Shown here: in pieces, positions 1 to 64,000 of the stretch
Numbering within the stretch: the stretch's first letter is position 1
Layout of the letters: each line of letters starts with the position of its first letter
Assembly (NCBI GenBank): GCA_965246715.1
Contig: CBDFFH010000027.1
Coordinates: 64,001 to 128,000, forward strand
From: Chamaesiphon sp.
GTDB taxonomy: Bacteria; Cyanobacteriota; Cyanobacteriia; Cyanobacteriales; Chamaesiphonaceae
Direction: 5' to 3'
DNA length: 64,000 bases
The notes under the pieces: model-generated
What the model was told of the DNA's origin: nothing
Database searches by the model: none
The model's input: only the letters and a program-made list of their open reading frames with translations
Position numbers and translations under genes: made by a program

Positions 1-877
1 GAGTGACCGCACGTCGGGCCAAATCGTTGCCACTCAAACCCGCTGGAAAGCCCAGATAATTTTCAATGCGCGAACTGGTGCCTGCTTGCCCGCCAGGGGC
101 TTCGCGTTCGACCATTACTGTCCTTAGCCCCTCCGATGCTCCATAGACCGCAGCAGCCAGTCCAGCGGGGCCACCGCCGACAATAATCAGGTCGTAGAAA
201 GGCTTTTCGGCTTGGGTACGCAGGCCGATTTTTTCGGCAACTTGGGCGATCGAGGGTTGAATTAAGCTGTTATCATCGCTAAAGATGACCAGGGGTAGAG
301 ACAAGCGATCGCAGTTGGCAAAGGTGGCGAGTTTTTGGGCTTCTTCGGATAGTTCGATATCCAACCACTGATAAGGGATTTGATTTCGCGCCAGGAAATC
401 TTTCATATCGTGGGACTGGGGCGACCACCGATTGCCGATGACGCGGATGCCTTCAAAAGCTGGGCGAAAGTTGGCAAACCAATCATCAAGGAGATCGTTC
501 AAGACTGGGAAAAGTTTTTCTTCCGGCGGGTTCCAGGGTTTGAGTAGATAGTAATCGATTTGGGTACTATTGATGGCGCGAATGGCAGCATCGGTATCGG
601 CGTATGCTGTTAACAATACTCGCTTTGCTTCAGGAAAAATCTGTAAGGCTTGCTCTAAAAACTCGACCCCATTCATCTGCGGCATCCGCTGATCCACGAG
701 AAATAGAGCGACGGGTTCGTTGCGGAGTTTGAGCTTTTGGGTGGCTTCAAGTGCCGCCGCGCCAGAATCGGCACGGATAATCCGATAGCGATCGCCATAT
801 TGCTGTCGTAAGTCTCGCGCCACGGCTTGGAGCACATCAGCATCGTCATCAACGGTCAAAATGACAGGTTTAACCAT
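1..877 (-). CDS. Response regulator receiver-thioredoxin reductase (FAD pyridine nucleotide-disulfide oxidoreductase) fusion, 3' partial
   Basis: Manual translation from ATG 877: [25 protein letters not shown] (receiver), then [37 protein letters not shown]; runs off the window edge. Confidence 0.93.
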
Positions 878-885
878 GTTGGAGA
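854..885 (+). repeat. 32-bp exact direct repeat, copy 1 (start of the RR-TrxB gene)
   Basis: GGTCAAAATGACAGGTTTAACCATGTTGGAGA is identical at 12635-12666. Confidence 0.9.
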
Positions 886-993
886 TGGGTGCAGGGTGTA
901 CTCATTGATGTTTGCTCCAAATAGATTAAGTCGATCGATTAATTGGCAATCGCAGTTGAAAGCGCGTATTCCCTGGCTCAGATTTTTGTGGGA

Positions 994-1209
994 TTAATGC
1001 TCTAAGCTAGTAGCTGTTGAAGATCGATCGCCCAATATCTGACGTAAATACTCGCCAATTTCGCTGCAATAGGATGAGTGGGGGGCACCTTCTAGCGACA
1101 TCTCAATAATTTCGCCTCTAACTAATTCTACTTTGCGCTCATCGAGTATCTCCATCTCAATCATCTGATGATAATCTTGGAGACTCCATTTCGCAGTAAC
1201 GATCGTCAT
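994..1209 (-). pseudogene. Truncated Uma2 (DUF820) endonuclease
   Basis: KWSLQDYHQMIE..RKVELVRGEIIEMS..H N-terminus; similarity stops after LGDR at a CGATCG site. Confidence 0.85.
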
Positions 1210-1282
1210 CGAATCTTACCTCACGACTTGAGATAGTATAGATATTATATCATTCAGGCTGAGGAGTATTTCAAGGAGAGAC

Positions 1283-1915
1283 TTGATGCCCAAAGCGACA
1301 GACAGCATTAACCTTCGTCTAGCTTGCTTAGAAGATATCCCTGCTTTAGCCGCGCTGATTCCAGTATCTGCTAGATCGCTTCAGGCAAGCTATTACACTC
1401 CGGCGCAAATTGAAGGAGCGTTAGGAACCGTCTTTGGTGTCGATAGTCAACTGATTCAGGATGCTACTTATTTCATTGCCGAAAGCGAAAACCAGATTGT
1501 CGGTTGTGGTGGCTGGAGTAGGCGCAAAACACTTTATGGTGGAGATTCTCGTACCGTTGGCGAAGCGTCTGCCTGCGCAGAGAGGCTCCGCCAACGGGGC
1601 AAGAACATCGAGGAAGATCGGTTGCTCGATCCCAGTATCGATGCTGCCAAGATTCGGGCATTCTTTGTGCATCCAGCATGGGCACGAAGAGGAATCGGTA
1701 GCGAGATTATGCGCCGATGTGAAATGGCAGCATTAGACGCTGGATTTAAAACCATTGAGATTGTTGCTACATTAGCGGGCGAACCGCTATATCAAAGTTT
1801 CGGGTATCATTTAATCGCTCGATTTGAGATCGCGCTTCCTAATAACAACGTTCTTCCAGTCATTCGGATGTTCAAGAATTTTACGCAGGCGAACCACCCG
1901 TCGTATTTACATTAG
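1283..1915 (+). CDS. GNAT N-acetyltransferase carrying a 16-aa in-frame micro-element insertion
   Basis: FFVHPAWARRGIGS acetyl-CoA motif; paralog of 4298-4852, which lacks the insert. Confidence 0.9.
   Translation: MMPKATDSINLRLACLEDIPALAALIPVSARSLQASYYTPAQIEGALGTVFGVDSQLIQDATYFIAESENQIVGCGGWSRRKTLYGGDSRTVGEASACAERLRQRGKNIEEDRLLDPSIDAAKIRAFFVHPAWARRGIGSEIMRRCEMAALDAGFKTIEIVATLAGEPLYQSFGYHLIARFEIALPNNNVLPVIRMFKNFTQANHPSYLH
1547..1594 (-). mobile_element. Nested pair of HIP1-core-targeted micro-elements (48 bp)
   Basis: Removal restores GGA GAT CGG GGC (YGGDRGK), matching paralog YGADRAK; contains TTGGCGGAGCC.. on - and TTGGCGAAGCG.. on +. Confidence 0.8.
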
Positions 1916-2074
1916 ATTCCGCCGCCGTGATGACTCCTGGCAGTTTTTATCAAGAAATTATTCAAGCGGTAAAACAGTTAAATCGTCGAGTTATGCAGCC
2001 AAAGCGAGCGAAATTAGCAGTATCATTCGATCGGAAAATGGTGTCAAAATAGTGTGTGGCGCGATCGATACTCA

Positions 2075-2680
2075 TTAATCATTCATCAGACCAAAGTTCT
2101 TCGCTGATGCTAACGAAATGTCTGGCAGGTTACGCAGCATATCATCCCAAGTATTTTGTCCTTGCAAAGCTTCCACGATAATCTGAAGCGGTTCGCTAAG
2201 AATCGCTGGAAAATCTGCCTCTTCAGAAAACTGAATTTTATACGCTAACTGTTCTTGAGGTGGCGTAAACCGAGCATTAATGCCCGCTTTGTTACCTCTG
2301 GCATCAACCCGATACCAACCAATCTCAGGTAGATATATGGCATTAAAACCATGCAAAGTATAAGGCGCACCCTTGTCATCAATACTCAATCGCTGATAAC
2401 AAAATCCGGTTGGAATTAGATTAGCTCGTAGTAGTGCTGCTAGCAGATGACTCTTGGCGAAGCAATAACCTGTTCGATGCTGAAGAACATCTGACGCTCG
2501 ACAAGTCACGGGATTCATTCGATAGTCAACACTGTGACGGATCTCGTCTTTGACCCATTTAAAGCAGGCTTTGGCGATCGCGATTGGTGCCCGCTCTCCC
2601 GCTGCAATTTGTTTGGCACATGCGATGATTTCAGGATGCTGCCAATCGATAATTTCACTAACTTTCAAGTATTCTTCCAT
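2075..2680 (-). CDS. Transglutaminase-like cysteine protease family protein
   Basis: GYCFAKSHLLAALLRA, HGFNA and WYRVDARGN (Cys-His-Asp triad). Confidence 0.88.
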   Translation of the reverse strand: MEEYLKVSEIIDWQHPEIIACAKQIAAGERAPIAIAKACFKWVKDEIRHSVDYRMNPVTCRASDVLQHRTGYCFAKSHLLAALLRANLIPTGFCYQRLSIDDKGAPYTLHGFNAIYLPEIGWYRVDARGNKAGINARFTPPQEQLAYKIQFSEEADFPAILSEPLQIIVEALQGQNTWDDMLRNLPDISLASAKNFGLMND

Positions 2681-2701
2681 ATCCCAAACGTGCAGACATA
2701 G

Positions 2702-4138
2702 TTAAGTTTCATCTGTTTCTTCTGGATTAGTTAGATCGTGACTAACTACAGGCAATGGTAATCGAATCAAAAAACAAGTCGCACCAGGTTTAGAGTCTAG
2801 GGATACTGTCCCGTGATGGCGATTTTCGACAATCCGCCGGACGATATCCAAACCCAGCCCAGTGCCCTGTCCTACGGGTTTGGTAGTAAAGAAGGATTCA
2901 AAGATCCGCGATTGAATTTCTGGCGGAATGCCCATGCCAGAATCTGCCACCTCGACGCGAATATAGTTACCGTCCTGCGTGGTAGTAATTTTGAGCCGAC
3001 CTTTGCCATCCATTGCATCGATCGCGTTATCGATGAGGTTCGTCCAGACCTGATTGAGTTCGCTCCCATAGGCTTCAATTTGGGGCAAGGCGCGATCGTA
3101 ACACCGCTCGACTTCAATTCCGGTCTTGAGCCGATGTGAGAAGATTTGCAGCGTATCTTCGATGCCCTGATGGACATCGACTAATTGCCGTACCCCACGA
3201 TCGAGATAGGAATATGACTTCATCGATTGTACTAGTGCCGCAATCCGTTCGGCTCCGCGCAACCCGCTGTCAATCATCGACATCACATCAAACGAGAGTG
3301 CCAGCCACCGCACGCCCAGATCTCGAAGTTCTGTCGGATCGTTCCGCCAGCGATCGGTGAGATTTGCCAAGGTTTCTACCGTCACACCCCCGATCGCTAG
3401 TGGTGCAGCTAGGTTCCAGGCATTGTCCACCCCGTAGTCTTCTAGCCACTCTAATAACTGTTCTTCCAGATCGCTGACTAGGAGCGAGTCGAGACGATCG
3501 TGCAAGATCCGATCGTAGCCCTCGTCGTGGACTCGCAGCCACTGCTGGGTGTGTGCGGCTTCGAGCTGGTGCTGCCCGTAGACTAGATTCATCCGCTGTA
3601 GCTCAAATAAGGCGGGAATGACATCTTTCAAGGCGTGGACGACAGCGGCAGCGGGATTGTTCAGTTCATGAGCCAAACCCGCCGCCAGAGTACCTAATGC
3701 TGCCATCTTCTCGCGACCGCGAATGAATGATTCGACCCCGCGCAGTCGCCGCGCCATCACGCGAAACACAGCCCGTTCAAAGTCCCGACATTCGTGGAGC
3801 AGGGTGCGAAAATCATCGCCTGCAATTTCGTAAGTCAGGCAGGGTGTGAGCGCATGTAGGGTAACGGGTACGGGTTCGTCAGTGAGGATCGGTGCTTCAC
3901 CAAAGAATTCAGGTGCGCTGTGTTGACCGATCGGGATGTCGATGCCTTCACTGATACGGGTAATCCCGATTTGACCGGAGATTAAGATAAATACGCCTCG
4001 TGCGATGGTGCCTTCTTGGACGAGGATTTCGCCAGCAGTTAGCTCGACTTTGTGGGCGCGATCGCACGCCCAATGTAGTCGTTCTGGTGGTAGGTGTTGA
4101 AATAATTCCAGCTTGGCGAGGTCTTCGATACAGAGCAT
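2702..4138 (-). CDS. Cyclic-nucleotide-binding sensor histidine kinase
   Basis: N-terminal cNMP domain (FFGEAPIL), LAHELNNP H-box, NLIDNAIDA, DSGMGI, GQGTGLGL; ATG at 4138. Confidence 0.93.
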   Translation of the reverse strand: MLCIEDLAKLELFQHLPPERLHWACDRAHKVELTAGEILVQEGTIARGVFILISGQIGITRISEGIDIPIGQHSAPEFFGEAPILTDEPVPVTLHALTPCLTYEIAGDDFRTLLHECRDFERAVFRVMARRLRGVESFIRGREKMAALGTLAAGLAHELNNPAAAVVHALKDVIPALFELQRMNLVYGQHQLEAAHTQQWLRVHDEGYDRILHDRLDSLLVSDLEEQLLEWLEDYGVDNAWNLAAPLAIGGVTVETLANLTDRWRNDPTELRDLGVRWLALSFDVMSMIDSGLRGAERIAALVQSMKSYSYLDRGVRQLVDVHQGIEDTLQIFSHRLKTGIEVERCYDRALPQIEAYGSELNQVWTNLIDNAIDAMDGKGRLKITTTQDGNYIRVEVADSGMGIPPEIQSRIFESFFTTKPVGQGTGLGLDIVRRIVENRHHGTVSLDSKPGATCFLIRLPLPVVSHDLTNPEETDET

Positions 4139-4297
4139 TAGCAATAATCCTCAGCTTGTGGAGGTTGAGTTAAGGAAGTTTAACGCATCATCAGTTTGCG
4201 TAAAGTTCATCTCGATCGAGGGTAGTGTAGATATCCTGTTGTGACTAAAGCGGCAGAACGTTCCCAATCACCGCAAAAAGTCTTAATTAGCATCCCT

Positions 4298-4852
4298 TCA
4301 ACGATCCAAGTGAGTCTGTGCAAAACTTTTGACCATACGAACAACAGGAAGAACGCTTTCGTTGGGAAGCGAAATATCAAATTGCTGACTCACGTTATAG
4401 CCGAATCTGCGATATAACGGTTCCCCCGCCAACGTGGCAATAATCTCAATAGTCTTAAATCCAGCTTCTAATGCTGCTTCACACTGTTCCATAATCTGGC
4501 TACCAATCCCTCTTCGTGCCCACTCAGGATGAACAAAGAACGCACGAATCTTTGCCGAATCAAAGCTTGGATCGAGCAACCGATCTTCTTCCGCCTTCTT
4601 AGCCCGATCGGCTCCATAAAGCGTTTTTCGTTTACTCCAACCACCACAGCCGATAATTTGGTGCGTGTTCTCGGCTATAAAGTAAGTTCCATCCTGAATC
4701 AGTTGGCTGTCAACACCAAAAACGGTTCCCAATGCTGCTTCAATTTGTTCTGACGTGTAGTAGGTTGCTTGAAGTGTTCTAGCGGATTCTAGAATCAGAT
4801 TCGCTAAAGCAGCGATGTCTTCTTGGCGAGCTAGACGAATCTGTATGTCCAT
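4298..4852 (-). CDS. GNAT N-acetyltransferase
   Basis: FFVHPEWARRGIGS; ATG 4852 preceded by GGAGGT. Confidence 0.9.
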   Translation of the reverse strand: MDIQIRLARQEDIAALANLILESARTLQATYYTSEQIEAALGTVFGVDSQLIQDGTYFIAENTHQIIGCGGWSKRKTLYGADRAKKAEEDRLLDPSFDSAKIRAFFVHPEWARRGIGSQIMEQCEAALEAGFKTIEIIATLAGEPLYRRFGYNVSQQFDISLPNESVLPVVRMVKSFAQTHLDR

Positions 4853-5064
4853 TCTACCTCCTGCATGAATAGTAAAAGAGTGGGACAGTAATCGATACAG
4901 TCGATCGAACAGAAGATCGCCCACCCGCAGGGCATTAGCAACTATCGTCTATGCCATGAGATTTTAGGTTTAGGCGATCGCGGCTAGTTTACCAATCTCG
5001 ATTTCGACATCTTTAAATATCATCACAGCGATGACACGATTAACTTCGTTGTTCATTTTCAAAC

Positions 5065-5418
5065 TTATGACTCGTATCCCAATGTTAGCAAAACTACGTC
5101 TTCCAATTGTGCAATTATTTCGGGACTTAGTTGTCCCAATGTGCGAATCAAACGAGTTTTATCTAGCACTCTTATCTGAAAACATAGGGCGACAGAATCT
5201 TGAGTGAGTCCACCATTACCTTGTTCGATTAATAAGCAGATTGGCAAGGCAGCGCGACGTTGGTTGGTAGTTAGAGGAATGGCAATAGTCGTAGTTGAGA
5301 ATTGGGAAACAAGGTTATTTTGGAAAATGATGACGGGACGAATGCCAGCTTGTTCGGAACCTTGAGTAGGATTGAGATCGGCTAGCCATATTTCACCCCG
5401 TTTCAAGGGATTAGTCAT
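5065..5418 (-). CDS. mazF: MazF/PemK family endoribonuclease toxin
   Basis: RGEIWLADLNPTQGSEQAGIRPVII..IPLTT..QIRVLDKTRL. Confidence 0.92.
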   Translation of the reverse strand: MTNPLKRGEIWLADLNPTQGSEQAGIRPVIIFQNNLVSQFSTTTIAIPLTTNQRRAALPICLLIEQGNGGLTQDSVALCFQIRVLDKTRLIRTLGQLSPEIIAQLEDVVLLTLGYES

Positions 5419-5654
5419 CGTTGGTCTTCTCGATCGAGCATTACTGCATAGTCGTTCATGCCCACTTCGGCAAACGCACGATCTTCATCAGCAAACTCCG
5501 CAAACACGTCAGCCAGTTGGATTGGATCGAGGACAACCCGATGGCGACGCTCATTGCGAAACTTCAAGAAAGCAATAAATTCAGCTACTTGCTGGAGTTG
5601 ACTGTGAGTGAGTCGATCCAAGTCCTGCTTAATGGCTTCAGTGCTTACTGGCAT
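5415..5654 (-). CDS. Putative antitoxin (DUF2281-like)
   Basis: Small acidic ORF with QVAEFIAFLK; 4-bp overlap upstream of mazF. Confidence 0.75.
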   Translation of the reverse strand: MPVSTEAIKQDLDRLTHSQLQQVAEFIAFLKFRNERRHRVVLDPIQLADVFAEFADEDRAFAEVGMNDYAVMLDREDQR

Positions 5655-5801
5655 AGGAAGAAAAAACGTTCGGATTTCCCTATTATAAAAGATCGCAATC
5701 GAATTATTTGAGTCGATCGATTAAAATATCCCCCCAAGGCATTAGCAATAATGCCCACTCTACAAGGGTTATTGTGTGGTGTGCAACGGCTCTATAAATC
5801 T

Positions 5802-6641
5802 CTATTTTCGGCCCAGTATATATAAAGTAGTGAGGTCATCCCAAATTCCCTCCTGAGTTATGAGAGATTCTAGCTCTGCCTCAAATTCCGCTTTAGCTTG
5901 TGCCAACTGTGCTGATGAAAGTTGTGGTAACTCATTGCCAGATAACTTTAAGGAGGTAGACGAAGGATGCACGACGACTCCTTGCCAGGTTGCTTTTGCG
6001 TTATTTAAATCCGTGTAGCTGCCATATTGCTCTGTTTTGACTTCAACTGCCGAAAAGCCGCTATCAATAAACAAATTTTGACACTGCTCAACCGATCCAA
6101 TCCGATTGCTAGCCTCTAACGAAACGCCATATTTTGCAAACACTTTTCTTAACACAACAGCCCCAATATATGCTGTATCAGCGGGAGTATGAACACCGAT
6201 TCGACCCCCAGGCTTGAGAAATTGATGCCACAGCCGTAATGTAGCTTGCTTGTTTTCCATCCAGGGAAATGTATTCGCGCACAAAACATAATCGAAATGA
6301 TCGACCGGACAATCGAGAGCCTCGGCATCTGCAAGCTGAAACGATACATTCGTGAGTCCCAATGCTTCAACTTTGCTTTGTGCTTGCTCTAGCATTCCAG
6401 CAGAAATGTCGATTCCAATCACCTGCCCTCGATTGCCGACAATTTGGGCTGCCGCGATCGCCAGATGACCTGTGCCTGTGCCAATATCTAAAACAGTCTG
6501 CCCAGCACTAACCTGCGAATACTCCAGCAGATGATGACAAATCTGCACATGCCATTCGCTCTTATCATAGCTTTGACTTCTACGATCGTAAGATTCCGCC
6601 ACCCCTTGCTTGTACTCATTTAATTCAAGTTGCTTCACCAT
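5802..6641 (-). CDS. Class I SAM-dependent methyltransferase
   Basis: VLDIGTGTG, GIDISAGML, LKPGGR. Confidence 0.92.
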   Translation of the reverse strand: MVKQLELNEYKQGVAESYDRRSQSYDKSEWHVQICHHLLEYSQVSAGQTVLDIGTGTGHLAIAAAQIVGNRGQVIGIDISAGMLEQAQSKVEALGLTNVSFQLADAEALDCPVDHFDYVLCANTFPWMENKQATLRLWHQFLKPGGRIGVHTPADTAYIGAVVLRKVFAKYGVSLEASNRIGSVEQCQNLFIDSGFSAVEVKTEQYGSYTDLNNAKATWQGVVVHPSSTSLKLSGNELPQLSSAQLAQAKAEFEAELESLITQEGIWDDLTTLYILGRK

Positions 6642-6795
6642 TGGATGTCTTTTACAACTGCAATTTAACCTAACGCCAACTCAATTTTACTCCGAGCGCA
6701 ACGGCTTTACCAGTGAGCTAGAGATTCAATTTTGGTGGCGATAGATTCGGGAGACGAGAAGATCTTGGATCGAATTGTGCTGGATTGAGATCGAA

Positions 6796-8361
6796 TTAGT
6801 TCAGTCGAGCGATCAGAATATTGCCCACCCGCAACGCATTAGCAATAATCGTCAATGTCGGATTGACAGCCGAACTGGAGGGGAAGAAACTCCCATCCAC
6901 CACATAGAGATTATCCACATCGTGAGTGCGACAATTCAAATCTAGAACTGAAGTGGTGGGATCTGTCCCAAAGGTACAGGTACCGCACTGATGCCCTACC
7001 GATGGCAGCGTCATCGTATTGCGCGGATAGATACTAAAGGGAATTATCTGCTCCGCTCGATCGACTTGTTTGAGCGTGTCAATCCAGCGTTTCGTCAACC
7101 GATCGCTTGCCGCTAAATTATTCGGCGTATAGTCGAGATAGAGCCGATCTCCAGCTACGCGCACCCGATTGGCAAGATCGGGTAAATCTTCAGTTTGCAG
7201 CCACCAGCCGACAGTGCGATCGGCAACAGTCTTGAGTTCTGCTTCTGGGCGCAGTTTGAGCAGGGGAGCTAGGAGGGCGGGGGCTTCGGCTGGTAGCATC
7301 GCGGCGAGGACATTGCCTGTATTTTGAATCAATCCCATCGGATAGGGAAAGTCGGGTTCTCCCCAATAAAAATCGCTGATACAAATGGTTTTTTGATAGA
7401 CAGCAGGATTGAGTTTAGGACTGAGTTGTACCAAGGCAGTGCAGACGTGTTTCATCAGATTGCGTCCCACTCGATCGGAACTATTTGCCAAGCCGTTGGG
7501 ATGTTTGTCATTGCTCGATCGGAGTAGTAATGCTGCTGAGTTAATTGCTCCACAAGCAACTACGATAATATCGCCTGTAAAGGTTTGCACTTCGCCGTGA
7601 ATCTCTGCTTCGACTTGGGTTACTTCGCGTCCTGAAGGACTGGTATGCAGGCGGGTGACTCTAGCTTCAGTTATCAAAGTCACATTCCTATTGTGGCGAA
7701 TTGGCTCGATACAATTGACATCGGCATCAGCTTTACCCTGTGTCAAACAGGGAAAGCCATCGCAGGTATTGCAACGAATGCAATTGCCCAAGCTTTTATC
7801 GACTTCGTTAAGTTTCAAGCCCAATGGCAGATTGAAAGGATTCAAACCCGCATTACTCAACCCATCTGCCAGCTCTTGCATCCGAGGTTCGTGACTGACT
7901 GGGGGGTGGGGATAGGGGTGAGTGCGAGCGGGTTCGGTGGGGTCGCTACCCGCTTGTCCGTGGACATCATACAGTTGTTCCGCTCGATCGTAATAAGGGG
8001 CAAAATCGGCATATTTCAGCCCCCATGCTGGCGAAATTCCATCTTTGTGGGCGACTGCTTCAAAATCCCGTTCGCGCATACGGAGCAGGGCTGCACCGTA
8101 GACTTTGGTATTACCCCCTACCCAATAGTTTGTTGCGGGACGGAAGGCGCGATCGTGTGTGTCGAACCACTGTTCTGAGGTGTGATAGCGTTCGCGTTGA
8201 TAGACTTCGAGGGCACTCCAGTTTTCTTTTTCTCTGGGGAGGAAGGTGCCGCGTTCGAGGATTAAGATCTGTTTACCGCTGGGAGCGAGGTGATGCGCTA
8301 GGGTGCCGCCGCCTGCGCCTGTGCCGATAATGATGATGTCGTAATGAGTGTTGGTAGACAT
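6796..8361 (-). CDS. GMC family oxidoreductase
   Basis: GTGAGGG FAD motif, VGGNT, CIRCNTCDGFPC, HQCGT, NPTLTIIANALR. Confidence 0.95.
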   Translation of the reverse strand: MSTNTHYDIIIIGTGAGGGTLAHHLAPSGKQILILERGTFLPREKENWSALEVYQRERYHTSEQWFDTHDRAFRPATNYWVGGNTKVYGAALLRMRERDFEAVAHKDGISPAWGLKYADFAPYYDRAEQLYDVHGQAGSDPTEPARTHPYPHPPVSHEPRMQELADGLSNAGLNPFNLPLGLKLNEVDKSLGNCIRCNTCDGFPCLTQGKADADVNCIEPIRHNRNVTLITEARVTRLHTSPSGREVTQVEAEIHGEVQTFTGDIIVVACGAINSAALLLRSSNDKHPNGLANSSDRVGRNLMKHVCTALVQLSPKLNPAVYQKTICISDFYWGEPDFPYPMGLIQNTGNVLAAMLPAEAPALLAPLLKLRPEAELKTVADRTVGWWLQTEDLPDLANRVRVAGDRLYLDYTPNNLAASDRLTKRWIDTLKQVDRAEQIIPFSIYPRNTMTLPSVGHQCGTCTFGTDPTTSVLDLNCRTHDVDNLYVVDGSFFPSSSAVNPTLTIIANALRVGNILIARLN

Positions 8362-8519
8362 TGATTTTTCTTGGAGATTATTAGGAAATTTACTGATTCA
8401 ATCGGTGTAACGTCTCGTTTTACCGACGATAGAAACCTCTGGTACTCGGTCGGCAGTTTCTATATAGTAAGTATGCAAGTAAGTTATTACGTTGAGATCG
8501 TTTACTTCGCTTGGGTTAT

Positions 8520-9008
8520 TTACCGAGTTCTTCGCCAAATCCAGACTTCACCATCATCTGGATCGATCTTACTCCCGTCTCTAACAAACTGATTCTTCTC
8601 CAAAACTCTCCAAGATGCTGAATTCAACGGAGTCGTACAAGCCACGATCGTTTGAATCTCAACATGGGAAAATCCCTCCCTAAGCAACAGATCGACAGCT
8701 TGAGTAGCAAATCCGCGTCTCTGTTGGGAAGGCACGATTCCATATCCAATTTCAACCGAACCGTTGATATCTGGAGGACTTTTAAAACCGCACATCCCCA
8801 CAATTAATCGATCGACTACAATCAATTGAGGCGACCACCAAAAACTATTTCTGGGGTCTTTGTTTAATCGATAGTTCACAAACTCTAACAAGAAACGGGG
8901 GGCAACCTCTTCATTATTAGGTAGCAATAATCCCTCTATTTCAGATGGTTCGGGTTGCGCTAGGAGTGCGGTCAGATCATTTTCTGTGGCTTGACGAAGA
9001 ATCAACAT
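8520..9008 (-). CDS. GNAT acetyltransferase (RimJ/RimL-like)
   Basis: VEIGYGIVPSQQRRGFAT; NSASWRVLEKNQF. Confidence 0.88.
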   Translation of the reverse strand: MLILRQATENDLTALLAQPEPSEIEGLLLPNNEEVAPRFLLEFVNYRLNKDPRNSFWWSPQLIVVDRLIVGMCGFKSPPDINGSVEIGYGIVPSQQRRGFATQAVDLLLREGFSHVEIQTIVACTTPLNSASWRVLEKNQFVRDGSKIDPDDGEVWIWRRTR

Positions 9009-9050
9009 AAAATATTGCAAGAGAGTGCTTTACTGACTAATCCGAAGCGA

Positions 9051-9863
9051 TTACACGAGTCGATCGCTCAAATCCATCTTTCTATCTCGATCGAAATTAC
9101 ACCGAAAAATACAGCGTTTGTGGTTGTCGTGGTGTAATTTGGCGCACTTGACAGCCCGTTTACCAAATAGATAAGTATATAAACCTGCTGCTGACAACAT
9201 CCCGCTCGGTGGGACGATCGCATACAGCCAGAATGCCGTCCAAATTTGGGCAGGTAAGGCAGAAGCAAGGCTTCGTGCTGGATTCATCCCAAAGCCCGAT
9301 AAAGGGGCTTCTAGGGTGACGTAGAGGGCGACTAGGCATCCCGAAAATAGTCCGGTGTAGCGATTTAGTTTTTGGTGATTGCTGGTGAGTAACACCATCA
9401 TCATCATGATAAAGGCGATCGCCCATTCACCCAATAACGCACCACTCCAACCCAGGGCACCAGGTACCGTGACGATATAATCGATCGGTGGTTGGGTAAA
9501 TGCTTGCCCAAACACGATCGCAACTAGACAAACACCCACCCAGCCGCCTAAACATTGAAACAAGATATAAAATAACGCATCCTGGGTTTTAACTTTGCCC
9601 AGACGGTAGAAAGTCAGCGTCACGGCTGGGTTCATGTGGGCACCAGATTGTTTTCCCCAAGGCGAATAAATTAGAGCGATCGCGGTTGACCCCATCGCGA
9701 TGCCGATTAAAAATCTCCGCAGATCGCCGTTGGGAATATTGTGATGAATGAGCGAGTCGGGATACTCAAACACGAGCGTCATTACCCCCGCCACAATCAT
9801 GAATAGCCCCAGCATGGCTGCTTCCATCAGGTATTCTGGCAAGTGGTTTCTAAAGTTTTCCAT
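9051..9863 (-). CDS. Aquaporin/MIP family channel with C-terminal CAKLHH..CIFRC tail
   Basis: Two NPA motifs (HMNPAVT, GMNPARS) and six hydrophobic segments. Confidence 0.93.
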
Positions 9864-12528
9864 CCCCTTCCGCCTCGGTGCGATGTCTGGCATTTTGGAA
9901 AATCAGGGTGGCGACTAAGCCCGTCCAACCTGTTTGGTGGCTGGCTCCAAGTCCGGCACCATTATCGCCATGAAAATATTCGTGAAACAAAATATAATCG
10001 CGCCAATGCGGATCGGTTTGGAATTTGGTAATCCCACCATAGACTGGACGGCGACCGGATTTATCTGGTTGAAATAGGGCGACTAACCGTTCGGATAGGG
10101 CGATCGCGACTTCTTTGAGCGTCATCTCAATTCCCGATCCGGTCGGACATTCGACCTTGAAATCGTCCCCGAAGTAGGTATGAAATTGCCACAGGGATTC
10201 AATAATCAGGTAGTTGACAGGGAACCAGATGGGACCGCGCCAGTTGGAATTACCGCCAAATAAATCCGTTGTGGATTCGGCTGGCTCGTAATGAATGTAA
10301 TAATCGTGACCGTCTAATTTGAGGCAGTAGGGATGGTCTTGATGGTACTTGGAGACGGCGCGAATCCCAAAGGGGCTAAAGAATTCATTTTCGTCCAGCA
10401 GGCGTTGGAGAATCCGCTGAAGCTTGCTGCGATAAGCGATCGCCAGCAATCGCCGCGCTCCCGTTCCTGGCGTTTCCATACAGGCGACATTATCTTTGAG
10501 ATCGTGGCGATTGCGAATGAACCAGTCCATCCGCCGCTTGAAGCCAGGGAATTTTTCTAGGGTTTCTAGTTCCAATACAGCGACAGCATACAGGGGAATC
10601 AATCCCACCATCGATCGCACTTTCAGCGGCAACTGTCGTCCATCGGGCAGGTTCAGTGCATCGTAGTAGAAGCCATCTTCCTCATCCCACAGGGCAATCT
10701 CGTCTTCGCCGATGCCATCGATCGCATCGGCAATATACAGGAAATGCTCGAAGAATTTACTGGCAATATCTTCATAAGCGTCATCCGCTTTCGCCAGCTC
10801 TAGGGCGATCCTGAGCATATTCAGGCAATACATCCCCATCCAACTAGTACCGTCTGCTTGATTGAGATAACCGCCAGTCGGCAACTCGGCACTGCGATCG
10901 AAGATCCCGATATTATCCAGCCCTAGAAATCCGCCCTGGAACACATTCTTACCGGAAATATCTTTGCGATTTACCCACCAGGTAAAGTTGAGCATCAACT
11001 TGTGAAACACCCGCTGGAGAAAGGCGCGATCGCCCTGTCCGCAAGACTTTTGCTCGATGAGATAGACCTGCAATGCCGCCCACGCTTGAACGGGGGGATT
11101 GACATCGCTAAATTTCCACTCGTAGGCTGGTAATTGACCGTTGGGGTGCATATACCATTCTCGCGTGAGCCGATCGAGTTGCAGCTTGGCAAAGTCAGGA
11201 TCGATCTGGGCTAAGGGAATCAGGTGGAAGCCCAGATCCCATGCCGCAAACCAGGGATACTCCCACTTATCGGGCATGGAAATAATATCTTCACTAAATA
11301 GATACGTCCATTCGTGATTCCGTCCGGTTTTCCGTTCCGCAGGTGGCGAAGGCTGGCCCGGATCGCCTTTAAGCCAGTCATGGACGCTGTACTGGTAATA
11401 TTGTTTGCTCCACAGCAATCCGGCAAAAGCTTGTCTTTGGATCTGGCGATCGTCCTCCGACATGGGGAATGGGCAAGCTGCTTGATAGAATTCGTCGGCT
11501 TCTTGTTTGCGGATTTGGAAAATACGATCGAATTCATCGCCAAACGGTTCTAAAATCTGAGATCGATCGCTCAATCGCAGTCGCACGGTTTTGGTCTCTC
11601 CAGGCGCAAATGAAAGCGAGTAATTGGCAGCAAATTTGGTACCGATGCGATCGGGATTTATCGCCTGTTTTTGTCCATTTACCACATAATTATTAATACC
11701 ATCTTTGAGATAGGGAGAACGATTTTCCGTCCCAAATAATCGATCGTAATTGGTTTCGTTATCGGTAAATAGCAATTCGGCTGCACCTTCACAATCTAGC
11801 CAGCGCGTTCCTAGTGAGGGATGATGCGTCTCAATCCGGCTGAGGATAGAATCTGAATTTACCACTTTCATCGTGGGTCGTTCCATTTCTGGGTTCCAAT
11901 CCCAGAGATTCCGAAACCAGAGGGTTGGGAGTAGCTGTAAAGTGCTAGCTTCATTACTCCGGTTGACGATCGTAATTTGAATCAGAATATCTTCTGGTGC
12001 CGCTTTAGCATATTCCACGAAGACATCAAAGTAGCGATCGTCGTTAAATATACCTGTATTCAGTAACTCAAACTCCGGCTCCAATCTACTGCGGCGGCGA
12101 TTTTCTTCAATTAACTGAGTATAGGGAAATGCCCGTTGAGGATACTTATACAGACACTTCATATAAGAATGCGTCGGCGTATTATCCAAATAAAAATAGT
12201 ACTCCTTGACATCCTCACCATGATTGCCTTCATTCCCCGTCAATCCAAACAGTCGCTCCTTCAAAATCGGATCGTTGCCATTCCACAATGCAATCGCAAA
12301 ACACAACCGTTGCCTGGTATCGGAAATTCCGGCAATCCCATCTTCACCCCAACGGTAGACCCGCGATCGCGCGTGGTCGTGGGGAAAGTAGTCCCAAGCC
12401 GACCCATCGCGGCTATAATCTTCGCGGACGGTGCCCCACTGGCGATCGCTCAGATATGACCCCCAACGTTTCCAATAAGCGACCCGCTCTCGATCTTGTG
12501 CTAGTCTCTGTTGCTCTTGAGTCATCAA
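9850..12528 (-). CDS. GH63/MGH1-like glycoside hydrolase (glucosidase)
   Basis: [43 protein letters not shown]. Confidence 0.92.
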
Positions 12529-12634
12529 ATTTTCTCCAGTACGGCTAACATCGATCGAGTCACGTAGCGATTGTCTTAAAAGTCAAGAAAAAACCGAGAT
12601 AATTAGATAATCAATGTAGCCTGAATCATTCACT

Positions 12635-12666
12635 GGTCAAAATGACAGGTTTAACCATGTTGGAGA
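12635..12666 (+). repeat. 32-bp exact direct repeat, copy 2 (orphan RR-TrxB gene start)
   Basis: Identical to 854-885; encodes MVKPVILT on - and then loses homology. Confidence 0.9.
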
Positions 12667-12864
12667 ATGTACGTCAATGGATCGCTATAGAGTAGTTTAA
12701 CGCAAAAGAAATTTATCCCAAAACTACGTTTAGGTTTTCTCGATCTAATCACGACCAAACAGCATTAGTTCGCTCTCAATCGTGCTGATTGAGTTGACTT
12801 AAACGTAGATGGCGACCAGTGAGCAGCCTACTGACTGCTTTAAGCAGAAAATTCAATTTCAGGC

Positions 12865-12908
12865 TTGACAAACCTAATTAAGTTAACCTAAGCTAATTGA
12901 GTTAGCTT
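12865..12908 (+). promoter_or_regulatory. Sigma70-like promoter with overlapping TetR-type operator(s)
   Basis: TTGACA-18bp-TAAGCT; palindrome AAGCTAA-TTGAG-TTAGCTT plus a similar CTAATTAAGTTAA in the spacer. Confidence 0.65.
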
Positions 12909-12934
12909 CTTAGTTGTCAATCAATATTTAGCTT

Positions 12935-13531
12935 ATGTCACGTCCTAGAGGACAAACACTCTCGCGAAAAGATGTGGTTAATGCTGCCATCCACTGTTTG
13001 CAACAAGATGGTGAGTCTGGTTTAGGTGTAAATCGAGTTGCTCATGAATTGGGAATTCGCCCTCCTTCGATGTACAAGCACATTGATGGTAATGAAGCAT
13101 TACGTCGTGCAGTAGCAATTGAAGGAATGCGTCGGTTGACCGATTATCTGAGTCATCAGGTGCAAGGTATCCAAGATCATCGGTCTCTCATTCGAGCGAT
13201 CGCTATCGGAATTCGCCAGTTTTTTCATCAGCATCCTGCTTTACATAGCGTGATTACCACAACCCCAGTTGATGACGATCCCGAATATGAATCAGCTAAA
13301 CAAGCTTTTCTCGCCTTCAATGGTGAATATTTACAACCTTTTGGAATACAAGGGGATGAAATCATTCACGCAATGCGATTGTTAGTTTCTACCTGTCATG
13401 GTTTTGTATTGTTGGAACGCTCAAGGCGATTTACTGCACCTCAATCCTTAGATGATAGTTATGAATGGTCGATCGACAGCTTAATTTTTGCGCTCGAACA
13501 TAGACAGCACGACGGATATGTAGAGCAATAA
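12935..13531 (+). CDS. TetR/AcrR family regulator (WHG-type C-terminus)
   Basis: VAHELGIRPPSMYKH HTH; STCHGFVLLE. Confidence 0.92.
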   Translation: MSRPRGQTLSRKDVVNAAIHCLQQDGESGLGVNRVAHELGIRPPSMYKHIDGNEALRRAVAIEGMRRLTDYLSHQVQGIQDHRSLIRAIAIGIRQFFHQHPALHSVITTTPVDDDPEYESAKQAFLAFNGEYLQPFGIQGDEIIHAMRLLVSTCHGFVLLERSRRFTAPQSLDDSYEWSIDSLIFALEHRQHDGYVEQ

Positions 13532-13576
13532 CTGCCTCGCTTTATCAAAGATTGATGTTACTTTAGGAGTTCAAAC

Positions 13577-13996
13577 ATGGAAACACCTGCACGTTATCTT
13601 TTGTTTCACGCCTCAATTGTTCTCCTCATTGGATTACTGTGCGGCGTACCATACGGTCAGGCGATCGTGAATAAAAAGAGTGATGAAGTAATCAGGGCAT
13701 GGAAACTAGCGCATGGCGCATTATCGCTTGGCGCGACTACGATGATTGGAATGGCAGCGATTCTTTCATCTCTGCAAGTTGATACAGGCATTCAGTGGGC
13801 AATTGCAATCACATTTATTATTTCAGGTTATGGTTTCTGTATAGCCTTAACGATTGAGCCGTTTGTAGGGGATAGAGGTTTATCTTGGTCTGGGATATGG
13901 TCTAATAAAGTTGTCTTTATCGGCAATATTATTGGTGCTTTGAGTTCTTTGATTGGGACGTTGATAATAGTTTATGCCTCCTATGTATCTTTATAG
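13577..13996 (+). CDS. Four-TM membrane protein, styrene-oxide-isomerase (StyC)-like
   Basis: HxxIV, WKLAH and RGLSW motifs resemble StyC WARAH and RGLTF. Confidence 0.55.
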   Translation: METPARYLLFHASIVLLIGLLCGVPYGQAIVNKKSDEVIRAWKLAHGALSLGATTMIGMAAILSSLQVDTGIQWAIAITFIISGYGFCIALTIEPFVGDRGLSWSGIWSNKVVFIGNIIGALSSLIGTLIIVYASYVSL

Positions 13997-14016
13997 CAAG
14001 AAGTCCCAGTAGTGGC

Positions 14017-14110
14017 GTGACCGGACTAAAACTGTGAGCATTTAGATCCCTGAAAATACAATTATTATATTTCACGCGATCGTTATTACACACATTTTTA
14101 GTCCGGTCAT
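14017..14110. mobile_element. MITE-like element (~94 bp)
   Basis: Terminal IR TGACCGGACTAAAA..TTTTAGTCCGGTCA; TAGTGGC on both flanks. Confidence 0.7.
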
Positions 14111-14121
14111 ATTAGTGGCCA

Positions 14122-14146
14122 GTAGGGTGGGCAATGTCCACCAACT
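14122..14146 (+). repeat. GTAG-type REP-like palindrome
   Basis: GTAG-GGTGGGCAATGTCCACC hairpin. Confidence 0.5.
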
Positions 14147-14203
14147 AGGTTTCAGGCATTCTTGCCTGTTCTATATATATTTTCACCGACCCACTTATCG
14201 CGG

Positions 14204-14971
14204 CTATTGCTCTTGGTAATTCCACAGCAATCCACCATCGACAACGAAGGTGGTACCAGTCACATAATCTGACTCCGAGCTAGCCAAAAATGCCACCATT
14301 GCCGCCACATCTTCCGGTTTTCCCAATCGCTTGAGCGGAATATTTTGGAGCAGGGCATTGAGTTTTTCGGGATCGTTTAATAACTTGGTATTGATTGGAG
14401 TTTCGATCGCGCCTGGAGCCACATTATTAATCGTAATTCCCAAAGGAGCAAGCTCGATCGCCAGATTGCGAGTCAGCATTTTCAAGCCACCCTTACTAGC
14501 GCAGTAAGCGGCAAAGTGCGGGAAAGGTAGCTCTTCATGTACCGAACTAATATTGATGACTTTGCCAGGTTGCTTGAGTGCCATCCGATGCTGGACGAAA
14601 GCTTGGATGGCAAAAAAGATCCCCTTGAGATTGACATTCATCACCGCATCATAATCGGCTTCAGTAACATCCCAGAAATCGGCATTCTTCTCAATCCCCG
14701 CATTATTGACCAAAATATCGAGCTGACCGAAATGAGCGATACTTTCTGATACCATCCGCTGGACATCGGCGATCTTACCCGTATCCGCTTGGACGATAAA
14801 ACCACCGCTGCCAGCCGCTTGCACCTTGGCGAGAGTCTCCGCTGCGCCTTCTGGGTGAGAACGATAGTCGATCGCAATTCTAGCTCCAGCTTCGGCTAGC
14901 CGAATGGCGATCGCTTGTCCGATCCCCTGACTGCTCCCCGTAACTAAGGCGACTTTTCCTGCCAGTTTCAT
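14204..14971 (-). CDS. Glucose 1-dehydrogenase-like SDR
   Basis: TGSSQGIG, NNAG, ISSVHE, YCASKGG. Confidence 0.9.
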   Translation of the reverse strand: MKLAGKVALVTGSSQGIGQAIAIRLAEAGARIAIDYRSHPEGAAETLAKVQAAGSGGFIVQADTGKIADVQRMVSESIAHFGQLDILVNNAGIEKNADFWDVTEADYDAVMNVNLKGIFFAIQAFVQHRMALKQPGKVINISSVHEELPFPHFAAYCASKGGLKMLTRNLAIELAPLGITINNVAPGAIETPINTKLLNDPEKLNALLQNIPLKRLGKPEDVAAMVAFLASSESDYVTGTTFVVDGGLLWNYQEQ

Positions 14972-15203
14972 ATTGTTATTTCTCAAGAATAGATAGAATT
15001 TGACTTAGATAAAATAGCAAAAATTTTGCTGACAATCGCCGAAGGTTCCACACCAAAAATCGACGTTGGCATCGCACCTACCTTCGTAGAAGTCTCTTTG
15101 AGAGAAAATCGCGGCATCTCCCGATCGACGAAATAATAGGTAAATCCGAGTTTGAGCTGCCTTACCCGATCGATTAACGTTGAAACGGTCGAGATTGTCT
15201 CGC

Positions 15204-15944
15204 TCACATCTTTGCCCCTCCGTTAGCACAAATCTCTTGACCTGTTAACCACCGCGCCTCTTCACTCACCAAGAATGCCACCACATCCGCAATATCTTGG
15301 GGCGTTCCCACCCGATTGAAGGGCGAACTGGCGGCGGCTTGCTGCTGCACTTCCGGCGGCATGTTGCCAAACATGCCAGGAACTGTCGGCCCAGGCATGA
15401 GAGTATTGACCGTGATATTGCGATCGCCCACTTCTGTTGCCAGTACTTGAGTAAAGAGCTTAATTGCTGCCTTACTTGCTGCATAAATTGCCATCCCAGC
15501 TTCGGGATGAAGGGTGGTGGAGGAAGAAATGTTGACGATTCTGCCACCATTACTCATGTGTCGTGCGGCTTCCTGTAGGGCAAACAACACGCCACGCACA
15601 TTCAGGTTAAACACCTTGTCATAGTCCTCCTCGGTCACGTCCGCGATCGCACCCACCACGCCTATACCTGCATTGTTGACTAAAATATCGAGTTGCCCGA
15701 AGTGCTGCATCGTCTCGGCAAACAAACGGCGAACATCCTCCACTTTGCTCAAGCTTGCCTGGATTGCCACGCTCTTGCCGCCTGTTGATTCGATCGCCTT
15801 CACGACTTCATTCGCTTCTTGTTCGCTGCCTGAGTAATTAACAACCACCGTTGCGCCATCGCGTCCCAGTCGTTCGGCAATGCCACGTCCGATGCCGCGC
15901 GATGAACCTGTGACAATAGCTACTTTTCCTGTCAAATCTGCCAA
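15204..15944 (-). CDS. SDR oxidoreductase
   Basis: TGSSRGIG, NNAG, YAASK; TTG start at 15944 after GGAGGT. Confidence 0.9.
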   Translation of the reverse strand: MADLTGKVAIVTGSSRGIGRGIAERLGRDGATVVVNYSGSEQEANEVVKAIESTGGKSVAIQASLSKVEDVRRLFAETMQHFGQLDILVNNAGIGVVGAIADVTEEDYDKVFNLNVRGVLFALQEAARHMSNGGRIVNISSSTTLHPEAGMAIYAASKAAIKLFTQVLATEVGDRNITVNTLMPGPTVPGMFGNMPPEVQQQAAASSPFNRVGTPQDIADVVAFLVSEEARWLTGQEICANGGAKM

Positions 15945-15992
15945 TGCTCTGACCTCCAATAGGGTTTTTTATTTTTCAATAGGTTCGATAAG

Positions 15993-16355
15993 TCAGGCAA
16001 AAAGAGTAGAGATATCCATAAACAGTCGAACAGAGGTAACTAATCCTTCATCATTTTTCTCTGTAATCGCCACAGCCGGAATTGTTATAGATTGATTGTC
16101 TTTGCGTTTAAAGGTGTTGAATGCTTCTAAGACAAAATTCCGATCGTCACCATAGATATTTTGCAAATTGTGTTCGTCGCTATCGATCGTTGCCCAGAAG
16201 GCTGCTAAGCTTTCTACAATCTTCTGCTTACCTTTGACAAGTGGATTGTTGCAAAACTGCATTTCACAATCTTCTGCCAAGAAGGTGGCATAGGTATCGA
16301 TGTCGAGTTTATCCATTGCATTTAAATAAGTAAGATACCACTCATATGCACTAGG
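15993..16355 (-). pseudogene. SnoaL/NTF2-like protein, 5' end lost
   Basis: YLNAMDKLDI..FLAEDC..N..VKG..VRLFMD; its 5' end abuts the truncated MDR. Confidence 0.65.
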
Positions 16356-16855
16356 ACAAGCTGAACTGCAAACATCCCCACGCCACCTGCTGCTCCATGA
16401 ATCAACACGGTTTGTCCGGCAGACAAGCGACCTCGATCGAACAATGCTTGCCACGCTGTTAATGCTACGGCTGGAATGGAGGCGGCTTCGAGATAATCGA
16501 GCGATTCGGGCTTGGGCGCGATCGCATCGACTTTGGCGATCGCATATTCAGCAAACGAACCAGAACGGCTGCGTTCCATCATGCCGTACACGGCTTGCCC
16601 CACTTCAAAGGCAGTGACACCCTCGCCGAGTGCCGCCACAACTCCAGCGGCATCCGAACCAAGTACGATCGGTAATTCAAATTTAAAAACTTGTTCCAAT
16701 TCCCCGTCGCGAATTTTCCAATCGATGCCGTTAATGCCAGCGGCGTAAACTTCTACTAAGACCTCACCCGCTTGCGGTTCTGGACGTGGTGTGTCCTCAT
16801 AAACTAGTGCTGCTGGTCCGTAGGCATGTATTCGCATTGCTTTCATCATTGCCAT
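16322..16855 (-). pseudogene. Truncated NADPH:quinone oxidoreductase (MDR)
   Basis: GINGIDWKIRDG..LGSDAAG..HGAAGGVG, then an abrupt end; intact members in this window are ~310 aa. Confidence 0.85.
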
Positions 16856-17000
16856 CGATTGACTCCTGTATTTGAGATAATGGGCGAACGTCACCAGACG
16901 TTAAATGTTTCCTCGTCAACAGACCAAATTAAAGCGAAGGCGCAGGTAAGCGGCAACTTCAGCGGTCGCACATTTTGCCACTTCTGTTGAAGTTGCGGTT

Positions 17001-17912
17001 TTAAGACTCTCCCTTGCTCAAGAATTGCGCGATCGTCAGAGGTTTGATGTGAGGATAGCGATCGTTTTGCAAATGGTCGAGTTTGCCTTTACCCGATACC
17101 ATCGTGTATTCGTACTGCTGTGGAACATACTCTACAGGCGAACTGGCTGAAGGTTTTTTGGCAGCAATCCAGGCTTGCAATTCTGCTACACTACCCAAGG
17201 GTTTTTCCTTTAAGATGTTGCCTGTCGCCTGTTCGTAGGCAGCTTTCAACTGCTTGGTAGTCAGGACATCACCCGCCACTTCCAGTGCCGTATTGGCCAA
17301 GTCTGGATCGCTAACAGCTTCAGCGACATACTTGGCAGTGTCGTCGGTAGTCGTGAAATCGAGCGGCGTATCGCCATCGCCCCAGTACTGAAATGTCTGA
17401 TGTTCTAGGTCGAACTGCGGCATATAGGGAGTACCGACGTTATCCATAAACGCGCCATTGAGTACCAATGTATACTCCAAACCGCTGTGCTGGAGATACT
17501 CAAATACTTCCTTGCGTTTATCTAAATTGTCATTATCGCCATAGTCCAACTTGCGGTAGTCCACTGAATAATCGGAAGGAATGAAGCGTTTAACACCCTG
17601 CTGTTTAGCCGCGTCAATTAGGTTTTTTTGCCCTGGCGTAGTCACTTCATTATTGCCGACCGCAGACACGACCACATCTACTCCCGTACACAGTTGCAGC
17701 AAGGTTTCTGGCTCCATCAAGTTGCCTTCGACGATCGTCGCACCTTGGGCTTTCATTGCGTCGATTTTTTGGTGATTTTCTGCATTACTATCGATACTCG
17801 TTCGCACCATTGCCCGAACATTAATGTTGCCTTTGTCGAGCAGAGCCGCAACAATTTTTCCACCCAGCATTCCTGTGGCACCAGCAACTAGAACAGTCGA
17901 TTTTGTACTCAT
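17001..17912 (-). CDS. NmrA-like / aromatic alcohol reductase
   Basis: AGATGMLG, GVKRFIPSDY. Confidence 0.88.
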   Translation of the reverse strand: MSTKSTVLVAGATGMLGGKIVAALLDKGNINVRAMVRTSIDSNAENHQKIDAMKAQGATIVEGNLMEPETLLQLCTGVDVVVSAVGNNEVTTPGQKNLIDAAKQQGVKRFIPSDYSVDYRKLDYGDNDNLDKRKEVFEYLQHSGLEYTLVLNGAFMDNVGTPYMPQFDLEHQTFQYWGDGDTPLDFTTTDDTAKYVAEAVSDPDLANTALEVAGDVLTTKQLKAAYEQATGNILKEKPLGSVAELQAWIAAKKPSASSPVEYVPQQYEYTMVSGKGKLDHLQNDRYPHIKPLTIAQFLSKGES

Positions 17913-17961
17913 GATTTTCCTGTTATTGTTTAATGAATTTGCGTATAACGGCGATTGAGTG
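17893..17961 (+). repeat. ~69-bp near-identical direct repeat (NmrA start plus upstream), partner at 20428-20495
   Basis: Shared core TCATGATTTTCCTGTTATTGTTTAATGAATTT. Confidence 0.85.
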
Positions 17962-18060
17962 ATTGCGATCGCTCTGTGTCAAACAGTCAGATTTTCCCTG
18001 TGTGTTACTAAAGCTTGAGTATAGACAACTAAAACTTTTGTCATTCTTTTTCCTATATAT

Positions 18061-19002
18061 TTATGAGCCGAGCGATCGCTCTAGTAACCCTCGATCCCAA
18101 TGGGCTAAATTTGCTGCCGCCTCATAGGTGCTTTGCAGAAACGTCAGCAGCATTGCTTCTGGATCGGCTGCTTGCCGTACTGTCTCATAGGGCAAGATAA
18201 ACTCTCGCATCTGGGAGTTGTAAAACGCCTCCTTGGGCTGAATTGGATAGGTTTGAAAGGCGGACGGTTCGGGATAAGCGTAGGCGTAAAAAACAGCCTC
18301 TGTCACTGCTTTATCTCCTGCCCAGAATCCGCAGCTACTCACCTCATGGGAGTATGCTTCCCGCGTTACCCAATCCGCCATTCCCGGCACTCCACCAGGA
18401 TGCTGGGGAGCTGGTCGTCCAGAGAAGCGAGTGAGGGCGAGATCGAAACTACCCCAGAAAAAATGGACTGGACTAGATTTGCCAATGAAGTTCGATCGAA
18501 AAGTTCTCAGGATGCGATCGGTTGGCACCAGAATTTGCCAAAATCGCTGGGCTGATTCTGGATCGTAAGTAGTATGTTCGTTATCTCGATCGAAGGGAAT
18601 GGGATCGGCGATCTCTTGAGGCATCGTCCAAATCCGCACTTCAATATCGATCTGGTTCAATGCTGCCATCACCGTCTGGTAGAAATCTGCTACCGATCGC
18701 GGCATCAGGGCAACGGTTTGGGTTGCGCCATCGCTCGATTCAATGTGCAACTGACGATCGATAAAGTCAAACCGGATCTCTACAGCACGGGTTTTGTAGG
18801 GAATTGTCCCAGTTGTCAACCCGCGTGGGGTCACGTAGAGGGTTGAATGCCACCAGTGATTGACTGGGGGAGACAGTGCCAGTCGAATTTTGCCCACGAT
18901 CTGCGTCCATAAGTGGAGTGTTGTGTAGGTCTCTTGCCAGTCTGCCAGCGGCAAACTAGGGAACAAGAGTTCAGCAGGCGAATCGGAAGTGGAAATAACC
19001 AT
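18061..19002 (-). CDS. DUF5996-like protein
   Basis: TLHLWTQIVGKIRL..NHWWH..SPVHFFWGSFDLA..EAYSHE. Confidence 0.75.
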   Translation of the reverse strand: MVISTSDSPAELLFPSLPLADWQETYTTLHLWTQIVGKIRLALSPPVNHWWHSTLYVTPRGLTTGTIPYKTRAVEIRFDFIDRQLHIESSDGATQTVALMPRSVADFYQTVMAALNQIDIEVRIWTMPQEIADPIPFDRDNEHTTYDPESAQRFWQILVPTDRILRTFRSNFIGKSSPVHFFWGSFDLALTRFSGRPAPQHPGGVPGMADWVTREAYSHEVSSCGFWAGDKAVTEAVFYAYAYPEPSAFQTYPIQPKEAFYNSQMREFILPYETVRQAADPEAMLLTFLQSTYEAAANLAHWDRGLLERSLGS

Positions 19003-19014
19003 ATAGCAACTTCT

Positions 19015-19728
19015 TTAGGCGAGGTCGAATAACAAAATTTCAGCGTTGGATTCAGTGGTCAGTTCCAGCAATTCTGGACTGTTAATTTGCACCCCATCGC
19101 CTTCTCGCAATGATTCGCCATTTAGTGTCACTATGCCCCTTGCCACTTGAAGCCAAGCGAAACGATTGGGGGGTGTTTGAAATTCGATCCGCTCGCCCGT
19201 TGATAGCACTGAGACATAAAGATTGATGTCTTGATGAATCACGACCGAACTTTCTCGCCCATCTTTGGCAGCAACCAGTCGCAGTTTGCCTTGCTTCTCT
19301 GTCAAGGGGAAATCGCGTTGGTCGTAGCGAGGGGTGATATTTTGGCGATCTGGCAGCATCCAAATTTGAAGAAAATGCACGGGTTCGCGATCGGAATTAT
19401 TAAATTCGCTGTGCTGAATGCCCGTGCCTGCGCTCATGATTTGCACATCGCCTGGGCGAATCACCGAGCCAGTGCCCAAGCTATCTTTATGTGCCAATTC
19501 TCCTTCTAACACATAGGTGAGAATTTCCATGTCACGGTGTCCGTGAGTGCCAAACCCAGCACCTGGAATAACCCTGTCGTCGTTGATTACCCGCAGCGAT
19601 CGAAATCCCATGCGATTGGGATCTTGAAAGTTGCCAAAAGAAAACGTATGGTGGCTGTCTAGCCAACCAATTTTGCTATGCCCTCGGAGATTGCGGTCGT
19701 GAATTGTGTGTACGGTATTGCTAATCAT
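19015..19728 (-). CDS. Pirin family protein (YhhW-like)
   Basis: GFGTHGHRDMEILTYV, MSAGTGIQHSE, FLQIW. Confidence 0.95.
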   Translation of the reverse strand: MISNTVHTIHDRNLRGHSKIGWLDSHHTFSFGNFQDPNRMGFRSLRVINDDRVIPGAGFGTHGHRDMEILTYVLEGELAHKDSLGTGSVIRPGDVQIMSAGTGIQHSEFNNSDREPVHFLQIWMLPDRQNITPRYDQRDFPLTEKQGKLRLVAAKDGRESSVVIHQDINLYVSVLSTGERIEFQTPPNRFAWLQVARGIVTLNGESLREGDGVQINSPELLELTTESNAEILLFDLA

Positions 19729-19776
19729 CTCATCGCCTTGTATTAGTGGACTTGCTTGGATTAAGGTGTAAACGGT

Positions 19777-20394
19777 TTAACTAATCTGCTGCTGCTCCAT
19801 CGCCCGTTTTACCCCCTCGTCTTCGCGCCAATGATGATAAAAGCGGTCGAGATTGGGATAATCTGCCAAGCCATTCGGTAACAAATTGCCCCAACGAATC
19901 ATCGCAAACGCATAGGCATCTGCGATTGTGCGGCGATTTTCCACCACATAATCTTTACCCTCTAAATGTCGATCCAAATGCTGGTACACGCGATCGATGA
20001 GTTTATAGGAGGCTTCCTTGATGGATTGCTGGGTTCGATCGCTGGTGTCGGTTGAGTACCGAGCTGGCACAAAAAATGGAAAAAAGGCAGGATGTACATC
20101 ACCAGTCAGAAAGGCGAGCCAGCGGTCGAGGTCATACCCATCTTGCAACGTGCCATCATCGCCCAGCTTTGCCGCTGGATATTTCCGCGCTAAATATTTG
20201 AGCACAGCATCCGCTTGATTCATCACGCCACTCTTGCCGTCAATGATGGCAGGAACTTGTCCCAACGGGTTGAGTTCGAGATACTCTGGATCGCTCGGCT
20301 GCACTTTTTGGAGATCGTAGGTTTCGCCAATCCACTCCAAAACGATATGAGGGGCCAGAGCGCAGGTTCCAGGAGCGTAGAATAGTTTAATCAT
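19777..20394 (-). CDS. Glutathione S-transferase (beta class-like)
   Basis: YAPGTCALAPHI, NPLGQVPA, TIADAY. Confidence 0.92.
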   Translation of the reverse strand: MIKLFYAPGTCALAPHIVLEWIGETYDLQKVQPSDPEYLELNPLGQVPAIIDGKSGVMNQADAVLKYLARKYPAAKLGDDGTLQDGYDLDRWLAFLTGDVHPAFFPFFVPARYSTDTSDRTQQSIKEASYKLIDRVYQHLDRHLEGKDYVVENRRTIADAYAFAMIRWGNLLPNGLADYPNLDRFYHHWREDEGVKRAMEQQQIS

Positions 20395-20537
20395 AGTTGT
20401 GTCACCTCAGCGTTGTAAAAGTTGAATACAGTCAATTTTGTAGTCATGATTTTCCTGTTATTGTTTAATGAATTTCGTATATCGGCGATCGAGTGGCTAG
20501 ATTTGATCGCCTTCAACCCTCACCAATCTCGCCCGTC

Positions 20538-20738
20538 TCATCTCAAATCGAAGTAATTGAGTTTGTTCGTTATCTGCTCGCCAATGTCCCAAACTCCTTC
20601 GGCTGCCCAAGTAGCGCGAAATGCTTCATAATCCAAATGATTGGCAGCATCAGCAGAGCGATCGCATAAAGCACGAATCGCCGCTTCGTCTACTAGTTGA
20701 TGTAGCATGGCATTGTCGGTCACGTTTGGCTCTACCAT
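20538..20738 (-). pseudogene. SnoaL-like fragment
   Basis: LVDEAAIRALCDR..D..W..EGVW; only 66 aa. Confidence 0.65.
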
Positions 20739-20821
20739 GATTTTTCTTGTCCTTTTTTCTAGTTTTCAGCGATTATAATGGCAGTAATTTAGCTTTCACA
20801 GAAATATTTTTACGACACCAT

Positions 20822-21208
20822 TTAATGAGGCAGACTAGTTACTTGAAAAGCTACTACACGCCAACGATCGGGCTGCCGTAGCCAGACTCGGATAATCCGG
20901 TAGAGTCCGCGATCGGTTTTGCCTTTATATGTTTCATTCACATCCCAAGTTGCCGTGACGATCGCGGTATTTTCGTGAATTCGGACTAAAATATCGCTGG
21001 GATTGATATATTCCATTTGAACTAGCTTCTGTGCTAAGTTCTCTAGATAAGTTGCGCGATCGACGACTTCACCAACAGGGCTGGTATACAAGAAGTCATC
21101 GGTCAAAAAATCATCGAAGGTTTCAGCATCATTTTTGATATAAACATCAATCCATTCCTGCTCCGCAGCCATCACTTCTCTTGTTACATCGGATTCAGCG
21201 ATGTTCAT
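20822..21208 (-). CDS. NTF2/DUF4440 family protein
   Basis: LTDDFLYTSPVG..VW..WRVVAFQ. Confidence 0.85.
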   Translation of the reverse strand: MNIAESDVTREVMAAEQEWIDVYIKNDAETFDDFLTDDFLYTSPVGEVVDRATYLENLAQKLVQMEYINPSDILVRIHENTAIVTATWDVNETYKGKTDRGLYRIIRVWLRQPDRWRVVAFQVTSLPH

Positions 21209-21308
21209 ATTCTGTCTGCTCCTATCTCAAAATATGTAAGTTGTTGACAACGATCGTTCGCCATTAGCGCGATTGAATTGCACTAGACTAATTTGCATCG
21301 TAACTAAG

Positions 21309-21737
21309 TTATGGTTGCAAATTCTTCAGCCGCTTGCGCTCTAGAGAATAAGCAATACCCAGCAATATGAAAATAACCACATCAACAATTGGTTGAAATG
21401 GAACTGCATTTGCAGCAAACTCTGGATCGATTAGTGCGGTTCCAGGAAAAAACACGCTACCTAGTTGCGTAATCCAGTAAGCAGATGCAAATACCAATGC
21501 GGCTCTAAGCTGAACCTTCTGAGCTGAAATATCTCGTGCCGATCGCCATGTAAACCAGAGCGTACTCGTGCCTAGCACTACAGCCAGCAGCATTGTTTGT
21601 GCATTATGAAACTTAGCATGTGGAGTCCAATGTGGATTATAAATATGTGTTTGATTCCAATCAAATACATATGGGCTAATTATGGTAAACACCGCAACAA
21701 ATGTAATAATTGACCTACCAGCTCGGATGTTTCTCAT
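21309..21737 (-). CDS. Membrane protein (DUF6640-like)
   Basis: DWNQTHIYNPHWTPHAKFHNAQT motif and four TM segments. Confidence 0.65.
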   Translation of the reverse strand: MRNIRAGRSIITFVAVFTIISPYVFDWNQTHIYNPHWTPHAKFHNAQTMLLAVVLGTSTLWFTWRSARDISAQKVQLRAALVFASAYWITQLGSVFFPGTALIDPEFAANAVPFQPIVDVVIFILLGIAYSLERKRLKNLQP

Positions 21738-21752
21738 ATTACTCCCTACTAT

Positions 21753-22100
21753 TTAATCCTCTACAATGCCATTTATATCGGCAGTAAATTCCACCGTATA
21801 AAGGTGTTGGTCGGCACTAATTAATAAATCTTTATTAACTTCCCGCAACCTCAGATACTCAGCATCCCGATGACTGGCTTCAAACGCTGCTTGACTTTCC
21901 CACTGGGTATAATTGACAACGCGCACACCATCAATACTCCGATGGATGCTTGAAGCAATAAATCCAGGTTGTTTCCGCATTACTGTGTCGAGTTCCGATC
22001 GCAGTGCAGCTAGCAAAGCTGCTTGTTTTTCTGCTGCAACTGTAAAGACATTCACCATCGTGATGACTGGATTGCTCTTTTTGATTGTGATGCGATTCAT
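21753..22100 (-). CDS. Antibiotic biosynthesis monooxygenase family protein
   Basis: QPGFIASSIHRS..VVNYTQWES. Confidence 0.88.
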   Translation of the reverse strand: MNRITIKKSNPVITMVNVFTVAAEKQAALLAALRSELDTVMRKQPGFIASSIHRSIDGVRVVNYTQWESQAAFEASHRDAEYLRLREVNKDLLISADQHLYTVEFTADINGIVED

Positions 22101-22177
22101 AATTTAATTTCTCCTTGAATTTTTAGAGGTTTGCCCGATCGAATAACTCCTCAATCTTCACCAAAGGTGATGTGAAG

Positions 22178-22912
22178 CTACAAAATACCACCGTTAGCTT
22201 GAATATTCTGTCCTGTCACCCAATGGGCATCATCACTGACCAAAAACGCCACCACATCCGCGATATCTCCTGGTTGTCCCAAGCGTCCGAGGGGTGTTTG
22301 TTGAATCAGCGGATCGATCGCAGCTTGAGGCATCGTTAACCCATCCGTATCGGTGACACCTGGAGAGATGACATTGACCGTTACCTGACGATGCCCGATT
22401 TCTTTAGCCAGAGCGAAAGCAAATCGTTCGCCTGCGGCTTTACTGGCGGCATAAATACCACCAGTTGGAATCGGCATCATCGTCCCACCAGTCGAGAATT
22501 GGACGATCCGACCGCTATCTTTCACGCGATTAGCGGCTGCTTGCAACATATACATCGCACCCTTGGCATTGACCGAAAATACTTTGTCAAAGTCCTCGTC
22601 AGTTAATTCGGTATGGGGCTTAAATACCGATACTCCTGCCACATTCACAACGATATCGATATCGCCTAATTTCTGTTCGGTTTCATCAAACAAGCGCAGC
22701 ACGTCAGCTCGATCTGCCACACTGCCTTGAATTGCGATCGCTCGTCCACCCTGCGATTCAATCTCTTGGACTACAGCGTGAGCTTTGTCGGGGGAAGCGA
22801 TATAGTTGACTGCAACTGTTGCACCATCTTTACTCAAGCGTAAAGCCACCGCTCGCCCAATCCCCCGCGATGAAGCCGTCACGATCGCCACTTTTCCGGT
22901 TAAATTTGTCAT
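22178..22912 (-). CDS. SDR oxidoreductase
   Basis: TASSRGIG, YAASK, PLGRLG. Confidence 0.92.
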   Translation of the reverse strand: MTNLTGKVAIVTASSRGIGRAVALRLSKDGATVAVNYIASPDKAHAVVQEIESQGGRAIAIQGSVADRADVLRLFDETEQKLGDIDIVVNVAGVSVFKPHTELTDEDFDKVFSVNAKGAMYMLQAAANRVKDSGRIVQFSTGGTMMPIPTGGIYAASKAAGERFAFALAKEIGHRQVTVNVISPGVTDTDGLTMPQAAIDPLIQQTPLGRLGQPGDIADVVAFLVSDDAHWVTGQNIQANGGIL

Positions 22913-23097
22913 GAGTAGCCTCTTACTATTTTAAATTCTGTCTTTACAACAAATACTAAAAAATGGTTGAAGTATTCCTTTTGGGATATTACGGTCGATC
23001 GCCCAATCTCGAAATCAATCAAAAGAAAGATTTTTGAACCAAATTTGCTAAATTTAACCTCTACATTTCGATCGCGATTTTAAAAAGTATTGAGATT

Positions 23098-24303
23098 TTA
23101 AGTTGCCTCAGAGCGGGTGAGGTTTCGCACTTGAGACTTAAAGACTGCAACTACCAGCGCGATCGCGACTAAAATCCCGCCAGTCAGAGCATAGACTCCG
23201 CCTAAGCCGAGCGTTTTAGTAAATGGTTGACTGGCAATCGGCGATAGAAACTGTCCCAAAAACATCGCGGTGGAAAGACCGCCCAAAGCCAGACCCCGCT
23301 TGGTATCGGGGACGGCGGTACTGAGCCAAACTGTCATATTCGGCATTAAGATCCCCAGCCCCATTCCAGCGATTGCTAAACCAGCCAACACTTGCGCCCA
23401 GATCGAGCTTTGTCCGATGAGTAAATAGCCAATGCCCATCAAGCCAAAGATAATCGGTAGAAAACCAACAAAGTCTAGCCGCTGTCTGAGTTTGGCATAG
23501 CTTACAGAGGCTCCAGCACTAAATAACGTACATAAAGCGATCGCCATCCCACTTTGGGTAGGTTCAGCTTTGACTAAGCTCTCTAGGAAGAACGGCAACT
23601 GCACGGGAATGAGATAGAAAGCGAGTTGGCTGATTACTGTTAAACCATAAACGATCGCCATAATCGCGATCGGTAAAGCCTGAGTAGAGGTATTTGCCTT
23701 AGAATCGCGGGCGATCGAATGCTGCCGATCGGGTTCTAAGATAAATAGCGCGATCGCTGGGACAATCGCCCAAGCAAACAGATAGATGCCGAAGGGAAAA
23801 TGCCAATTTTGCTGTGCTAGAGTGCCTCCCAGCGTCAGGAACAACACCCCACCCAAACCCATCGAGCCTGCTTGCAAACCCATGAAGGCTGCTCGATCTG
23901 AGCCAGTATAGTAATCGGCAATCAGCGTCGTCGCGCTCACCATTACGCCAGCAACCGCCAATCCCAAACAGGCACGTCCGATTAAAATTGCGGTTAAATC
24001 GTTGAGGTACAGCCCCGAACTGCCTACTAGTCCATAGACAAACGTTGCAGATAATAGTAAGGTTTTGCGTCCATAACGATCGACGATCGCCCCGGCAATT
24101 AGCGAACCAATTACAATAAACAGTACGGGCATAGTAATCGTTAATTTGACTAATGTAGTTAGGGTGTCCCGATCGACACTCCCAGTTACAAAATGTTTGG
24201 TCATTGCGGGTAGAGCTGGCGAGACAGTTGCCCCAGACATCACCGTCAGGCTACTAGCCAATAACAGTGTTAATTTGGTCGTCCAAGTATTGGGATTTGA
24301 CAT
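23098..24303 (-). CDS. MFS transporter
   Basis: DRYGRK motif A and ~12 TM segments. Confidence 0.92.
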   Translation of the reverse strand: MSNPNTWTTKLTLLLASSLTVMSGATVSPALPAMTKHFVTGSVDRDTLTTLVKLTITMPVLFIVIGSLIAGAIVDRYGRKTLLLSATFVYGLVGSSGLYLNDLTAILIGRACLGLAVAGVMVSATTLIADYYTGSDRAAFMGLQAGSMGLGGVLFLTLGGTLAQQNWHFPFGIYLFAWAIVPAIALFILEPDRQHSIARDSKANTSTQALPIAIMAIVYGLTVISQLAFYLIPVQLPFFLESLVKAEPTQSGMAIALCTLFSAGASVSYAKLRQRLDFVGFLPIIFGLMGIGYLLIGQSSIWAQVLAGLAIAGMGLGILMPNMTVWLSTAVPDTKRGLALGGLSTAMFLGQFLSPIASQPFTKTLGLGGVYALTGGILVAIALVVAVFKSQVRNLTRSEAT

Positions 24304-24350
24304 CAGTTAACTCTTTTTTATTAATAGTTACAACTCGATCTAATATCTTT

Positions 24351-25283
24351 TTAGCCGATCGATGACTGGAGATGTTCGAGTGGCTCTATATTATGAAAAT
24401 GAGCAAAATCAATATACCGATTGCGATCGTCAACGATGTGAATGATATCGACTAGTCGGTGATTCAAAACGATATGATGCGCGCCATAAGTGTGGCGAGA
24501 ATGCACATTTTGCGAGACAGTTTCATCCATCCCGCTTAATGCTGCGATAATCTGCGATTGAGAAGCAATCAAAGATTCAGCCGAAAAACCATATAGGGGA
24601 CTGTGCTCGTCGATCGGGTGCATCAATGTCCACGGGAGTGAGAAAGTGGGCGTATGGGAACGCGATAACGACAGTTGATAAAATCGCCTAATCTGTTGCC
24701 CTTCTGTAGTAACTTCATCCCGACTGAGGTAGATCGTCACCTGTGCTTCGAGAATCTGATTGCGCCGCTGATTGCCAGCTCGAAACATTAAAGTGGGCAG
24801 ATCGTTGTGGGGTGCAATTACGGCAAACTTACTAAAAATCACCTTGGCTGTCGGACGCGAAAACCGCGCAAAACTAATTCCCGTCAATAGTGCGAGTGCA
24901 AACAAACTGGCGATCGATTCGATCGTCACGATCGTATTGGCATAGGTAGTTTGCGGAGACATCACCCCATAACCGATCCCCGCAAAAGTCTGAACGCTAA
25001 AGAAAAAAGCATCTTCAAAGGAGCCAGGTTTACCATTGAGGATGCCATTTCCTCCCAGCAGAAATAGCCCCGCAAAGATAACATTCAAGCCCAAGTATAA
25101 ACAGCAAACAATAACGATAAAACCCCACCAAGGCAATGTCAACATCAAGTGGTAAGGTTCTTGCCAGTTTCGATACCATTTGTTGAGTCCCTGCACTGAA
25201 AATAGCCCATCTTCAACCTTGATATGGAGTCTATTTCTTGAAGATAATTGCGGCGATCGAATGCCAATTTTGGGAATTTTCAT
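24351..25283 (-). CDS. KirBac-type inward rectifier potassium channel
   Basis: DAFFFSVQTFAGIGYG pore, FARFSRP, HPIDEHSPL. Confidence 0.9.
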   Translation of the reverse strand: MKIPKIGIRSPQLSSRNRLHIKVEDGLFSVQGLNKWYRNWQEPYHLMLTLPWWGFIVIVCCLYLGLNVIFAGLFLLGGNGILNGKPGSFEDAFFFSVQTFAGIGYGVMSPQTTYANTIVTIESIASLFALALLTGISFARFSRPTAKVIFSKFAVIAPHNDLPTLMFRAGNQRRNQILEAQVTIYLSRDEVTTEGQQIRRFYQLSLSRSHTPTFSLPWTLMHPIDEHSPLYGFSAESLIASQSQIIAALSGMDETVSQNVHSRHTYGAHHIVLNHRLVDIIHIVDDRNRYIDFAHFHNIEPLEHLQSSIG

Positions 25284-25284
25284 T

Positions 25285-25689
25285 TTAATTATTAGCAAGG
25301 ACTGAGGTAAATTTAGCGAAGTAGGCAGGATCGGCGATGCGATTAATTAGCAACATTTTTCCATCACTATTCACAATAGATCGATCGCCGAAATGTCCTT
25401 CTAACTCTTCACCGCTGAACTTAATCCGAATCTTCAAGACTTCATGATAGATAATGCGACCTGGGTAGACTTCAATCGGATTATAAGCCTGAGCCGATTT
25501 AAACTCGATTTTGGCAAAGATTGATTGCCAAGTTGTTGGGTTACAGAAGAATGCCGAACCTTCATGCGACTTATCATTGACAATATAAGCCAGTCCTGGA
25601 TGGAAAAGTTGGGCAATCGCCTGCGAGTTAGTTTGTTGTAATGCCGCAGCATAATCGTTAAGCCATTGCATACCAATAGATGTGGTCAT
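25285..25689 (-). CDS. Hypothetical protein, possibly NTF2-like fold
   Basis: 134-aa ORF in operon; WLNDYAAAL..IAQLFHP. Confidence 0.6.
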   Translation of the reverse strand: MTTSIGMQWLNDYAAALQQTNSQAIAQLFHPGLAYIVNDKSHEGSAFFCNPTTWQSIFAKIEFKSAQAYNPIEVYPGRIIYHEVLKIRIKFSGEELEGHFGDRSIVNSDGKMLLINRIADPAYFAKFTSVLANN

Positions 25690-25733
25690 GAATTACTTCC
25701 GCTAATCGGTTTCCTGTCAACTTTCAATCTAAA

Positions 25734-26474
25734 TCAAACTAAAGCATCGCCGCCGTCTACGAGTAAAGTAGCTCCGGTGACAAAGCCATTACCCATCAAA
25801 AAAAGTACGGCATCAGCAATCTCTTCAGGTTTACCGATTCGCTGGACTGGCAACTTATTAGCGATCGCTTCGACAATTTCATCCCGCTGTTCGCCGAATA
25901 CTTTATCGAGCATTTCACTATCGATTACACCCGCACAAACTGTATTTACTCGAATTGGTGCTAACTCTACGGCTAAATTTCGGGCTACAGCTTCAATCCC
26001 AGCATTGGCAGCACCAGCAACGGCAAATCCAGGATAACCGCGCCGACCAGCCAACCCTGAAATAAAGGTAATCGAACCATTCATCCGAATTCGATCGCTG
26101 GTATGTTTCACTACCTGTAAAGCTCCCCAAATCTTGCTGTCTAAAGTCGGACGCAGTTTCTCGATCGTGGTTGCGGGTAAGGTAGCAGTGGTGGCATCTT
26201 GAGCGGAAATAAACAGGTGGTCGAAATCCCCAATCTTGGCAAATGCTTGGGATATGGCAGCTTCATCCATGATATCAATTGCGATCGCTCGAACATGCTC
26301 TCCAATCGCATCTTTGGCTCGATTCCGCAAAGCGGAGGCTACGCCAACGAGTTTAGATAGCGATCGTCCCAAAATGAAAATGCTTGCACCTTCACTATGC
26401 GCTAGTTTTGCCACTGCCAAGCCAATACCCGAACCACCGCCGACGATCGCTACAACCTTATTTGTTAATCGCAT
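25734..26474 (-). CDS. SDR oxidoreductase with an 8-aa in-frame micro-element insertion
   Basis: GGGSGIG, ELAPIRVN; VGVASALRN insert. Confidence 0.9.
   Translation of the reverse strand: MRLTNKVVAIVGGGSGIGLAVAKLAHSEGASIFILGRSLSKLVGVASALRNRAKDAIGEHVRAIAIDIMDEAAISQAFAKIGDFDHLFISAQDATTATLPATTIEKLRPTLDSKIWGALQVVKHTSDRIRMNGSITFISGLAGRRGYPGFAVAGAANAGIEAVARNLAVELAPIRVNTVCAGVIDSEMLDKVFGEQRDEIVEAIANKLPVQRIGKPEEIADAVLFLMGNGFVTGATLLVDGGDALV
26324..26347 (-). mobile_element. HIP1-core-targeted micro-element (24 bp, in frame)
   Basis: CG^TTGGCGTAGCCTCCGCTTTGCGGA^ATCG; removal restores SKLDRAK. Confidence 0.85.
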
Positions 26475-26581
26475 TTTTAACTCCTTCACCTAATGTCATC
26501 ACTCATCTTGCCTCAATTAAATAAGTAGATCGGGATAAAGATCGATCGGTGCGATCGCGCGGCCAAACAGAACGTAAGCTC

Positions 26582-27373
26582 TCAGTTAACCGTCGGCACA
26601 AAGCCACCATCAACTCGAATATTCGCACCATTGATATAGTCAGCTTTAGGACTGGCAATAAAGGCAACCGCGTTAGCAACATCTTCAACTCGTCCGAGTC
26701 GTCCCGATGGATTTGGTCCCCACTCCGCCACCAACTTCTGTTCGCGCTCCCCTTTATCTTTAGGAACTCCCGCCTCATCAGCCAGCTTGTCGATCATTTC
26801 TGTCCAGATGACTCCAGGACTGATAGCGTTGCTCGTCACACCTGTATTAGCCAGGGCATTGGCAAGCGAAACAGAAAGATTGACTACGGCTGCTTTTGAA
26901 GCAGCATAAGCACCCTGATAGACCAAGGGTTTACTGGCTTCGCCGCTGGCAATGGAGACGATCCTTCCCCAGCCCCGCTCCCGCATTCCTGGCGCAAGGC
27001 GATTGGTCAGCCGGACAATGCCAGCAACGTTGAGGTTATAGATTTCCATCCAGGTATCGGCATTTGTTTGAAACCAATCCCCCATCGGTGCAATGCCTGC
27101 ATTGTTGACTAAAATATCGATGCCGCCCAGGGTATTCTGTATTGCTGTGACAACGGCTTCTGCTCCTGCTTCTGTAGCTAGATCGCCCACTGCAATCGAC
27201 GCTCTCCCTCCTGCTGCAATGATTTCATTGGCAACTCGCTTGGCTGCGGTTTCTCTCCTGCCCTGCACGATAACGATCGCGCCTTCAGTTGCTAGCGTTT
27301 TGGCGATCGCTTCCCCAATGCCGCTAGTGCTGCCCGTCACAAGTGCTCGTTTGTCTTGAAGTTGTAAGTCCAT
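26582..27373 (-). CDS. SDR oxidoreductase
   Basis: TGSTSGIG, NNAG, YAASK. Confidence 0.92.
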   Translation of the reverse strand: MDLQLQDKRALVTGSTSGIGEAIAKTLATEGAIVIVQGRRETAAKRVANEIIAAGGRASIAVGDLATEAGAEAVVTAIQNTLGGIDILVNNAGIAPMGDWFQTNADTWMEIYNLNVAGIVRLTNRLAPGMRERGWGRIVSIASGEASKPLVYQGAYAASKAAVVNLSVSLANALANTGVTSNAISPGVIWTEMIDKLADEAGVPKDKGEREQKLVAEWGPNPSGRLGRVEDVANAVAFIASPKADYINGANIRVDGGFVPTVN

Positions 27374-27450
27374 CTTGGGTTCTCCTATTTCGATTAATCA
27401 GAAATCTCTTGACGATCGTGCCTGAAATCTAGCTGGTGGGCAGCGATGCG

Positions 27451-28494
27451 CTATGGAATAACACGATCGACTTGCAATTTCTGAAAGGAATTCAAGAACA
27501 TCTGTTCGGAGTCATAACAGTCAGAGAACCCATATTGTCGCGCTTTGAGTGTATCGGACATGATGTCATAATCGAGTGCAAAACAGGCATCGGCGTATGC
27601 CCAGGATGCAATCTCTTCAAATTTGTAGGGCTGAAGCTCGTAACGCTGAACGAGGGAATCCCACAAGGTAGACTTATCAGCCATGAACTCTACCAAGTTG
27701 AGCGGCTGGGGATAGCCTACCTCCAGACCAAAGTGGGTGGCGATTTTAGACCAAAGATGTTCCCAACGAAAGAAGTCTCCATTCGTGATATTAAAGGTTT
27801 GACCAGCACACTGTTCCTCGGTTGCTGACCAAACCATTGCTTTGGCTAGTAGCGTTGCATCAGTCACCTCAAACAATGTGGAGTAGGCTGCTTTCTTACC
27901 TGGAAACCGCAAAGGCAATCCTAATTCTCTTGAAATCACTGCATACATGGCGATCGCAGTTAAGAGATTCATCGGATTGCCAACAGCAAAACCGCAAACT
28001 GCGGAGGGTCGTAGTGCCGTCCAAGTCCAACCTGCTTGCTGGCTGTGCGATCGCAAATAATCTTCTTGGTCGTAATAAAAGTCCGGCGGCATGTGACGGG
28101 CATCGGTTTCTTTAGCTGGAGTTTTGTAAGCACCTAAATGAACGCCATATACTTTTCCGCCCTGCACGAGCACAACTCGATCCAGTGATGAAGATGTACT
28201 CTCAACTGCTTCAACCAGATGCTTGAGCAATGATAAGTTCACGGCACTTTCTCGAACGAGGCTTGCCTGTTGTTGATATGCTGCGAAAAAGATGTGGGTT
28301 ACATCCTTAACCTCTGTCAGTACCAGCTTACATGCCTCCGCATCTGTCAAATCCAAGCTGATATATGATACAGACGTTTCAAATTCTGGAGTACGACGTG
28401 AGATTGCTACAACGTCCCATTCTGATAATGTGCTCAGATAATTGGTCAATGCTCGTCCCGTAACTCCAAGTCCACCTGCAACTAGTGCCTTCAT
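27451..28494 (-). CDS. Atypical SDR, progesterone 5-beta-reductase/PRISE-like
   Basis: GGLGVTG, QGGKVYG, FYYDQED, WTALRP, FNITNGD. Confidence 0.82.
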   Translation of the reverse strand: MKALVAGGLGVTGRALTNYLSTLSEWDVVAISRRTPEFETSVSYISLDLTDAEACKLVLTEVKDVTHIFFAAYQQQASLVRESAVNLSLLKHLVEAVESTSSSLDRVVLVQGGKVYGVHLGAYKTPAKETDARHMPPDFYYDQEDYLRSHSQQAGWTWTALRPSAVCGFAVGNPMNLLTAIAMYAVISRELGLPLRFPGKKAAYSTLFEVTDATLLAKAMVWSATEEQCAGQTFNITNGDFFRWEHLWSKIATHFGLEVGYPQPLNLVEFMADKSTLWDSLVQRYELQPYKFEEIASWAYADACFALDYDIMSDTLKARQYGFSDCYDSEQMFLNSFQKLQVDRVIP

Positions 28495-28538
28495 TTCTCG
28501 GCTCCATAATTAAGTTAATTCAATTCATCGATCGCCCT

Positions 28539-29471
28539 TTAACTCAAGGAAATCACTAGCTTGCCACGGGTACGCCCACCTGCAACCTGCTCCTGCGCCT
28601 TTGCTGCGGTTTTCAGCGTAAAAACCTCTTGAATCGGTACTTGAATTCCACCCGCATCAGCGATCTTCCCAAGTTCATCTAAGATCCAAGCTTCAGGACG
28701 ACCTCCCGTATACCAGCCTTGAATGCCGCGCTCCATTGGCGGACCCAGCTTCTCTTCGCCACTAATCCAGCAGAGCTTGCCACCATCGCGGATTGCCCCA
28801 GGAGCGCATCGCTTAGTTTCGCCACCAATACAGGACAAGACTGCATCCACACCGCCTGGATGAAGTATTTTTACCGCCTCCACCCAATCACCCTGCGTGT
28901 AATCGATAACGGCATCTGCTCCCAGTTGTTGAAGGAATTCATGATTGCGGGCTGAGGCTGTAGCAATTACACGAGCACCGAGGTAATGACACAGTTGAAC
29001 GGCAATGCTCCCCACCCCACCCGATGCCGCTGCGATCGCGATCGTTTCATCTCGCTGCACTTTGAGGGCTTCCATGATGGCAAGATAGGCAGTTAATCCG
29101 ACGCAGGGTAAGCCAGCCGCTTCTTCAAAACTCAGCGATCGCGGTTTATGTGCGGTATAAGCTGCGGACACGCTGACAAACTCAGCGTAGGTGCCATTGC
29201 CACCCAGCTTATAGCCAAAGACCTCATCGCCAACCTTGAACGCTGTGACTTCATCCCCAACTTTGACCACAATGCCAGAGAAATCTGACCCCATGACCGA
29301 CGGAAACACGTTCGTACCCATATAGCCGTCGCGGAACATCGTATCGACCAAGTTAACACCAGCAGCTTTGACTTGCACCAGTAGATCGCTAGCACCAATT
29401 TCTGGTACGGCAAGATCGGCAAGATGTAATTTGTCAGTCCCACCGTACTCAGTCACAAATATCGCTTTCAT
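28539..29471 (-). CDS. NADP-dependent oxidoreductase (MDR/QOR)
   Basis: GVNLVD, GSDFSG, AASGGVG, RGKLVI. Confidence 0.92.
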   Translation of the reverse strand: MKAIFVTEYGGTDKLHLADLAVPEIGASDLLVQVKAAGVNLVDTMFRDGYMGTNVFPSVMGSDFSGIVVKVGDEVTAFKVGDEVFGYKLGGNGTYAEFVSVSAAYTAHKPRSLSFEEAAGLPCVGLTAYLAIMEALKVQRDETIAIAAASGGVGSIAVQLCHYLGARVIATASARNHEFLQQLGADAVIDYTQGDWVEAVKILHPGGVDAVLSCIGGETKRCAPGAIRDGGKLCWISGEEKLGPPMERGIQGWYTGGRPEAWILDELGKIADAGGIQVPIQEVFTLKTAAKAQEQVAGGRTRGKLVISLS

Positions 29472-29558
29472 AATTTTCTCCCTGTATTTAGAGTGTTCTC
29501 AAAATGGATGTGGTTACTCGCTTTCGTTCCGTTAAGCTATTCACAACGGAAGCCTGAA

Positions 29559-30329
29559 TTAGGCATCTTTGGGTTTGACCGATGAAACGATCGATAATCC
29601 CTCTAAGCCCATATCAAATGGCAGTTCGTCGATTACCCGCCGCTTCAATTTGCGCGTGAACATCAGCCGAGTGTAGCGGCGAGTGAAGGGATCGAGGCGT
29701 AGCAATTGTTCGGCCAACTCATTGGCTCTGGCAATCAGTTTGTCACGGGGATGAACCTCATTGACCATACCTATTTGCAACGCCTCTGTCGCAGTCAGCT
29801 TCTGCATTGTCAACAGAAAGTAATGTGCCCGCACATCGCCCATTGCGTGTGGGTAGAGAATCTGTACTCCATCAGCAGGCACAACGCCGCCCCCGACCGA
29901 TAAATGCTGATTATCCTGAAAGTACGCCTCCTCAGCCGCCAGAATAATGTCAGCCATCAGCGCATACTCACCGTGAATCCGCGCTGGACCATTCACCGCT
30001 GAGATCACCGGAACGCTAATGTCGAGAAAATTATAGATAAGCTGACGCGCTTCGGTAAGGATGGCATACCAGCCCGCAGGTTTTGTAATGTCGCCCACTG
30101 TGGAAAAGTCGATTTCGCTAATCCACTCATCGCCAGCACCCGTAAAGATAACAACCTCATTTTGTCGATCGCGGGCAATCTCACCAAACGCCTCGGCAAA
30201 CTCTCGGTGTGCTGTCCCTGTATGAATATGCGAACCGCCATTGGTATGCATGGCGATCGTCAAAATGCCAGAGTCGGTGCGCTCCAGTTTCAGGTTTTCG
30301 TACTTATTTTGATAGTCTGCAAATGTCAT
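29559..30329 (-). CDS. Crotonase-fold beta-diketone (6-oxocamphor) hydrolase-like protein
   Basis: MHTNGGS..AHREF, NGPARIH, FQDNQH..VPADG, GLEGL. Confidence 0.8.
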   Translation of the reverse strand: MTFADYQNKYENLKLERTDSGILTIAMHTNGGSHIHTGTAHREFAEAFGEIARDRQNEVVIFTGAGDEWISEIDFSTVGDITKPAGWYAILTEARQLIYNFLDISVPVISAVNGPARIHGEYALMADIILAAEEAYFQDNQHLSVGGGVVPADGVQILYPHAMGDVRAHYFLLTMQKLTATEALQIGMVNEVHPRDKLIARANELAEQLLRLDPFTRRYTRLMFTRKLKRRVIDELPFDMGLEGLSIVSSVKPKDA

Positions 30330-30403
30330 TTTGGTGTCCTCCAAAGAACTAAAAGTCAGTCATCGATCGTTATCTAGTCTTGAGAAAAATCTGCTGCCAA
30401 ACC

Positions 30404-31186
30404 CTATCGCTGCTGCATCACATCGATCGCCGAGAGACCCTCAAGCGCGAGACCGATACTGACTCCATCTTCCATCGATCGCTTCAGTTGTTGGGTCAAG
30501 AGTAAACGGGCGTATCGTAAAGCTAACGGTGGCTGTGCCGCCATTTGTGCTGCCAACTCATGCGCTCTGGGCAACAGCTTTTCGGGCGATAAAACTTCGT
30601 TCACGGCACCTAATTCCAATGCCTCTTGTGCTGAAAGCTTTTGCTGTGTCAGCAGGAAGTAACGACCGCGATTCACACCCAAGAGCAACATCCACAGCAC
30701 CTGAACGCCGTCTCCTGGAGCAACTCCGTTCCCAAAATGCGGAAAGTCTTGAAATATTGCTGTTTCAGAAGACAGTACGACATCACACAACAATGCCAAC
30801 TCTGAGTGAGCGATCGCAGGCCCATTCACAACGCCAATCGTCGGCACGGGAATGTCAAGCTGAGCGTTGACGTTGTGTCTGCCTCGCCAGTAGGTGCGAT
30901 CCCAACCGCTAGCCGTGATGTTTTTACCCAAGCCATCAAAGCTAGCAAAACTCTCAGGATCGAAGTCAGCACAAAAGTTTTCACCTGTACCAGTGAGAAT
31001 CACGACTTTGTTGTCACGATCGGCACTGATATCAGCGAAGGCAAACCCAAGCTCTTCATGGATTGTTTTATTGAAGACTAAGGAGCCTCCATTCGTGTGC
31101 AGCCGCATCTCTAAAATGCCGTTTTGCCGCTCTAGATGGATGGATTCATACTTGTTGGCGTAATCATCGAAGGTCATGGTCTTCAT
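30404..31186 (-). CDS. Crotonase-fold beta-diketone (6-oxocamphor) hydrolase-like protein
   Basis: LHTNGGS..IHEEL, NGPAIAH, FQDFPHFGNGVAPGDG, ALEGL. Confidence 0.82.
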   Translation of the reverse strand: MKTMTFDDYANKYESIHLERQNGILEMRLHTNGGSLVFNKTIHEELGFAFADISADRDNKVVILTGTGENFCADFDPESFASFDGLGKNITASGWDRTYWRGRHNVNAQLDIPVPTIGVVNGPAIAHSELALLCDVVLSSETAIFQDFPHFGNGVAPGDGVQVLWMLLLGVNRGRYFLLTQQKLSAQEALELGAVNEVLSPEKLLPRAHELAAQMAAQPPLALRYARLLLTQQLKRSMEDGVSIGLALEGLSAIDVMQQR

Positions 31187-31470
31187 TTTTGTTCTCCTAA
31201 AAAATAGATTCAAATTAAGGTTTAGAAATCTGTTTGTGTACCAAGTGTCTGACTTTAATACCATCGAATGCAGTGTCGATCGACATTTCTCTTCAAGCGT
31301 CCAGTTCAGCTACTATCGTCAACGATCGATATCTTTTCTCTGAGCAAGTTGTAAATCGCTCTAGGCATGATTTACTCTCTCACCTAAGCTTTGATGCTTT
31401 TCGTCTGTCGAGACCTTGAGTTTGAGCTGATGGCAAAGCATGGGCAAAAAAGCCTTTATCTTTATTTCCC

Positions 31471-32223
31471 TCAATGCCAGAGTGTCACAATACCCCCATC
31501 AATTAAGATGTCCTGTCCAGTAATGTAGGATGACTCATCAGACGCTAGAAACAACACTGTGGGAGCTACTTCCTCTGCCGTTCCCCACCGCTTCATCGGA
31601 ATTTGTTGTCGTCTGTCTTCGATATGTTGCAGCGCATCAACTCCAGTTTTTTTGATAATTGGAGTGTCAATAAAGCCAGCACTAATAGAGTTGACCCGAA
31701 TTCCCCGTTCGACTAATTCTGCTGATAGCGATTTAGCTAGAGAAATTACAGCAGCCTTAGTAGCAGCATAAACATTACTTTTGGGTAGACCTCGATGCGC
31801 TGTCCATGAGGCATTCAGGATAATTGAAGCATTGTTGTTAATGCCCTTCAAAGATCTTTGAATTGTAAAAAACAATCCTTTAAAGTTGATGTCTACGATT
31901 CCATCAAAATCTGCTTCAGTCACCTCTAATATGGGAGAGAATTTACCAATACCCGCGTTAGCAAACAAAATATCAATATTGCCAAAACGTGCTTCAATTT
32001 TTTGGAATAGAGTTTCAATATCAGTTAATTTGGACGTATCGCTTTGAATTGCGAGAACTTCTCCTAATTCAGAAATTTCCTGTTCTGCCTTAGTAAGCGA
32101 TTCCGGCGATCGCCCTGAGATTACAACTTTGGCACCTTCTTGAGCAAAGAGTTTCGCTGTTGCTAGACCCATGCCACTACTGCCACCTGTAATCAGAGCA
32201 ACCTTATTTTCTAGTCGAGCCAT
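31471..32223 (-). CDS. SDR oxidoreductase
   Basis: TGGSSGMG, ANAG, YAATK. Confidence 0.92.
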   Translation of the reverse strand: MARLENKVALITGGSSGMGLATAKLFAQEGAKVVISGRSPESLTKAEQEISELGEVLAIQSDTSKLTDIETLFQKIEARFGNIDILFANAGIGKFSPILEVTEADFDGIVDINFKGLFFTIQRSLKGINNNASIILNASWTAHRGLPKSNVYAATKAAVISLAKSLSAELVERGIRVNSISAGFIDTPIIKKTGVDALQHIEDRRQQIPMKRWGTAEEVAPTVLFLASDESSYITGQDILIDGGIVTLWH

Positions 32224-32284
32224 TTTATGTAGTCTCCGGTTTTATAGTTAAATTCGTTTTCGAGATCGGTTGGCAATCAAACAC

Positions 32285-32971
32285 TCAACTGAGGTTTGAG
32301 GCTTGTCGTCCGCCTAAACGTTGGGTTTGAGCGGGTGGTAAGGACTGGATAGAGATGGTTGCAGACGATCCCATCTGTTGCTGAATCATCAATAGGCGGA
32401 TTAAGTCTCCCGTACCCTCGATTAACCGAGCGTGGCGCAACTCGCCACAATCGATCGGTTGGAAGCCAATCTCAGTCGCAAGCTGCATCACTGCTTGTTT
32501 TGCCGATCCATCATCACCTGCCACAAACACCGAGACATTGTAATTTTTGAGCGGGTCTGGAGCCAGCTCGAACAATTCTTGTGCCATCGTGTTGAAGGCT
32601 TTAACCACCCGTGCCTTGGGCACTTCAGCAGCAAGTTTCTCAGCTAGCGATCGCGTAATTGCCGGATACGCGAAGTTCTCTGGAATTTCCTGGTTATTAC
32701 AATCGATGATAATTTTGCCATCGAGAATGTCGATCGACGAAAATACTTCAGCAGGGTTCACACCCCGCACCGCATACAATAACACCGCTCCAAACGCCGC
32801 CGCTTCGTCATTTGAACCGCCTTGAGTCTGAGTCTTGTGACCTGCGCTCGCGGCTACTTCCTGACCTTTTTCAGGAGTGCGGGCACCAAAAAACACCTCA
32901 TGTCCCTGCTCTGCCCAGAGAATGCCGAGCGAGCGTCCCATGTTGCCACTGCCAATAATGCCAATTTTCAT
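32285..32971 (-). CDS. NADPH-dependent F420 reductase-like oxidoreductase
   Basis: GIIGSGNMG, VVKAFNT, AGDD. Confidence 0.85.
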   Translation of the reverse strand: MKIGIIGSGNMGRSLGILWAEQGHEVFFGARTPEKGQEVAASAGHKTQTQGGSNDEAAAFGAVLLYAVRGVNPAEVFSSIDILDGKIIIDCNNQEIPENFAYPAITRSLAEKLAAEVPKARVVKAFNTMAQELFELAPDPLKNYNVSVFVAGDDGSAKQAVMQLATEIGFQPIDCGELRHARLIEGTGDLIRLLMIQQQMGSSATISIQSLPPAQTQRLGGRQASNLS

Positions 32972-33026
32972 TGTTTAATGCTCATAGTTTTGGTTATTAG
33001 CGTTATGTTCACTTTCACAACTTCTC

Positions 33027-33737
33027 TCAATAAGAAATCTCTTGGCGATCGCGGAAAAACTTCCCACTCAAGTCAGGCGAAGCCTCCGTTGCCAGCCAGA
33101 TCGCCGTATCGGCTCCCTGCTCTGGCGATCGATCCGCCGACGCACCACCCATATCCGTCCGCACCCAGCCAGGGCACATCGCATACACGGCAATGCCTTG
33201 GGTTTTTAGGGCTGTTGCTAGCATGATGGTTGCGCCATTGAGCGCGAGTTTTGATAAGCAATAGCTGGGGACATCGGCTGATAATCCATCTAGTGCTCCA
33301 TAGCCGCTAGAAACATTGATTACCCGACTAGCCGCAGCTTTTGCTAAGAGTGGCGAGAATGCTTGGGTCGTCCGAATCGCCCCAAAAGCATTAGTATTCA
33401 TTGCCTGAGCTAACAAATCGCGATCGATGTTCAGGATATTTACACCCTTGTCGGGGTAGATACCTGCGTTGTTGATTAAGACATCGAGCTGCTCGAATTC
33501 TTGGCGATAAGCAGTGACAGCGCGATCGATCGAGTCGTCATCAGCTACGTCTAAAATCAGGGGATGTACCCGATCGGATTTTAGTTGAGCGATGGCAAAG
33601 TTGGCTTTGTCAAGCGATCTGGCTGCCAAAGTCACCTCAAATCCAGCTTTGAGTAAACCTTGACAAATTGCAAACCCGATTCCCTTATTGCCGCCTGTGA
33701 CTAAAGCGCGTTTATTGCGCTGAGGATTCACGTTCAT
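33027..33737 (-). CDS. SDR oxidoreductase (carbonyl reductase-like)
   Basis: TGGNKGIG, YCLSK, CPGWVRTDMGG. Confidence 0.92.
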   Translation of the reverse strand: MNVNPQRNKRALVTGGNKGIGFAICQGLLKAGFEVTLAARSLDKANFAIAQLKSDRVHPLILDVADDDSIDRAVTAYRQEFEQLDVLINNAGIYPDKGVNILNIDRDLLAQAMNTNAFGAIRTTQAFSPLLAKAAASRVINVSSGYGALDGLSADVPSYCLSKLALNGATIMLATALKTQGIAVYAMCPGWVRTDMGGASADRSPEQGADTAIWLATEASPDLSGKFFRDRQEISY

Positions 33738-33862
33738 TTAGCAAGCCTCCTATGGTGGAACGGAGTGGACCGATTATTCCGCGTAGCGATTATGTATTAT
33801 TAGCAGCGATTTCAACCGCTAACTATTCACAAGGTGCGGAATGTAGATGTGAAGTTTGTAAC

Positions 33863-34270
33863 TTAACTCAAAAATTGTTCGAGTTCGATGAGATTGCCAT
33901 CTGGATCGCGAAAACAGGCAGTAATGAACCCGCCTGCTAGCCCTTCCTCTGGGTGTTGCCAAGGACTACTGACGATCGCCACTCCTTTGGCTTTCAACTG
34001 AGAGATTGCTTCATCCAGATCGGGCACGGCAAAAGTCAAAACGATCTTGGCATCATGAGGATCGTAAGTTACGGTCTCAATCGAGTCCATAAAGTCTTTC
34101 AACCGCGCTCGATTGAGAATCGTAATTTTAATTGCGCCGACATCAAATTCGGTATATTCTTCGGCATCGTTAGCTGAGGAAATCTTTAAGCCTAAAACGT
34201 TTTGGTAGAACAGCTTGCAGGCTGCATAGTCTCGAACATTCAAGCGAGTGTAAACATAGTCAAGATTCAT
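33863..34270 (-). CDS. VOC/glyoxalase family protein
   Basis: FYQNVLGL..FRDPDGNLIEL. Confidence 0.92.
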   Translation of the reverse strand: MNLDYVYTRLNVRDYAACKLFYQNVLGLKISSANDAEEYTEFDVGAIKITILNRARLKDFMDSIETVTYDPHDAKIVLTFAVPDLDEAISQLKAKGVAIVSSPWQHPEEGLAGGFITACFRDPDGNLIELEQFLS

Positions 34271-34369
34271 CTGTTTCCTCTAAATTGAGTGGATTGAGAC
34301 TGGCTGCTAGCGATCGCGAGTCTTTGTGACAAGGCGGGGATTGTGTTCTCATCAATGACATTCGGAGAG

Positions 34370-34579
34370 CTATGTAGGATCTACTAGTTGTTTGAGGTGT
34401 AAATAAGCCTCTTCAGGCGAGAGTGAATTCGTGGTTTCATCGGGGATATAAAACTCCCAGCTATCTCGAAAGTGCCGCACGACAAAGCTAGGAATCAATC
34501 CCAGCGTCAGTGCCATGCGTCCCAAGTTTTCGGCTTGGGTTGCTAAGGTAATTTCATCAGTGAAATGTGGATGATTCAT
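34370..34579 (-). CDS. Small hypothetical protein
   Basis: 69-aa ORF in operon orientation with a plausible start. Confidence 0.55.
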   Translation of the reverse strand: MNHPHFTDEITLATQAENLGRMALTLGLIPSFVVRHFRDSWEFYIPDETTNSLSPEEAYLHLKQLVDPT

Positions 34580-34711
34580 TTAGATTTTCTGTGCATAATT
34601 CTGTTTTCTTTCCGAGCAACCGAACCGACATATCTGTCGTCTCATCAATGAATGAAACTCCGGTTAAGGCTGCTCTAGTTTCGCCGCGATCGACCCAATC
34701 TATATATCTGT

Positions 34712-35341
34712 TTACACAAGCTGCTTCAGTAGAGCTTCCGCTGCGGCGATCGGCAGGTTCTGGTTATAAAGTGGCGCACCTGGCTCAAAGATCTTGCCAC
34801 TGCTCAGATCGCCAAGATCTTGAGGCACAAAGCCAATGTCTTCGATTAGTTGTTTAACCGTTTGTTTTGCCTGCACATCATCGCCACATACCTGTACCGC
34901 GATGCGTCGATCGCCGTCACGAAACGCCTTCTCTGCCAATACTTTGTAGTAGATAGAATTGAATGCCTTAATCGTGTGAGTGCCTGGAAACTGACTGGCA
35001 ACATAGCCCGTCGCTGTTTGCGATTTATCCTCGATCGCCTGTTGAGCCACAGCCCCATCTCGCTGCAGATAGGGATTTGTCGCATCAATCAAAATCTTGT
35101 TGTCCAATCGTCCGATCTGCTGCGCTAAGTCAGGAATTTTGCCAAACGGAATGGCTAGTAAAATCACTTCGCCAAAGGTAGCCGCTTCCCGAACAGATCC
35201 CGTCCGAGCACCCACCGCTGCTGCCATCGGCTTTAGCTCTTCCGGGTTTCTAGAGCTAAACATTACCTCGTGTCCCGCTTTCATCCAGTGTTGCCCTAGC
35301 GTTCCCCCAATGTTGCCCGATCCGATTATTCCAATTTTCAT
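34712..35341 (-). CDS. NADPH-dependent F420 reductase-like oxidoreductase
   Basis: GIIGSGNIG, IDATNP, IKAFNS, CGDD. Confidence 0.88.
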   Translation of the reverse strand: MKIGIIGSGNIGGTLGQHWMKAGHEVMFSSRNPEELKPMAAAVGARTGSVREAATFGEVILLAIPFGKIPDLAQQIGRLDNKILIDATNPYLQRDGAVAQQAIEDKSQTATGYVASQFPGTHTIKAFNSIYYKVLAEKAFRDGDRRIAVQVCGDDVQAKQTVKQLIEDIGFVPQDLGDLSSGKIFEPGAPLYNQNLPIAAAEALLKQLV

Positions 35342-35394
35342 AGAACCTGCTTCCTTTAATTGACTTGAAGTGCGATCTTAGTTCCGGCAATGAG

Positions 35395-35940
35395 TTAAGT
35401 TGACCGATCGTTGCTAACCTGTAACAGAGCCATCGTCAACGCCTTCAGGTTTTGGGTTCCCTGATGACGAACGCTTATGAAAGAGGTAGGTGTCTCCTCT
35501 ACCCCACAACGATGACCACTTTCAATATCTACCTGTATCCGATCGACATAAACCCGTGTCGCCAACGCTCGCAGAAAGCGCGGCATATCGAGGTGGATGG
35601 CATCTGCATACTCCACCAAATCGGCATCCTCCAATGCCTGTTGATGGGCAAATAGAATGTCGTGCATCAACCAAAACTTCCCCTGGGCGTTGGCAGCTTC
35701 GGCGGCTTCGGCGGCTCTGTGCGCTTGAGGATGTTGAGGCGATGGAAAGTGGCGAAACACGAAGCACAACTGTGCTCCTAGTTGGTGCTGAAGCTCTCGC
35801 ACGATCGGATGTGCCTGACCGCACTGAGGACAGTGATAATCACAGTATTCCGTGAGCACGATCGACGCATCCGTCGAACCTTGAATACGATCGTCTTCTC
35901 CCAGTGGGGGAGTGAAAGCCTGACCGTCTTCTGGATACAT
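35395..35940 (-). CDS. DsbA/thioredoxin-fold protein
   Basis: DYHCPQC, FRHFP, ETPT. Confidence 0.85.
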   Translation of the reverse strand: MYPEDGQAFTPPLGEDDRIQGSTDASIVLTEYCDYHCPQCGQAHPIVRELQHQLGAQLCFVFRHFPSPQHPQAHRAAEAAEAANAQGKFWLMHDILFAHQQALEDADLVEYADAIHLDMPRFLRALATRVYVDRIQVDIESGHRCGVEETPTSFISVRHQGTQNLKALTMALLQVSNDRST

Positions 35941-36238
35941 GAGCGACCTATAATGGTACCGATCTCACTATATGATGCCGAAGGCTGGCTGTCGCCCCCT
36001 TTAAGCTCAGTAAAATTTCGCAAAATCGCCAGCGAATTACTGTCGCACGGACAGGAAAAGACCCGAACTTTTGGCTAGGTTTAAGACCGATTAAAGCCAG
36101 CCTGAATTATTCAATAACTAATGAAATGTAGATCCTAACTGCACCTTGCAAACACAGACTATTTTTAACGTCGATGCTCTAACTCTTTTCCTGCAAGGAT
36201 TTTGGCGATTTCTAGCAATCTTCATGAACAATGTAGAA

Positions 36239-36349
36239 GATAATATATAGAGTGTATTGATGACACATCGGGCTTTGGGCCGATATTTTTGGCGGAGATC
36301 GCCCTCTATTTCAGGGATAGACGGAAATCCATATAATAAACAGTTAGCT
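36239..36349 (+). promoter_or_regulatory. attI-like region, copy A
   Basis: Homologous to 37613-37726; ends TATAATAAACA-GTTAGCT. Confidence 0.65.
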
Positions 36350-36405
36350 GGAAAAACTCGGTGCTGCATCATGGATGCAAACCTTTATCCAAGTCGCAAC
36401 AATCT

Positions 36406-37275
36406 ATGACTGACCGAAATCAATATTTGTTGGAATTAGCCAAACGCAATGCCGTAGCTTACATTGCTAATCCGAAAGCGAAAGCTGCAATGGTTACGGG
36501 TTCAGTTGCAGAAGGGCTATGCGATGAATATTCCGATTGCGAGATAATCTTTTCCTACGACGAGTTACCGTCTGAAGAAGAGTTGCGCCTAGCGCGGCAG
36601 CAAAATCAGGGTTCAGAGCCTCTCTGGAGTTTAGGCAATTTACAAGAGGGTTCATTTGGTGAAAGTTACCTTGTGAACGGGGTTGAATTTCAGATCGGTC
36701 ACGAGACGATCGCCAACTGGGAAAAGGAGATTGCGACTATTTTGGAGGAGTTCGACCTTTCTCCAATGATGAAAGCGATGACCGGAACCCTAATCGGTGT
36801 TCCCTTGTACGGCGAGCCGCTAATTCAGCAGTGGAAAGCTAAAATTGCAAATTATCCAGATGGACTCGCACAAAAAATGGTCGAGCATTATCTCAAATTT
36901 GTCCCAATTTGGGGAATGCAGGAGAAGCTGGCTAGACGAGATACAACGCTGTGGTATCATCAAATTCTGGTTGAGTCCGCTCAAAACATTCTAGGTGTAT
37001 TATCTGGTCTGAATCACTTATATTATTCAACGTTTCAATTCAAGCGAATGAGCAGATTTATCGAACAGATGGAGGTTGCGCCTGAATATCTCGATGAACG
37101 TCTCGAAAGTTTGTTTCATGATGAAGCCCCTGTCGCTGTCGATCGGCTTGAAGTGTTAGTTCGAGAAACTATCAAGCTCGTCGAGATTGAGATGCCTCAA
37201 GTAGATACTTCCTCAGCAAAACGGAAAATAGGATGGAGGCAGCAGCCGTGGAAACTCAGCGAGTCGAATTGGTGA
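36406..37275 (+). CDS. Nucleotidyltransferase-fold protein (DUF4037-like), gene cassette
   Basis: TGSVAEGLCDEYSDCE motif; bounded by GTTAGCTGGAA (36343) and its complement TTCCAGCTAAC (37280-37290). Confidence 0.75.
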   Translation: MTDRNQYLLELAKRNAVAYIANPKAKAAMVTGSVAEGLCDEYSDCEIIFSYDELPSEEELRLARQQNQGSEPLWSLGNLQEGSFGESYLVNGVEFQIGHETIANWEKEIATILEEFDLSPMMKAMTGTLIGVPLYGEPLIQQWKAKIANYPDGLAQKMVEHYLKFVPIWGMQEKLARRDTTLWYHQILVESAQNILGVLSGLNHLYYSTFQFKRMSRFIEQMEVAPEYLDERLESLFHDEAPVAVDRLEVLVRETIKLVEIEMPQVDTSSAKRKIGWRQQPWKLSESNW

Positions 37276-37360
37276 GGCATTCCAGCTAACCGTTATAACG
37301 CCTCACCCCAGAATATTTGCTAACCTTAATAGAGAATGTCAAAACAGGAGAGTGGTAAGG

Positions 37361-37520
37361 AGTAATAAATTCTTCTATCTCCTTGCTACCAATCTGTTGG
37401 GGATGTCGCTTGTTACGATCGAGGATATATCTGATAATCCAATTTACATAACTTTGCTCGGTCTTGGATAAGTATTGCTTGACTCGGATCGCGTCTCTAA
37501 CTCTGTCCACGAGCTTTTTT
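37361..37520 (-). pseudogene. intI: Integron integrase N-terminal (SAM-like) fragment
   Basis: KKLVDRVRDAIRVKQY..TEQSYVNWI.RYI...KRHP..IG..EIEEFIT; no catalytic domain. Confidence 0.82.
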
Positions 37521-37612
37521 AGTGAGGGCTTCTGTCGCCACAATTTTAGTTCCAGATAATATCCTGATTTGGGGGGATATCTAGAAAGTTTCTGAATATC
37601 GCGCTGATTTAG

Positions 37613-37726
37613 GATAATATACAGAATGTATTGATGACGCATGGGGCTTTCAGCCGACATTTTTCTGTATATCAACCCAATTTCTAGAGAGTAGACGGAA
37701 AGTTTCCGTATAATAAATAGTTAGGC
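37613..37726 (+). promoter_or_regulatory. attI-like region, copy B, divergent from intI
   Basis: Lies 5' of intI; ends TATAATAAATA-GTTAGGC (GTTRRRY core). Confidence 0.7.
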
Positions 37727-37852
37727 AGCTTAATTTTTCGGTGAGGACATCGTTGAGAGATTGCCTGTTAGCATTTGAAACGAAAGCCGTCTTGAGAAAA
37801 TCGGTAAAGCCGTAAAATTGAGGTTAAGCGTTACAAGTTTGGCAAAGTCCAG

Positions 37853-38683
37853 ATGAATACCGAGCAACTACAAGATCGATATGTCAAAGTCGGTTCAATT
37901 AATACCCGATATTGGCAAGCTGGTGATTCAGGCAACACGGTCATCTTGCTTCATGGGGGTGGCGGCTACATTGAGTTGTGGAAGCACAACATCTTTGAAT
38001 TAGCCAAGCATCACCGCATTTATGCGTTTGATATGGTGGGTGCAGGTCGATCCGATAAACCGGATGCTGATTACACCTTTGACTTTATGGCGCAGTTCAC
38101 GCGGGATTTCATGAAGGCTTTAGATATCTCTAAAGCGAGTTTGATTGGAACTTCTGCGGGTGGTGGGGTGGCACTCACCGTTGCGCTGAACTTTCCAAAG
38201 TTAGTCGATCGCCTTGTTCTGGTTGGCAGTGCTGGTTTAGGTAAAGAAATCAATTTTCTGCTGCGGGTCACAACGCTTCCGGGTTTAGGCAAATTATTTA
38301 GTTCACCAAGTAAATCGGGTGTGGCAATGTTGTGTAAACAGGCAGTCTACGACCCAGCTCTCATTACTGACGAGATCGTCGAGGAATTCTATCAAATGGC
38401 GACGCTTCTTGGCTCGTCAGAAGCAACATTAAACGTCGGTCGTTCCAATTTCAATATCTGGGGACAATTTCACCAGTCGATTACTGAAAGATTAGGGACT
38501 ATTGCGGCTCCGACCCTAATTGTTTGGGGTAGACAAGATCCGATGGTTCCTGTAACCCATGCTCAGAGTGCTACTAAAATCATTCCGAATGCTCGGTTGG
38601 AAATTATTGAAGAGTGTGGTCACTGGAGTTCGATCGAGCATCCTCAAAAATTCAATCAGTTAGTTTTAGAGTTTATGTCATGA
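37853..38683 (+). CDS. Alpha/beta hydrolase, gene cassette
   Basis: LLHGGG, GTSAGG, WGRQDP, CGHW. Confidence 0.92.
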   Translation: MNTEQLQDRYVKVGSINTRYWQAGDSGNTVILLHGGGGYIELWKHNIFELAKHHRIYAFDMVGAGRSDKPDADYTFDFMAQFTRDFMKALDISKASLIGTSAGGGVALTVALNFPKLVDRLVLVGSAGLGKEINFLLRVTTLPGLGKLFSSPSKSGVAMLCKQAVYDPALITDEIVEEFYQMATLLGSSEATLNVGRSNFNIWGQFHQSITERLGTIAAPTLIVWGRQDPMVPVTHAQSATKIIPNARLEIIEECGHWSSIEHPQKFNQLVLEFMS

Positions 38684-38710
38684 TTTTGGGTTGGTCGCTA
38701 GTTGCCAGCC

Positions 38711-38796
38711 ACCTAACACGTCATGGCAGCGGACGGACGACAGCCGCTGGTGATGATTTCAAGGTTACTTGCCGCCGCTGCATTTTGCCGTTATTT
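38711..38796 (+). other. attC recombination site (86 bp)
   Basis: R'' ACCTAAC-5bp-L'' ATGgCAGCGGaCGG ... CCGCCGCTGCAT L'-6bp-R' GTT, with two unpaired bases. Confidence 0.8.
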
Positions 38797-38833
38797 CGAT
38801 CGAACCCGATCGGTTCAAAACATTGGGCTGGGT

Positions 38834-39475
38834 TTAAGACCGATCGCTCAGGTGAACCAACCCGCGTCGCAAGGCTGTGACTACAGCTTGAGTCCGATCG
38901 CTCGCGTTCAACTTGCTCAAAATATTGTTGATATGAAACTTGACGGTGCTGGCGGTAATCCCCGACTCAGTACCAATTTCCTGATTGCTTTTGCCGACTG
39001 CCAGCAATTGCAACACCTGCCGTTCGCGATCGGTCAGTTCTGAGGTATTCAAACGCTCGAACAGCTTCACGCCCACAGCCGAGGGCAGGCGTTGCTCTCC
39101 CGCATGAACGGCGCGGATCGTAGCGATAATTTCATCACAGTCCGTATCTTTGAGCAGATAAGCCATCGCTCCGGCTCGGAGTCCTTGATAGATGTCTTCG
39201 TCGCCGTCGTAGGTGGTGAGTACGATTAGACGAGCATCGACAAACTCGGCACGAATGGCAGCAATTGTCTTTGCTCCATTTAACTGGGGCATCTGCAAAT
39301 CGATCAGCGCGACATCGGGTTGATGTTGCCGAAATAAGGCGACCGCTTCATTCCCATTGCCTGCTTCGGCAATGACTGTCATATCGTCCTCGTTATCCAA
39401 AATCAGTGCCAGCCCTTTCCGTAAGGGTGGATGGTCGTCAGCTAGCAGGATGCGAATCGGTTGAGTGGCAGTCAT
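38834..39475 (-). CDS. NarL/LuxR family response regulator
   Basis: LADDH, DLQMP, LTDRERQVL..GKSNQEI..TVKFHI. Confidence 0.95.
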   Translation of the reverse strand: MTATQPIRILLADDHPPLRKGLALILDNEDDMTVIAEAGNGNEAVALFRQHQPDVALIDLQMPQLNGAKTIAAIRAEFVDARLIVLTTYDGDEDIYQGLRAGAMAYLLKDTDCDEIIATIRAVHAGEQRLPSAVGVKLFERLNTSELTDRERQVLQLLAVGKSNQEIGTESGITASTVKFHINNILSKLNASDRTQAVVTALRRGLVHLSDRS

Positions 39476-39502
39476 GATAGAATCTCTTGCTGAAAAATTA
39501 GC

Positions 39503-42500
39503 TTAATCCCTTTCCTGTTCTGGCTGAATTGGCACCGTCACCTTTACCTCAGTGCCATGTCCGATCTGGCTATCGATCGCGAATTTGCCGCCGAGTCGAT
39601 CGCTGCGCTGCTGCATTCCAATCAAACCAAAACCACTACTGAGTTGTTGGGGGTCAAATCCCGCTCCATTATCCTGAATTTGCAGTTGAATCCGATCGGG
39701 CGCGTAGGTGAGAGTCAGGATTGTTTGGGCAGAAGCGTGGCGAAGGGCGTTGGTGAGTGCCTCTTGTCCGATTCGGAGCAGATTCATCCCGACATCGGGT
39801 GGCAGGGTGTAAGGCGTACCGACAATTACCACCTCCACTTGAATCGAGGTTTCGATCGTCTGCTGGGCGGCCAGACGCTGGAGAGTCGTCGCGAGCTGGC
39901 GGTAGTCTTCGGCTTCGGGCTGCAATGCCCAGACCGATCGTCGGGCTTCTGCCAGACCTGTTTTTGCTAGATCTTGGGCAAGCGTAATGCAGGCTTGAGC
40001 TTGCTCTGGATTGCGGGCGAGCAGACGGAGCGCGGCTTCTAGCTGCATCTGAATACTGGTAAAGGATTGGGCAAGAGTGTCATGAATCTCGCGGGCCATG
40101 CGGTTGCGTTCTTCACCGATCGCGGCTTGTTTACCCTGCTCGGCTAGGCGGGTGAGTTGGATCGCCAGTGCTGCCTGATGGGTGAGGACTCGGACTAACG
40201 TCAAATCTTCGGACTTATATTCTTGGTGTTGGGTGCAGCGGAGGATAATGCTGCCCAGCAAGGTTTCCCCAAAAAACAGGGCAGCTACCAGGATCGTTTT
40301 GATGCCGTGCTGCTGGTTATGGGTGTAGTAAGCTTCATAAGCTGGATTGTTGGCAAACTGCTGGAGATCCTGAATCAGCATCTTTTGTTGCCGCAGCACT
40401 TGCAGATACTCGGTATTCCACTGCCGCAGAAAGTTACGATCCCTGCCCAAATGAGGGATTTGGCTCCCCTGCTGAATCTGTCCATCCTCATAGTTGAGGT
40501 GCAACAGAGTCGTGTTTTGAGATTCGTCATACAGCCAAATGCTGCCAGCGTGTCCGCCCAACTGCTCGACGATCTCTCGTAGCACGATGCCTAGAAAGTT
40601 GTCTAAGACAGGAGCGGCAGCTAAGGCAGTTAACATGCCGACTAATGCCTCAGCTTGTCCTTGCATCGAGCGTTCGGCGCGCTGACGTTCCATTGCTTCT
40701 ACGTGTAAGGAATCATTCACCGTTGACAGTTCTGCGGCGCGTTCTAGTGCAACTTCTTCCCGCTCTAACAACACTTGTCGCTCTGCTTCCTCATGCTCTC
40801 GGTTGCGACGTTGACGCTCGATCGCACTGCCAAGACAGTTAGCCACTGTCCGTAATCCCGCCATTTCTGCTGGCGTGCGGTGCTTGGCCTCTCGACAGTC
40901 ATCAAACGCCAGAATCCCCCACCACTGCTCATTCACCCAAATCGGCACGACATACAGGGACTTCACTCCCAGAGCTTGGAACGCCGCATGTAGCGATCGA
41001 TCCCACTCTTCTAGCAATCCGCCGAATCCATTTGTTTGCAGAAATCCCTCGAAGAAGCCTTCCATCTGTCCGCGCGTATCGACTTGTCGAGTGTGCGAGA
41101 GTTGCCTAACCGTGCCAGGACTCGTCCATTCGTAGAGCAGGTTGTGATAGCGCGAGAATGGGCGAGAGGCATCATCAAATAGGCTTTCTAGCACTTTCGT
41201 CCGATCGGTCTCCAGACTCTCACCCAGAATTTGTAGTGCGGTGTTAACGGCGCGATCGAAATTCTCGATCGTTAGCAAGGCATCTGTAGCTTGAGCCGTC
41301 GCTTCTAGAATGCGGTAGCTGCGCTGCAATTCGTAACTGCGCTCTCTCAATACTTCATTCACTCGTTCCAATTCGGCGGCGCGTTCTTGTTCGGCCCCAC
41401 GTTCTACAATCAATAGATCGACTAATTGCTGACGGTGCAGTGCTGCCCCAATACTCTCAGCCGCCGTAGTCAGGACATCGATCTCCTGCTGGCTCCAGTG
41501 ACGAGCACTCACACAATCATCAAAACTGACACAGCCAACGTAACGTCCTTCAATGAAGATCGGTACCACACCCGTTGATTGAATGTCCAGCTTTTCAAAC
41601 TGAGAGCGTGTCACCGCTGGCAACTCGTCGATCGTATACCAGATGGAACGACCCGTATGAAGGGGTTGAATCAAGACCTGAAAACCCTCGTTGTCTATCG
41701 CCATCATGCCAACCGCTGCATGATCCGAAATCTCTGGAGCCGTCCACTCCTGCTCGACGTAGTGGGTTAGTCGTTGCGTTCCTGGAGCTTGACGTTCGAG
41801 AATCAGCATTACCCGGCTCATGTTTGCCACGTTCCCAACTGCCTGTAAAGCGGCGAGAATCGCAGTATTGACATCCTCAGCTTCTAACAGATCTTTGGCG
41901 ATTTGAGCAACGACTGAGAGTAAGCGGTAGCTTTGCTGCCCATCATGGGTAAGCTGTTGCAATTCCTCAACAAATTCCTGTTCGGCGCGGTGAGTCGCTT
42001 GCTGGGCGCGTTGACGCTCAATCTCACTGCCAATACAATCAGCCGCAATCTTCAACACCGCTAGTTCTGCCAGACTGCGATGTTTTGCCGCTCGACAGTC
42101 ATCGAACCCAATCGCGCCCCAATACTGACGCTCCACAAAAATGGGAACAAAGTGTAGTGCTTTCAAACCGAGTGCTGCCTGTCCACTCCGAAACGGCTCT
42201 GGCATATTTTCCAGCAGACAGCTAACGCCTTGCCCTTGACTCAAACCTGCATACCACTCCTCAATTCCCTCATAACTCCCCTGAGCTAGATCGGGATGCG
42301 CGATCTGTGGGATCGCATGAGGCGAAGTCCATTCGTAGAGCAGTCGCCACCAGACGGATGAGGAGTCAGAAGGGTTGTCAAAATTCTCGATTACTCCCAC
42401 GCGATCGGTATCTAATGCTTCCCCCATGACTTGTAGCGCGGCATTCACTGCCACATCTAGCGGCGCGATCGTCAGCAAGGCATTGGCAACCCTTGCGGTA

Positions 42501-42688
42501 GCTTCTAACAGACGATGCTCCACAGCGGGATCGTTGGTGGGGTGCGCTAGATCTTGGGTAGCTCCGACCGATCGCAGGTCTTCAGGCAAACGCGATCGTA
42601 GATTAGCGTTCTCTTGCTCCAGAGCTGCAAGTTGTTCTTGTAGTTGGGCAATTTCCTCGTGGAGTGGATCGATCGATGGTTCTAGTAT
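39503..42688 (-). CDS. Multi-GAF sensor histidine kinase (HisKA_3)
   Basis: Three repeated YEWT..FDDC GAF domains plus a fourth GAF, ERNRMAREIHDTLAQ, DNGAGF, GFGL; start uncertain (TTG 42589 or ATA 42688). Confidence 0.92.
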   Translation of the reverse strand: MLEPSIDPLHEEIAQLQEQLAALEQENANLRSRLPEDLRSVGATQDLAHPTNDPAVEHRLLEATARVANALLTIAPLDVAVNAALQVMGEALDTDRVGVIENFDNPSDSSSVWWRLLYEWTSPHAIPQIAHPDLAQGSYEGIEEWYAGLSQGQGVSCLLENMPEPFRSGQAALGLKALHFVPIFVERQYWGAIGFDDCRAAKHRSLAELAVLKIAADCIGSEIERQRAQQATHRAEQEFVEELQQLTHDGQQSYRLLSVVAQIAKDLLEAEDVNTAILAALQAVGNVANMSRVMLILERQAPGTQRLTHYVEQEWTAPEISDHAAVGMMAIDNEGFQVLIQPLHTGRSIWYTIDELPAVTRSQFEKLDIQSTGVVPIFIEGRYVGCVSFDDCVSARHWSQQEIDVLTTAAESIGAALHRQQLVDLLIVERGAEQERAAELERVNEVLRERSYELQRSYRILEATAQATDALLTIENFDRAVNTALQILGESLETDRTKVLESLFDDASRPFSRYHNLLYEWTSPGTVRQLSHTRQVDTRGQMEGFFEGFLQTNGFGGLLEEWDRSLHAAFQALGVKSLYVVPIWVNEQWWGILAFDDCREAKHRTPAEMAGLRTVANCLGSAIERQRRNREHEEAERQVLLEREEVALERAAELSTVNDSLHVEAMERQRAERSMQGQAEALVGMLTALAAAPVLDNFLGIVLREIVEQLGGHAGSIWLYDESQNTTLLHLNYEDGQIQQGSQIPHLGRDRNFLRQWNTEYLQVLRQQKMLIQDLQQFANNPAYEAYYTHNQQHGIKTILVAALFFGETLLGSIILRCTQHQEYKSEDLTLVRVLTHQAALAIQLTRLAEQGKQAAIGEERNRMAREIHDTLAQSFTSIQMQLEAALRLLARNPEQAQACITLAQDLAKTGLAEARRSVWALQPEAEDYRQLATTLQRLAAQQTIETSIQVEVVIVGTPYTLPPDVGMNLLRIGQEALTNALRHASAQTILTLTYAPDRIQLQIQDNGAGFDPQQLSSGFGLIGMQQRSDRLGGKFAIDSQIGHGTEVKVTVPIQPEQERD

Positions 42689-43005
42689 CCTCTTTTTCTC
42701 CTGCTTTCAGAAGCTAAGCTGACTTACAGACTTACGGTTCGCGATCGGGAACCCTTTGCCACCAATTCAGAAATGTTATCTACCATATTAGTCTCAATTG
42801 AGCGATCGAGTTCTCAGCGAATGTAACAAAGTGTGGCACCCCAAGTCCGTCGATGTCTTTGGTCGTAATCTCTAGTTAATCTAATAGGGTTTGGAACAGC
42901 GTGCCTATCCTATTACAGCTCCTAAAGCTCGCGATGTCCATGTCTTTTAACAAAATATTAGTATTTTTGTTCTATAATAAACTTGAAATCTAATTTCTTG
43001 CGCTC

Positions 43006-43227
43006 GTGATGAATACATTTACGATCTATAACGCTAAATCCCAGTTCTCCAAATTATTATCCCGCGTGGAACTGGGGGAAGAAATAATCATTGCCAATCG
43101 AGGGATTGCAGTTGCTAGGTTAGTTCCTGTGGAAAATAAGCGATCGCGTAGTCGCAGCATGGGTGTCGATCGCGGATTGTATTACATCTCCTCCAGTTTC
43201 AACAATCCGCTGCCTCCTTATTTATAA
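43006..43227 (+). CDS. Phd/YefM antitoxin
   Basis: IYNAKSQFSKLLSRVELGEEIIIANRG..VARLVP. Confidence 0.9.
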   Translation: MMNTFTIYNAKSQFSKLLSRVELGEEIIIANRGIAVARLVPVENKRSRSRSMGVDRGLYYISSSFNNPLPPYL

Positions 43228-43278
43228 GCACTACTATCCTCGTATTTCAACTAAACAAGAGTAAGGAATCGATCGCGA

Positions 43279-43765
43279 GTGAAAATACTAATCGATGCTC
43301 AGTGTTTTTTGTGGTGGTTTGTCGAACCCGATCGCTTGAGTGCGGAAACGATCGCCGCCATCTCTGACGAAACTAACTCCCTCTGGTTTTCAGTCGCCAG
43401 CGCGTGCGAGCTGACAATGAAGGTGTCACTGGGAACGTTATCGCTGCCCGAACCGTTGGTGTAGCCTACCGTAGGTAATCGATTCGTATCTTGCCAGCCG
43501 GATGAAAAAGTTGAGGGCACAATTTTTGGATATTCGAGCAGATCAGGTATTAAAGATAGCAACGTTGCCGCTAGATCGATTCGATCTGATCCTCCTCGCC
43601 CAAGCACGAGTCGAGGGGATGACCCTTGTTACTGCGAACCCAGATCTGGCTAATAACGATGTGGAAATCCTCCTCAACGACTCGGACGAATGCAACACCA
43701 ATAGAATGTCCGGGAGTCAAAGAGCCAGAACCGAATTAGCGTCAGGCAAAAGTCTAAATCGATAG
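43279..43765 (+). pseudogene. vapC: PIN/VapC toxin disrupted by a 22-bp micro-element
   Basis: Two ORF halves matching the intact copy at 59100-59564. Confidence 0.9.
43456..43477 (+). mobile_element. HIP1-core-targeted micro-element (22 bp, frameshifting)
   Basis: CCG^TTGGTGTAGCCTACCGTAGGTA^ATCGATT, versus the empty site CCGATCGATT in the paralog. Confidence 0.92.
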
Positions 43766-43870
43766 TCGCCAAGTTCGGGAACCGTCGCTATTAATTCAAG
43801 GAAACTCAACGGAGATTGCAAGATCCGAAAATCGAACTCAACATCGACCGTAAATTCGCACACATTGAAA

Positions 43871-43915
43871 GAGTAGTTAGTTAGCTATGTGGCTGACTAA
43901 CTACTCCATTTTTTT
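43871..43915 (+). terminator. Rho-independent terminator after the TA operon
   Basis: GAGTAGTTAGTTAGC..GCTGACTAACTACTC plus T-run; conserved in the other arm. Confidence 0.7.
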
Positions 43916-44206
43916 CATTAATTGTAAAGTTTTATTTGCTATTCGATCTGACCTTGCTTATTTTTGTCAATCGTCTATAATCTCATGCGAATAAAAGAGG
44001 GGTTGAATTTAACTTAACCAACTAATTAAGTCAAGTTTATACTGCTTTGAGCACGGCTGTTATTGCTTAATTCCCGATCGACTGAATCTTGGATTAAAGG
44101 CAATTGCAGCCTAGATTTTTATATCTAAACCGTTCGTAGTTTGACGTGCAATTGCTCGAATAAATCGAGTCAAAACTTATCTTCCTTGAAAACATAGAGT
44201 GTCATC

Positions 44207-44632
44207 ATGAACTACACCACTTCACTAAGCAAACCTAGAAATAAAATTTCTTGGAAATATATTCAGTATGCCTTGATTTCCTGTTTCTCCCCAATTATTT
44301 GGGGATGGAACTTAGCTCCTAGAGCTGATGCCGCTCCAATCTACGATGCTTTCGTAACAGTATCGACTACTAAGATTGCAACGATAATGGCTGGCTTCCC
44401 AGTCGCAGGGCCGCTATTTACGACTCTGTTTACTGCGATTGTCAATCTGATCCCTTGGTCTGTATTGCTGATAGTCGGTGGTATTGTCATCTGGCAAGCT
44501 TATCTGGGATATCAGGAATACGATCGAGAAAACTTTTCTGGGATAGTTAAACCGATGTTAAATATCATCGTCCTGGTAATTCTCGTCATTGCCACAGATA
44601 GAATTATCAACTTTATATTTACTGGTGCTTAA
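44207..44632 (+). CDS. Putative VirB2/TrbC-like pilin (copy 1)
   Basis: Signal-like N-terminus (ADA) and hydrophobic helices; upstream of virB3/4-like genes. Confidence 0.55.
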   Translation: MNYTTSLSKPRNKISWKYIQYALISCFSPIIWGWNLAPRADAAPIYDAFVTVSTTKIATIMAGFPVAGPLFTTLFTAIVNLIPWSVLLIVGGIVIWQAYLGYQEYDRENFSGIVKPMLNIIVLVILVIATDRIINFIFTGA

Positions 44633-44676
44633 TTCAATTAAATGTCTAATAGCTGTGACAGCTTTTACCTAATTAT

Positions 44677-44970
44677 ATGGAAAGAAAAACGCGAATCGAA
44701 GTCAATAGAGCATTGAGACGGAGAGCGAAGATGATGGGTATCCCTCGCGATGTCGCGATCGTTTTGGCACTAATCGTGGTTTTCTGTCTATTTCTAGGAT
44801 ATTTGAAAGTTCCTGGTAACATCGTTACAGCTATTTTTGTCACTTTATTTTTCACTGCCATACTCTCTCTCAAGGATGTCCTAGCAAGAAACAGGGAACC
44901 AAAAAATTACACCAGAGGATGTCTAAATTATCGTTCGCCTAGCGCTCCCTTGGGGAAATCGCCGCTTTAA
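44677..44970 (+). CDS. Putative VirB3-like membrane protein (copy 1, degenerate)
   Basis: Two TM segments; lacks GMAD of the paralog; 24-bp insert near the C-terminus. Confidence 0.55.
   Translation: MERKTRIEVNRALRRRAKMMGIPRDVAIVLALIVVFCLFLGYLKVPGNIVTAIFVTLFFTAILSLKDVLARNREPKNYTRGCLNYRSPSAPLGKSPL
44934..44957 (+). mobile_element. HIP1-core-targeted micro-element (24 bp)
   Basis: CG^TTCGCCTAGCGCTCCCTTGGGGAA^ATCGC; removal gives YRSP as in the paralog. Confidence 0.75.
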
Positions 44971-45040
44971 GAAAAATTAGTTTGCCACCGCTTCAGTGAA
45001 TTAATTACTTGGTTTAAATCCTTTAATTTGTTTATCGGTT

Positions 45041-45108
45041 ATGAAAAATAAAGAAGGCAAAAAATCTCAAAAGCCACAACGACAGCTCAGAAAAATAAAG
45101 CATGAAGG
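45041..45108 (+). pseudogene. 5' stub of a VirB4-like gene cut by an IS
   Basis: MKNKEGKK..LRKIKHEG versus MKNKESNK..LRKIRHKG of 55049-57838. Confidence 0.8.
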
Positions 45109-46122
45109 GGGAGCATCCCACTTTTTATTCGATCGACAGAGGTAAATCTTATGTACTATTATGATGGTTGAGGAATTTGCCTCTAAATGGAAGCAGATTG
45201 ACAATAATTTTGAGATAATGAAGTCAAGCCAAGTACATTAAAGTAGTGTGATGAGTCCAGAAGAACGAGAAGAGATTGCAGCATATACTGAAGCAATTGC
45301 TAAAATCCTGTATAAAAATACGCCGATAGAACAACTAACTAGCTTAGGGAAAATAGAAGAGGTGGTGCGAGATAGAATGCAAGAATATGTGATGCCGTCA
45401 GTCGGAATTTTTTTATCAAAAATGTCACCGGAGAAAGCGGTGGATACGAAAGACATATTAAAAGCATCATCGGAGAGCTAGTGATTACAAGTAATCAGGC
45501 CAACAAGCTGGAAGTAAAAAGTCATTCACAAATTAGCCCTTACTTAGAAGCATGTTGTTTGAGGATAAGTGCATCAGTTTCTTATGAAAGGACGACTGAA
45601 GAAATTAAATATTTAACGGGAATAGAAATATCGAAAAGTACTCAACAGAGATTGATTCATCGACAAGAATTTGAATTGCCACAAGCTGAATCAATTGTCG
45701 CAGAATTAAGTGTAGATGGCGGCAATATCCGAGTCCGAACATTAGAAGGAGAGCCATCTAGCTGGAAAGGGTATAAAGCAACAGTATTGCATGGACACCA
45801 GGTAATTGCAGGTTCATTCCAAGAAAATGATGTGCTTATTAGCTGGGTAAATAGTCAAGAGTTAGCACCGATTGTTACTTGCTTGGGTGATGGACATGAT
45901 GGCGTATGGAATATTATTCAAGAATTTGCACCGACTGGAGAAAGAAGAGAAATTCTTGATTGGTTCTGGAGCGATTGAATCTACGATTAAGCAGATAGAT
46001 CGTCGCACAAAAATCTCTGGAGCGCAGTGGAAGGCTGAAAACGTCCCTCAAGTACTAGCCCATCGCTGCGCTTACCTTAATGGGTTAATTTGCGATCGCT
46101 AAATAAAAAGTGGGATGCTCCC
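45109..46122 (+). mobile_element. ISKra4-family IS, internally deleted
   Basis: 21-bp perfect TIR GGGAGCATCCCACTTTTTATT; VDGG, LGDGHDGVW, GSGAIES motifs; no TSD. Confidence 0.85.
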
Positions 46123-46814
46123 AAACATATCTTGCTATTCATTTGACCGATCGACCGATCTATTTCCATGATTTGGTTGCCAATCGCACTTTAATAGAAT
46201 GTCCGATCGGTATGGCTATTTATCATAGTCATCTTGAATCGATTAAGAACATCGGTGAAGAAAATGAGTTTGACGAGCGATGTCAGATATTTGTTGGGTG
46301 GTTATACGATCTCGCTGGACAAAAGGAATTATACGATGGCGAGTATGTCGGCCAACCTTTATATATTAAAGGACAATATATACTCGATATCGTCGAAAAA
46401 GCCGGATACTCTGATTTTTATTCCTGTTCTCTGGAAGAATATTTAGGTCTGCCGTTCGATCCCGAAAGACTATATTTCGTGCCACCACATTTTGTCAAAG
46501 ATGAAATTCTCAATCTGTCGCGATTGGGGATAGATCGCATTGTTGAGTGGAATAGTCCAGTGGATATTTGCAATGTATTTACCGAACAAGATCGATCGAC
46601 TGGCTCTAGTTCTCTATGTGTTATTGGTGGCGATCTCGAACAATCTTTAGATACGGCAGGCTTTAAAAGAGAATTCTTTATCGACAGCAATAAAAAGTAT
46701 TATATCCCTGCCAATTTAACGATCGATGGGCAATTCAGATCGCTAACTTCTGATGATATTTGCGATCTGGTTGCATACAACGAGAAAAATATTAAACATT
46801 GCGCTCCTTTCTGA
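46123..46814 (+). pseudogene. Hypothetical protein, 5' end replaced by the IS
   Basis: Long open frame whose only early start lies inside the IS TIR. Confidence 0.55.
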
Positions 46815-46849
46815 ATTTTTAATTAGGAAAAATAGATGCAGGAAATTAA

Positions 46850-47784
46850 CATCATCAGGTACGGCAAAGAGCACACTTTTTAATTTTAGCTTCGCAGCAA
46901 ACTAAAGTCAATCAGTTGATGGACATATTTGATATTAGTTATAAAACGGTTTATAACTGGATAAATCGATGGGAGTCGGAAGGAATGGTCGGGCTATATA
47001 ATCAACCAGGCAGAGGCAGGAAAAAGACATTTAATTCTGATCAATCAAAAAAAATTAAAGACTGGGCAAAGCAGGAGCCAAGACAGTTGAAACAAGTGGT
47101 ACAAAAAGTCAAAGCGGAATGGGATATTGACATTAGTACTAAAACCATCAAGAGAATACTTAAATCATTGTCAATGAGTTGGCATCGGATGCGCCGAGGT
47201 GTTAGGGGAGAGCCAGATCCAGCGGAATACATCCAAAAGCAAGCAGAGCTAGCCAAATTAAAACAATTAGAAGATGCTGGAGAAATTAGTTTGTATTATT
47301 TAGATGAAACTGGTTTTTGCTTGATTCCTGTGGTACCTTATGGCTGGCAAAATATTGGTGAATATTTATCAATAGATAGTAGTCGGAGTAAGCGATTAAA
47401 CGTTTTAGGAATTATCAGCCGAAAGAATCATCTTGAAGCCTATATCTCAACTCAAACTATTAACTCTGACGTGATTGCTACCTGTATAGATACTTTTTTC
47501 CCAGTTGTCAATCTACCTACTTATATTGTGGTAGATCGAGCGAGTATTCATACTAGTGGGGCGATTTTTGAACGCCTTGAAGAATGGAAAGAGAGAGGTA
47601 TAACTATCTTTGAATTGCCTGCTTATTCTCCTGAATTAAATTTAATTGAGATCTTATGGCGATTTATTAAATATGAATGGCTGACAATAGATGCGTACTC
47701 TAGCTGGCAATCATTGGTATTGTCTGTTGAAAAGATCCTCAAAGAATTTGGTAAAAACTATGTAATTAATTTTGTCTAGCTACT
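46850..47784 (+). mobile_element. IS630-family element, left end missing
   Basis: HHQVRQRAH.., YLDETGF, VDRASIH, LPAYSPELNLIEILW; right end CTACT-TA. Confidence 0.9.
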
Positions 47785-47786
47785 TA

Positions 47787-49343
47787 ACTCGCGAAAATCC
47801 CTCTGAAACACCTTCTGTCAAATCGGCTACAGTATCTCGTACAAATTCATCAGAAGCAGCTATAGATTCTGGATTTAAAGTTACTCAAAAAGATTCAAGT
47901 AACCCCGACCTCAGCCCTAAGCAACAGGCGGAGCAATCGATCGCACAATTAAATAGCCTCTTGGTAAATCAGAAGCACTTTAAGCGCGATCTAGATGTTA
48001 ACGGGACTAAATATAGTTTTGAGAAATATCGAGGTGGTGCGATAAATATTGAATCCTTAGATTCTAAGTTATTTGCAAAGCAAAGGAGAATTACATTTGG
48101 AGGAGATGAATCAAAAATAATTCGAGATTTACCAGAAATCGTTGCGCGGGTAGATCGAGAGTTAGATCTGGAACGACCGAAGCAGATAAATAATCGAACT
48201 GAAGTTTTATACGGCTACGACTCAAGTAATAATTTCATTGAAAAGACCCTCTCCCAAAAAGATGCCCAAGCTATCCTCGATCTGATGGATGGAAAAGAAG
48301 GAACTACTATCGCAGGGGGAGAGAATCTGCTAATCGAATATGATGGTAAAAAGCTATTTGAAACCGACGCTCAAGGGGTGGTAACTTACAGTGCTTACGA
48401 TCGCGATCCCGAACTTCTGAGCAGTGTCAAACTCAAGGATGAGCAGGGATTGACCGACCTCAAGAATTACGCTAAACGCATGGCTGCGTCTCCCGATCGT
48501 GAGGCTAAAGTCACTAAAACTGCCGATGTAGTAGTACCAGATCCACCTCAAGAAGTTAGTAAAGTAGCACCCCAATCCCCGCTCGGAAAAACGCTCGACC
48601 GCCTCGGCGCGCTTCGCGATCGCGCCGAATCTACAACAGATGTAGATCCCCAGCAAGCATCTAGTGTCGTTTACGATCGAGTCCTCAAGTCAGAATTTGC
48701 TAAAGCTAAATCCGTCAACCGCGCTGAAAAGACGATCGAGGCGGTGAAATTCAAACTAAACCCTCAAACTCGCAAAGGAACGCGCTCCATCTCCGTTAAG
48801 CCAAGTAAAGATGCCGATTTTGTCAAAATTGGCGAAGTCGATAAAGAGGGTAAATTTAATCCAGATCCCAAACTTAACGATCCCAATGTTACTAAAGCAC
48901 TCGATCGAGTCTTGGCGGCACGAGGCATCGATCCTCAACTAGTTAAAGAAGCCCAACAAGTTGAAGTAGCCGCTCGATCCAAAGATCCTCAATACCTCCC
49001 ACTCACTCAGGAAAACGCGCCCAAACCCACGCAGAATATTGTCAAATCCCCTGAATTAGCCACTGCTGGTAACGCTTCAGGTGTTAATACACCCAAACCC
49101 AAGCCAAAGACTAAAAATAACACCCCTGAATTATCTACCACGGCTAGTAACGCTCCGAGCGTTACTAGCCCTAATACCACTCTGAATATCGGTAATGATT
49201 CGCCTGAGTTAGCTTCTGCCCCTACCAACTCTCCAGGCGTTAGCGTTCCGACTCGTGGCGAAAAAGAAGCTGTGCAAGTCCCATCAAGCGGCGGCACTCC
49301 CGAAAGATCGCTCCCAGAACCCGAAGTATCCCAGAACCGATAA
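47787..49343 (+). pseudogene. Large hypothetical plasmid-type protein, 5' truncated by IS630
   Basis: The 523-aa frame starts inside the IS end; Pro/Ser/Thr-rich tail with three PEL repeats. Confidence 0.6.
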
Positions 49344-50613
49344 TGTCACAACCAGACCTTACCCAACTAATGACTCAGCACCGGATAATCTTGGTGCGCT
49401 GTAATCCACTCGATCGCGAATGGATCGTCAGTACTCACTTGAGCGATTGCCAGCGGTGGCGATTGAATGTTGCGATTCTCCAAGGGAGAGGCTACGCCAA
49501 CGCCAACGATGCGATCGCTTCGCTCGATTTATCTACGAATATAATTGGAAGCTGCCGACTGCTGCGGAAATTACCGAGTTATTTGGCGAATACCACTTCG
49601 AGCCAAGCGAGCGCAATCTCAGGCTGGCATCGGGGCTAGCTTACCAAGATCTCAAGCTCGCACTGCAACAATCGATCGACCATCCAGAGCCAGAACTATA
49701 TTTAGAAACTTATCGCAACGCACGACTTTCCCTGCTAGGTGTTAAATACGATCCGCCCCCAGCATTCAAAGAAATCGCTGGATTAGATGAATTGGTGCTG
49801 GCAATCGATAAGCTGAAATTTAGATTCAGCCAACGTGCGATCGATATTGGACTACCTTACCCGAAAGGCTGGCTGCTAGTCGGGATACCAGGAACGGGAA
49901 AAACATATTCTGCGCGATCGATCGCCTCAGCACTGGGCTACCCCATGTTATCGCTAGAGATCGACAAAATTAAGGTCGGTGGTTTGACGGCAATGGCAAG
50001 GGTTTTAGAAATCGCTCGCGTTTGTGCCCCATGTATTTTCTACATGGACGAGATCGAGAAGCTATTTACCAGGGACGATAAGCCACTTCTATCCCTACTA
50101 TTAACTTGGCTGCAAGATAAAACATTCCCAGTTTTTGTTATCGGTACTCTCAATCGGATTGAAGATTTACCCGTTGAGGCTACTCGTGCTGGTCGATTTG
50201 ATTGTGTTTGGGAAGTCGATTCTCCCGATGCCGAATCTCGTCTGAATTTATTCATACTATTTCTCAACCGATTTGACTCTAGATTTAAAGACGATCTAGT
50301 TTTTGATAAATACGAGTGGCAAAGCATTCTCGATGAAACGATTGAGTATGTCGGTGCAGAAATCGAGCAAATTGTCATCGATACAATTGCAAGAATTAAA
50401 GAGGGCGATCCTGATGGAGAAGTTACAGCAAGAGATTTACTTGAGGAAGCAATGCAATTTAATTGTCTGTTCGAGCGCAATTCCAAACAAATTGTCACAA
50501 TCAGAAACTCAATCCGCGAATTAGCAAAGCCCTCTCATTCAAAAAAACAGAGTATTCTGGCACCTCGGAATTTCGATCCTTACCGACCTGCAAAAGTAAC
50601 ATCATCAAATTAA
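49343..50613 (+). pseudogene. Ycf46-like AAA+ ATPase, N-terminus out of frame
   Basis: GIPGTGKT, YMDEIEK, RAGRFD; the ATG coupled to the upstream stop (TAATG) is in another frame. Confidence 0.75.
49477..49500 (-). mobile_element. HIP1-targeted micro-element (24 bp)
   Basis: GCG^TTGGCGTAGCCTCTCCCTTGGAGA^ATCGC; removal restores GCGATCGC. Confidence 0.88.
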
Positions 50614-50640
50614 AAACCGATCTAATATATTAATACCAAA

Positions 50641-51288
50641 ATGTTTAAAGTTACTAATAAAAATAGTGGCGATACCAGTAAGTCTCCACTTACTAGTTAT
50701 CTGGATGCTATCGATCGAACAGAAGCATTAGCTAATATCGACAAGCTCGTTAACAGCCGCGAATTATCTACCGATGATGAGATCTATCATATAACTGGGA
50801 CGGTCGCCCAAATTGAGAAAATTAGCGAGTATCTACATGTGGTTACTTCTGCTGTGCCTCAAGCAATTCAAATGTTACTCGAAGAAGAACGTCAACAACG
50901 TCAAACCGAATCTTCAACAATCGATACTCGACAAGAACAACTACTTACAAAACTCGATCGAGATCGCGAAACTTATCGCGACTTAACCAAACAAGCGATC
51001 GATCGTAGCGGTAGGAATATTAACAATAGACTCATGAGTTTATCTTGGAGTCTAGGCGGTTTCTCGATCGGCATGGTAGCTACATCATTACTGGCATATT
51101 TTGTAGTCTTTCCTCAACAATTAAGATTAGCCAGAGGTTCTGATGGAGCGATGCTGGAATGGTTGAGTACGTCCGATGGCAAGATTCTTCGTCGTGCATT
51201 TGTGTCTGGGAATAGATCGGTAGAAGCATGTATTCATAAAGGAATTAAAAAAACTGGTAAAACTGTATGTATGTTGGAGATCCGTTGA
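50641..51288 (+). CDS. Coiled-coil plus single-TM plasmid protein (DUF6753-like)
   Basis: Coiled coil, TM segment, then W.ST.DG..N..C tail. Confidence 0.55.
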   Translation: MFKVTNKNSGDTSKSPLTSYLDAIDRTEALANIDKLVNSRELSTDDEIYHITGTVAQIEKISEYLHVVTSAVPQAIQMLLEEERQQRQTESSTIDTRQEQLLTKLDRDRETYRDLTKQAIDRSGRNINNRLMSLSWSLGGFSIGMVATSLLAYFVVFPQQLRLARGSDGAMLEWLSTSDGKILRRAFVSGNRSVEACIHKGIKKTGKTVCMLEIR

Positions 51289-51289
51289 T

Positions 51290-51376
51290 ATGGCAAACAA
51301 TAAAAAAGAAGAGCATTCCGAACAAATAATTAATGAGCATTTCACTTCCACATTACATCTCTGTAATGGATTCTTA
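51290..51376 (+). pseudogene. Gene stub cut by IS5
   Basis: ATG 1 bp after the upstream stop; MANNKKEEHSEQ.. runs into the IS end. Confidence 0.55.
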
Positions 51377-52293
51377 GAACCTGTTTGAAAAGTTTGAGGA
51401 TAGCTTACCCAGCATGAGTTTTAGGCTCTAATCGACGAACCATCAAATGAACCATAGCAGCAAACAGCATCATTTCGCTGGTAGTGGGCAAAAATTCATA
51501 GTCTTTACTTAAACGCCGATAATGTCCAAACCAGGAGTAAGTCCGCTCCACCACCCAACGTTTAGGAATAACCTGAAAACCAGGTTTCTCATCAGTACGC
51601 TTGAGATGTTCCAACTTCCAGCCAAACTGTCGTTCGATCTTTGCCACAAATTCCTTACCAGCAAAGGTGCTGTCGATCCAAATCACTTGCAGGCACTGCC
51701 ATAACCAAGCCCAGAACGTGGCTAGTAAAATCATCCCCGCATGGTCGGAGCGTCCAGCACTATGCACACAGACACCCAGCAGCAGACCCATTGTATCGAC
51801 CAAGATGGTTCGTTTACGTCCTTTAACCTTCTTGCCACCATCAAATCCGATCTCCTCACCCCCACTGGCTGTTTTCACCGATTGACTATCCACGCTCCCT
51901 GCACTCGGTTGGGCATTTCTTCCGGCTGCTAGTCGCACCTTTACTCGTAATTCATGATTGAGTTTCTGCCATGTCCCATCTGCCTCCCATGCGCGGAAAT
52001 AGGTGTAAACACTCGGCCATTTTGGTAGGTCATGGGGCATTGCTCGCCATTTAATCCCGTTAGCCAGCAGATAGAAGATTGCATTGAGCACTTCTCTCAT
52101 CTCTAAGCTCCGAGGACGACCTCCTTGTTTGGCCGCCGGAATATACGGTTCTAAAATTTGCCACTGGTCATCTGTGAGGTCTGTGTCGTATGCTAGTCGT
52201 GTCATTATAAGGGTCTGTTTTTAGACCCTTTTACTTTACAATTGCCTTGTCACAGAGGCTCAGAGGCGTTCTCAATACTTTTCAAACAGCTTC
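51377..52293 (-). mobile_element. IS5-family (IS1031-like) element; transposase 51405-52205 intact
   Basis: YDTDLTDDQW, DSQSVKT, KRWVVERT; 17-bp TIR GAA(C/G)CTGTTTGAAAAGT; flanks TTA and TCA differ. Confidence 0.93.
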
Positions 52294-52779
52294 TCAGGCA
52301 AGAGTGTAGCGATATGCAGTTGTCGGAATTTTTCTTCCGCCTTCGACAGCGATACCAGGATCGGGAATATTTCCCTTTTCTGGTAGCGTGTTTCGCCAAG
52401 TATAAATACCACTCATGGTTTTTTGAGCGAAGAACTTAATCAGCGTTGGCGACCGATCGGTTCCTGTGAAAAATTCGAGATTTTCGGTTTCACCATTACC
52501 ACGAGTAATGAAAGTTGGCATCGATCGCGAGATGGCAGCAAATAACATGCCGATAATAGCTACTCCAAAAAAAACATTAATAACCAGCAACCCGAAGGTG
52601 GCGATTTTCCAACCAGTAATGATATTTTTCGAGCGGATTGTTTCGGAACTATCTACGATATATTCATCTTGCGTATCATCTCTCGAATCGTGGAGAACTA
52701 TTACCGATGAATGTTCATCTTGTTGTGGAACAAAGTTTGATATTTGTCTGACTTTCATTGTTTTACAATAGAGTGACAA
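52294..52779 (-). pseudogene. Bitopic conjugation protein (VirB8-position), ending at the IS boundary
   Basis: One TM then a periplasmic region; the stop codon abuts the IS5 TIR. Confidence 0.5.
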
Positions 52780-52799
52780 TCCGATAGTAGAAACTATAA

Positions 52800-53915
52800 T
52801 TATTTTTTAGGAATCATCTTGGATGGTGCTACAAGTCCGATGAGATCGGTTGTAAGTTGAGCCATTAGTGCGTAGATACCAGCTCCGCCACCTTTGGCAA
52901 TTACTCCAGCAATTATCGGTGCGCCGATAGCATAGCCTAGTTGTAAGCTATAGGCTGGCTGGCTTCCTGATGTATTTGCGTTGATAAAACCCATCATTGC
53001 ACCCAAGATAGTTAATGAGAACTTGAAAATACCTAATCCCCATAATGAAGCAAACCAAATTTCAAGTGGTTTGGTATTTAAAAATGAGAAGGCAAGTGGA
53101 ATCGGCAGAGCCAAAATTGACAGGATGAAACCTTCATCAGCTATTTCACCAATCATCACAGACCAGCCATCTAAGATGGCACCAACCAACCAATCGCGCA
53201 ACCATTTATCTGGGTCATTTGCAAATTTGACAAATTGATTCCAGACGCTGTTATAGTCATACGAATCGACGAGACTATTCATTTTGGCTTCTGTATCGGC
53301 TAATTCTGTGACAAGTTCGGGATTCGCTACCGATAGTTTAGCTGCGACAACCATCGTCTTTACATCTTTAGTACACTGGACGTATGCTGGATTTGGAATG
53401 ACATTCCCTGGCTTGGCGGGATCGGGATCGGCGATCGTCTTCGGTAACTTGATGCAGACTTGCATTTGATTACTAATCGCCTTAACAGTTTCATTGTCGG
53501 TTTTTATCCCCGCAAGTTCGGCATTGACACTTCCTAACAATTTTGTATTGGTGGCGATCGAACTATCGATACCTCTAATCAGAGCATAGTTACCGATCGC
53601 AAATACACGCGCTCCATAAGCATTCCCCACGAACATAAATGTGATCAGCAGGAGCGTTAAAATCCTCAGCAGATGATTTTTAAGGTTGTCGAAAGATAGA
53701 TCTGGGATAATTGGCACTAGCCAAAACAATACCCCAACTCCGGCAATAACCTTGCATGGTTCGACTATTGCCATCCAAAAAGTATCTGTAAAAGATGCTG
53801 CGTTACCAGTAATTAGAATACTAATTATCTTAAATAGTGCCTGTTCGTACTCACTCGCAATTACAGCAGGATCGGTTGAGGCGAGGATTGTAGTGTGAAT
53901 AATATCGGCAAACAA
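52800..53915 (-). CDS. Polytopic membrane protein, VirB6-like
   Basis: Multiple TM segments, central loop with two Cys; position in the tra-like operon. Confidence 0.55.
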   Translation of the reverse strand: MFADIIHTTILASTDPAVIASEYEQALFKIISILITGNAASFTDTFWMAIVEPCKVIAGVGVLFWLVPIIPDLSFDNLKNHLLRILTLLLITFMFVGNAYGARVFAIGNYALIRGIDSSIATNTKLLGSVNAELAGIKTDNETVKAISNQMQVCIKLPKTIADPDPAKPGNVIPNPAYVQCTKDVKTMVVAAKLSVANPELVTELADTEAKMNSLVDSYDYNSVWNQFVKFANDPDKWLRDWLVGAILDGWSVMIGEIADEGFILSILALPIPLAFSFLNTKPLEIWFASLWGLGIFKFSLTILGAMMGFINANTSGSQPAYSLQLGYAIGAPIIAGVIAKGGGAGIYALMAQLTTDLIGLVAPSKMIPKK

Positions 53916-53952
53916 AATAGCTCTGCTCCTGTAATAAACGACTGTCTATCGA

Positions 53953-53991
53953 TTTAAGATATTTGCATTTGCTAAGTGCAAATATCTTAAA
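53953..53991. terminator. Strong intergenic hairpin
   Basis: TTTAAGATATTTGCA..TGCAAATATCTTAAA. Confidence 0.55.
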
Positions 53992-54005
53992 GGACGTTCG
54001 ATTCG

Positions 54006-54027
54006 TTCGCGTAGCGTACCGTAGGTA
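54006..54027 (+). mobile_element. HIP1-core-targeted micro-element (22 bp)
   Basis: TCG^TTCGCGTAGCGTACCGTAGGTA^ATCGA. Confidence 0.85.
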
Positions 54028-54042
54028 ATCGAACACTATGAA

Positions 54043-55038
54043 TTAAATCCAGCAAATATTACTTGAAGCGCACAATCGAGCGCGAGCTTTGATTTTGTTA
54101 GCGTCAAGATAAGTGGTTCTCAGCGAATCCATGTCTGCTTCAACTCGTTTTTGCTCGTCCTCGGCGATACTCCGCTGTTGTACCAGAGCGTTGTGCTTGG
54201 CTTGATTTTCTCCTTGAGATAAATTAGCCAGCCCGATGGTATTGGCAGTGGCACTCATAATCAGATTTTGTGAGAGCATATTGTTCATCGCTCCCATGCG
54301 GTTAAAACTGCTACCCGCTTTGGCACTGAGATCGGCTTGAGCGGCACCAGTCGCCAATGTGGAATTATTAGCATCGCCAGTCGCACTCATAATCGAGGAA
54401 ACTGCTTTGTTGGTGTTTTGGCGATTGGCTTCGGCAACACTGGCTCCAGACTTAGATTTGGCTAAATCTATTTGAGCGATAACAGCTTTGGTATCGAGTC
54501 CTTTTCCGTTGAGGATGTTAGAAGCCTGATAAGCAATCATTTTGCCTGTAGGGTCGTCGGTTTTGACGCTACCATCTGGATTCAAAGGTTGGATATTACC
54601 CGCTGCATCGAGTCCGTAACTGCCGAAGTTAATTCCTACACCAGTACCGCCGTTCATCCCTGCCGTAGCTTGTCCGATTTGTGCCAAGGTAGGTTGCTGA
54701 CCTGCTAATACGCTTTGTGCGATCGGTGCGTATTTCGACGCAGTTGTCAGAGCTGAGGCGATATTTGGATCTAGCCCTGGAAAGGCACTGACGATCCCAC
54801 TAAAGACGTTAGAAAGATTGCCAGGATTGGATAAGATCGACTGAATGCCTTGGGGATTGAATGTGGGATTTGCTGTTGGGTCGGTGGGATTTGCCGTGGG
54901 TGTGTCGCCTGGAGCGACCGAGGATGGAAGTGGATTGGCTGTTCCACCAAGAGTTGCTGCCTCAGCTCCGAGTGGGAGTAAGCTCATCACAAAGCCGGAC
55001 ATGAATGCGATCGTCAGTAATAATGGATATTTTTTCAT
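54043..55038 (-). CDS. Secreted protein, VirB5-position
   Basis: Signal peptide (AEA), helical Ala/Gln/Asn-rich C-terminus. Confidence 0.5.
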   Translation of the reverse strand: MKKYPLLLTIAFMSGFVMSLLPLGAEAATLGGTANPLPSSVAPGDTPTANPTDPTANPTFNPQGIQSILSNPGNLSNVFSGIVSAFPGLDPNIASALTTASKYAPIAQSVLAGQQPTLAQIGQATAGMNGGTGVGINFGSYGLDAAGNIQPLNPDGSVKTDDPTGKMIAYQASNILNGKGLDTKAVIAQIDLAKSKSGASVAEANRQNTNKAVSSIMSATGDANNSTLATGAAQADLSAKAGSSFNRMGAMNNMLSQNLIMSATANTIGLANLSQGENQAKHNALVQQRSIAEDEQKRVEADMDSLRTTYLDANKIKARARLCASSNICWI

Positions 55039-55048
55039 AATTTTTCTC

Positions 55049-57838
55049 TCAATGAGTAATAAGGGTTAGTTCGTCGATCCGACCGTTGGTGGCTGCCGCG
55101 CGAGCTTTGCGCTCTTGCTGCTCGTCGATATTGTTAGCTGTGAGAGCCACCAACGAGGGCGGGAGATAAATTCGCGCGGGAGTGAAACGATCGTCTATTT
55201 TGAGCAACCATTGGCTAGAGCAAGTGGCTTTATCTGGCTCAAAATCTTTTCTGGCATTGTTCGATGCCAATGCTTCGGGGACTCCCAGCAATTCGGGATT
55301 GCAATACTCAGCCAGAGAGTCGCCAATTCTGCCGATGAGGTGATACGAGAGCGCGTCCTTGATTTTTTTCCCACCCGCACTCTCGAACACGCTACTCGGC
55401 TCCTGTGCCGCAATCATCAGGCGCATTCCAGCCTTGAGTCCGTTTGCTGCGACCCGCCCGACGCAGAGTGAGAGCGGATCGAGATCGAAGGTAATCGAGG
55501 CTTCGTCGATAAATAATAGAGAACCTTTTCCACTTGCGGCGGCAATCGCTCGCCGCATTGCCGCTGCGTACATAATCGTGCCGAATACCGCAGCATCATC
55601 GTTGTTGCTGACTCCCCGCATGGCGATGGTCATGAGGGGACTATCGAGTTTGACGGAACTCGGAGAATTTATAGTCTTACCGTAGGAGCCATCGATCCAC
55701 CGTTGGAGTTGCAATTGAATCGTACCAAGAGTCTCGATATCGTCAGCGGTTGCCTCTGGAAGATTTATTCGTTCGATCGTGCAAAACCGCTTGAAGTCTG
55801 AGAGGGTGGGATAATCTTGCCAAGCTCTAGAGCCAATCCCCCCATTAATCGCGCGTTCGTACCGGATTAAAATCCGCTCGTCTTTGAAGAAGTTTTTCAG
55901 AGCGGTGGTTAGCATCGAAATGACCTTGCTGCTACTGGTACCCTTGAGTTCGCCTTTCCAGCCCAAAACCATTGCAGTCAGAATTTGAAGGATAAACTCT
56001 TCATTCTGTCTTTTCATGTCCTCGCGCGTCTCTGGATCGATATCTTCAACAATTAGCGGAGTCTCAAAGAAGTTAATGGAGTCGTTAAAGACATCGATAT
56101 AAGCCCCATCCATGTATTCGGTAAAAGCCTTGAACGAACTCGCCTCTTTTGTCGGCGGCTGATCGAGAATCGTCACTGGAATTGCTTGACTCAGTGCTTT
56201 GTGAATGTTAAATGCGGCATATAAAGTCTTACCAGAGCGAGTTTTACCCCAAATAGCGGTGTGTCCCATGTGTGTGAAAGGGTCGAAATAGACGGGCGAA
56301 CCGCCCTTATTCGCAATAAATTCGATTCCAGATTTATGCGCGTTAACCGTCGTTACCATTGGGAAGTAAGCAGCGACGATTTCGGGGCGTTCGCGATCGC
56401 GTCTGTCGCGGACATCCACCAGCATCGACTTACCGTAAAATGGTAAAGATGATACCCACAGCGAATCAGAAGTATCTACTTCCAGTAGTACAATTGCTGG
56501 CGATCGAAAATGCGAGCAGAAGTCACGAGCGGCAAAGTGCATCTGCTCTAGAGTTTCTCTGTAGACAAACATACAGAGCGAAAATTCGACACTCGTATCG
56601 CCACCGATTAACATCCGCTCGGTTTCGAGGGCTTCTTTCAGCTCCTCGTCTGCCAAAACGTCAACTTGTCCTTTTTCCTCTGTTTCTTTCTTGCGGTAAT
56701 GATTTTGGCGGATGAGTTGTTGGTTGTTGTAACGAACGCCGAACTGTTCGGGACGCGATAGCTCTAGCACGATTCGATAATCGTAAGCCGAGCCGATTGC
56801 CATCAAATTCGAGAGATAATGCAGTTGAACTTCCTGGTACGACTCATTACCCGCTTCTTCAAAGACTTTGGGTTGAAGTTTCAGCAGCAGACTGCCGACG
56901 TATCGACGATCGACTTTTACATGGTCGCGGTTGGAAGAGGGAACGGCAGAAGGATAGCGCATCATTACTGTAGTTGGATGCAGTTGCGATCGCACGTTTT
57001 CGCCAATCGTGCCTTTTTGGAGATTAAATTCGACGATCTGTGGTGCTGGTTCTGGTTTGAGTCCTTCTACCCGATCGTTAAACCGATTTAGTTCCTGCCA
57101 GCAATGCTGCCAAACTTCCTCACCAGACAGGGGAGTGGCTTTGAGTTGAAGTTTATCTCTAAATAAATTCGACCACTCAAAAAAGCCCTGCTCGTAGGCA
57201 TTTAGGAGAATTGCATCGATCGTTTGTTGGCGAACTTCCTCGATCGAACCCGATAGCCTTTGATACCAAAGGGTACTGAATTTGATGACTTTCTCAATTA
57301 ACTTTTGCTCTCGCGCTCCTAAGTTAGGGGTAAAAGTGCCCATCAAAAATACTTGGTGAGGGCGACGTTGACCGCTAATGTCGAGATTCTGTAAAATCAA
57401 CATTTCCTCAGCGATTAAGGGCTGAGATTGGGCTGATGCTGTTTCAAATTGAGCGATCAATTCATTCAGGCGAACATTACGATCGCCGAATGATTGAAAT
57501 TCAACGCGCAACTTCTCACCGATCGGTAATTCGTGTCCCAGAGATGAAATTGAGTTAATAATCGATCTAGCCGCTACTTCGCCAAAATCATCGTGAATGC
57601 CTGGGCATTCCCAAATAAATCGCAATTTGTATTCTGGCTTGTCAATTTCATGACTGGTATTTAGCAATAAAGCACCAACTTGAATACCATTTGGCAAGGT
57701 ATAGTTGATGATACTTTGCAAATGAGTTGAGGTTTCCAGAGGATAGAGCAGTTTCTTTTTGTCGCTTAAACCTTTATGTCTGATTTTTCTTAGTTTTAGC
57801 TTTTGGCTCAGAGGTTTATTGCTTTCCTTGTTTTTCAT
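55049..57838 (-). CDS. VirB4/TraC-like conjugation ATPase
   Basis: 929 aa; GKTRSGKT Walker A, LLFIDEA Walker B, AAQEP. Confidence 0.8.
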   Translation of the reverse strand: MKNKESNKPLSQKLKLRKIRHKGLSDKKKLLYPLETSTHLQSIINYTLPNGIQVGALLLNTSHEIDKPEYKLRFIWECPGIHDDFGEVAARSIINSISSLGHELPIGEKLRVEFQSFGDRNVRLNELIAQFETASAQSQPLIAEEMLILQNLDISGQRRPHQVFLMGTFTPNLGAREQKLIEKVIKFSTLWYQRLSGSIEEVRQQTIDAILLNAYEQGFFEWSNLFRDKLQLKATPLSGEEVWQHCWQELNRFNDRVEGLKPEPAPQIVEFNLQKGTIGENVRSQLHPTTVMMRYPSAVPSSNRDHVKVDRRYVGSLLLKLQPKVFEEAGNESYQEVQLHYLSNLMAIGSAYDYRIVLELSRPEQFGVRYNNQQLIRQNHYRKKETEEKGQVDVLADEELKEALETERMLIGGDTSVEFSLCMFVYRETLEQMHFAARDFCSHFRSPAIVLLEVDTSDSLWVSSLPFYGKSMLVDVRDRRDRERPEIVAAYFPMVTTVNAHKSGIEFIANKGGSPVYFDPFTHMGHTAIWGKTRSGKTLYAAFNIHKALSQAIPVTILDQPPTKEASSFKAFTEYMDGAYIDVFNDSINFFETPLIVEDIDPETREDMKRQNEEFILQILTAMVLGWKGELKGTSSSKVISMLTTALKNFFKDERILIRYERAINGGIGSRAWQDYPTLSDFKRFCTIERINLPEATADDIETLGTIQLQLQRWIDGSYGKTINSPSSVKLDSPLMTIAMRGVSNNDDAAVFGTIMYAAAMRRAIAAASGKGSLLFIDEASITFDLDPLSLCVGRVAANGLKAGMRLMIAAQEPSSVFESAGGKKIKDALSYHLIGRIGDSLAEYCNPELLGVPEALASNNARKDFEPDKATCSSQWLLKIDDRFTPARIYLPPSLVALTANNIDEQQERKARAAATNGRIDELTLITH

Positions 57839-57886
57839 GACGCTAAATAAACTAAAGGATTCAAGCCAATCGATCGAAAATAAGGT

Positions 57887-58216
57887 CTAGGGTCTTTTCT
57901 TGGAGTGAAGGTCGATCGATCGCGGAGTTAAATCTGGAATTGGCGAACGATAATTCAAGCATCCTCTGGTGTAATTCTTTGGCTTTCTATTTCTTGCCAG
58001 TACATCTGCCATGCCATCTTTTAGGGAAAGTATGGCTGTGAAAAATAAAGTCACAAAAATAGCTGTAACGATGTTAGCCGGAACCTTCAAATATCCTAGA
58101 ACTAGACAGAAAACTACAATTAGAGCCAAAACGATCGCGACATCGCGAGGGATACCCATCATCTTCGCTCTGCGTCTTAATGCTCGATTAACCTCGATTC
58201 GTGTCTTTCTTTCCAT
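57887..58216 (-). CDS. Putative VirB3-like membrane protein (copy 2)
   Basis: VNRAL..MMGIP, two TM segments, directly upstream of the VirB4-like gene. Confidence 0.6.
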   Translation of the reverse strand: MERKTRIEVNRALRRRAKMMGIPRDVAIVLALIVVFCLVLGYLKVPANIVTAIFVTLFFTAILSLKDGMADVLARNRKPKNYTRGCLNYRSPIPDLTPRSIDLHSKKRP

Positions 58217-58234
58217 TAATAGATACCGCTTGAA

Positions 58235-58660
58235 TTATGCACCTGTGAACATAAAGGTGACGATCCGATCTGTTGCAATTACGAGAATTACGAGGACGAT
58301 AATATTTAACATTGGCTTGACTACACCAGAAAAATTTTCTCGATCGTATTCTTGGTATCCCAGGTAAGCTTGCCAGATGGCAATACCACCGACTATTAGC
58401 AATACAGACCAAGGGATCAGATTGACAATGGCAGTAAACAGAGTAGTAAATAGCGGCCCTGCGACTGGGAATCCAGCCATAATCGTTGCAATCTTAGTAG
58501 TCGATACTGTTACAAAAGCATCGTAGATTGGAGCGGCATCAGCTCTAGGAGCTAAGTTCCATCCCCAAATAATTGGGGAGAAACAGGAAATCAAGGCATA
58601 CTGAATATATTTCCAAGAAATTCTATTTCTAGGTTTGCTTAGTGAAGTGGCGTGGTTCAT
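58235..58660 (-). CDS. Putative VirB2/TrbC-like pilin (copy 2)
   Basis: Near-identical to 44207-44632. Confidence 0.55.
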   Translation of the reverse strand: MNHATSLSKPRNRISWKYIQYALISCFSPIIWGWNLAPRADAAPIYDAFVTVSTTKIATIMAGFPVAGPLFTTLFTAIVNLIPWSVLLIVGGIAIWQAYLGYQEYDRENFSGVVKPMLNIIVLVILVIATDRIVTFMFTGA

Positions 58661-58949
58661 GATGACACTCTATGTTTTTAAAGAATATAAGTTTCGACTC
58701 GATTCGTTCGAGCAATTACCGATCGAACGATAATAGCTTTTACATGAAAATTTCAGATCGCGCTCGCCATTAATCTAAGATTTAGTTGACGACAATCGAA
58801 CGATAACAGCCATATTTCGAGTAGAATAAACCTGACTTAATTAGCTGGTCAGGTTAAATTCATCCCCTCTTTTATCCGCATGAGATTATAGACGATCGAC
58901 AAAAATAAGCAAGGTCAGCTCGAACAGTAAATAAAACTTTACAATTAAT

Positions 58950-58994
58950 AAAAAAATGGAGTAGTTAGTCAGCCGCATAGCTAACTAACTACTC
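58950..58994 (-). terminator. Rho-independent terminator after the TA operon (copy 2)
   Basis: Same stem plus T-run on the - strand. Confidence 0.7.
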
Positions 58995-59099
58995 TTTCAA
59001 GGTGTGCGAATTTACTGTCGATGTTGAGTTCGATCGTCGGATCTTGCAATCTCCGTCAAGTTTCCTTGAATTAATAGCGACGGTATCCGAACTTGGCGA

Positions 59100-59564
59100 C
59101 TATCGATTTAGACTTTTGCCTGTTGCTAATTCGGCTCTAGCTCTTTGACTCACGGATATTCTATTTGTGTTGCCTTCGTCCGAGTCGTTGAGAAGGACTT
59201 CTACATCACAATTAGCCAGATCTGGGTTAGCCGTAATCAGGGTCATCCCCTCGACTCGTGCTTGAGCCAGCAAAATCAGATCGAATCGATCTAGCGGCAA
59301 TGTTGCCAGCTTCAACACTTGATCCGCTCGAATGTCTAAAAATTGTGCCCGCAACTTTTTCATTCGACTGGCAAGATACGAATCGATCGGTTCGGGCAGC
59401 GATAAAGTTCCCAGTGACACCTTCATCGTCAGCTCGCACGCGCTGGCAACCGAAAACCAGATCGAATTAGTTTCGTCAGAGATGGCGGCGATCGTTGGAG
59501 CACTCAAGCGATCGGGTTCGACAAACCACCACAAAAAACACTGGGCATCAATTAGTATTTTCAC
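59100..59564 (-). CDS. vapC: PIN/VapC toxin
   Basis: ILIDAQCFLW..SVASACE..K..LG.L..FD..LLAQA..LIT. Confidence 0.85.
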   Translation of the reverse strand: MKILIDAQCFLWWFVEPDRLSAPTIAAISDETNSIWFSVASACELTMKVSLGTLSLPEPIDSYLASRMKKLRAQFLDIRADQVLKLATLPLDRFDLILLAQARVEGMTLITANPDLANCDVEVLLNDSDEGNTNRISVSQRARAELATGKSLNR

Positions 59565-59614
59565 TCGCGATCGCTCCTTACTTTTGTTTGGCTGAAAGAT
59601 CGGGAAAATAGGGT

Positions 59615-59836
59615 TTATAGATGAGGGGGCAGCGGGTTGTTAAAACTGGAGGAAATGTAGTACAATCCGCGATCGACACCCATACTGCGACTGCGCGATC
59701 GCTTATTTTCCACCGGAACTAACCTAGCCACCGCGATCCCTCGATTGGCGATGATTATCTCTTCCCCTAGTTCCACGCGGGATAATAATTTGGAGAACTG
59801 GGATTTAGCGTTATAGATAGTAAATGTATTCATCAC
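59615..59836 (-). CDS. Phd/YefM antitoxin
   Basis: Differs from 43006-43227 by one residue. Confidence 0.9.
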   Translation of the reverse strand: MMNTFTIYNAKSQFSKLLSRVELGEEIIIANRGIAVARLVPVENKRSRSRSMGVDRGLYYISSSFNNPLPPHL

Positions 59837-60263
59837 GATCGTAAGAAATTAGATTTCCAACTTATTATAGAACAAAAATACTAGTATTTTCTTAAAAGAC
59901 ATGGACATCGCGAGCGTTAGGAGCTGCAATCGGATACGCACGTTGTTCCATCCCCTATTAGATCCCACATTCCGCTGTTTCGACGGTTAAACTAAGCGAT
60001 TCTCTCAAGGGAACGGCTCATCTTCAAAACTGGACTTTAAACTTTAGGTTCGTCCTGCTCCTCAATGTTTAGGTGCTAGTCATGTATACCACTATGTTTT
60101 TTGTCTAACCCATTAAAGCTAAAGTACTCGATCGACCCCCCAATCAGCCCGTTTAAATTTCGCTGTAAAAAGTTCATCCGAATTGCTGGTGCGCCCTGGG
60201 GATCGGCAGATGGCAGGCGATCTGCATCTCGATGTTGCAGGTCTAGAATATCAGCCGATTCAA

Positions 60264-60402
60264 TAGACCTCCTGCGAAAGTATTTTAGCTATCCTTTGAT
60301 ACCAATCATTTCGAGCATTATTAACTAATCATAAAAGATTAACTAAATATGGTGACAGTTATAGGTTCTGTCGATCTTTCCAGGACTTTCGCAGGAGGTC
60401 TA
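60264..60402. mobile_element. MITE (139 bp)
   Basis: 18-bp perfect TIR TAGACCTCCTGCGAAAGT / ACTTTCGCAGGAGGTCTA around an AT-rich non-coding core. Confidence 0.8.
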
Positions 60403-60960
60403 ATTTGTCACCGATGGAGATTCGGCAGCCACCTCAACTGGTACGACATCATGGAAATGTTTGTAGTCCAAATATTGATCGCCATTATCAGCTTTAGACA
60501 CCAAATCGACAAAGCGGTAATTCCAGAAAATGTCTTGGGGCGCATAGGTATGAGGGGCATACATCATCTGGGTAACGGTTTCATCTACGCCACTGAGCGT
60601 CACCACGATCGTACTATTGGTGTTCTGTAAATCTGTGGGTGTCACTCCATACAGTGGGCTAGCTGTATCGATCGGGTGCAGTGCCAGCCACGATAGTACA
60701 AAACTTAGCGATTGGTTGCGAACCAACCGCAAGTCATGAATCCGACGAATATATTGCCCTTCGGCAGTCAGCTCATCTCGCAGTAAATACACCTTGAGCT
60801 GTGCTTCTAAAATTTGATTGCTGCGCTGATTTGCCGTCCGAAAACTTAAAGTGGGCACTGCTTCGTGCGGTGAGATCGTGGCAACGTCGCTAAACGCCAC
60901 GCGCGCAGTCGGGTGGGAAAATCGCGCAAATGATAAGGATCGCGCCAATAGGAATACCAC
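60400..60960 (-). pseudogene. KirBac cytoplasmic-domain fragment (no pore)
   Basis: Similarity begins at LSFARFS; paralog of the C-half of 24351-25283. Confidence 0.82.
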
Positions 60961-61436
60961 TCAATCGTTATCCAAAATTACGAACAATTAATCTGTAGAA
61001 ACTATCTTTATCTTTATCAATCGATCGATCATAATCAAAAGTAAGTTCGACATCAAGAACCAATAATTCTTGAAAAAATGTTGAAGCTAATGGGCATAGT
61101 CCGATCGTCTTAGTAGAAACAGGGCTTACCTGGGTTAAATAATAAAGGAGTTGTGAATGGTAACGATCTAAGTGTTATGGTTAGCAAGTTACAGCTAATA
61201 TTATTACTATTAATAGGTAATGATGTTAGTGGGTAATCAAGCGATATTGTTAGATCTGGACAACTATACATATTAAAAATACATCCAATGGTACTAACAA
61301 AGTCTGTCTAAAGAGAGATGTAATTTTAGTTAAGTAGACATCATCTTAATTGCAATGAGATTCCAGCCAATAATCCTAAATAATGGATTGTGTAATGAAG
61401 CGTTAATCCTCACAGTTTCCTCATCTTTGGATAGTA

Positions 61437-61474
61437 ATGTACAAGATAGGTAATTCCTTGACTATCTTGTACAT
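61437..61474 (+). promoter_or_regulatory. Perfect 13-bp inverted repeat upstream of the MDR gene
   Basis: ATGTACAAGATAG-12bp-CTATCTTGTACAT. Confidence 0.55.
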
Positions 61475-61503
61475 GACATCATCCACTTACTAGGAGATAA
61501 AAG

Positions 61504-62448
61504 ATGCCAAAAGCAGTACGCTTGGATCGCTATGGACATATTGATGTGCTAGAGGTCAAAGAGGTCGAACGACCATCACTCAGTCCCGGTCGGATTCTAG
61601 TTCGGACGATCGCGGCAGGAATCAATCCTGGTGAGATCGCCATTCGCGAAGGTTTACTCGATAAGCAATTTCCAGCCACGTTCCCGTCAGGTCAGGGGGC
61701 GGATTTTGCTGGGGTGGTCGCCGAGCTGGGAGCGGATGTAACCAGCCCTAGTGTGGGCACACCAGTCATCGGTTGGTCGAACGAACGCTCCGCCCAGTCT
61801 GAGTTTGTTGCCGTTCCTGCCGACCAACTTGTCACCAAACCCGAAGCCCTCGATTGGGATGTGGCAGGTGGTCTCTACGTCGTCGCAACGACAGCGACAG
61901 CCGCCGTCGCCGCCGTTGCCCCTCAACGCGGCGAAACTATCCTGTTGTCTGGTGCCTCCGGCGGGGTCGGTTCGCTAGCTGCTCAGTTAGTGCTGCGGAC
62001 TGGAGCCACTGTCGTCGGCATTGCTGGAAAGTCACATCACGACTGGTTGAAATCGATCGGCGTTACACCAGTAGACTACGAAACTGACTTGAAAGAGAGC
62101 CTAAATCGCTTGGCTCCATGCGGCTTCGACGCAGCAATCGATACTGTCGGTCATGGCTATGTAGACTTGGCGATCGATCTGGGGATCCCACCCGATCGCA
62201 TCAACACGATTATTGATTTCGCAGCAGCAGCTCGACACAAAGTTCATACCGATGGCAGCTCTGCGGCTGAATCTAGTGCCGTGCTCGCCGAGGTGGCTGG
62301 TTTAGTTGCCAACGGTGAGTTACAGGTTCCAGTAGCCGCCGTTTACGATCTCAAAGATGTCAAACAAGCTTACACCAAGCTAGCCGAGGGACACATGGGC
62401 GGCAAAATTGTCCTGCGAGTCGCCGACCCTGATTTAGTTGTTGCGTAA
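61504..62448 (+). CDS. NADP-dependent oxidoreductase (MDR)
   Basis: GINPGE, GADFAG, GASGGVG, GKIVL. Confidence 0.92.
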   Translation: MPKAVRLDRYGHIDVLEVKEVERPSLSPGRILVRTIAAGINPGEIAIREGLLDKQFPATFPSGQGADFAGVVAELGADVTSPSVGTPVIGWSNERSAQSEFVAVPADQLVTKPEALDWDVAGGLYVVATTATAAVAAVAPQRGETILLSGASGGVGSLAAQLVLRTGATVVGIAGKSHHDWLKSIGVTPVDYETDLKESLNRLAPCGFDAAIDTVGHGYVDLAIDLGIPPDRINTIIDFAAAARHKVHTDGSSAAESSAVLAEVAGLVANGELQVPVAAVYDLKDVKQAYTKLAEGHMGGKIVLRVADPDLVVA

Positions 62449-62450
62449 CG

Positions 62451-62477
62451 TTGGCGTAGCCGCGCTCGAAGTAGGTA
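62451..62477 (+). mobile_element. HIP1-core-targeted micro-element (27 bp)
   Basis: ACG^TTGGCGTAGCCGCGCTCGAAGTAGGTA^ATCGC. Confidence 0.8.
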
Positions 62478-62487
62478 ATCGCGATGT

Positions 62488-62538
62488 AAATCTTAACTTC
62501 GACGAGCTGGCTAGCCGCCCAGTCGAAGTTAAGAATTT
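62488..62538 (+). terminator. Intergenic hairpin
   Basis: TCTTAACTTCGAC..GTCGAAGTTAAGA. Confidence 0.55.
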
Positions 62539-62562
62539 GCAGCCCAAGTAGAAAAGCAACCT

Positions 62563-63411
62563 ATGAAAGCAAATCTCTCACGCATTAGAATTTGGCGACC
62601 GCAGCACCTCCCATCGATCGAGTTGATACATGGTGTTTCTAAAAGTCATTCAGTGCCCCGCAATTTTCATGAAGAACTAGAGCTTGGCATCCGGCAAGGT
62701 GATGGCTGGCAGTTTAAATACCGAGGTGCAACGCACCATGTGCCGTCAGATACTGTGGTAGTGACCCAACCTGGAGAAGCGCATCAGGCTGATTGTACGA
62801 GCGACCGAGACTGCACTTATCGCGGGCTACATATCGGTCTAGATTTACTTCAACAAGTGGCAAACGAAGTTACTGGACGCGACACAGAATTACCATTTTT
62901 TCCGATATCGCTAGTCCACGATCGCAACTTTAATACCCAATTCATTCAAGTTCATCAAGCCTTAGAACGATCCAATTCTCAGCTCGAACAACAGACATTA
63001 GTCTTAGATTTGCTGGCACAATTAATTCTGCGGTATGCGGATAGTACGCATTGCCCGATCGAATTAGGAGCAGAAATTCAGCCTGTCAATCGTGTTCGGA
63101 CATACATAGAAGCACATTCTGAGCAAGAGATATCGTTAGAGAAATTAGCTATAGTTGCAAGTTTAAGTTCCTTCCATCTCAATCGATCGTTTAGCAAAAC
63201 ATTTGGAATACCGCCGCACGCTTATCAGATTCAAGTACGAATAATGAGGGCAAAACGCTTACTCCGAAAAGAACACTCGATCGAGCAAGTCGCTATTGAA
63301 ACTGGATTTGTGAGTCAAAGCCACTTTGGATCGCACTTCAAGCGGCTGGTTAGCATTACTCCCAGGCAATACATTCAAGACAGCAAGAACGTGATAGATT
63401 TCGCTAATTAA
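62563..63411 (+). CDS. AraC family transcriptional regulator
   Basis: LSSFHLNRSF..GIPPHAY..VAIETGFVSQSHF. Confidence 0.95.
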   Translation: MKANLSRIRIWRPQHLPSIELIHGVSKSHSVPRNFHEELELGIRQGDGWQFKYRGATHHVPSDTVVVTQPGEAHQADCTSDRDCTYRGLHIGLDLLQQVANEVTGRDTELPFFPISLVHDRNFNTQFIQVHQALERSNSQLEQQTLVLDLLAQLILRYADSTHCPIELGAEIQPVNRVRTYIEAHSEQEISLEKLAIVASLSSFHLNRSFSKTFGIPPHAYQIQVRIMRAKRLLRKEHSIEQVAIETGFVSQSHFGSHFKRLVSITPRQYIQDSKNVIDFAN

Positions 63412-63583
63412 GTTGATTGCGCTAGAGACAGATGGATTCTCAATCGAGTTGGCATTGCTTTAGCAACGCAGGCTCGAAAAAATTGACATCTTTAAAACAA
63501 TAGATTCGGTTCGCACCAAACTCAAGTCGAACCCGCTCGTGTTGGCGAATGCCTGTCGTTAGGTACAGTGTGAGCGTTGCTTG

Positions 63584-63607
63584 TTGACGGAGCCGCGCCG
63601 CGAGGTA
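63584..63607 (+). mobile_element. Degenerate micro-element (24 bp)
   Basis: TG^TTGACGGAGCCGCGCCGCGAGGTA^ATCG; a related fragment starts at 63542. Confidence 0.6.
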
Positions 63608-63653
63608 ATCGATCGAGTTAATTGGCGATCCTTGTCCTCACCAAGTGAACTAA

Positions 63654-64000
63654 ATGAACGCACAAAATCAGCCACAAGCTTTTGAAATCAATAATAGCAA
63701 AGGTCGTGCCTACTGGGGGATGGGTATTCTCTGGACGATGCTGGCAACTGCTGAAGATACGGATGGCAAGTATTCCTGTATCGAAGATCGTGCGGGATCG
63801 TTTGTGTCAGTTCCACGCGGCACAAAGCACGCTTTTCAAATTGATTCGGAAACGGTACGACTCATCAATACCTATGTGCCCGCAGGGTTTAAGCACATAA
63901 TTATGGCAACGACTGTGCCCGCCCAGGCGCGGACATTGCCTCCAGCTTCGATGCCGTTGCCTGAGTTGGAACAAACCAATGAAGCGATGGCGGAAGTCAT
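63654..64000 (+). pseudogene. Quercetinase-like cupin with an internal in-frame deletion, 3' partial
   Basis: MNAQNQ..ATAEDTDGKYSCIE-DR-AGSFVSVPRGTKHAF..PAGF; cupin motif 1 absent. Confidence 0.7.

Follow-up and report, generated by a model that had tools for sequence, protein, structure and literature searches.

Copies of a very short DNA element lie within and between the genes of the window, the 64-kb stretch of Chamaesiphon DNA analysed here (Table 1). The element is a gene-less sequence of 21-25 nt, made of a 2-nt leader, a 3-bp hairpin closed by a GNA loop (hairpin 1), and a second hairpin (hairpin 2). The described sequence was found at all the eight coordinates listed in an earlier note on this DNA; the copy at 48600-48620, whose 21 nt are exactly missing in two paralogues while the locus is filled in one relative, had escaped attention. 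The nested pair at 1547..1594, host plus inner element, lengthens a GNAT acetyltransferase ORF (1283-1915) by 48 nt, in frame (+16 aa). Two ungapped empty paralogues, reading CCG^ATCT and CCG^ATCG, lack the 16 residues. The pair is genuine, as had been proposed, but the site entered by the inner element is not CGATCG; hairpin 1 of this inner element is discordant (GGC/GCG). Nine ungapped empty homologues of the 43456 site were retrieved (six CCG^ATCG, one CCA^GTCG, two distant CCG^CTCG), and four of the 44934 site, with CG^ATCG, each having unrelated gaps nearby. The empty homologue of 54006 is partial, the paralogue of 63584 is filled as well, and no homologue of 26324, 49477 and 62451 aligned in the comparison. 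The 62451 stretch corresponds to 27 gap letters in one sequencing-run contig, with a flank too short to be counted. The true start of the AAA ATPase ORF may lie downstream of the element at 49477-49500. A plasmid search using the VirB3-containing gene cluster of the window gave no match.

Table 1. Copies of the element in the 64-kb window
Element	Position	Strand	Insertion site and context
Nested host element, 24 nt	1547-1556 + 1581-1594	-	Interrupted by a second element at 1557-1580
Inner element, 24 nt, ends in G	1557..1580	+	CCG^AGAG, within hairpin 2 of the host, reverse strand
Element, 24 nt	26324..26347	-	TCG^ATCG; in frame (+8 aa), short-chain dehydrogenase ORF 25734-26489
Element, 22 nt	43456..43477	+	CCG^ATCG; G.T pair in hairpin 1
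Element, 24 nt, partly decayed, loop CTA	44934..44957	+	TCG^ATCG
Ninth copy, 21-nt AT-leader subtype	48600..48620	-	Followed by GTCG; in frame (+7 aa), ORF 47772-49343
Element, 24 nt	49477..49500	-	GCG^ATCGC (full HIP1); near 5' end of AAA ATPase ORF
Element, 22 nt, CGC hairpin 1	54006..54027	+	TCG^ATCG; intergenic
Element, 27 nt, imperfect hairpin 2	62451..62477	+	ACG^ATCG
Element, 24 nt, decayed imperfect-hairpin-2 subtype	63584..63607	+	Site filled in a paralogue too, by a better-preserved copy

Searching the whole genome (G000), whose oligomer signature points to Chamaesiphon, for TT, a GGC or CGC hairpin with a GNA loop, and a perfect hairpin 2 identified 233 copies. The same pattern was matched once in one simulated genome (order-5 Markov), and the family is thus not the product of chance. 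Patterns and direct pair counts were used rather than a covariance model; diverged variants are missed, and a zero is zero for the pattern in use. Most of the 233 copies are 24 nt (138) or 22 nt (60) long, fewer 25 nt (27) or 23 nt (8), and a rare 21-nt subtype is also present. The loop of hairpin 1 is GTA in 109, GAA in 79, GGA in 28 and GCA in 17. The 3' end is variable, most copies ending in A and one subtype in G. The window had been regarded as specially dense in the element, which is not the case, its contig hosting 9.5 copies per 100 kb and other contigs up to 14. Seventy copies reside in frame within ORFs, adding 7-8 residues to about 70 predicted proteins. Orientation relative to transcription is balanced, both in ORFs (35:35) and between co-oriented genes (60:59), and concordance between neighbouring elements is 0.47-0.54.

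Comparison of filled and empty sites documents mobility. Twenty of 105 elements from three relatives could be aligned to G000, and 17 of these 20 sites are cleanly empty there, with no duplication. Within the genome, 74 of 263 elements have an ungapped empty paralogue, and one MITE site is empty in 36 copies and filled in 26. CGATCG is kept in 10 of the 17 empty sites, and in 249 of 392 (64%) control CGATCG sites. Since the two rates agree, the target pre-exists the insertion, and the notion that CG or ATCG is carried in by the element found no support. Insertions are recent, as none of the 7 true elements of the relative G002 that could be aligned is common to G000. In some cases the right junction departs from the empty site by 1-2 nt (TA, CA, GT). 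No clear signal of flank co-transfer was seen beyond the hexamer, and no counted joint skipping an element in three sequencing-run contig sets. The element is mobile, and has been inserted precisely, without target duplication, hundreds of times in this genome. The view of the family as non-autonomous mobile DNA, entering either strand with no duplication, is borne out by clean empty sites, both for elements of relatives and among own paralogues.

The insertion site is narrowly defined. CG precedes 219 of the 233 perfect copies and ATCG follows 156 of them, in keeping with the enrichment at CG^ATCG that the earlier note had predicted; 23 more copies are followed by CACT, all inside one MITE family. 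Once identical flanks are removed, CG is found at the left in 203 of 220 copies, and ATCG at the right in 161 (73%), while 19% of CGA sites are CGATCG. A is depleted at position -3 (7 versus 28 expected). The full octamer GCG^ATCGC hosts the element at 12 of 189 ATCG-type sites, 18.7 being expected from the CGATCG context. About a quarter of the sites are other CG^A sites, or G^NA sites in hairpins, and further targets are hairpin loops, REPs and MITEs.

Matches to the pattern occur in 104 of 301 genomes sampled from the phylum and in all 24 genomes of the genus, and named records carrying the element include Chamaesiphon, Okeania, Moorena, Phormidesmis and Phormidium. Among the matches listed for named genomes (80 of 117 stretches), hairpin 2 is present in 32 of 54 cyanobacterial and in 1 of 24 non-cyanobacterial ones. 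Nine matches in viral contigs, none with a proper hairpin 2, were taken as chance. Many HIP1-rich genomes, such as G094 (7537 HIP1) and G157 (5408), have no match. Conversely, a genus rich in GGCGCC (g166) has few CGATCG sites (23 in 800 kb), and no probable orthologue of DmtC, the probable CGATCG methylase, was found in 7 of 7 genomes; yet a variant with a CAC/GTG hairpin 1 resides in 6 of the 7, 7-25 times each on the forward strand alone. The 23 copies inspected are preceded by CG (18) or TG (5) and none is followed by ATCG. None splits GGCGCC either, and retargeting to this sequence was not seen. The target thus looks like CG^A, with CGATCG favoured but not required. Of the idea that the 6-bp core is all that is needed, one half stands, the octamer being dispensable. 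The other half does not, given the quarter of sites located elsewhere and the variant occurring almost without CGATCG.

Covariation in both hairpins, which had been noticed in the window copies, holds in larger sets. In 86 distinct 24-nt copies, selected blind to hairpin 2, pairs 2-5 of this hairpin are Watson-Crick in 66-75 copies, against shuffled maxima of 47-60. In a hand-picked set (n=31) 47 double-sided changes were counted, against 9.3 after shuffling. Of the 16 sequences that recur at independent loci (two or more), 15 have a perfect stem, against 34 of 70 singletons (p 7e-4); template switching could alternatively have perfected hairpin 2. Hairpin 1 is GGC/GCC in 125, CGC/GCG in 49 and CAC/GTG in 3 of 221 copies. 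Its loop reads GNA in 183 of these 221, always on the same strand, and few G.T pairs occur (0-6 of 86 per pair). As DNA, GCGNAGC folds into a mini-hairpin of exceptional stability that resists nucleases, its counterparts in RNA being less stable (PMC13037366). Restriction of the GNA loop to one strand, paucity of G.T pairs, stability of GCGNAGC as DNA and an orientation blind to transcription all argue for DNA rather than RNA, although energies computed by ViennaRNA did not separate the strands. A folded single-stranded DNA intermediate is likely.

The family recalls SDR5, which Elhai et al. 2008 (Genome Res 18:1484) are said to have described in Nostoc punctiforme and relatives, reportedly 'exclusively' within the full HIP1 octamer, and with a secondary structure conserved through compensatory changes. 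In Nostoc genomes, and in the N. punctiforme plasmid pNPUN01, 21-nt inserts in HIP1 are made of a 2-nt leader, a GGC-GNA-GCC hairpin and a second hairpin; the Nostoc inserts have a TA leader and end in C. By length, site and species, these inserts are taken here as SDR5, and they coexist with the present form in Nostoc genomes. The suggested kinship finds support in the same insertion point, CG^ATCG as in empty homologues, in an identical hairpin 1 (the Nostoc inserts serving as proxy for the published consensus), and in a structure conserved with compensatory changes. The present element differs in being mostly 22-25 nt long, in the TT leader, in a longer and far more varied hairpin 2, and in rarely residing in the full octamer. 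It also occurs outside Nostocaceae, hits hairpin loops, REPs and MITEs, and has a variant persisting without HIP1. SDR5 and the present element are likely sister variants. SDR5 is given as 21 nt long, with function and mechanism unknown since 2008 (PMC13756078), and as inserting between nt 3 and 4 of HIP1 (PMC4390886); SDR5-like repeats are stated not to have been found outside Nostocaceae (PMC5861425). A wider description was not found in the literature beyond citing mentions, and subscription papers and supplements may hold more. The wide cyanobacterial spread, and the CAC/GTG variant in a genus poor in CGATCG and in which the probable CGATCG methylase was not found, are new.

Other short repeats share some of these features. 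As REP and REPIN sequences associated with RAYTs, the element is very short, hairpin-forming, non-autonomous and dispersed, and presumably processed as single-stranded DNA. It lacks, however, a fixed GTAG or CGTC tag and a linked RAYT, has a GNA loop, does not form doublets, and often sits in frame in genes; within the genome's own REP spacers it is a passenger. Like the single-strand transposons of IS200/IS605 type (IS608, ISDra2), the element inserts 3' of a short target with no duplication, has two hairpins and keeps structure rather than sequence, but it has neither a transposase nor guide spacing, and its 3' end varies. No parent IS was identified among the element contexts listed. Cyanobacterial MITEs, such as Nezha, are similarly non-autonomous, with filled and empty sites, but the element is five to ten times shorter, with no terminal inverted repeats or duplication.

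According to the reading favoured here, to which a probability of roughly 40% is assigned, the element is inserted precisely after CG, likely as a folded single strand of DNA, by a borrowed enzyme that cuts and rejoins DNA, likely one of the HUH class. When DNA is unwound, the top strand would fold into two nuclease-resistant mini-hairpins, and could be released from the donor site, possibly as a dumbbell-shaped minicircle. It would then be joined into one target strand at CG^A and fixed by replication. In HIP1 genomes insertion would prefer CGATCG, and would otherwise use hairpin loops or palindromic repeats; selection would purge frame-breaking copies from genes. HUH transposases leave no duplication. 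They act on single-stranded hairpins via circular intermediates (PMC6006769). Two features fit the HUH model poorly: the element leaves no space for IS608-type guides and linkers, and plain single-strand insertion does not explain the 1-2-nt changes at the right junction.

The mover was sought among candidate genes. Across four genomes, no gene family is over-represented next to the element, and small GIY-YIG genes are not flanked by the element. G000 encodes several Y1 proteins, and its RAYT-like genes have GTAG repeats of their own on either side. Where an element comes within 400 bp of a RAYT gene, as happens for two of these genes, it sits inside the gene's own REP spacers, and RAYT-type matches occur in 12 of 22 element-rich genomes versus 10 or 14 of 25 pattern-free ones. 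Y1 proteins resembling subclass 1.2 were found in 14 of 32 positive and 1 of 34 negative genomes (E<1e-20), an association at first sight, but they also turn up in 14 of 22 low-copy genomes, and 6 of 15 further Chamaesiphon genomes gave no hit. One genome with 145 copies (G256) has no PF01797 match over the cut-off. The profiling of nucleases that the earlier note had advised thus covered three Y1 types, and no gene tracking the element emerged. Concordance with GC skew, as a sign of fork bias, gave no clear trend, with p values of 0.02-0.9 over six window sizes in this draft genome of weak skew.

Other routes have been considered. The element could ride on the host's handling of HIP1: methylated CGATCG would be opened, by nicking or by site-specific exchange, and a small circle with a HIP-like junction would integrate at the opened site. 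The excess of CG^ATCG over the share expected from CG^A, the existence of AT-leader forms, and an element in G316 with CGATCG at both ends, as Campbell-type integration would leave, are consistent with this route; moreover, Elhai 2015 suggests directed HIP1 cutting as part of the reason for SDR5 insertion, and refers to recombination of the site-specific kind at HIP1 (PMC4390886). The g166 variant, living with rare CGATCG and no DmtC orthologue found, and the many HIP1-rich genomes with no match make it unlikely. Slightly less probable is a tyrosine or serine recombinase that swaps the folded element with the target over a short overlap, in the way integron integrases handle folded attC sites. 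G^TT is the crossover motif of integrons, and attC sites are far longer than the present element. In favour, G^TT stands at the left junction, G is the last base of one subtype, and the right-junction changes would fit a short heteroduplex overlap. Yet, with A ending most copies, and a TA leader and final C in the Nostoc form, the circle junction would not be G^TT. The reciprocal product (AT leader, TT right end) is nearly absent, TTCG occurring in 2 of 220 copies, and no recombinase gene is enriched near elements.

Movement through RNA and a reverse transcriptase, by retro-insertion or RNA-templated repair, is equally improbable: G000 has 22 reverse-transcriptase matches and the sequence also folds as RNA, but the nearest element is at least 5 kb away from each of the 10 such loci checked, no Rfam match was found within the window, orientation ignores transcription, and GNA triloops with few G.T pairs suit DNA better. 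Very improbable is the absence of any mobility, with local fold-back synthesis at HIP sites and stems perfected by template switching. In its favour, the AT-CGC form is similar to a fold-back of HIP1, one MITE site carries different hairpin 2 sequences in its filled copies, and loops are inverted in other hairpins of the same MITE. However, element and flanks share no sequence, the strand polarity of hairpin 1 is kept, and identical 22-24-nt sequences recur at many unrelated loci, throughout the genus and in other families; identical inserts at unrelated empty sites largely refute this hypothesis already.

A broader proposal is to be held slightly more tentatively than folded-strand insertion by a borrowed enzyme. 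SDR5 may be one branch of a cyanobacteria-wide class of mobile DNA, 21-25 nt long and defined only by its shape of two DNA mini-hairpins, inserted at CG^A by an undescribed single-strand cut-and-rejoin activity, with HIP1 as a landing pad where abundant, and able to outlive the loss of HIP1 and of its methylase. SDR5-like repeats are abundant in another family, recent, and occur as lineage variants differing in hairpins and targets, and in a genus free of HIP1 the element stands apart from HIP1 methylation. The narrow sequence rules make the question of mechanism testable by oligonucleotide assays. If the proposal is true, some of the smallest mobile DNA known would follow a separate route of transposition, and their enzyme would integrate oligonucleotides precisely and with no scar; a scar-free inserter of 22-mers would be of interest as a tool.

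The eight sites described in the window by the earlier note carry the sequence ascribed to them, and a ninth copy of the element was found (see the table); the 1547 site is one 24-nt element nested within another. A genome-wide pattern search (TT, GGC/CGC-GNA hairpin, perfect second hairpin) of the 6.12-Mb draft genome retrieved 233 copies, against 1 in a Markov-simulated genome. CG is the left neighbour in 219 of the 233, ATCG the right neighbour in 156, and lengths are 24 nt (138 copies), 22 nt (60), 25 nt (27) and 23 nt (8). ORFs, called by a simple heuristic, host 79 of 263 elements, against 77% of CGATCG sites; 70 of the 79 measure 24 nt, and the rarity and length of ORF-borne copies fit the purging of frameshifts. 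One repeated region, whose paralogous units are variously filled or empty, holds thirteen elements that share the plus-strand orientation. A longer composite repeat, in which hairpin 1 is followed by other sequence, may be a member of another SDR-like family. The genome contains 28,367 CGATCG, and TCGATCGA (4633, about 757 per Mb) outnumbers GCGATCGC (2803, about 458 per Mb), densities close to the 750 and 448 per Mb given for Chamaesiphon minutus in PMC4390886. The same elements are present in named Chamaesiphon records among the matches listed, and together with these densities this points to Chamaesiphon as the genus.

Excision of the element in silico restores the homologous sequence without a scar. 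Scarless empty homologues exist for sites 1547, 43456, 44934 and 48600, and partly for 54006; sites 26324, 49477 and 62451 had no homologue that could be aligned. The comparison of filled and empty sites in relatives, suggested in the earlier note, gave a congruent picture: 20 of 105 elements from G002, G020 and G021 could be aligned to the genome under study, in which 17 sites are clean and empty, 2 gapped, and 1 apparently filled, the latter a doubtful match. CGATCG is found at 10 of the 17 empty sites and at 249 of 392 control sites, and this similar share implies that the target exists before insertion. Ungapped empty paralogues within the genome were found for 74 of 263 elements, 23 in one MITE family, 43 of the ATCG type (CGATCG intact in 22) and 8 others. 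One site of the MITE-like family is filled in 26 copies and empty in 36, and filled copies of one MITE site differ, carrying several hairpin 2 sequences. This family, located outside the window, has inverted termini, one end motif matched 111 times, an interior resembling repeats around a Y1 gene, and an internal segment found, with its hairpin loops, in both orientations. The window also hosts a gene cluster that encodes an AAA ATPase and a VirB3-like protein; it contains an inverted duplication and two IS copies, and several paralogous copies of it, 85-89% identical, lie on the same contig (C27).

After de-duplication, CG precedes 203 and ATCG follows 161 of 220 insertions. The ATCG share is about four times the 19% CGATCG share among CGA sites. 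The full HIP1 octamer is not preferred (12 of 189 sites, 18.7 expected); at position -3, T is favoured and A avoided. The supposed need for the 6-bp core does not hold throughout, since other insertions interrupt the element itself, at G^NA in a hairpin loop, or fall at CG^A within REP-like palindromes or at CCG^AACT in a MITE. At a few sites the first one or two target bases differ after insertion (TA, CA, GT). G316, where HIP1 octamers are few (518), carries a 21-nt form flanked on both sides by CGATCG, an arrangement suggestive of an integration that duplicated 6 bp.

Of 86 distinct 24-nt copies selected solely on hairpin 1 and flanks, 66-75 have Watson-Crick pairing at pairs 2-5 of hairpin 2; the highest counts after shuffling were 47-60. 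In 221 copies chosen by hairpin 2, hairpin 1 is GGC/GCC in 125, CGC/GCG in 49 and CAC/GTG in 3, with a GNA loop in 183. Double-sided changes numbered 47, versus 9.3 after shuffling, in an alignment of 33 copies (31 distinct), biased because hand-picked and mainly intact. Intact hairpins characterize 15 of 16 sequences found at at least two independent loci versus 34 of 70 singletons; as decay by itself creates singletons, no more follows than that the forms which spread are intact. A single subtype with imperfect pairing spread too (3 loci, plus genome G010). Template switching is able to perfect stems, and may contribute, in view of the several hairpin 2 sequences at one MITE site. Okeania and Dapis have a subtype of their own, in which hairpin 2 stops one base sooner and an additional T or C comes after it.

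Location of features
Feature	Location	Remark
Ninth window copy	window 48600-48620	
VirB3-like/AAA ATPase cluster	window 43000-60000	
Inverted duplication in cluster	window 43000-45060 vs about 57940-59960	
IS630-like copy	window 46916	
IS5-like copy	window 51405	
Thirteen-element region	C2:236500-245100	
Composite repeat	C9:11186, C9:107525, C37:76010, C37:91141	minus-strand ones numbered along reverse strand
MITE-like family	C12:143729, C16:21835	examples
Y1 gene with similar repeats	C9:115803	
TnpA-Y1-like genes	C34:104130, C36:41018, C21:186012, C38:179549, C9:115806, C14:4547, C9:152002	C21 copy has internal TGA
21-nt form between two CGATCG	G316, L296-L297	
Probable CGATCG methylase gene	G256:C9:54313-55548	in two pieces
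Okeania/Dapis subtype	L201, L202, L205, L219, L226, L238, L241	among the matches listed

Every one of the 24 other genomes in the genus contains the strict pattern (31-241 matches each), and so do 8 of 16 from other families (1-10 each); reversed-pattern controls gave 0 matches. With a looser pattern, 104 of 301 genomes sampled across the phylum gave matches: in many of them one or a few, near control level, and in 13 of them 30-206 copies. In the cyanobacterial genomes surveyed, HIP1 abundance alone is insufficient for the element to be present. Four Nostoc genomes carry 68-130 HIP1 inserts each, mainly 21-nt units (TA leader, same hairpin 1, 3-bp hairpin 2), a minority being identical to the window's type; five copies of the 21-nt form reside in the N. 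punctiforme plasmid pNPUN01. SDR5 is described as 21 nt long (PMC13756078) and located between nucleotides 3 and 4 of HIP1 (PMC4390886), and the 21-nt Nostoc form is taken to be SDR5 by length and insertion position. In its behaviour the element resembles SDR5, and the two are most likely homologous. Since length, octamer and host range differ from the strict definition, however, it is classed as an SDR5 variant, not SDR5 itself.

GCGNAGC is a DNA mini-hairpin of unusual stability and nuclease resistance (PMC13037366). Three features point to single-stranded DNA: the GNA loop keeps to one strand, G.T pairs are scarce, and orientation is indifferent to transcription direction. Concordance of orientation with GC skew, weak in this draft genome, gave p values from 0.02 to 0.9 over six window sizes. 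HUH Y1 enzymes leave no target duplication. They join DNA precisely after a short motif (PMC6006769). By analogy, the element would be mobilized as single-stranded DNA and joined in by a HUH Y1-type enzyme, a tentative reading with a probability of about 0.4, kept at this figure since the analysis linked no enzyme to the element. No gene family was enriched beside elements in the neighbour comparison, and the proposed co-occurrence profile of RAYT and Y1 nucleases revealed no tracking gene. RAYTs are associated with other repeats of their own and are equally common in element-free genomes. Subclass-1.2-like Y1 genes were initially counted in 14 of 32 genomes with the element versus 1 of 34 without, a count confounded by kinship and genome size, and the association dropped once low-copy genomes were included. 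A Y1 search of G256, a Nostoc-type genome with 145 copies of the element, gave no match above cut-off. The genome under study has seven genes resembling TnpA-Y1, some of the RAYT and some of the subclass-1.2 type; those inspected are flanked by their own REP-like repeats.

Insertion by HIP1-linked nicking or recombination is unlikely, and is weakened by g166, a GGCGCC-rich genus among the 261 genomes of a family taken to be Nostocaceae (Calothrix PCC 7103 is likewise GGCGCC-rich). CGATCG occurs 23 times in 800 kb of g166, and the genus yielded no orthologue of a conserved C5 methylase, present in 12 of 13 HIP1 genomes and inferred from its distribution to be DmtC. The GGC/CGC form does not exceed control level in g166; 6 of 7 genomes, however, have 7-25 forward-strand copies of a CAC-GNA-GTG form whose second hairpins are similar, reverse-strand counts containing double matches. 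Inspection of 23 copies in G477 showed CG immediately before 18 and TG before 5; none is directly followed by ATCG, and 7 lie in one REP-like palindrome, the empty form of which is common. Part of the g166 copies may have spread along with a host repeat, or insertions may predate methylase loss; intact hairpins and varied host sequences were counted against both readings. In G256 the probable CGATCG methylase gene, in two pieces (possibly a frameshift or assembly error), coexists with 6091 HIP1 and 145 elements. A recombinase acting with a short overlap and an RNA route of movement are, each to the same degree, somewhat less probable than HIP1-linked insertion, and a local origin of the elements is highly improbable.

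The literature searched yielded nothing on abundance outside Nostocaceae, nor on persistence without HIP1; that the element is abundant outside Nostocaceae, and that a variant persists without HIP1, is therefore probably new.

Follow-up and report, generated by a model that had tools for sequence, protein, structure and literature searches.

A degraded and doubled integron in Chamaesiphon sp.: two attI-cassette units in tandem beside a truncated integrase gene

Inactivation of the integron integrase gene, intI, has been reported at frequencies of nearly a third (PMC2426708) and of 43-46% (PMC3108266), and in Xanthomonas it is reported to be lineage-wide (10.1101/2025.06.18.660453). For cyanobacteria, the survey in PMC4889954 describes integrons, multiple integrons per genome and CALINs, and states that a search for attI was impossible for most integrons. 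Models of cyanobacterial attC sites are given in PMC8352920. SALINs have been attributed to attG insertion (10.1101/2022.09.11.507474), and semi-conserved attI sites have been described in archaea (10.1101/2022.02.06.479319). Our searches turned up no paper that deals with attI of cyanobacteria or with their intI-less attI platforms, whether dispersed or stacked, although supplements may tabulate such loci.

We analyzed a 64,000-nucleotide stretch of DNA from Chamaesiphon sp., hereafter the window. Its integron locus is genuine, degraded and doubled; it consists of two attI-cassette units in tandem, presumably joined via deletions. Parts were identified in both halves, and therefore the order of the locus can be given as attI-A, cassette A, collapsed attC, DUF4365 remnant, intI stub, attI-B, cassette B and attC. 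The features, in window coordinates, are as follows.

36066..36091, plus strand: left copy of a 26-bp direct repeat, resembling the 3' end and stop codon of a response-regulator gene
36099..36236, no strand assigned: decayed inverted-repeat element of about 140 bp, putatively MITE-like, abutting the left end of attI-A
36239..36349, plus strand: attI-A, the second attI, left-truncated, with its crossover G/TT at 36343 and TATAAT at 36332
36343..37290, plus strand: cassette A, with a nucleotidyltransferase-like gene of 289 codons (ATG at 36406, stop at 37275)
37284..37296, plus strand: attC of cassette A in collapsed form, with almost nothing between R'' and a GTT
37297..37356, plus strand: 60 bp from the interior of a DUF4365 cassette gene, left over from the second cassette of array A
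37361..37543, minus strand: N-terminal intI stub, about 50 homologous residues, no catalytic domain
37545..37726, plus strand: attI-B platform, with a conserved motif at 37697-37715, TATAAT at 37709 and its crossover G/TT at 37720
37720..38790, plus strand: cassette B, with an alpha/beta hydrolase gene in an open frame
38711..38796, plus strand: intact attC, R'' at 38711-38717 and R' at 38790-38796; the bottom strand folds
38786..38821, plus strand: short flank that recurs behind another integron array of the same contig and behind an array in genome G020
38819..38844, plus strand: 26-bp direct repeat, right copy, which covers the stop codon of a response-regulator gene (38834-39475, minus strand)

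The preliminary description saw a canonical integron layout here. This does not hold, because the locus is two fused attI-cassette units in a genome that has 16 attI-like loci. As far as the published accounts describe them, the locus resembles Xanthomonas-type sedentary integrons in its intI broken by deletion, in the attI and short array left behind and in repeated independent loss of the integrase. It differs in that Xanthomonas has one ancestral locus beside ilvD, whereas the 16 loci here are of two types and lie in unrelated places, two of them stacked. It also resembles CALIN and SALIN elements, which are described as one or few attC without a functional integrase nearby and have been proposed to be mobilisable in trans (PMC4889954, 10.1101/2022.09.11.507474). 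The platform itself is like class 1 attI1, as that site is described, in having a degenerate L box, a spacer, a GTT core by the divergent intI 5' end and repeated accessory motifs upstream. In attI1 the accessory IntI sites are two direct repeats, named DR1 and DR2, whereas here inverted repeats of about 25 bp are the candidate accessory motifs.

With a G/TT crossover by the start of intI, attI-B is a predicted attI, defined by comparison. The divergent GTTAGGC core reported earlier is present (GTTAGGCAGC from 37720), and the conserved motif lies directly upstream of a full-length intI in G007, G004 and G302. Over 114 nt, attI-A and attI-B share 79% identity. A palindrome scan revealed that attI-B holds palindromic accessory repeats, one of them at 37576-37600. 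Inverted repeats of about 25 bp recur over 37576-37715 of the window, and by coordinates 14 of the 18 matches of this pattern in the genome are in attI regions; a short attI variant without about 94 bp between two repeats was also observed. The repeats may be bound by IntI or by a regulator of the host. TATAAT stands just before the crossover in both copies and that of attI-B is the best promoter-like match of the promoter scan, which gave 7 matches versus 5.5 expected and is not above chance. It is possible that TATAAT serves as a cassette promoter, which would be a reason to keep attI once intI was lost.

The IntI N-terminal fragment that had been noticed on the minus strand matches PF13495 (E 2.4e-11). 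Its best NCBIfam family is the integron integrase TIGR02249 (E 1.1e-11), which argues against the alternative that it derives from a non-integron tyrosine recombinase; the match covers positions 2-51 of 315 only, in agreement with the claim that the catalytic domain is lost. Within its own genome, the stub matches only intI fragments and attI regions, and no other tyrosine recombinases. With the intact IntI of G302 it shares 59% identity over 51 aa, and stub and attI-B together are 84% identical in nucleotides to an integron of G002, whose intI scores over the family cut-off. None of the 18 matches in the 99.8%-complete assembly passes the TIGR02249 cut-off, the longest covering positions 1-121; the assembly is a draft from which an intI could be absent. 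The cut-off is passed in seven of 41 genomes, several of these genes being broken; intact genes exist in G302 and G041. The locus has no intact IntI and is thus not a functional complete integron; it would work as an integron platform that has lost its own enzyme, and the view that cassette change at the locus depends on IntI from elsewhere is supported.

Cassette B fits the preliminary description in all its parts. The ORF at 37853-38683 encodes an alpha/beta hydrolase (PF00561, E 7e-37), whose nearest NCBIfam families are HsaD and BphD, both below cut-off. From computed motif positions, we take S101, D229 and H257 to be its catalytic triad. The start of the cassette, GTTAGGCAGC at 37720, is complementary to GCCACCTAAC at 38708 at 8 of 10 positions, and manual pairing of the 86-bp attC leaves two bases of the bottom strand, a C and a T, unpaired. 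Folding energy is weak evidence for an attC (z -1.9 and -0.7 for different choices of ends), and therefore a covariance model was used instead. The model was made of 13 attC sites of other genomes taken from 15 candidates, omitting one false-looking and one reverse-strand candidate. It scored 38711-38796 at 53.8 bits (E 6.4e-11), which argues against the alternative of a site that an attC model fails to recognize; the next best of its three hits in the window reached 14.8 bits. A CALIN carries two or more attC and no nearby intI, whereas the window has one scoring attC and an adjacent intI fragment. An origin as a SALIN by attG insertion does not fit either, because a SALIN is a single attC cassette away from other att sites and integrases, whereas this cassette is placed at a true attI beside an intI stub.

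The interval of the preliminary description also takes in 36239-37356, but the description does not mention what this left half contains: a second attI with a second, eroded cassette array. The ends of cassette A are complementary at 11 of 11 positions. Its gene has 469 homologues; the named ones among the matches listed are cyanobacterial, the best being 90% identical, and PF01909 was found in one homologue, P0035. The covariance model finds no attC site of array A. G036, the sole relative that gives an attC context, has the same gene and the same R'', followed by an intact attC (46.5 bits). In the window R'' runs nearly straight into GTTAT, and therefore the hairpin of this attC is gone. The next 60 nt (37297-37356) are 93-95% identical to sequences in four relatives and 76-92% identical to those in four more. 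The parent gene, which relatives have whole, encodes a DUF4365 protein (PF14280) and is followed by an attC in G011 and G020; the end of this cassette predicts a start of GTTAT, which fits the window. That these 60 nt are the end of an IS or an intron was rejected, because they are coding sequence of the DUF4365 cassette. We infer that this piece meets the intI stub at a 5-bp word common to both parents, with one base changed in the window.

The two units lie in a 2.75-kb block that is bounded by the 26-bp direct repeats, 2753 bp apart. The repeat copies are identical at 23 of 26 positions, and no such match occurred in 30 of 30 shuffles of the 8-kb region. The idea that the repeat is a genome-wide regulator site was not supported; beyond the two copies there are 2 weak matches (up to 5 mismatches). 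The decayed element at the left of attI-A shares 71-76% identity with elements of G009 and G010 that bear terminal inverted repeats. The short flank on the right is 86% identical over 36 nt to C27:55208-55243, and its pattern occurs in 2 of 27 genomes. The neighbours of the block are a dsbA-like thioredoxin gene on one side and a LuxR-type response regulator gene on the other. A dsbA-like gene and a regulator gene of G037, only 54-57% identical to those of the window, are about 200 bp apart, and a single contig of run X1, of low depth and with just 33 nt on one side, connects 36085 with 38967. The G037 arrangement and the X1 joint suggest an empty allele; neither amounts to proof, and the X1 joint may come from a paralogue or another organism. 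A search of the genome contigs with the dsbA-like protein for a close empty site gave distant relatives alone (at most 52% identical), and a DNA search of 41 genomes gave no orthologous region for the locus.

The contig is 210 kb long and carries no tRNA. A VirB4/TraC-like module 5-20 kb away matches small replicons of G011 and G020 as well as the large replicon of G020. The contig DNA is likely derived from a plasmid or ICE; since the module also matches a large replicon, the 'plasmid' may be an integrated element. Among matches of 47 larger proteins outside the window (E<=1e-30) were transporters, topoisomerase I, RecD2 and RecQ, and most proteins gave none. Within the window, 44207-58660 holds a conjugation-like module (VirB4/TraC-like ATPase at 55052-57838 and a TrbD-like gene) broken by IS elements and an AAA-ATPase block. 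On the other side of the locus, 14207-35940 is a long, mostly same-strand run of oxidoreductase and stress genes up to a two-component system, with several SDRs, NmrA, pirin, GST, glyoxalase, F420-type oxidoreductases and a thioredoxin-like gene.

The platform is not confined to this locus. An iterated profile revealed the 16 attI-like loci of the genome at E<=1e-9, in two sequence types, and 3 weaker ones. Fourteen of the 16 are on contigs without tRNA, which together account for 1.87 of the 6.12 Mb. The genome has at least 13 attC sites at E<=0.01, plus one more in a later scan; this is a lower bound because only 150 candidates were scored. From coordinates, 10 of the 13 have an attI-type platform upstream, correctly oriented, and the other 3 do not, which is unlike CALIN and SALIN elements. 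Several attI-like loci have no attC behind them. Among 27 congeneric genomes, the attI motif was found in 23, with 81 matches (13 in this genome) versus 1 in the control, and the motif with GTT was found in 12 of 301 genomes drawn phylum-wide versus 0 in the control. GTT follows 3-5 nt past the motif in 63 of the 81 congeneric sites, versus a background of 4.6%.

Most of these sites lack a complete integrase gene. At the 53 congeneric sites with at least 1.2 kb of upstream DNA, intI is near-complete in 3, a fragment in 22 and missing in 28; the scoring covered 1.4 kb upstream, and therefore a site where an IS separates intI from attI, which is the case in G011, is classed as partial or none. 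Outside the genus, 14 sites show near-complete intI in 2, partial intI in 5 and none in 7. On the left, homology ends at points spread over about 9-510 bp, without a common junction. Leaving out the 11 of 81 sites without a core, no common site-specific left boundary of orphan attI units was found among the 70 aligned left ends. The scatter therefore favours erosion over a site-specific dispersal step. Other arrangements were observed. At L057:2300-3800 (G020:C2) and L257:1663-2020 (G295), an intI-less attI directly behind attC-bearing DNA makes stacked arrays. The closed chromosome of G302 carries one intact integron and two attI with intI fragments only (G302:C1:1169752, 3444673 and 5663044). 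At L061 (G003:C55:9162-9245), a lone attC lies directly behind a paralogous response-regulator gene, with complementary flanks on both sides.

In cis, the array is frozen in this strain, as far as the assembly shows. It had been described as frozen unless IntI is supplied in trans. The need for IntI from elsewhere stands, but 'frozen' is overstated, as intact intI genes exist in relatives; the word is too strong also because an orthologous intI-less attI begins with different units in two genomes. In both G001 and G019, the end of a CLC-CBS-Usp gene passes at an identical base into an attI that lacks intI (1322 bp, 89%), and the units past G/TT differ between them. G041 and G023 are without the insert, and G041 continues into the oxidoreductase gene that G001 has behind the insert. 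The CLC-CBS-Usp stop codon is thus seen in filled and empty versions (L168, L209, L230 and L232, in G019, G001, G023 and G041, respectively). The first unit in G001 is a BrnT/BrnA toxin-antitoxin pair. The covariance model found no attC in the first units of G001 and G019, and the G019 contig ends 283 bp past the motif; therefore ordinary deletion may explain loss. The difference between G001 and G019 is a hint, at the level of sequence comparison, of exchange in trans. A second hint comes from the Chamaesiphon genome studied here, where attI of both types have one ORF-less cassette (96% identical over 158 nt) in first place. It is AT-rich, about 70 bp and has an attC (G000:C23:10088-10240 and G000:C27:168390-168543), and a 77% identical relative stands first in G020. 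It is possibly a promoter cassette, and its place behind both attI types may date from the integrase's presence.

How did the doubled locus arise? Most probably, two plasmid-borne integrons were fused and stepwise shortened by deletion, leaving cassettes that would change only with IntI from elsewhere. While active, IntI would have loaded each cassette at G/TT. The arrays would then have been brought together and shortened via short-homology deletions, in which the hairpin of attC-A was presumably lost, the DUF4365 cassette was cut to 60 bp and the remnant was joined to the intI stub at the shared 5-bp word. The block may have entered between the dsbA-like and response-regulator genes in a homology-driven event, not made by IntI, that left the 26-bp repeat. 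The attI parts may have been kept because of a cassette promoter, given TATAAT ahead of the crossover in both copies. Cassette B, which has an attI and an intact attC, would still be a substrate for IntI in trans, and cassette A would be locked. No intermediate of the tandem was found, and therefore this order of events is a reading of the junctions only.

The attI copies could instead be neutral, decaying remnants of plasmid-borne integrons that were never reused, with the cassette genes persisting or dying like ordinary genes. The scattered deletion ends, the collapsed attC-A, the attI-like loci without attC and the frequencies at which integrase inactivation is reported (PMC2426708, PMC3108266) all fit such debris. 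We nevertheless regard it as rather unlikely, because the attI core and GTT are kept in 63 of 81 sites where intI is mostly gone (an argument that is partly circular, as the sites were picked by motif), both cassette genes here have open frames, and the first units differ at one orthologous intI-less attI. The locus might also be an artifact of assembly, in which two integron loci collapsed at the repeated attI. The attI is indeed repeated in the genome, and contigs of the run break at the attI-B core, but the two copies are just 79% alike, and a 1665-nt X1 contig spans 36057-37721 without a difference and overlaps the next contig into cassette B. X1 may be the source data of the assembly, and therefore this contig is no independent support; even so, a chimera is highly improbable.

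An active role of IntI in spreading the platforms would account for stubs by attI, for stacking and for short arrays. Through recombination between attC and a secondary GTT in intI, IntI would excise circles that comprise the stub, the attI, the cassette and its attC, and would reinsert them elsewhere; the reinserted composite cassettes would multiply and stack attI sites. Use of genomic secondary sites by IntI has been reported (10.1101/2022.09.11.507474), and homologous intI genes have GTT where the window stub ends. The window itself has GTA at this point, not GTT, the junction fits the 5-bp word shared with the DUF4365 fragment, and no GTT junction is common to the 70 left ends that were aligned. 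The block is moreover bounded by the 26-bp repeat, and IntI is not known to produce such repeats. Such self-dispersal is therefore improbable, and fusion followed by stepwise deletion is the reading that we prefer.

As a single locus, this is an ordinary decayed integron, and the surrounding pattern matters more. Decayed integrons were already known; what is new is an attI consensus for a cyanobacterial integron clade. The consensus is searchable and shows that many apparent SALIN and CALIN elements here are headed by predicted attI sites, and attC counted as isolated often lie behind a real attI. The use of integrase-less arrays in trans and the origin of CALIN and SALIN elements thereby become testable, and G302 is a natural test case. 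The comparisons suggest that integrase-less attI platforms are not always inert and that their genes may be swapped if IntI comes from elsewhere. More tentatively, these genomes may hold a distributed integron, in which many integrase-less, promoter-bearing attI, stacked or dispersed over chromosomes and plasmids, would be loaded and reshuffled by one resident or visiting IntI; we hold this to be possible but not probable. If it is true, a large share of the apparent SALIN and CALIN elements would be satellite attI arrays that are still live, and not debris or insertions at off-target sites.

Follow-up and report, generated by a model that had tools for sequence, protein, structure and literature searches.

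A 22-nt two-hairpin element of a family related to SDR5 interrupts one of four vapC-like genes in a Chamaesiphon-like genome

Introduction

Small dispersed repeat 5 (SDR5) of the Nostocaceae was reportedly described in Nostoc by Elhai et al. in 2008; we take it to be 21 nt long, presumably with a two-hairpin fold that shows compensatory changes. PMC4390886 places its insertion at the bond joining bases 3 and 4 of HIP1 (GCGATCGC), and a 2018 paper (PMC5861425) found no SDR-like repeat outside the Nostocaceae. Two other systems are among the closest known. Passages of PMC6006769 and PMC5027513 describe IS200/IS605 elements as single-strand elements that "peel and paste", and the former has HUH Y1 enzymes acting via single strands on both IS200/IS605 ends and REPs. 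REPs and REPINs are short hairpin repeats spread in trans with RAYT, according to portions of PMC3116915 and PMC3733652.

Here we describe a 22-nt insert in the window (the whole 64,000-nt stretch of DNA analysed) and the genome-wide family to which it belongs. The family uses the same bond as SDR5 (CG^ATCG) and has the two-hairpin fold with compensatory changes presumed for SDR5. In contrast, it is 22 nt long, hence frameshifting, with 23-25-nt sisters, against 21 nt; it accepts CGATCG in any octamer; and it is abundant in a genus outside the Nostocaceae, to which PMC5861425 confines such repeats. We filed it apart from SDR5 because the length and the stated range do not fit, although the two are probably homologous. 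A search of the open-access literature found no description of such repeats outside the Nostocaceae.

Like IS200/IS605 elements, as the cited passages present them, the family shows no target duplication, hairpins on one strand and oriented insertion by a short fixed sequence; unlike them, it has no internal transposase, is about 30-fold smaller and has no autonomous partner that we could find. With REPs and REPINs, as portrayed in the sections cited, it shares short hairpins and a genome carrying RAYT-like genes. It differs in lacking a fixed GTAG tag, in occurring mostly as singlets at a fixed palindromic target and in being frequent in coding DNA when in frame, and the local REPs are other sequences. 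Membership of the REP/REPIN class was rejected: instead of GTAG-tagged inverted doublets flanking RAYT, we found variable loops, and the REPs that flank RAYT differ.

Results

A clean 22-nt insert splits CGATCG in the left vapC-like gene

We aligned positions 42900-44100 with the reverse complement of 58750-59950 (features in Table 1). The results revealed a single gap between the left and right vapC copies, 22 nt at 43456-43477, flanked by CCG and ATCGATT; the remaining gaps in the two-copy overlap were single bases, all outside genes. The flanks and every coordinate reported by a first-pass annotation of this DNA held, and the insert was the clean 22-bp block at CG^ATCG that it had described, with no irregular indel. 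There was no target duplication, and the insert boundary is unique, since element ends and target share zero bases. The element consists of TT, a 3-bp stem with a GTA loop and a 4-bp stem with a GTA loop, and differs from the common variant by one C>T change, which makes a C-G pair T-G. As the same annotation had stated, the insert supplies an in-frame TAG and a frameshift: the left gene now reads CCG TTG GTG TAG and ends ...LPEPLV* after 61 residues, and 22 nt additionally shifts the frame.

Table 1. Features of the window that bear on the insert
Feature	Position	Strand	Remarks	Basis
22-nt two-hairpin micro-element	43456..43477	+		Alignment and family search
Split target hexamer CG^ATCG	43454..43481	+	Flanks the micro-element; no duplication	Alignment, family, homologues
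Left vapC-like PIN gene	43279..43765	+	Stop after 61 codons via the insert; no further disabling change
Left Phd/YefM antitoxin	43009..43227	+	Intact; 72 aa, like most paralogs
141-aa ORF without family match and VirB3-like ORF	44207..44970	+	Left T4SS-like module
Degenerate 24-nt family member	44934..44957	+	In frame, close to where the left virB3-like gene ends (3')
Left virB4 start stub and ISKra4-like element	45041..46122	+	Stub 45041-45108, cut by element 45109-46122 with 21-nt inverted ends
Second 22-nt family member	54006..54027	+	Intergenic, right module; paralogous site at contig C27:187029 empty
Intact VirB4-like ATPase	55049..57838	-	Right module
Right vapC-like PIN gene	59100..59564	-	154 aa; empty site 59388/59387
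Right Phd/YefM antitoxin	59615..59833	-	Intact

One of four vapC-like copies is pseudogenised

Contig C27 carries four copies of a vapBC-virB3-virB4-like module, three of them empty at the insert site. The site is also empty in six copies from five relatives, one of which has a different junction sequence. The locus is a true filled/empty pair and the insert a mobile micro-element, as had been proposed. The further claim that insertion followed the duplication held in part. The insertion does postdate the divergence of the copies, 9/9 other homologues being empty at this site, but "the duplication" overstated the case for four copies that are 86-91% identical. They stand as far from one another as from copies in other species, which fits ancient paralogy, or separate acquisition of the modules, better. 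Judged by the 24-nt virB3 insert that it has in common with the left copy, locus L111, whose vapC site is empty, is a closer comparison for that copy than the right paralog. Bootstrap values of the vapC tree were 33-64, and the tree was left aside in ordering the events.

The hit copy compared with the others gave a dN/dS of 0.13 (9 pairs), and comparisons between intact copies (36 pairs) gave an identical value; its private changes comprise 8 synonymous and 4 non-synonymous substitutions, with no second lesion. This equality and the missing second lesion indicate that the insertion is recent. The antitoxin is intact, as first annotated. The left virB4 retains about 23 codons before the ISKra4-like element, with no VirB4 match beyond. 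At another copy, L137 (G000:C27, about 181200), a one-base insertion frameshifts the antitoxin while the PIN ORF stays open, and virB4 is frameshifted too; an assembly error is possible there. Because the left virB4 is cut by an IS and L137 shows the reverse state, the loss can be explained without toxin-antitoxin logic. Neutral decay probably accounts for the knockout, and loss of the gene is likely harmless.

The pair resembles VapBC in having a Phd/YefM gene upstream of a PIN gene and in retaining D6, E44 and D95, as does the PIN subfamily among 56 protein homologues. It departs from VapBC in a 51-nt intergenic gap, a missing HHR segment, A in place of T7, N at the fourth acidic site (both changes shared by the subfamily), a 25-residue tail and linkage to virB3/virB4-like genes where flanks are visible. 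In one VapC studied in PMC4229260, T7 is required and an N variant relies on a glutamate three residues on; the matching residue is leucine in the present subfamily. With three of four acidic residues present, the toxicity of this subfamily is unproven. The "vapC knockout" first annotated is thus correct for the gene, one of four copies being pseudogenised, and unproven for a toxin. A PDB sequence search gave no PIN match, only chance matches (E about 0.7); PHROGs matched 0/7 proteins, and Rfam returned one chance match only in 42500-45500.

The insert belongs to a genome-wide two-hairpin family

The first-pass annotation had missed that the insert is one member of a large family, related to SDR5, that is spread over the whole genome. 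In this genome (6.1 Mb, 55 contigs, Chamaesiphon-like), the insert has 1, 6, 33, 58 and 75 copies within 0, 1, 2, 3 and 4 mismatches, respectively; the exact variant at 43456..43477 is the single occurrence. CG and ATCG flank 62 of the 75 copies with at most 4 mismatches. A shape-only search (TT, 3-bp stem, 4-bp stem, loops unconstrained) returned 55 matches between CG and ATCG, compared to 0 in one 5th-order Markov control genome; the copies and this control rule out a chance origin. The 22-mers of the shape-only search carry GNA in the first loop in 49/55 cases and in the second in 53/55.

With the second hairpin relaxed (requiring CG^ATCG and no fewer than 3 of the 4 outer pairs of the second stem), the family comprises 224 elements of 22, 23, 24 and 25 nt (69, 9, 134 and 12, respectively); the 21-nt class has only 3 matches here. 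A looser census by first hairpin gave 425 matches, 166 of them without ATCG at 19-30 nt and many of these nested in other repeats. The first hairpin retains GCGNAGC. Since this pattern seeded the search, part of its conservation follows from the method, but the shape-only search recovered GNA loops as well. The outer pair of this hairpin switches between G-C (154) and C-G (64), and the middle loop base varies (GTA 90, GAA 61, GGA 29, GCA 20). In the unfiltered second stems of the 24-mers, 86% of positions were paired over 67 distinct sequences, compared to 50% (maximum 57.5%) in 2000 arm swaps, and the 134 elements contain 84 distinct second stems. These compensatory stem changes support the two-hairpin fold. 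The nearest-neighbour folding energy of the insert was no better than that of shuffles (z -0.35). GCGNAGC is, in the section of PMC13037366 consulted, an unusually stable DNA mini-hairpin, far weaker in RNA for the related GCGAAAGC.

The copies are clustered (110/215 within 20/159 windows). Elements are enriched within 10 kb of relaxase/VirB4 loci (19/224, against 1.8% of sites), although these loci are not independent and the clustering by conjugation genes may only reflect weak selection. Runs of adjacent-copy orientation (71/148 here; 56/99 in the first 100 of 185 places of genome G020) were not significant in either genome.

The target is a hexamer entered in a preferred orientation

The target is the hexamer CGATCG. 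The full HIP1 octamer GCG^ATCGC accounts for only 14/224 elements (background sites: 9.9%), and TCG^ATCGA for 56/224. Orientation is biased at asymmetric sites, with 51 elements at TCG^ATCGC and 11 at GCG^ATCGA; further asymmetric pairs were biased as well (20 vs 4 and 18 vs 2), and three other pairs were not significant. This bias argues against capture at symmetric breaks. The octamer densities of the genome, 458 and 757 per Mb, agree with the Chamaesiphon values in the available part of PMC4390886, where TCGATCGA predominates in the genus.

Copies also enter other repeats. Several nested members (G000 C5:17571, C36:129813, C20:17513 and others) entered after the G of a GNA hairpin loop, and from these the target rule may be "CG then loop" instead of CGATCG alone. 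A composite repeat, about 200 bp long and containing several hairpins, occupies 66 places in G000; in 26 of them it harbours a family member, joined at a non-ATCG sequence, and the other 40 are empty; the element therefore also spreads by riding a larger repeat. At the virB3 site of the 24-nt member (44934-44957), three paralogs read TTCGCC, not ATCGCC, which would be a synonymous variant or else the trace of slippage when an element was lost. The 24-kb paralog (G000 contig C27, about 22776-22628) carries, within a few bases of this virB3 position, a 148-bp insertion of another composite repeat.

Empty sites and repeated hits

A paralogous site was present in the genome for 44/224 elements: 28 were clean and empty, 14 only filled, and 2 had other small gaps. 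Among the 28 gap-0 empty sites, 16 read CGATCG, 9 were one base off and 3 were other sequences. The 111 filled sites taken from other genomes (109 loci) included 97 without an ortholog in this genome; at 10 of the 14 that had one, the site was gap-0 and empty. Two site pairs were filled by different family members (a third candidate pair, which did not involve an element, was left out).

At the protein level, the P59/I60 junction at which the insert lies is interrupted in homologue P0020 by LAKPLPWR, which matches exactly the translated sequence of a 24-nt member present in 2 copies in this genome. P0015, P0020 and P0022 have an 8-residue insert at a second junction, also at the protein level and among the 56 protein homologues. 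A metagenome scan with the vapC protein yielded 1 locus among 210 candidate stretches.

Frameshifting lengths are depleted from open reading frames

Long ORFs served as a proxy for coding status and contain 68% of CGATCG sites (2036/2982 sampled). Elements lay in long ORFs in 12/69 cases at 22 nt, 0/9 at 23 nt, 63/132 at 24 nt and 4/12 at 25 nt; 22-mers were significantly rarer there than 24-mers (Fisher P = 3e-5, the copies not being fully independent). Among the ORF-borne 24-mers, 61/63 leave the frame open. A TAG-forming loop was found in 0/8 in-frame 24-mers in the stop-prone phase, compared to 51/124 elsewhere (P = 0.02). Since frameshifting lengths are rarer in ORFs and TAG is absent from the stop-prone phase, the inserts are translated, not spliced, and are purged when harmful. 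Frameshifting copies persist mainly where genes are dispensable.

Occurrence in other genomes

The 22-nt pattern occurred in 26/26 other genomes of the genus, 4/10 of the sister genus and 2/24 others. A wider pattern matched 72/151 genomes of the order and 43/80 genera, with 79/151 genomes lacking a match and 0 matches for a reversed-pattern control. Among the pattern matches listed in named genomes, 60/80 are labelled Chamaesiphon. One match (L025) falls on a 2.7-kb contig from a MAG labelled Bacteroidota; this contig is likely cyanobacterial and mis-binned. In the Nostocales, a 21-nt insert with the same bond and the same first hairpin was present in 5/5 genomes tested (9-179 copies), these five having been chosen for a 22-nt match. 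Compared with the common 22-mer, the 21-nt variant TAGGCGTAGCCCACCGTAGGT has changes at two positions and in the last base. Its length suggests that this Nostocales family is SDR5, the shared first hairpin serving as a proxy for the published consensus.

Discussion

The data establish the family and the bond it targets, the filled/empty pairs, covariation in the stems, purging from coding sequence and redundancy of the gene. On this basis we favour, with moderate confidence, the following reading. The insert is a member of an SDR5-like family at CG^ATCG, likely placed there as folded single-stranded DNA by an enzyme acting in trans, and it has recently disrupted a redundant vapC-like gene within a defunct secretion-system module, likely at no cost. 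Insertion of a folded single strand in trans is suggested by the lack of duplication, the unique bond, DNA-type loops on one strand, conservation of shape over sequence and the orientation preference. The folding strand would be the one with the GNA loops; it would be peeled out as a folded single strand and pasted into single-stranded DNA exposed at a replication fork or during conjugative transfer. The joining enzyme, presumably encoded in trans, would be of HUH type, with a Y1 transposase from the IS200/IS605-RAYT group as the most plausible choice. Within this reading, an HUH-type mobiliser is a candidate that we stop short of calling probable.

The genome has six Y1 matches and four relaxases. 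None of the six Y1 loci is bounded by a two-hairpin element, and no autonomous element sharing the ends was found in the genome, only 4 orphan right ends. Family elements lie close to the three RAYT-like loci, whose own REPs, however, differ from them in sequence; RAYT was rejected as the mobiliser, its proximity being explained by copies riding inside REPIN spacers. The RAYT-like Y1 genes with GTAG-type REPINs lie at G000 C36:40500-42100, C21:185500-186900 and C34:103600-105200, with old family copies in or near the spacers. A lagging-strand comparison gave 133:88 by raw GC skew on draft contigs with weak skew. It gave 96:72 (P = 0.08) with clusters collapsed and coding strand corrected, and the effect was absent for 22-mers and with non-coding skew; the bias, suggestive on raw skew, is thus not robust.

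Among other explanations, the absence of duplication would equally be expected of target-primed copying, in which an opposite-strand nick (CGAT^CG) primes on an RNA or ssDNA copy through a 4-nt ATCG match, a reverse transcriptase or repair polymerase extends it, and the same neutral knockout results. The strongly conserved ATCG right flank (144/220 perfect elements at CG^ATCG), 22 RVT_1 matches in the genome and the diversity of second stems, which fits error-prone copying with fold-back repair, all agree with it. Yet GNA triloops are a DNA, not an RNA, feature in the part of the literature cited above, the excess of G-T over A-C mismatches (19 vs 11, P = 0.2) is not clear-cut, copies are also inserted where ATCG is lacking, for instance into the hairpin loops of other members, and zero RTs are linked to the element; we consider this route unlikely. 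Still less probable is a host pathway tied to methylated CGATCG, in which HIP1-linked uptake or recombination would splice nuclease-surviving folded fragments without a transposase. The predominance of TCGATCGA in the genus (PMC4390886, in part) counts for it, as does the report, in bioRxiv 10.1101/2024.09.10.611283, that methylated HIP1 raises transformation and integration. The target is, moreover, the methylase hexamer and not an octamer, the two symmetric octamers accounting for the 14 and 56 elements given above. Such a pathway sits poorly with the 79/151 order genomes without a match, whereas HIP1 is general in cyanobacteria, and with nested insertions at hairpin loops that are not CGATCG; to our knowledge, no activity joins 22-nt pieces without homology.

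An adaptive knockout, the insert being selected for disarming an addictive toxin while the antitoxin stays, would suit the intact antitoxin and the purifying selection that lasted until recently (dN/dS 0.13). We regard it as very unlikely: three paralogous toxin ORFs are still open, one beside a frameshifted antitoxin, the module was already broken at virB4, 11 other 22-mers likewise lie in long ORFs, and in the subfamily T7 is missing and the fourth acidic residue is replaced by N, positions discussed for another VapC in PMC4229260. We give almost no credence to an assembly artefact, a 22-nt repeat being shorter than any read and the exact variant single in the genome, or to a micro-intron removed from RNA to leave a working gene. 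Depletion of frameshifting lengths from ORFs and avoidance of TAG in the stop-prone phase speak for translation of the inserts, and an RNA-spliced micro-intron was rejected because that depletion by length is not frame-neutral. Integron-type recombination was rejected by reasoning, the junctions having no shared base, and a MITE because terminal inverted repeats with target duplication were not found.

Returning to the folded single strand, a bolder version, which we hold as doubtful, is that the 21-25-nt pieces are the smallest true transposons: GCGNAGC-capped ssDNA read by shape and pasted by HUH enzymes (Y1 or relaxase) into CGATCG on transferred or replicating strands, in half of the order's genomes. 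If true, they would yield 8-residue protein loops or gene knockouts according to one or two bases of length.

The single vapC knockout is of little importance and the family of some. How elements below 30 nt move has been a question since 2008, and the present genome shows them abundant outside the Nostocaceae, with a target defined as the CGATCG hexamer and an orientation preference. The 22-nt and 24-nt lengths form a natural experiment, and one gene junction hit twice independently offers a ready donor/target pair for a mobility assay. For annotators across cyanobacteria, the elements are a source of short in-frame insertions and pseudogenes.

Other features of the window

A 36-nt near-perfect palindrome, possibly a terminator or operator, lies between vapC and the 141-aa ORF in both modules (43871-43906 and 58959-58994). 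The window also contains an inverted pair of GNAT acetyltransferase genes (1283-1915 and 4298-4924), about 75-78% alike, and two inward-rectifier potassium channel-like genes (24351-25298 and 60400-60960), the second of which is a C-terminal part only and adjoins the right module.
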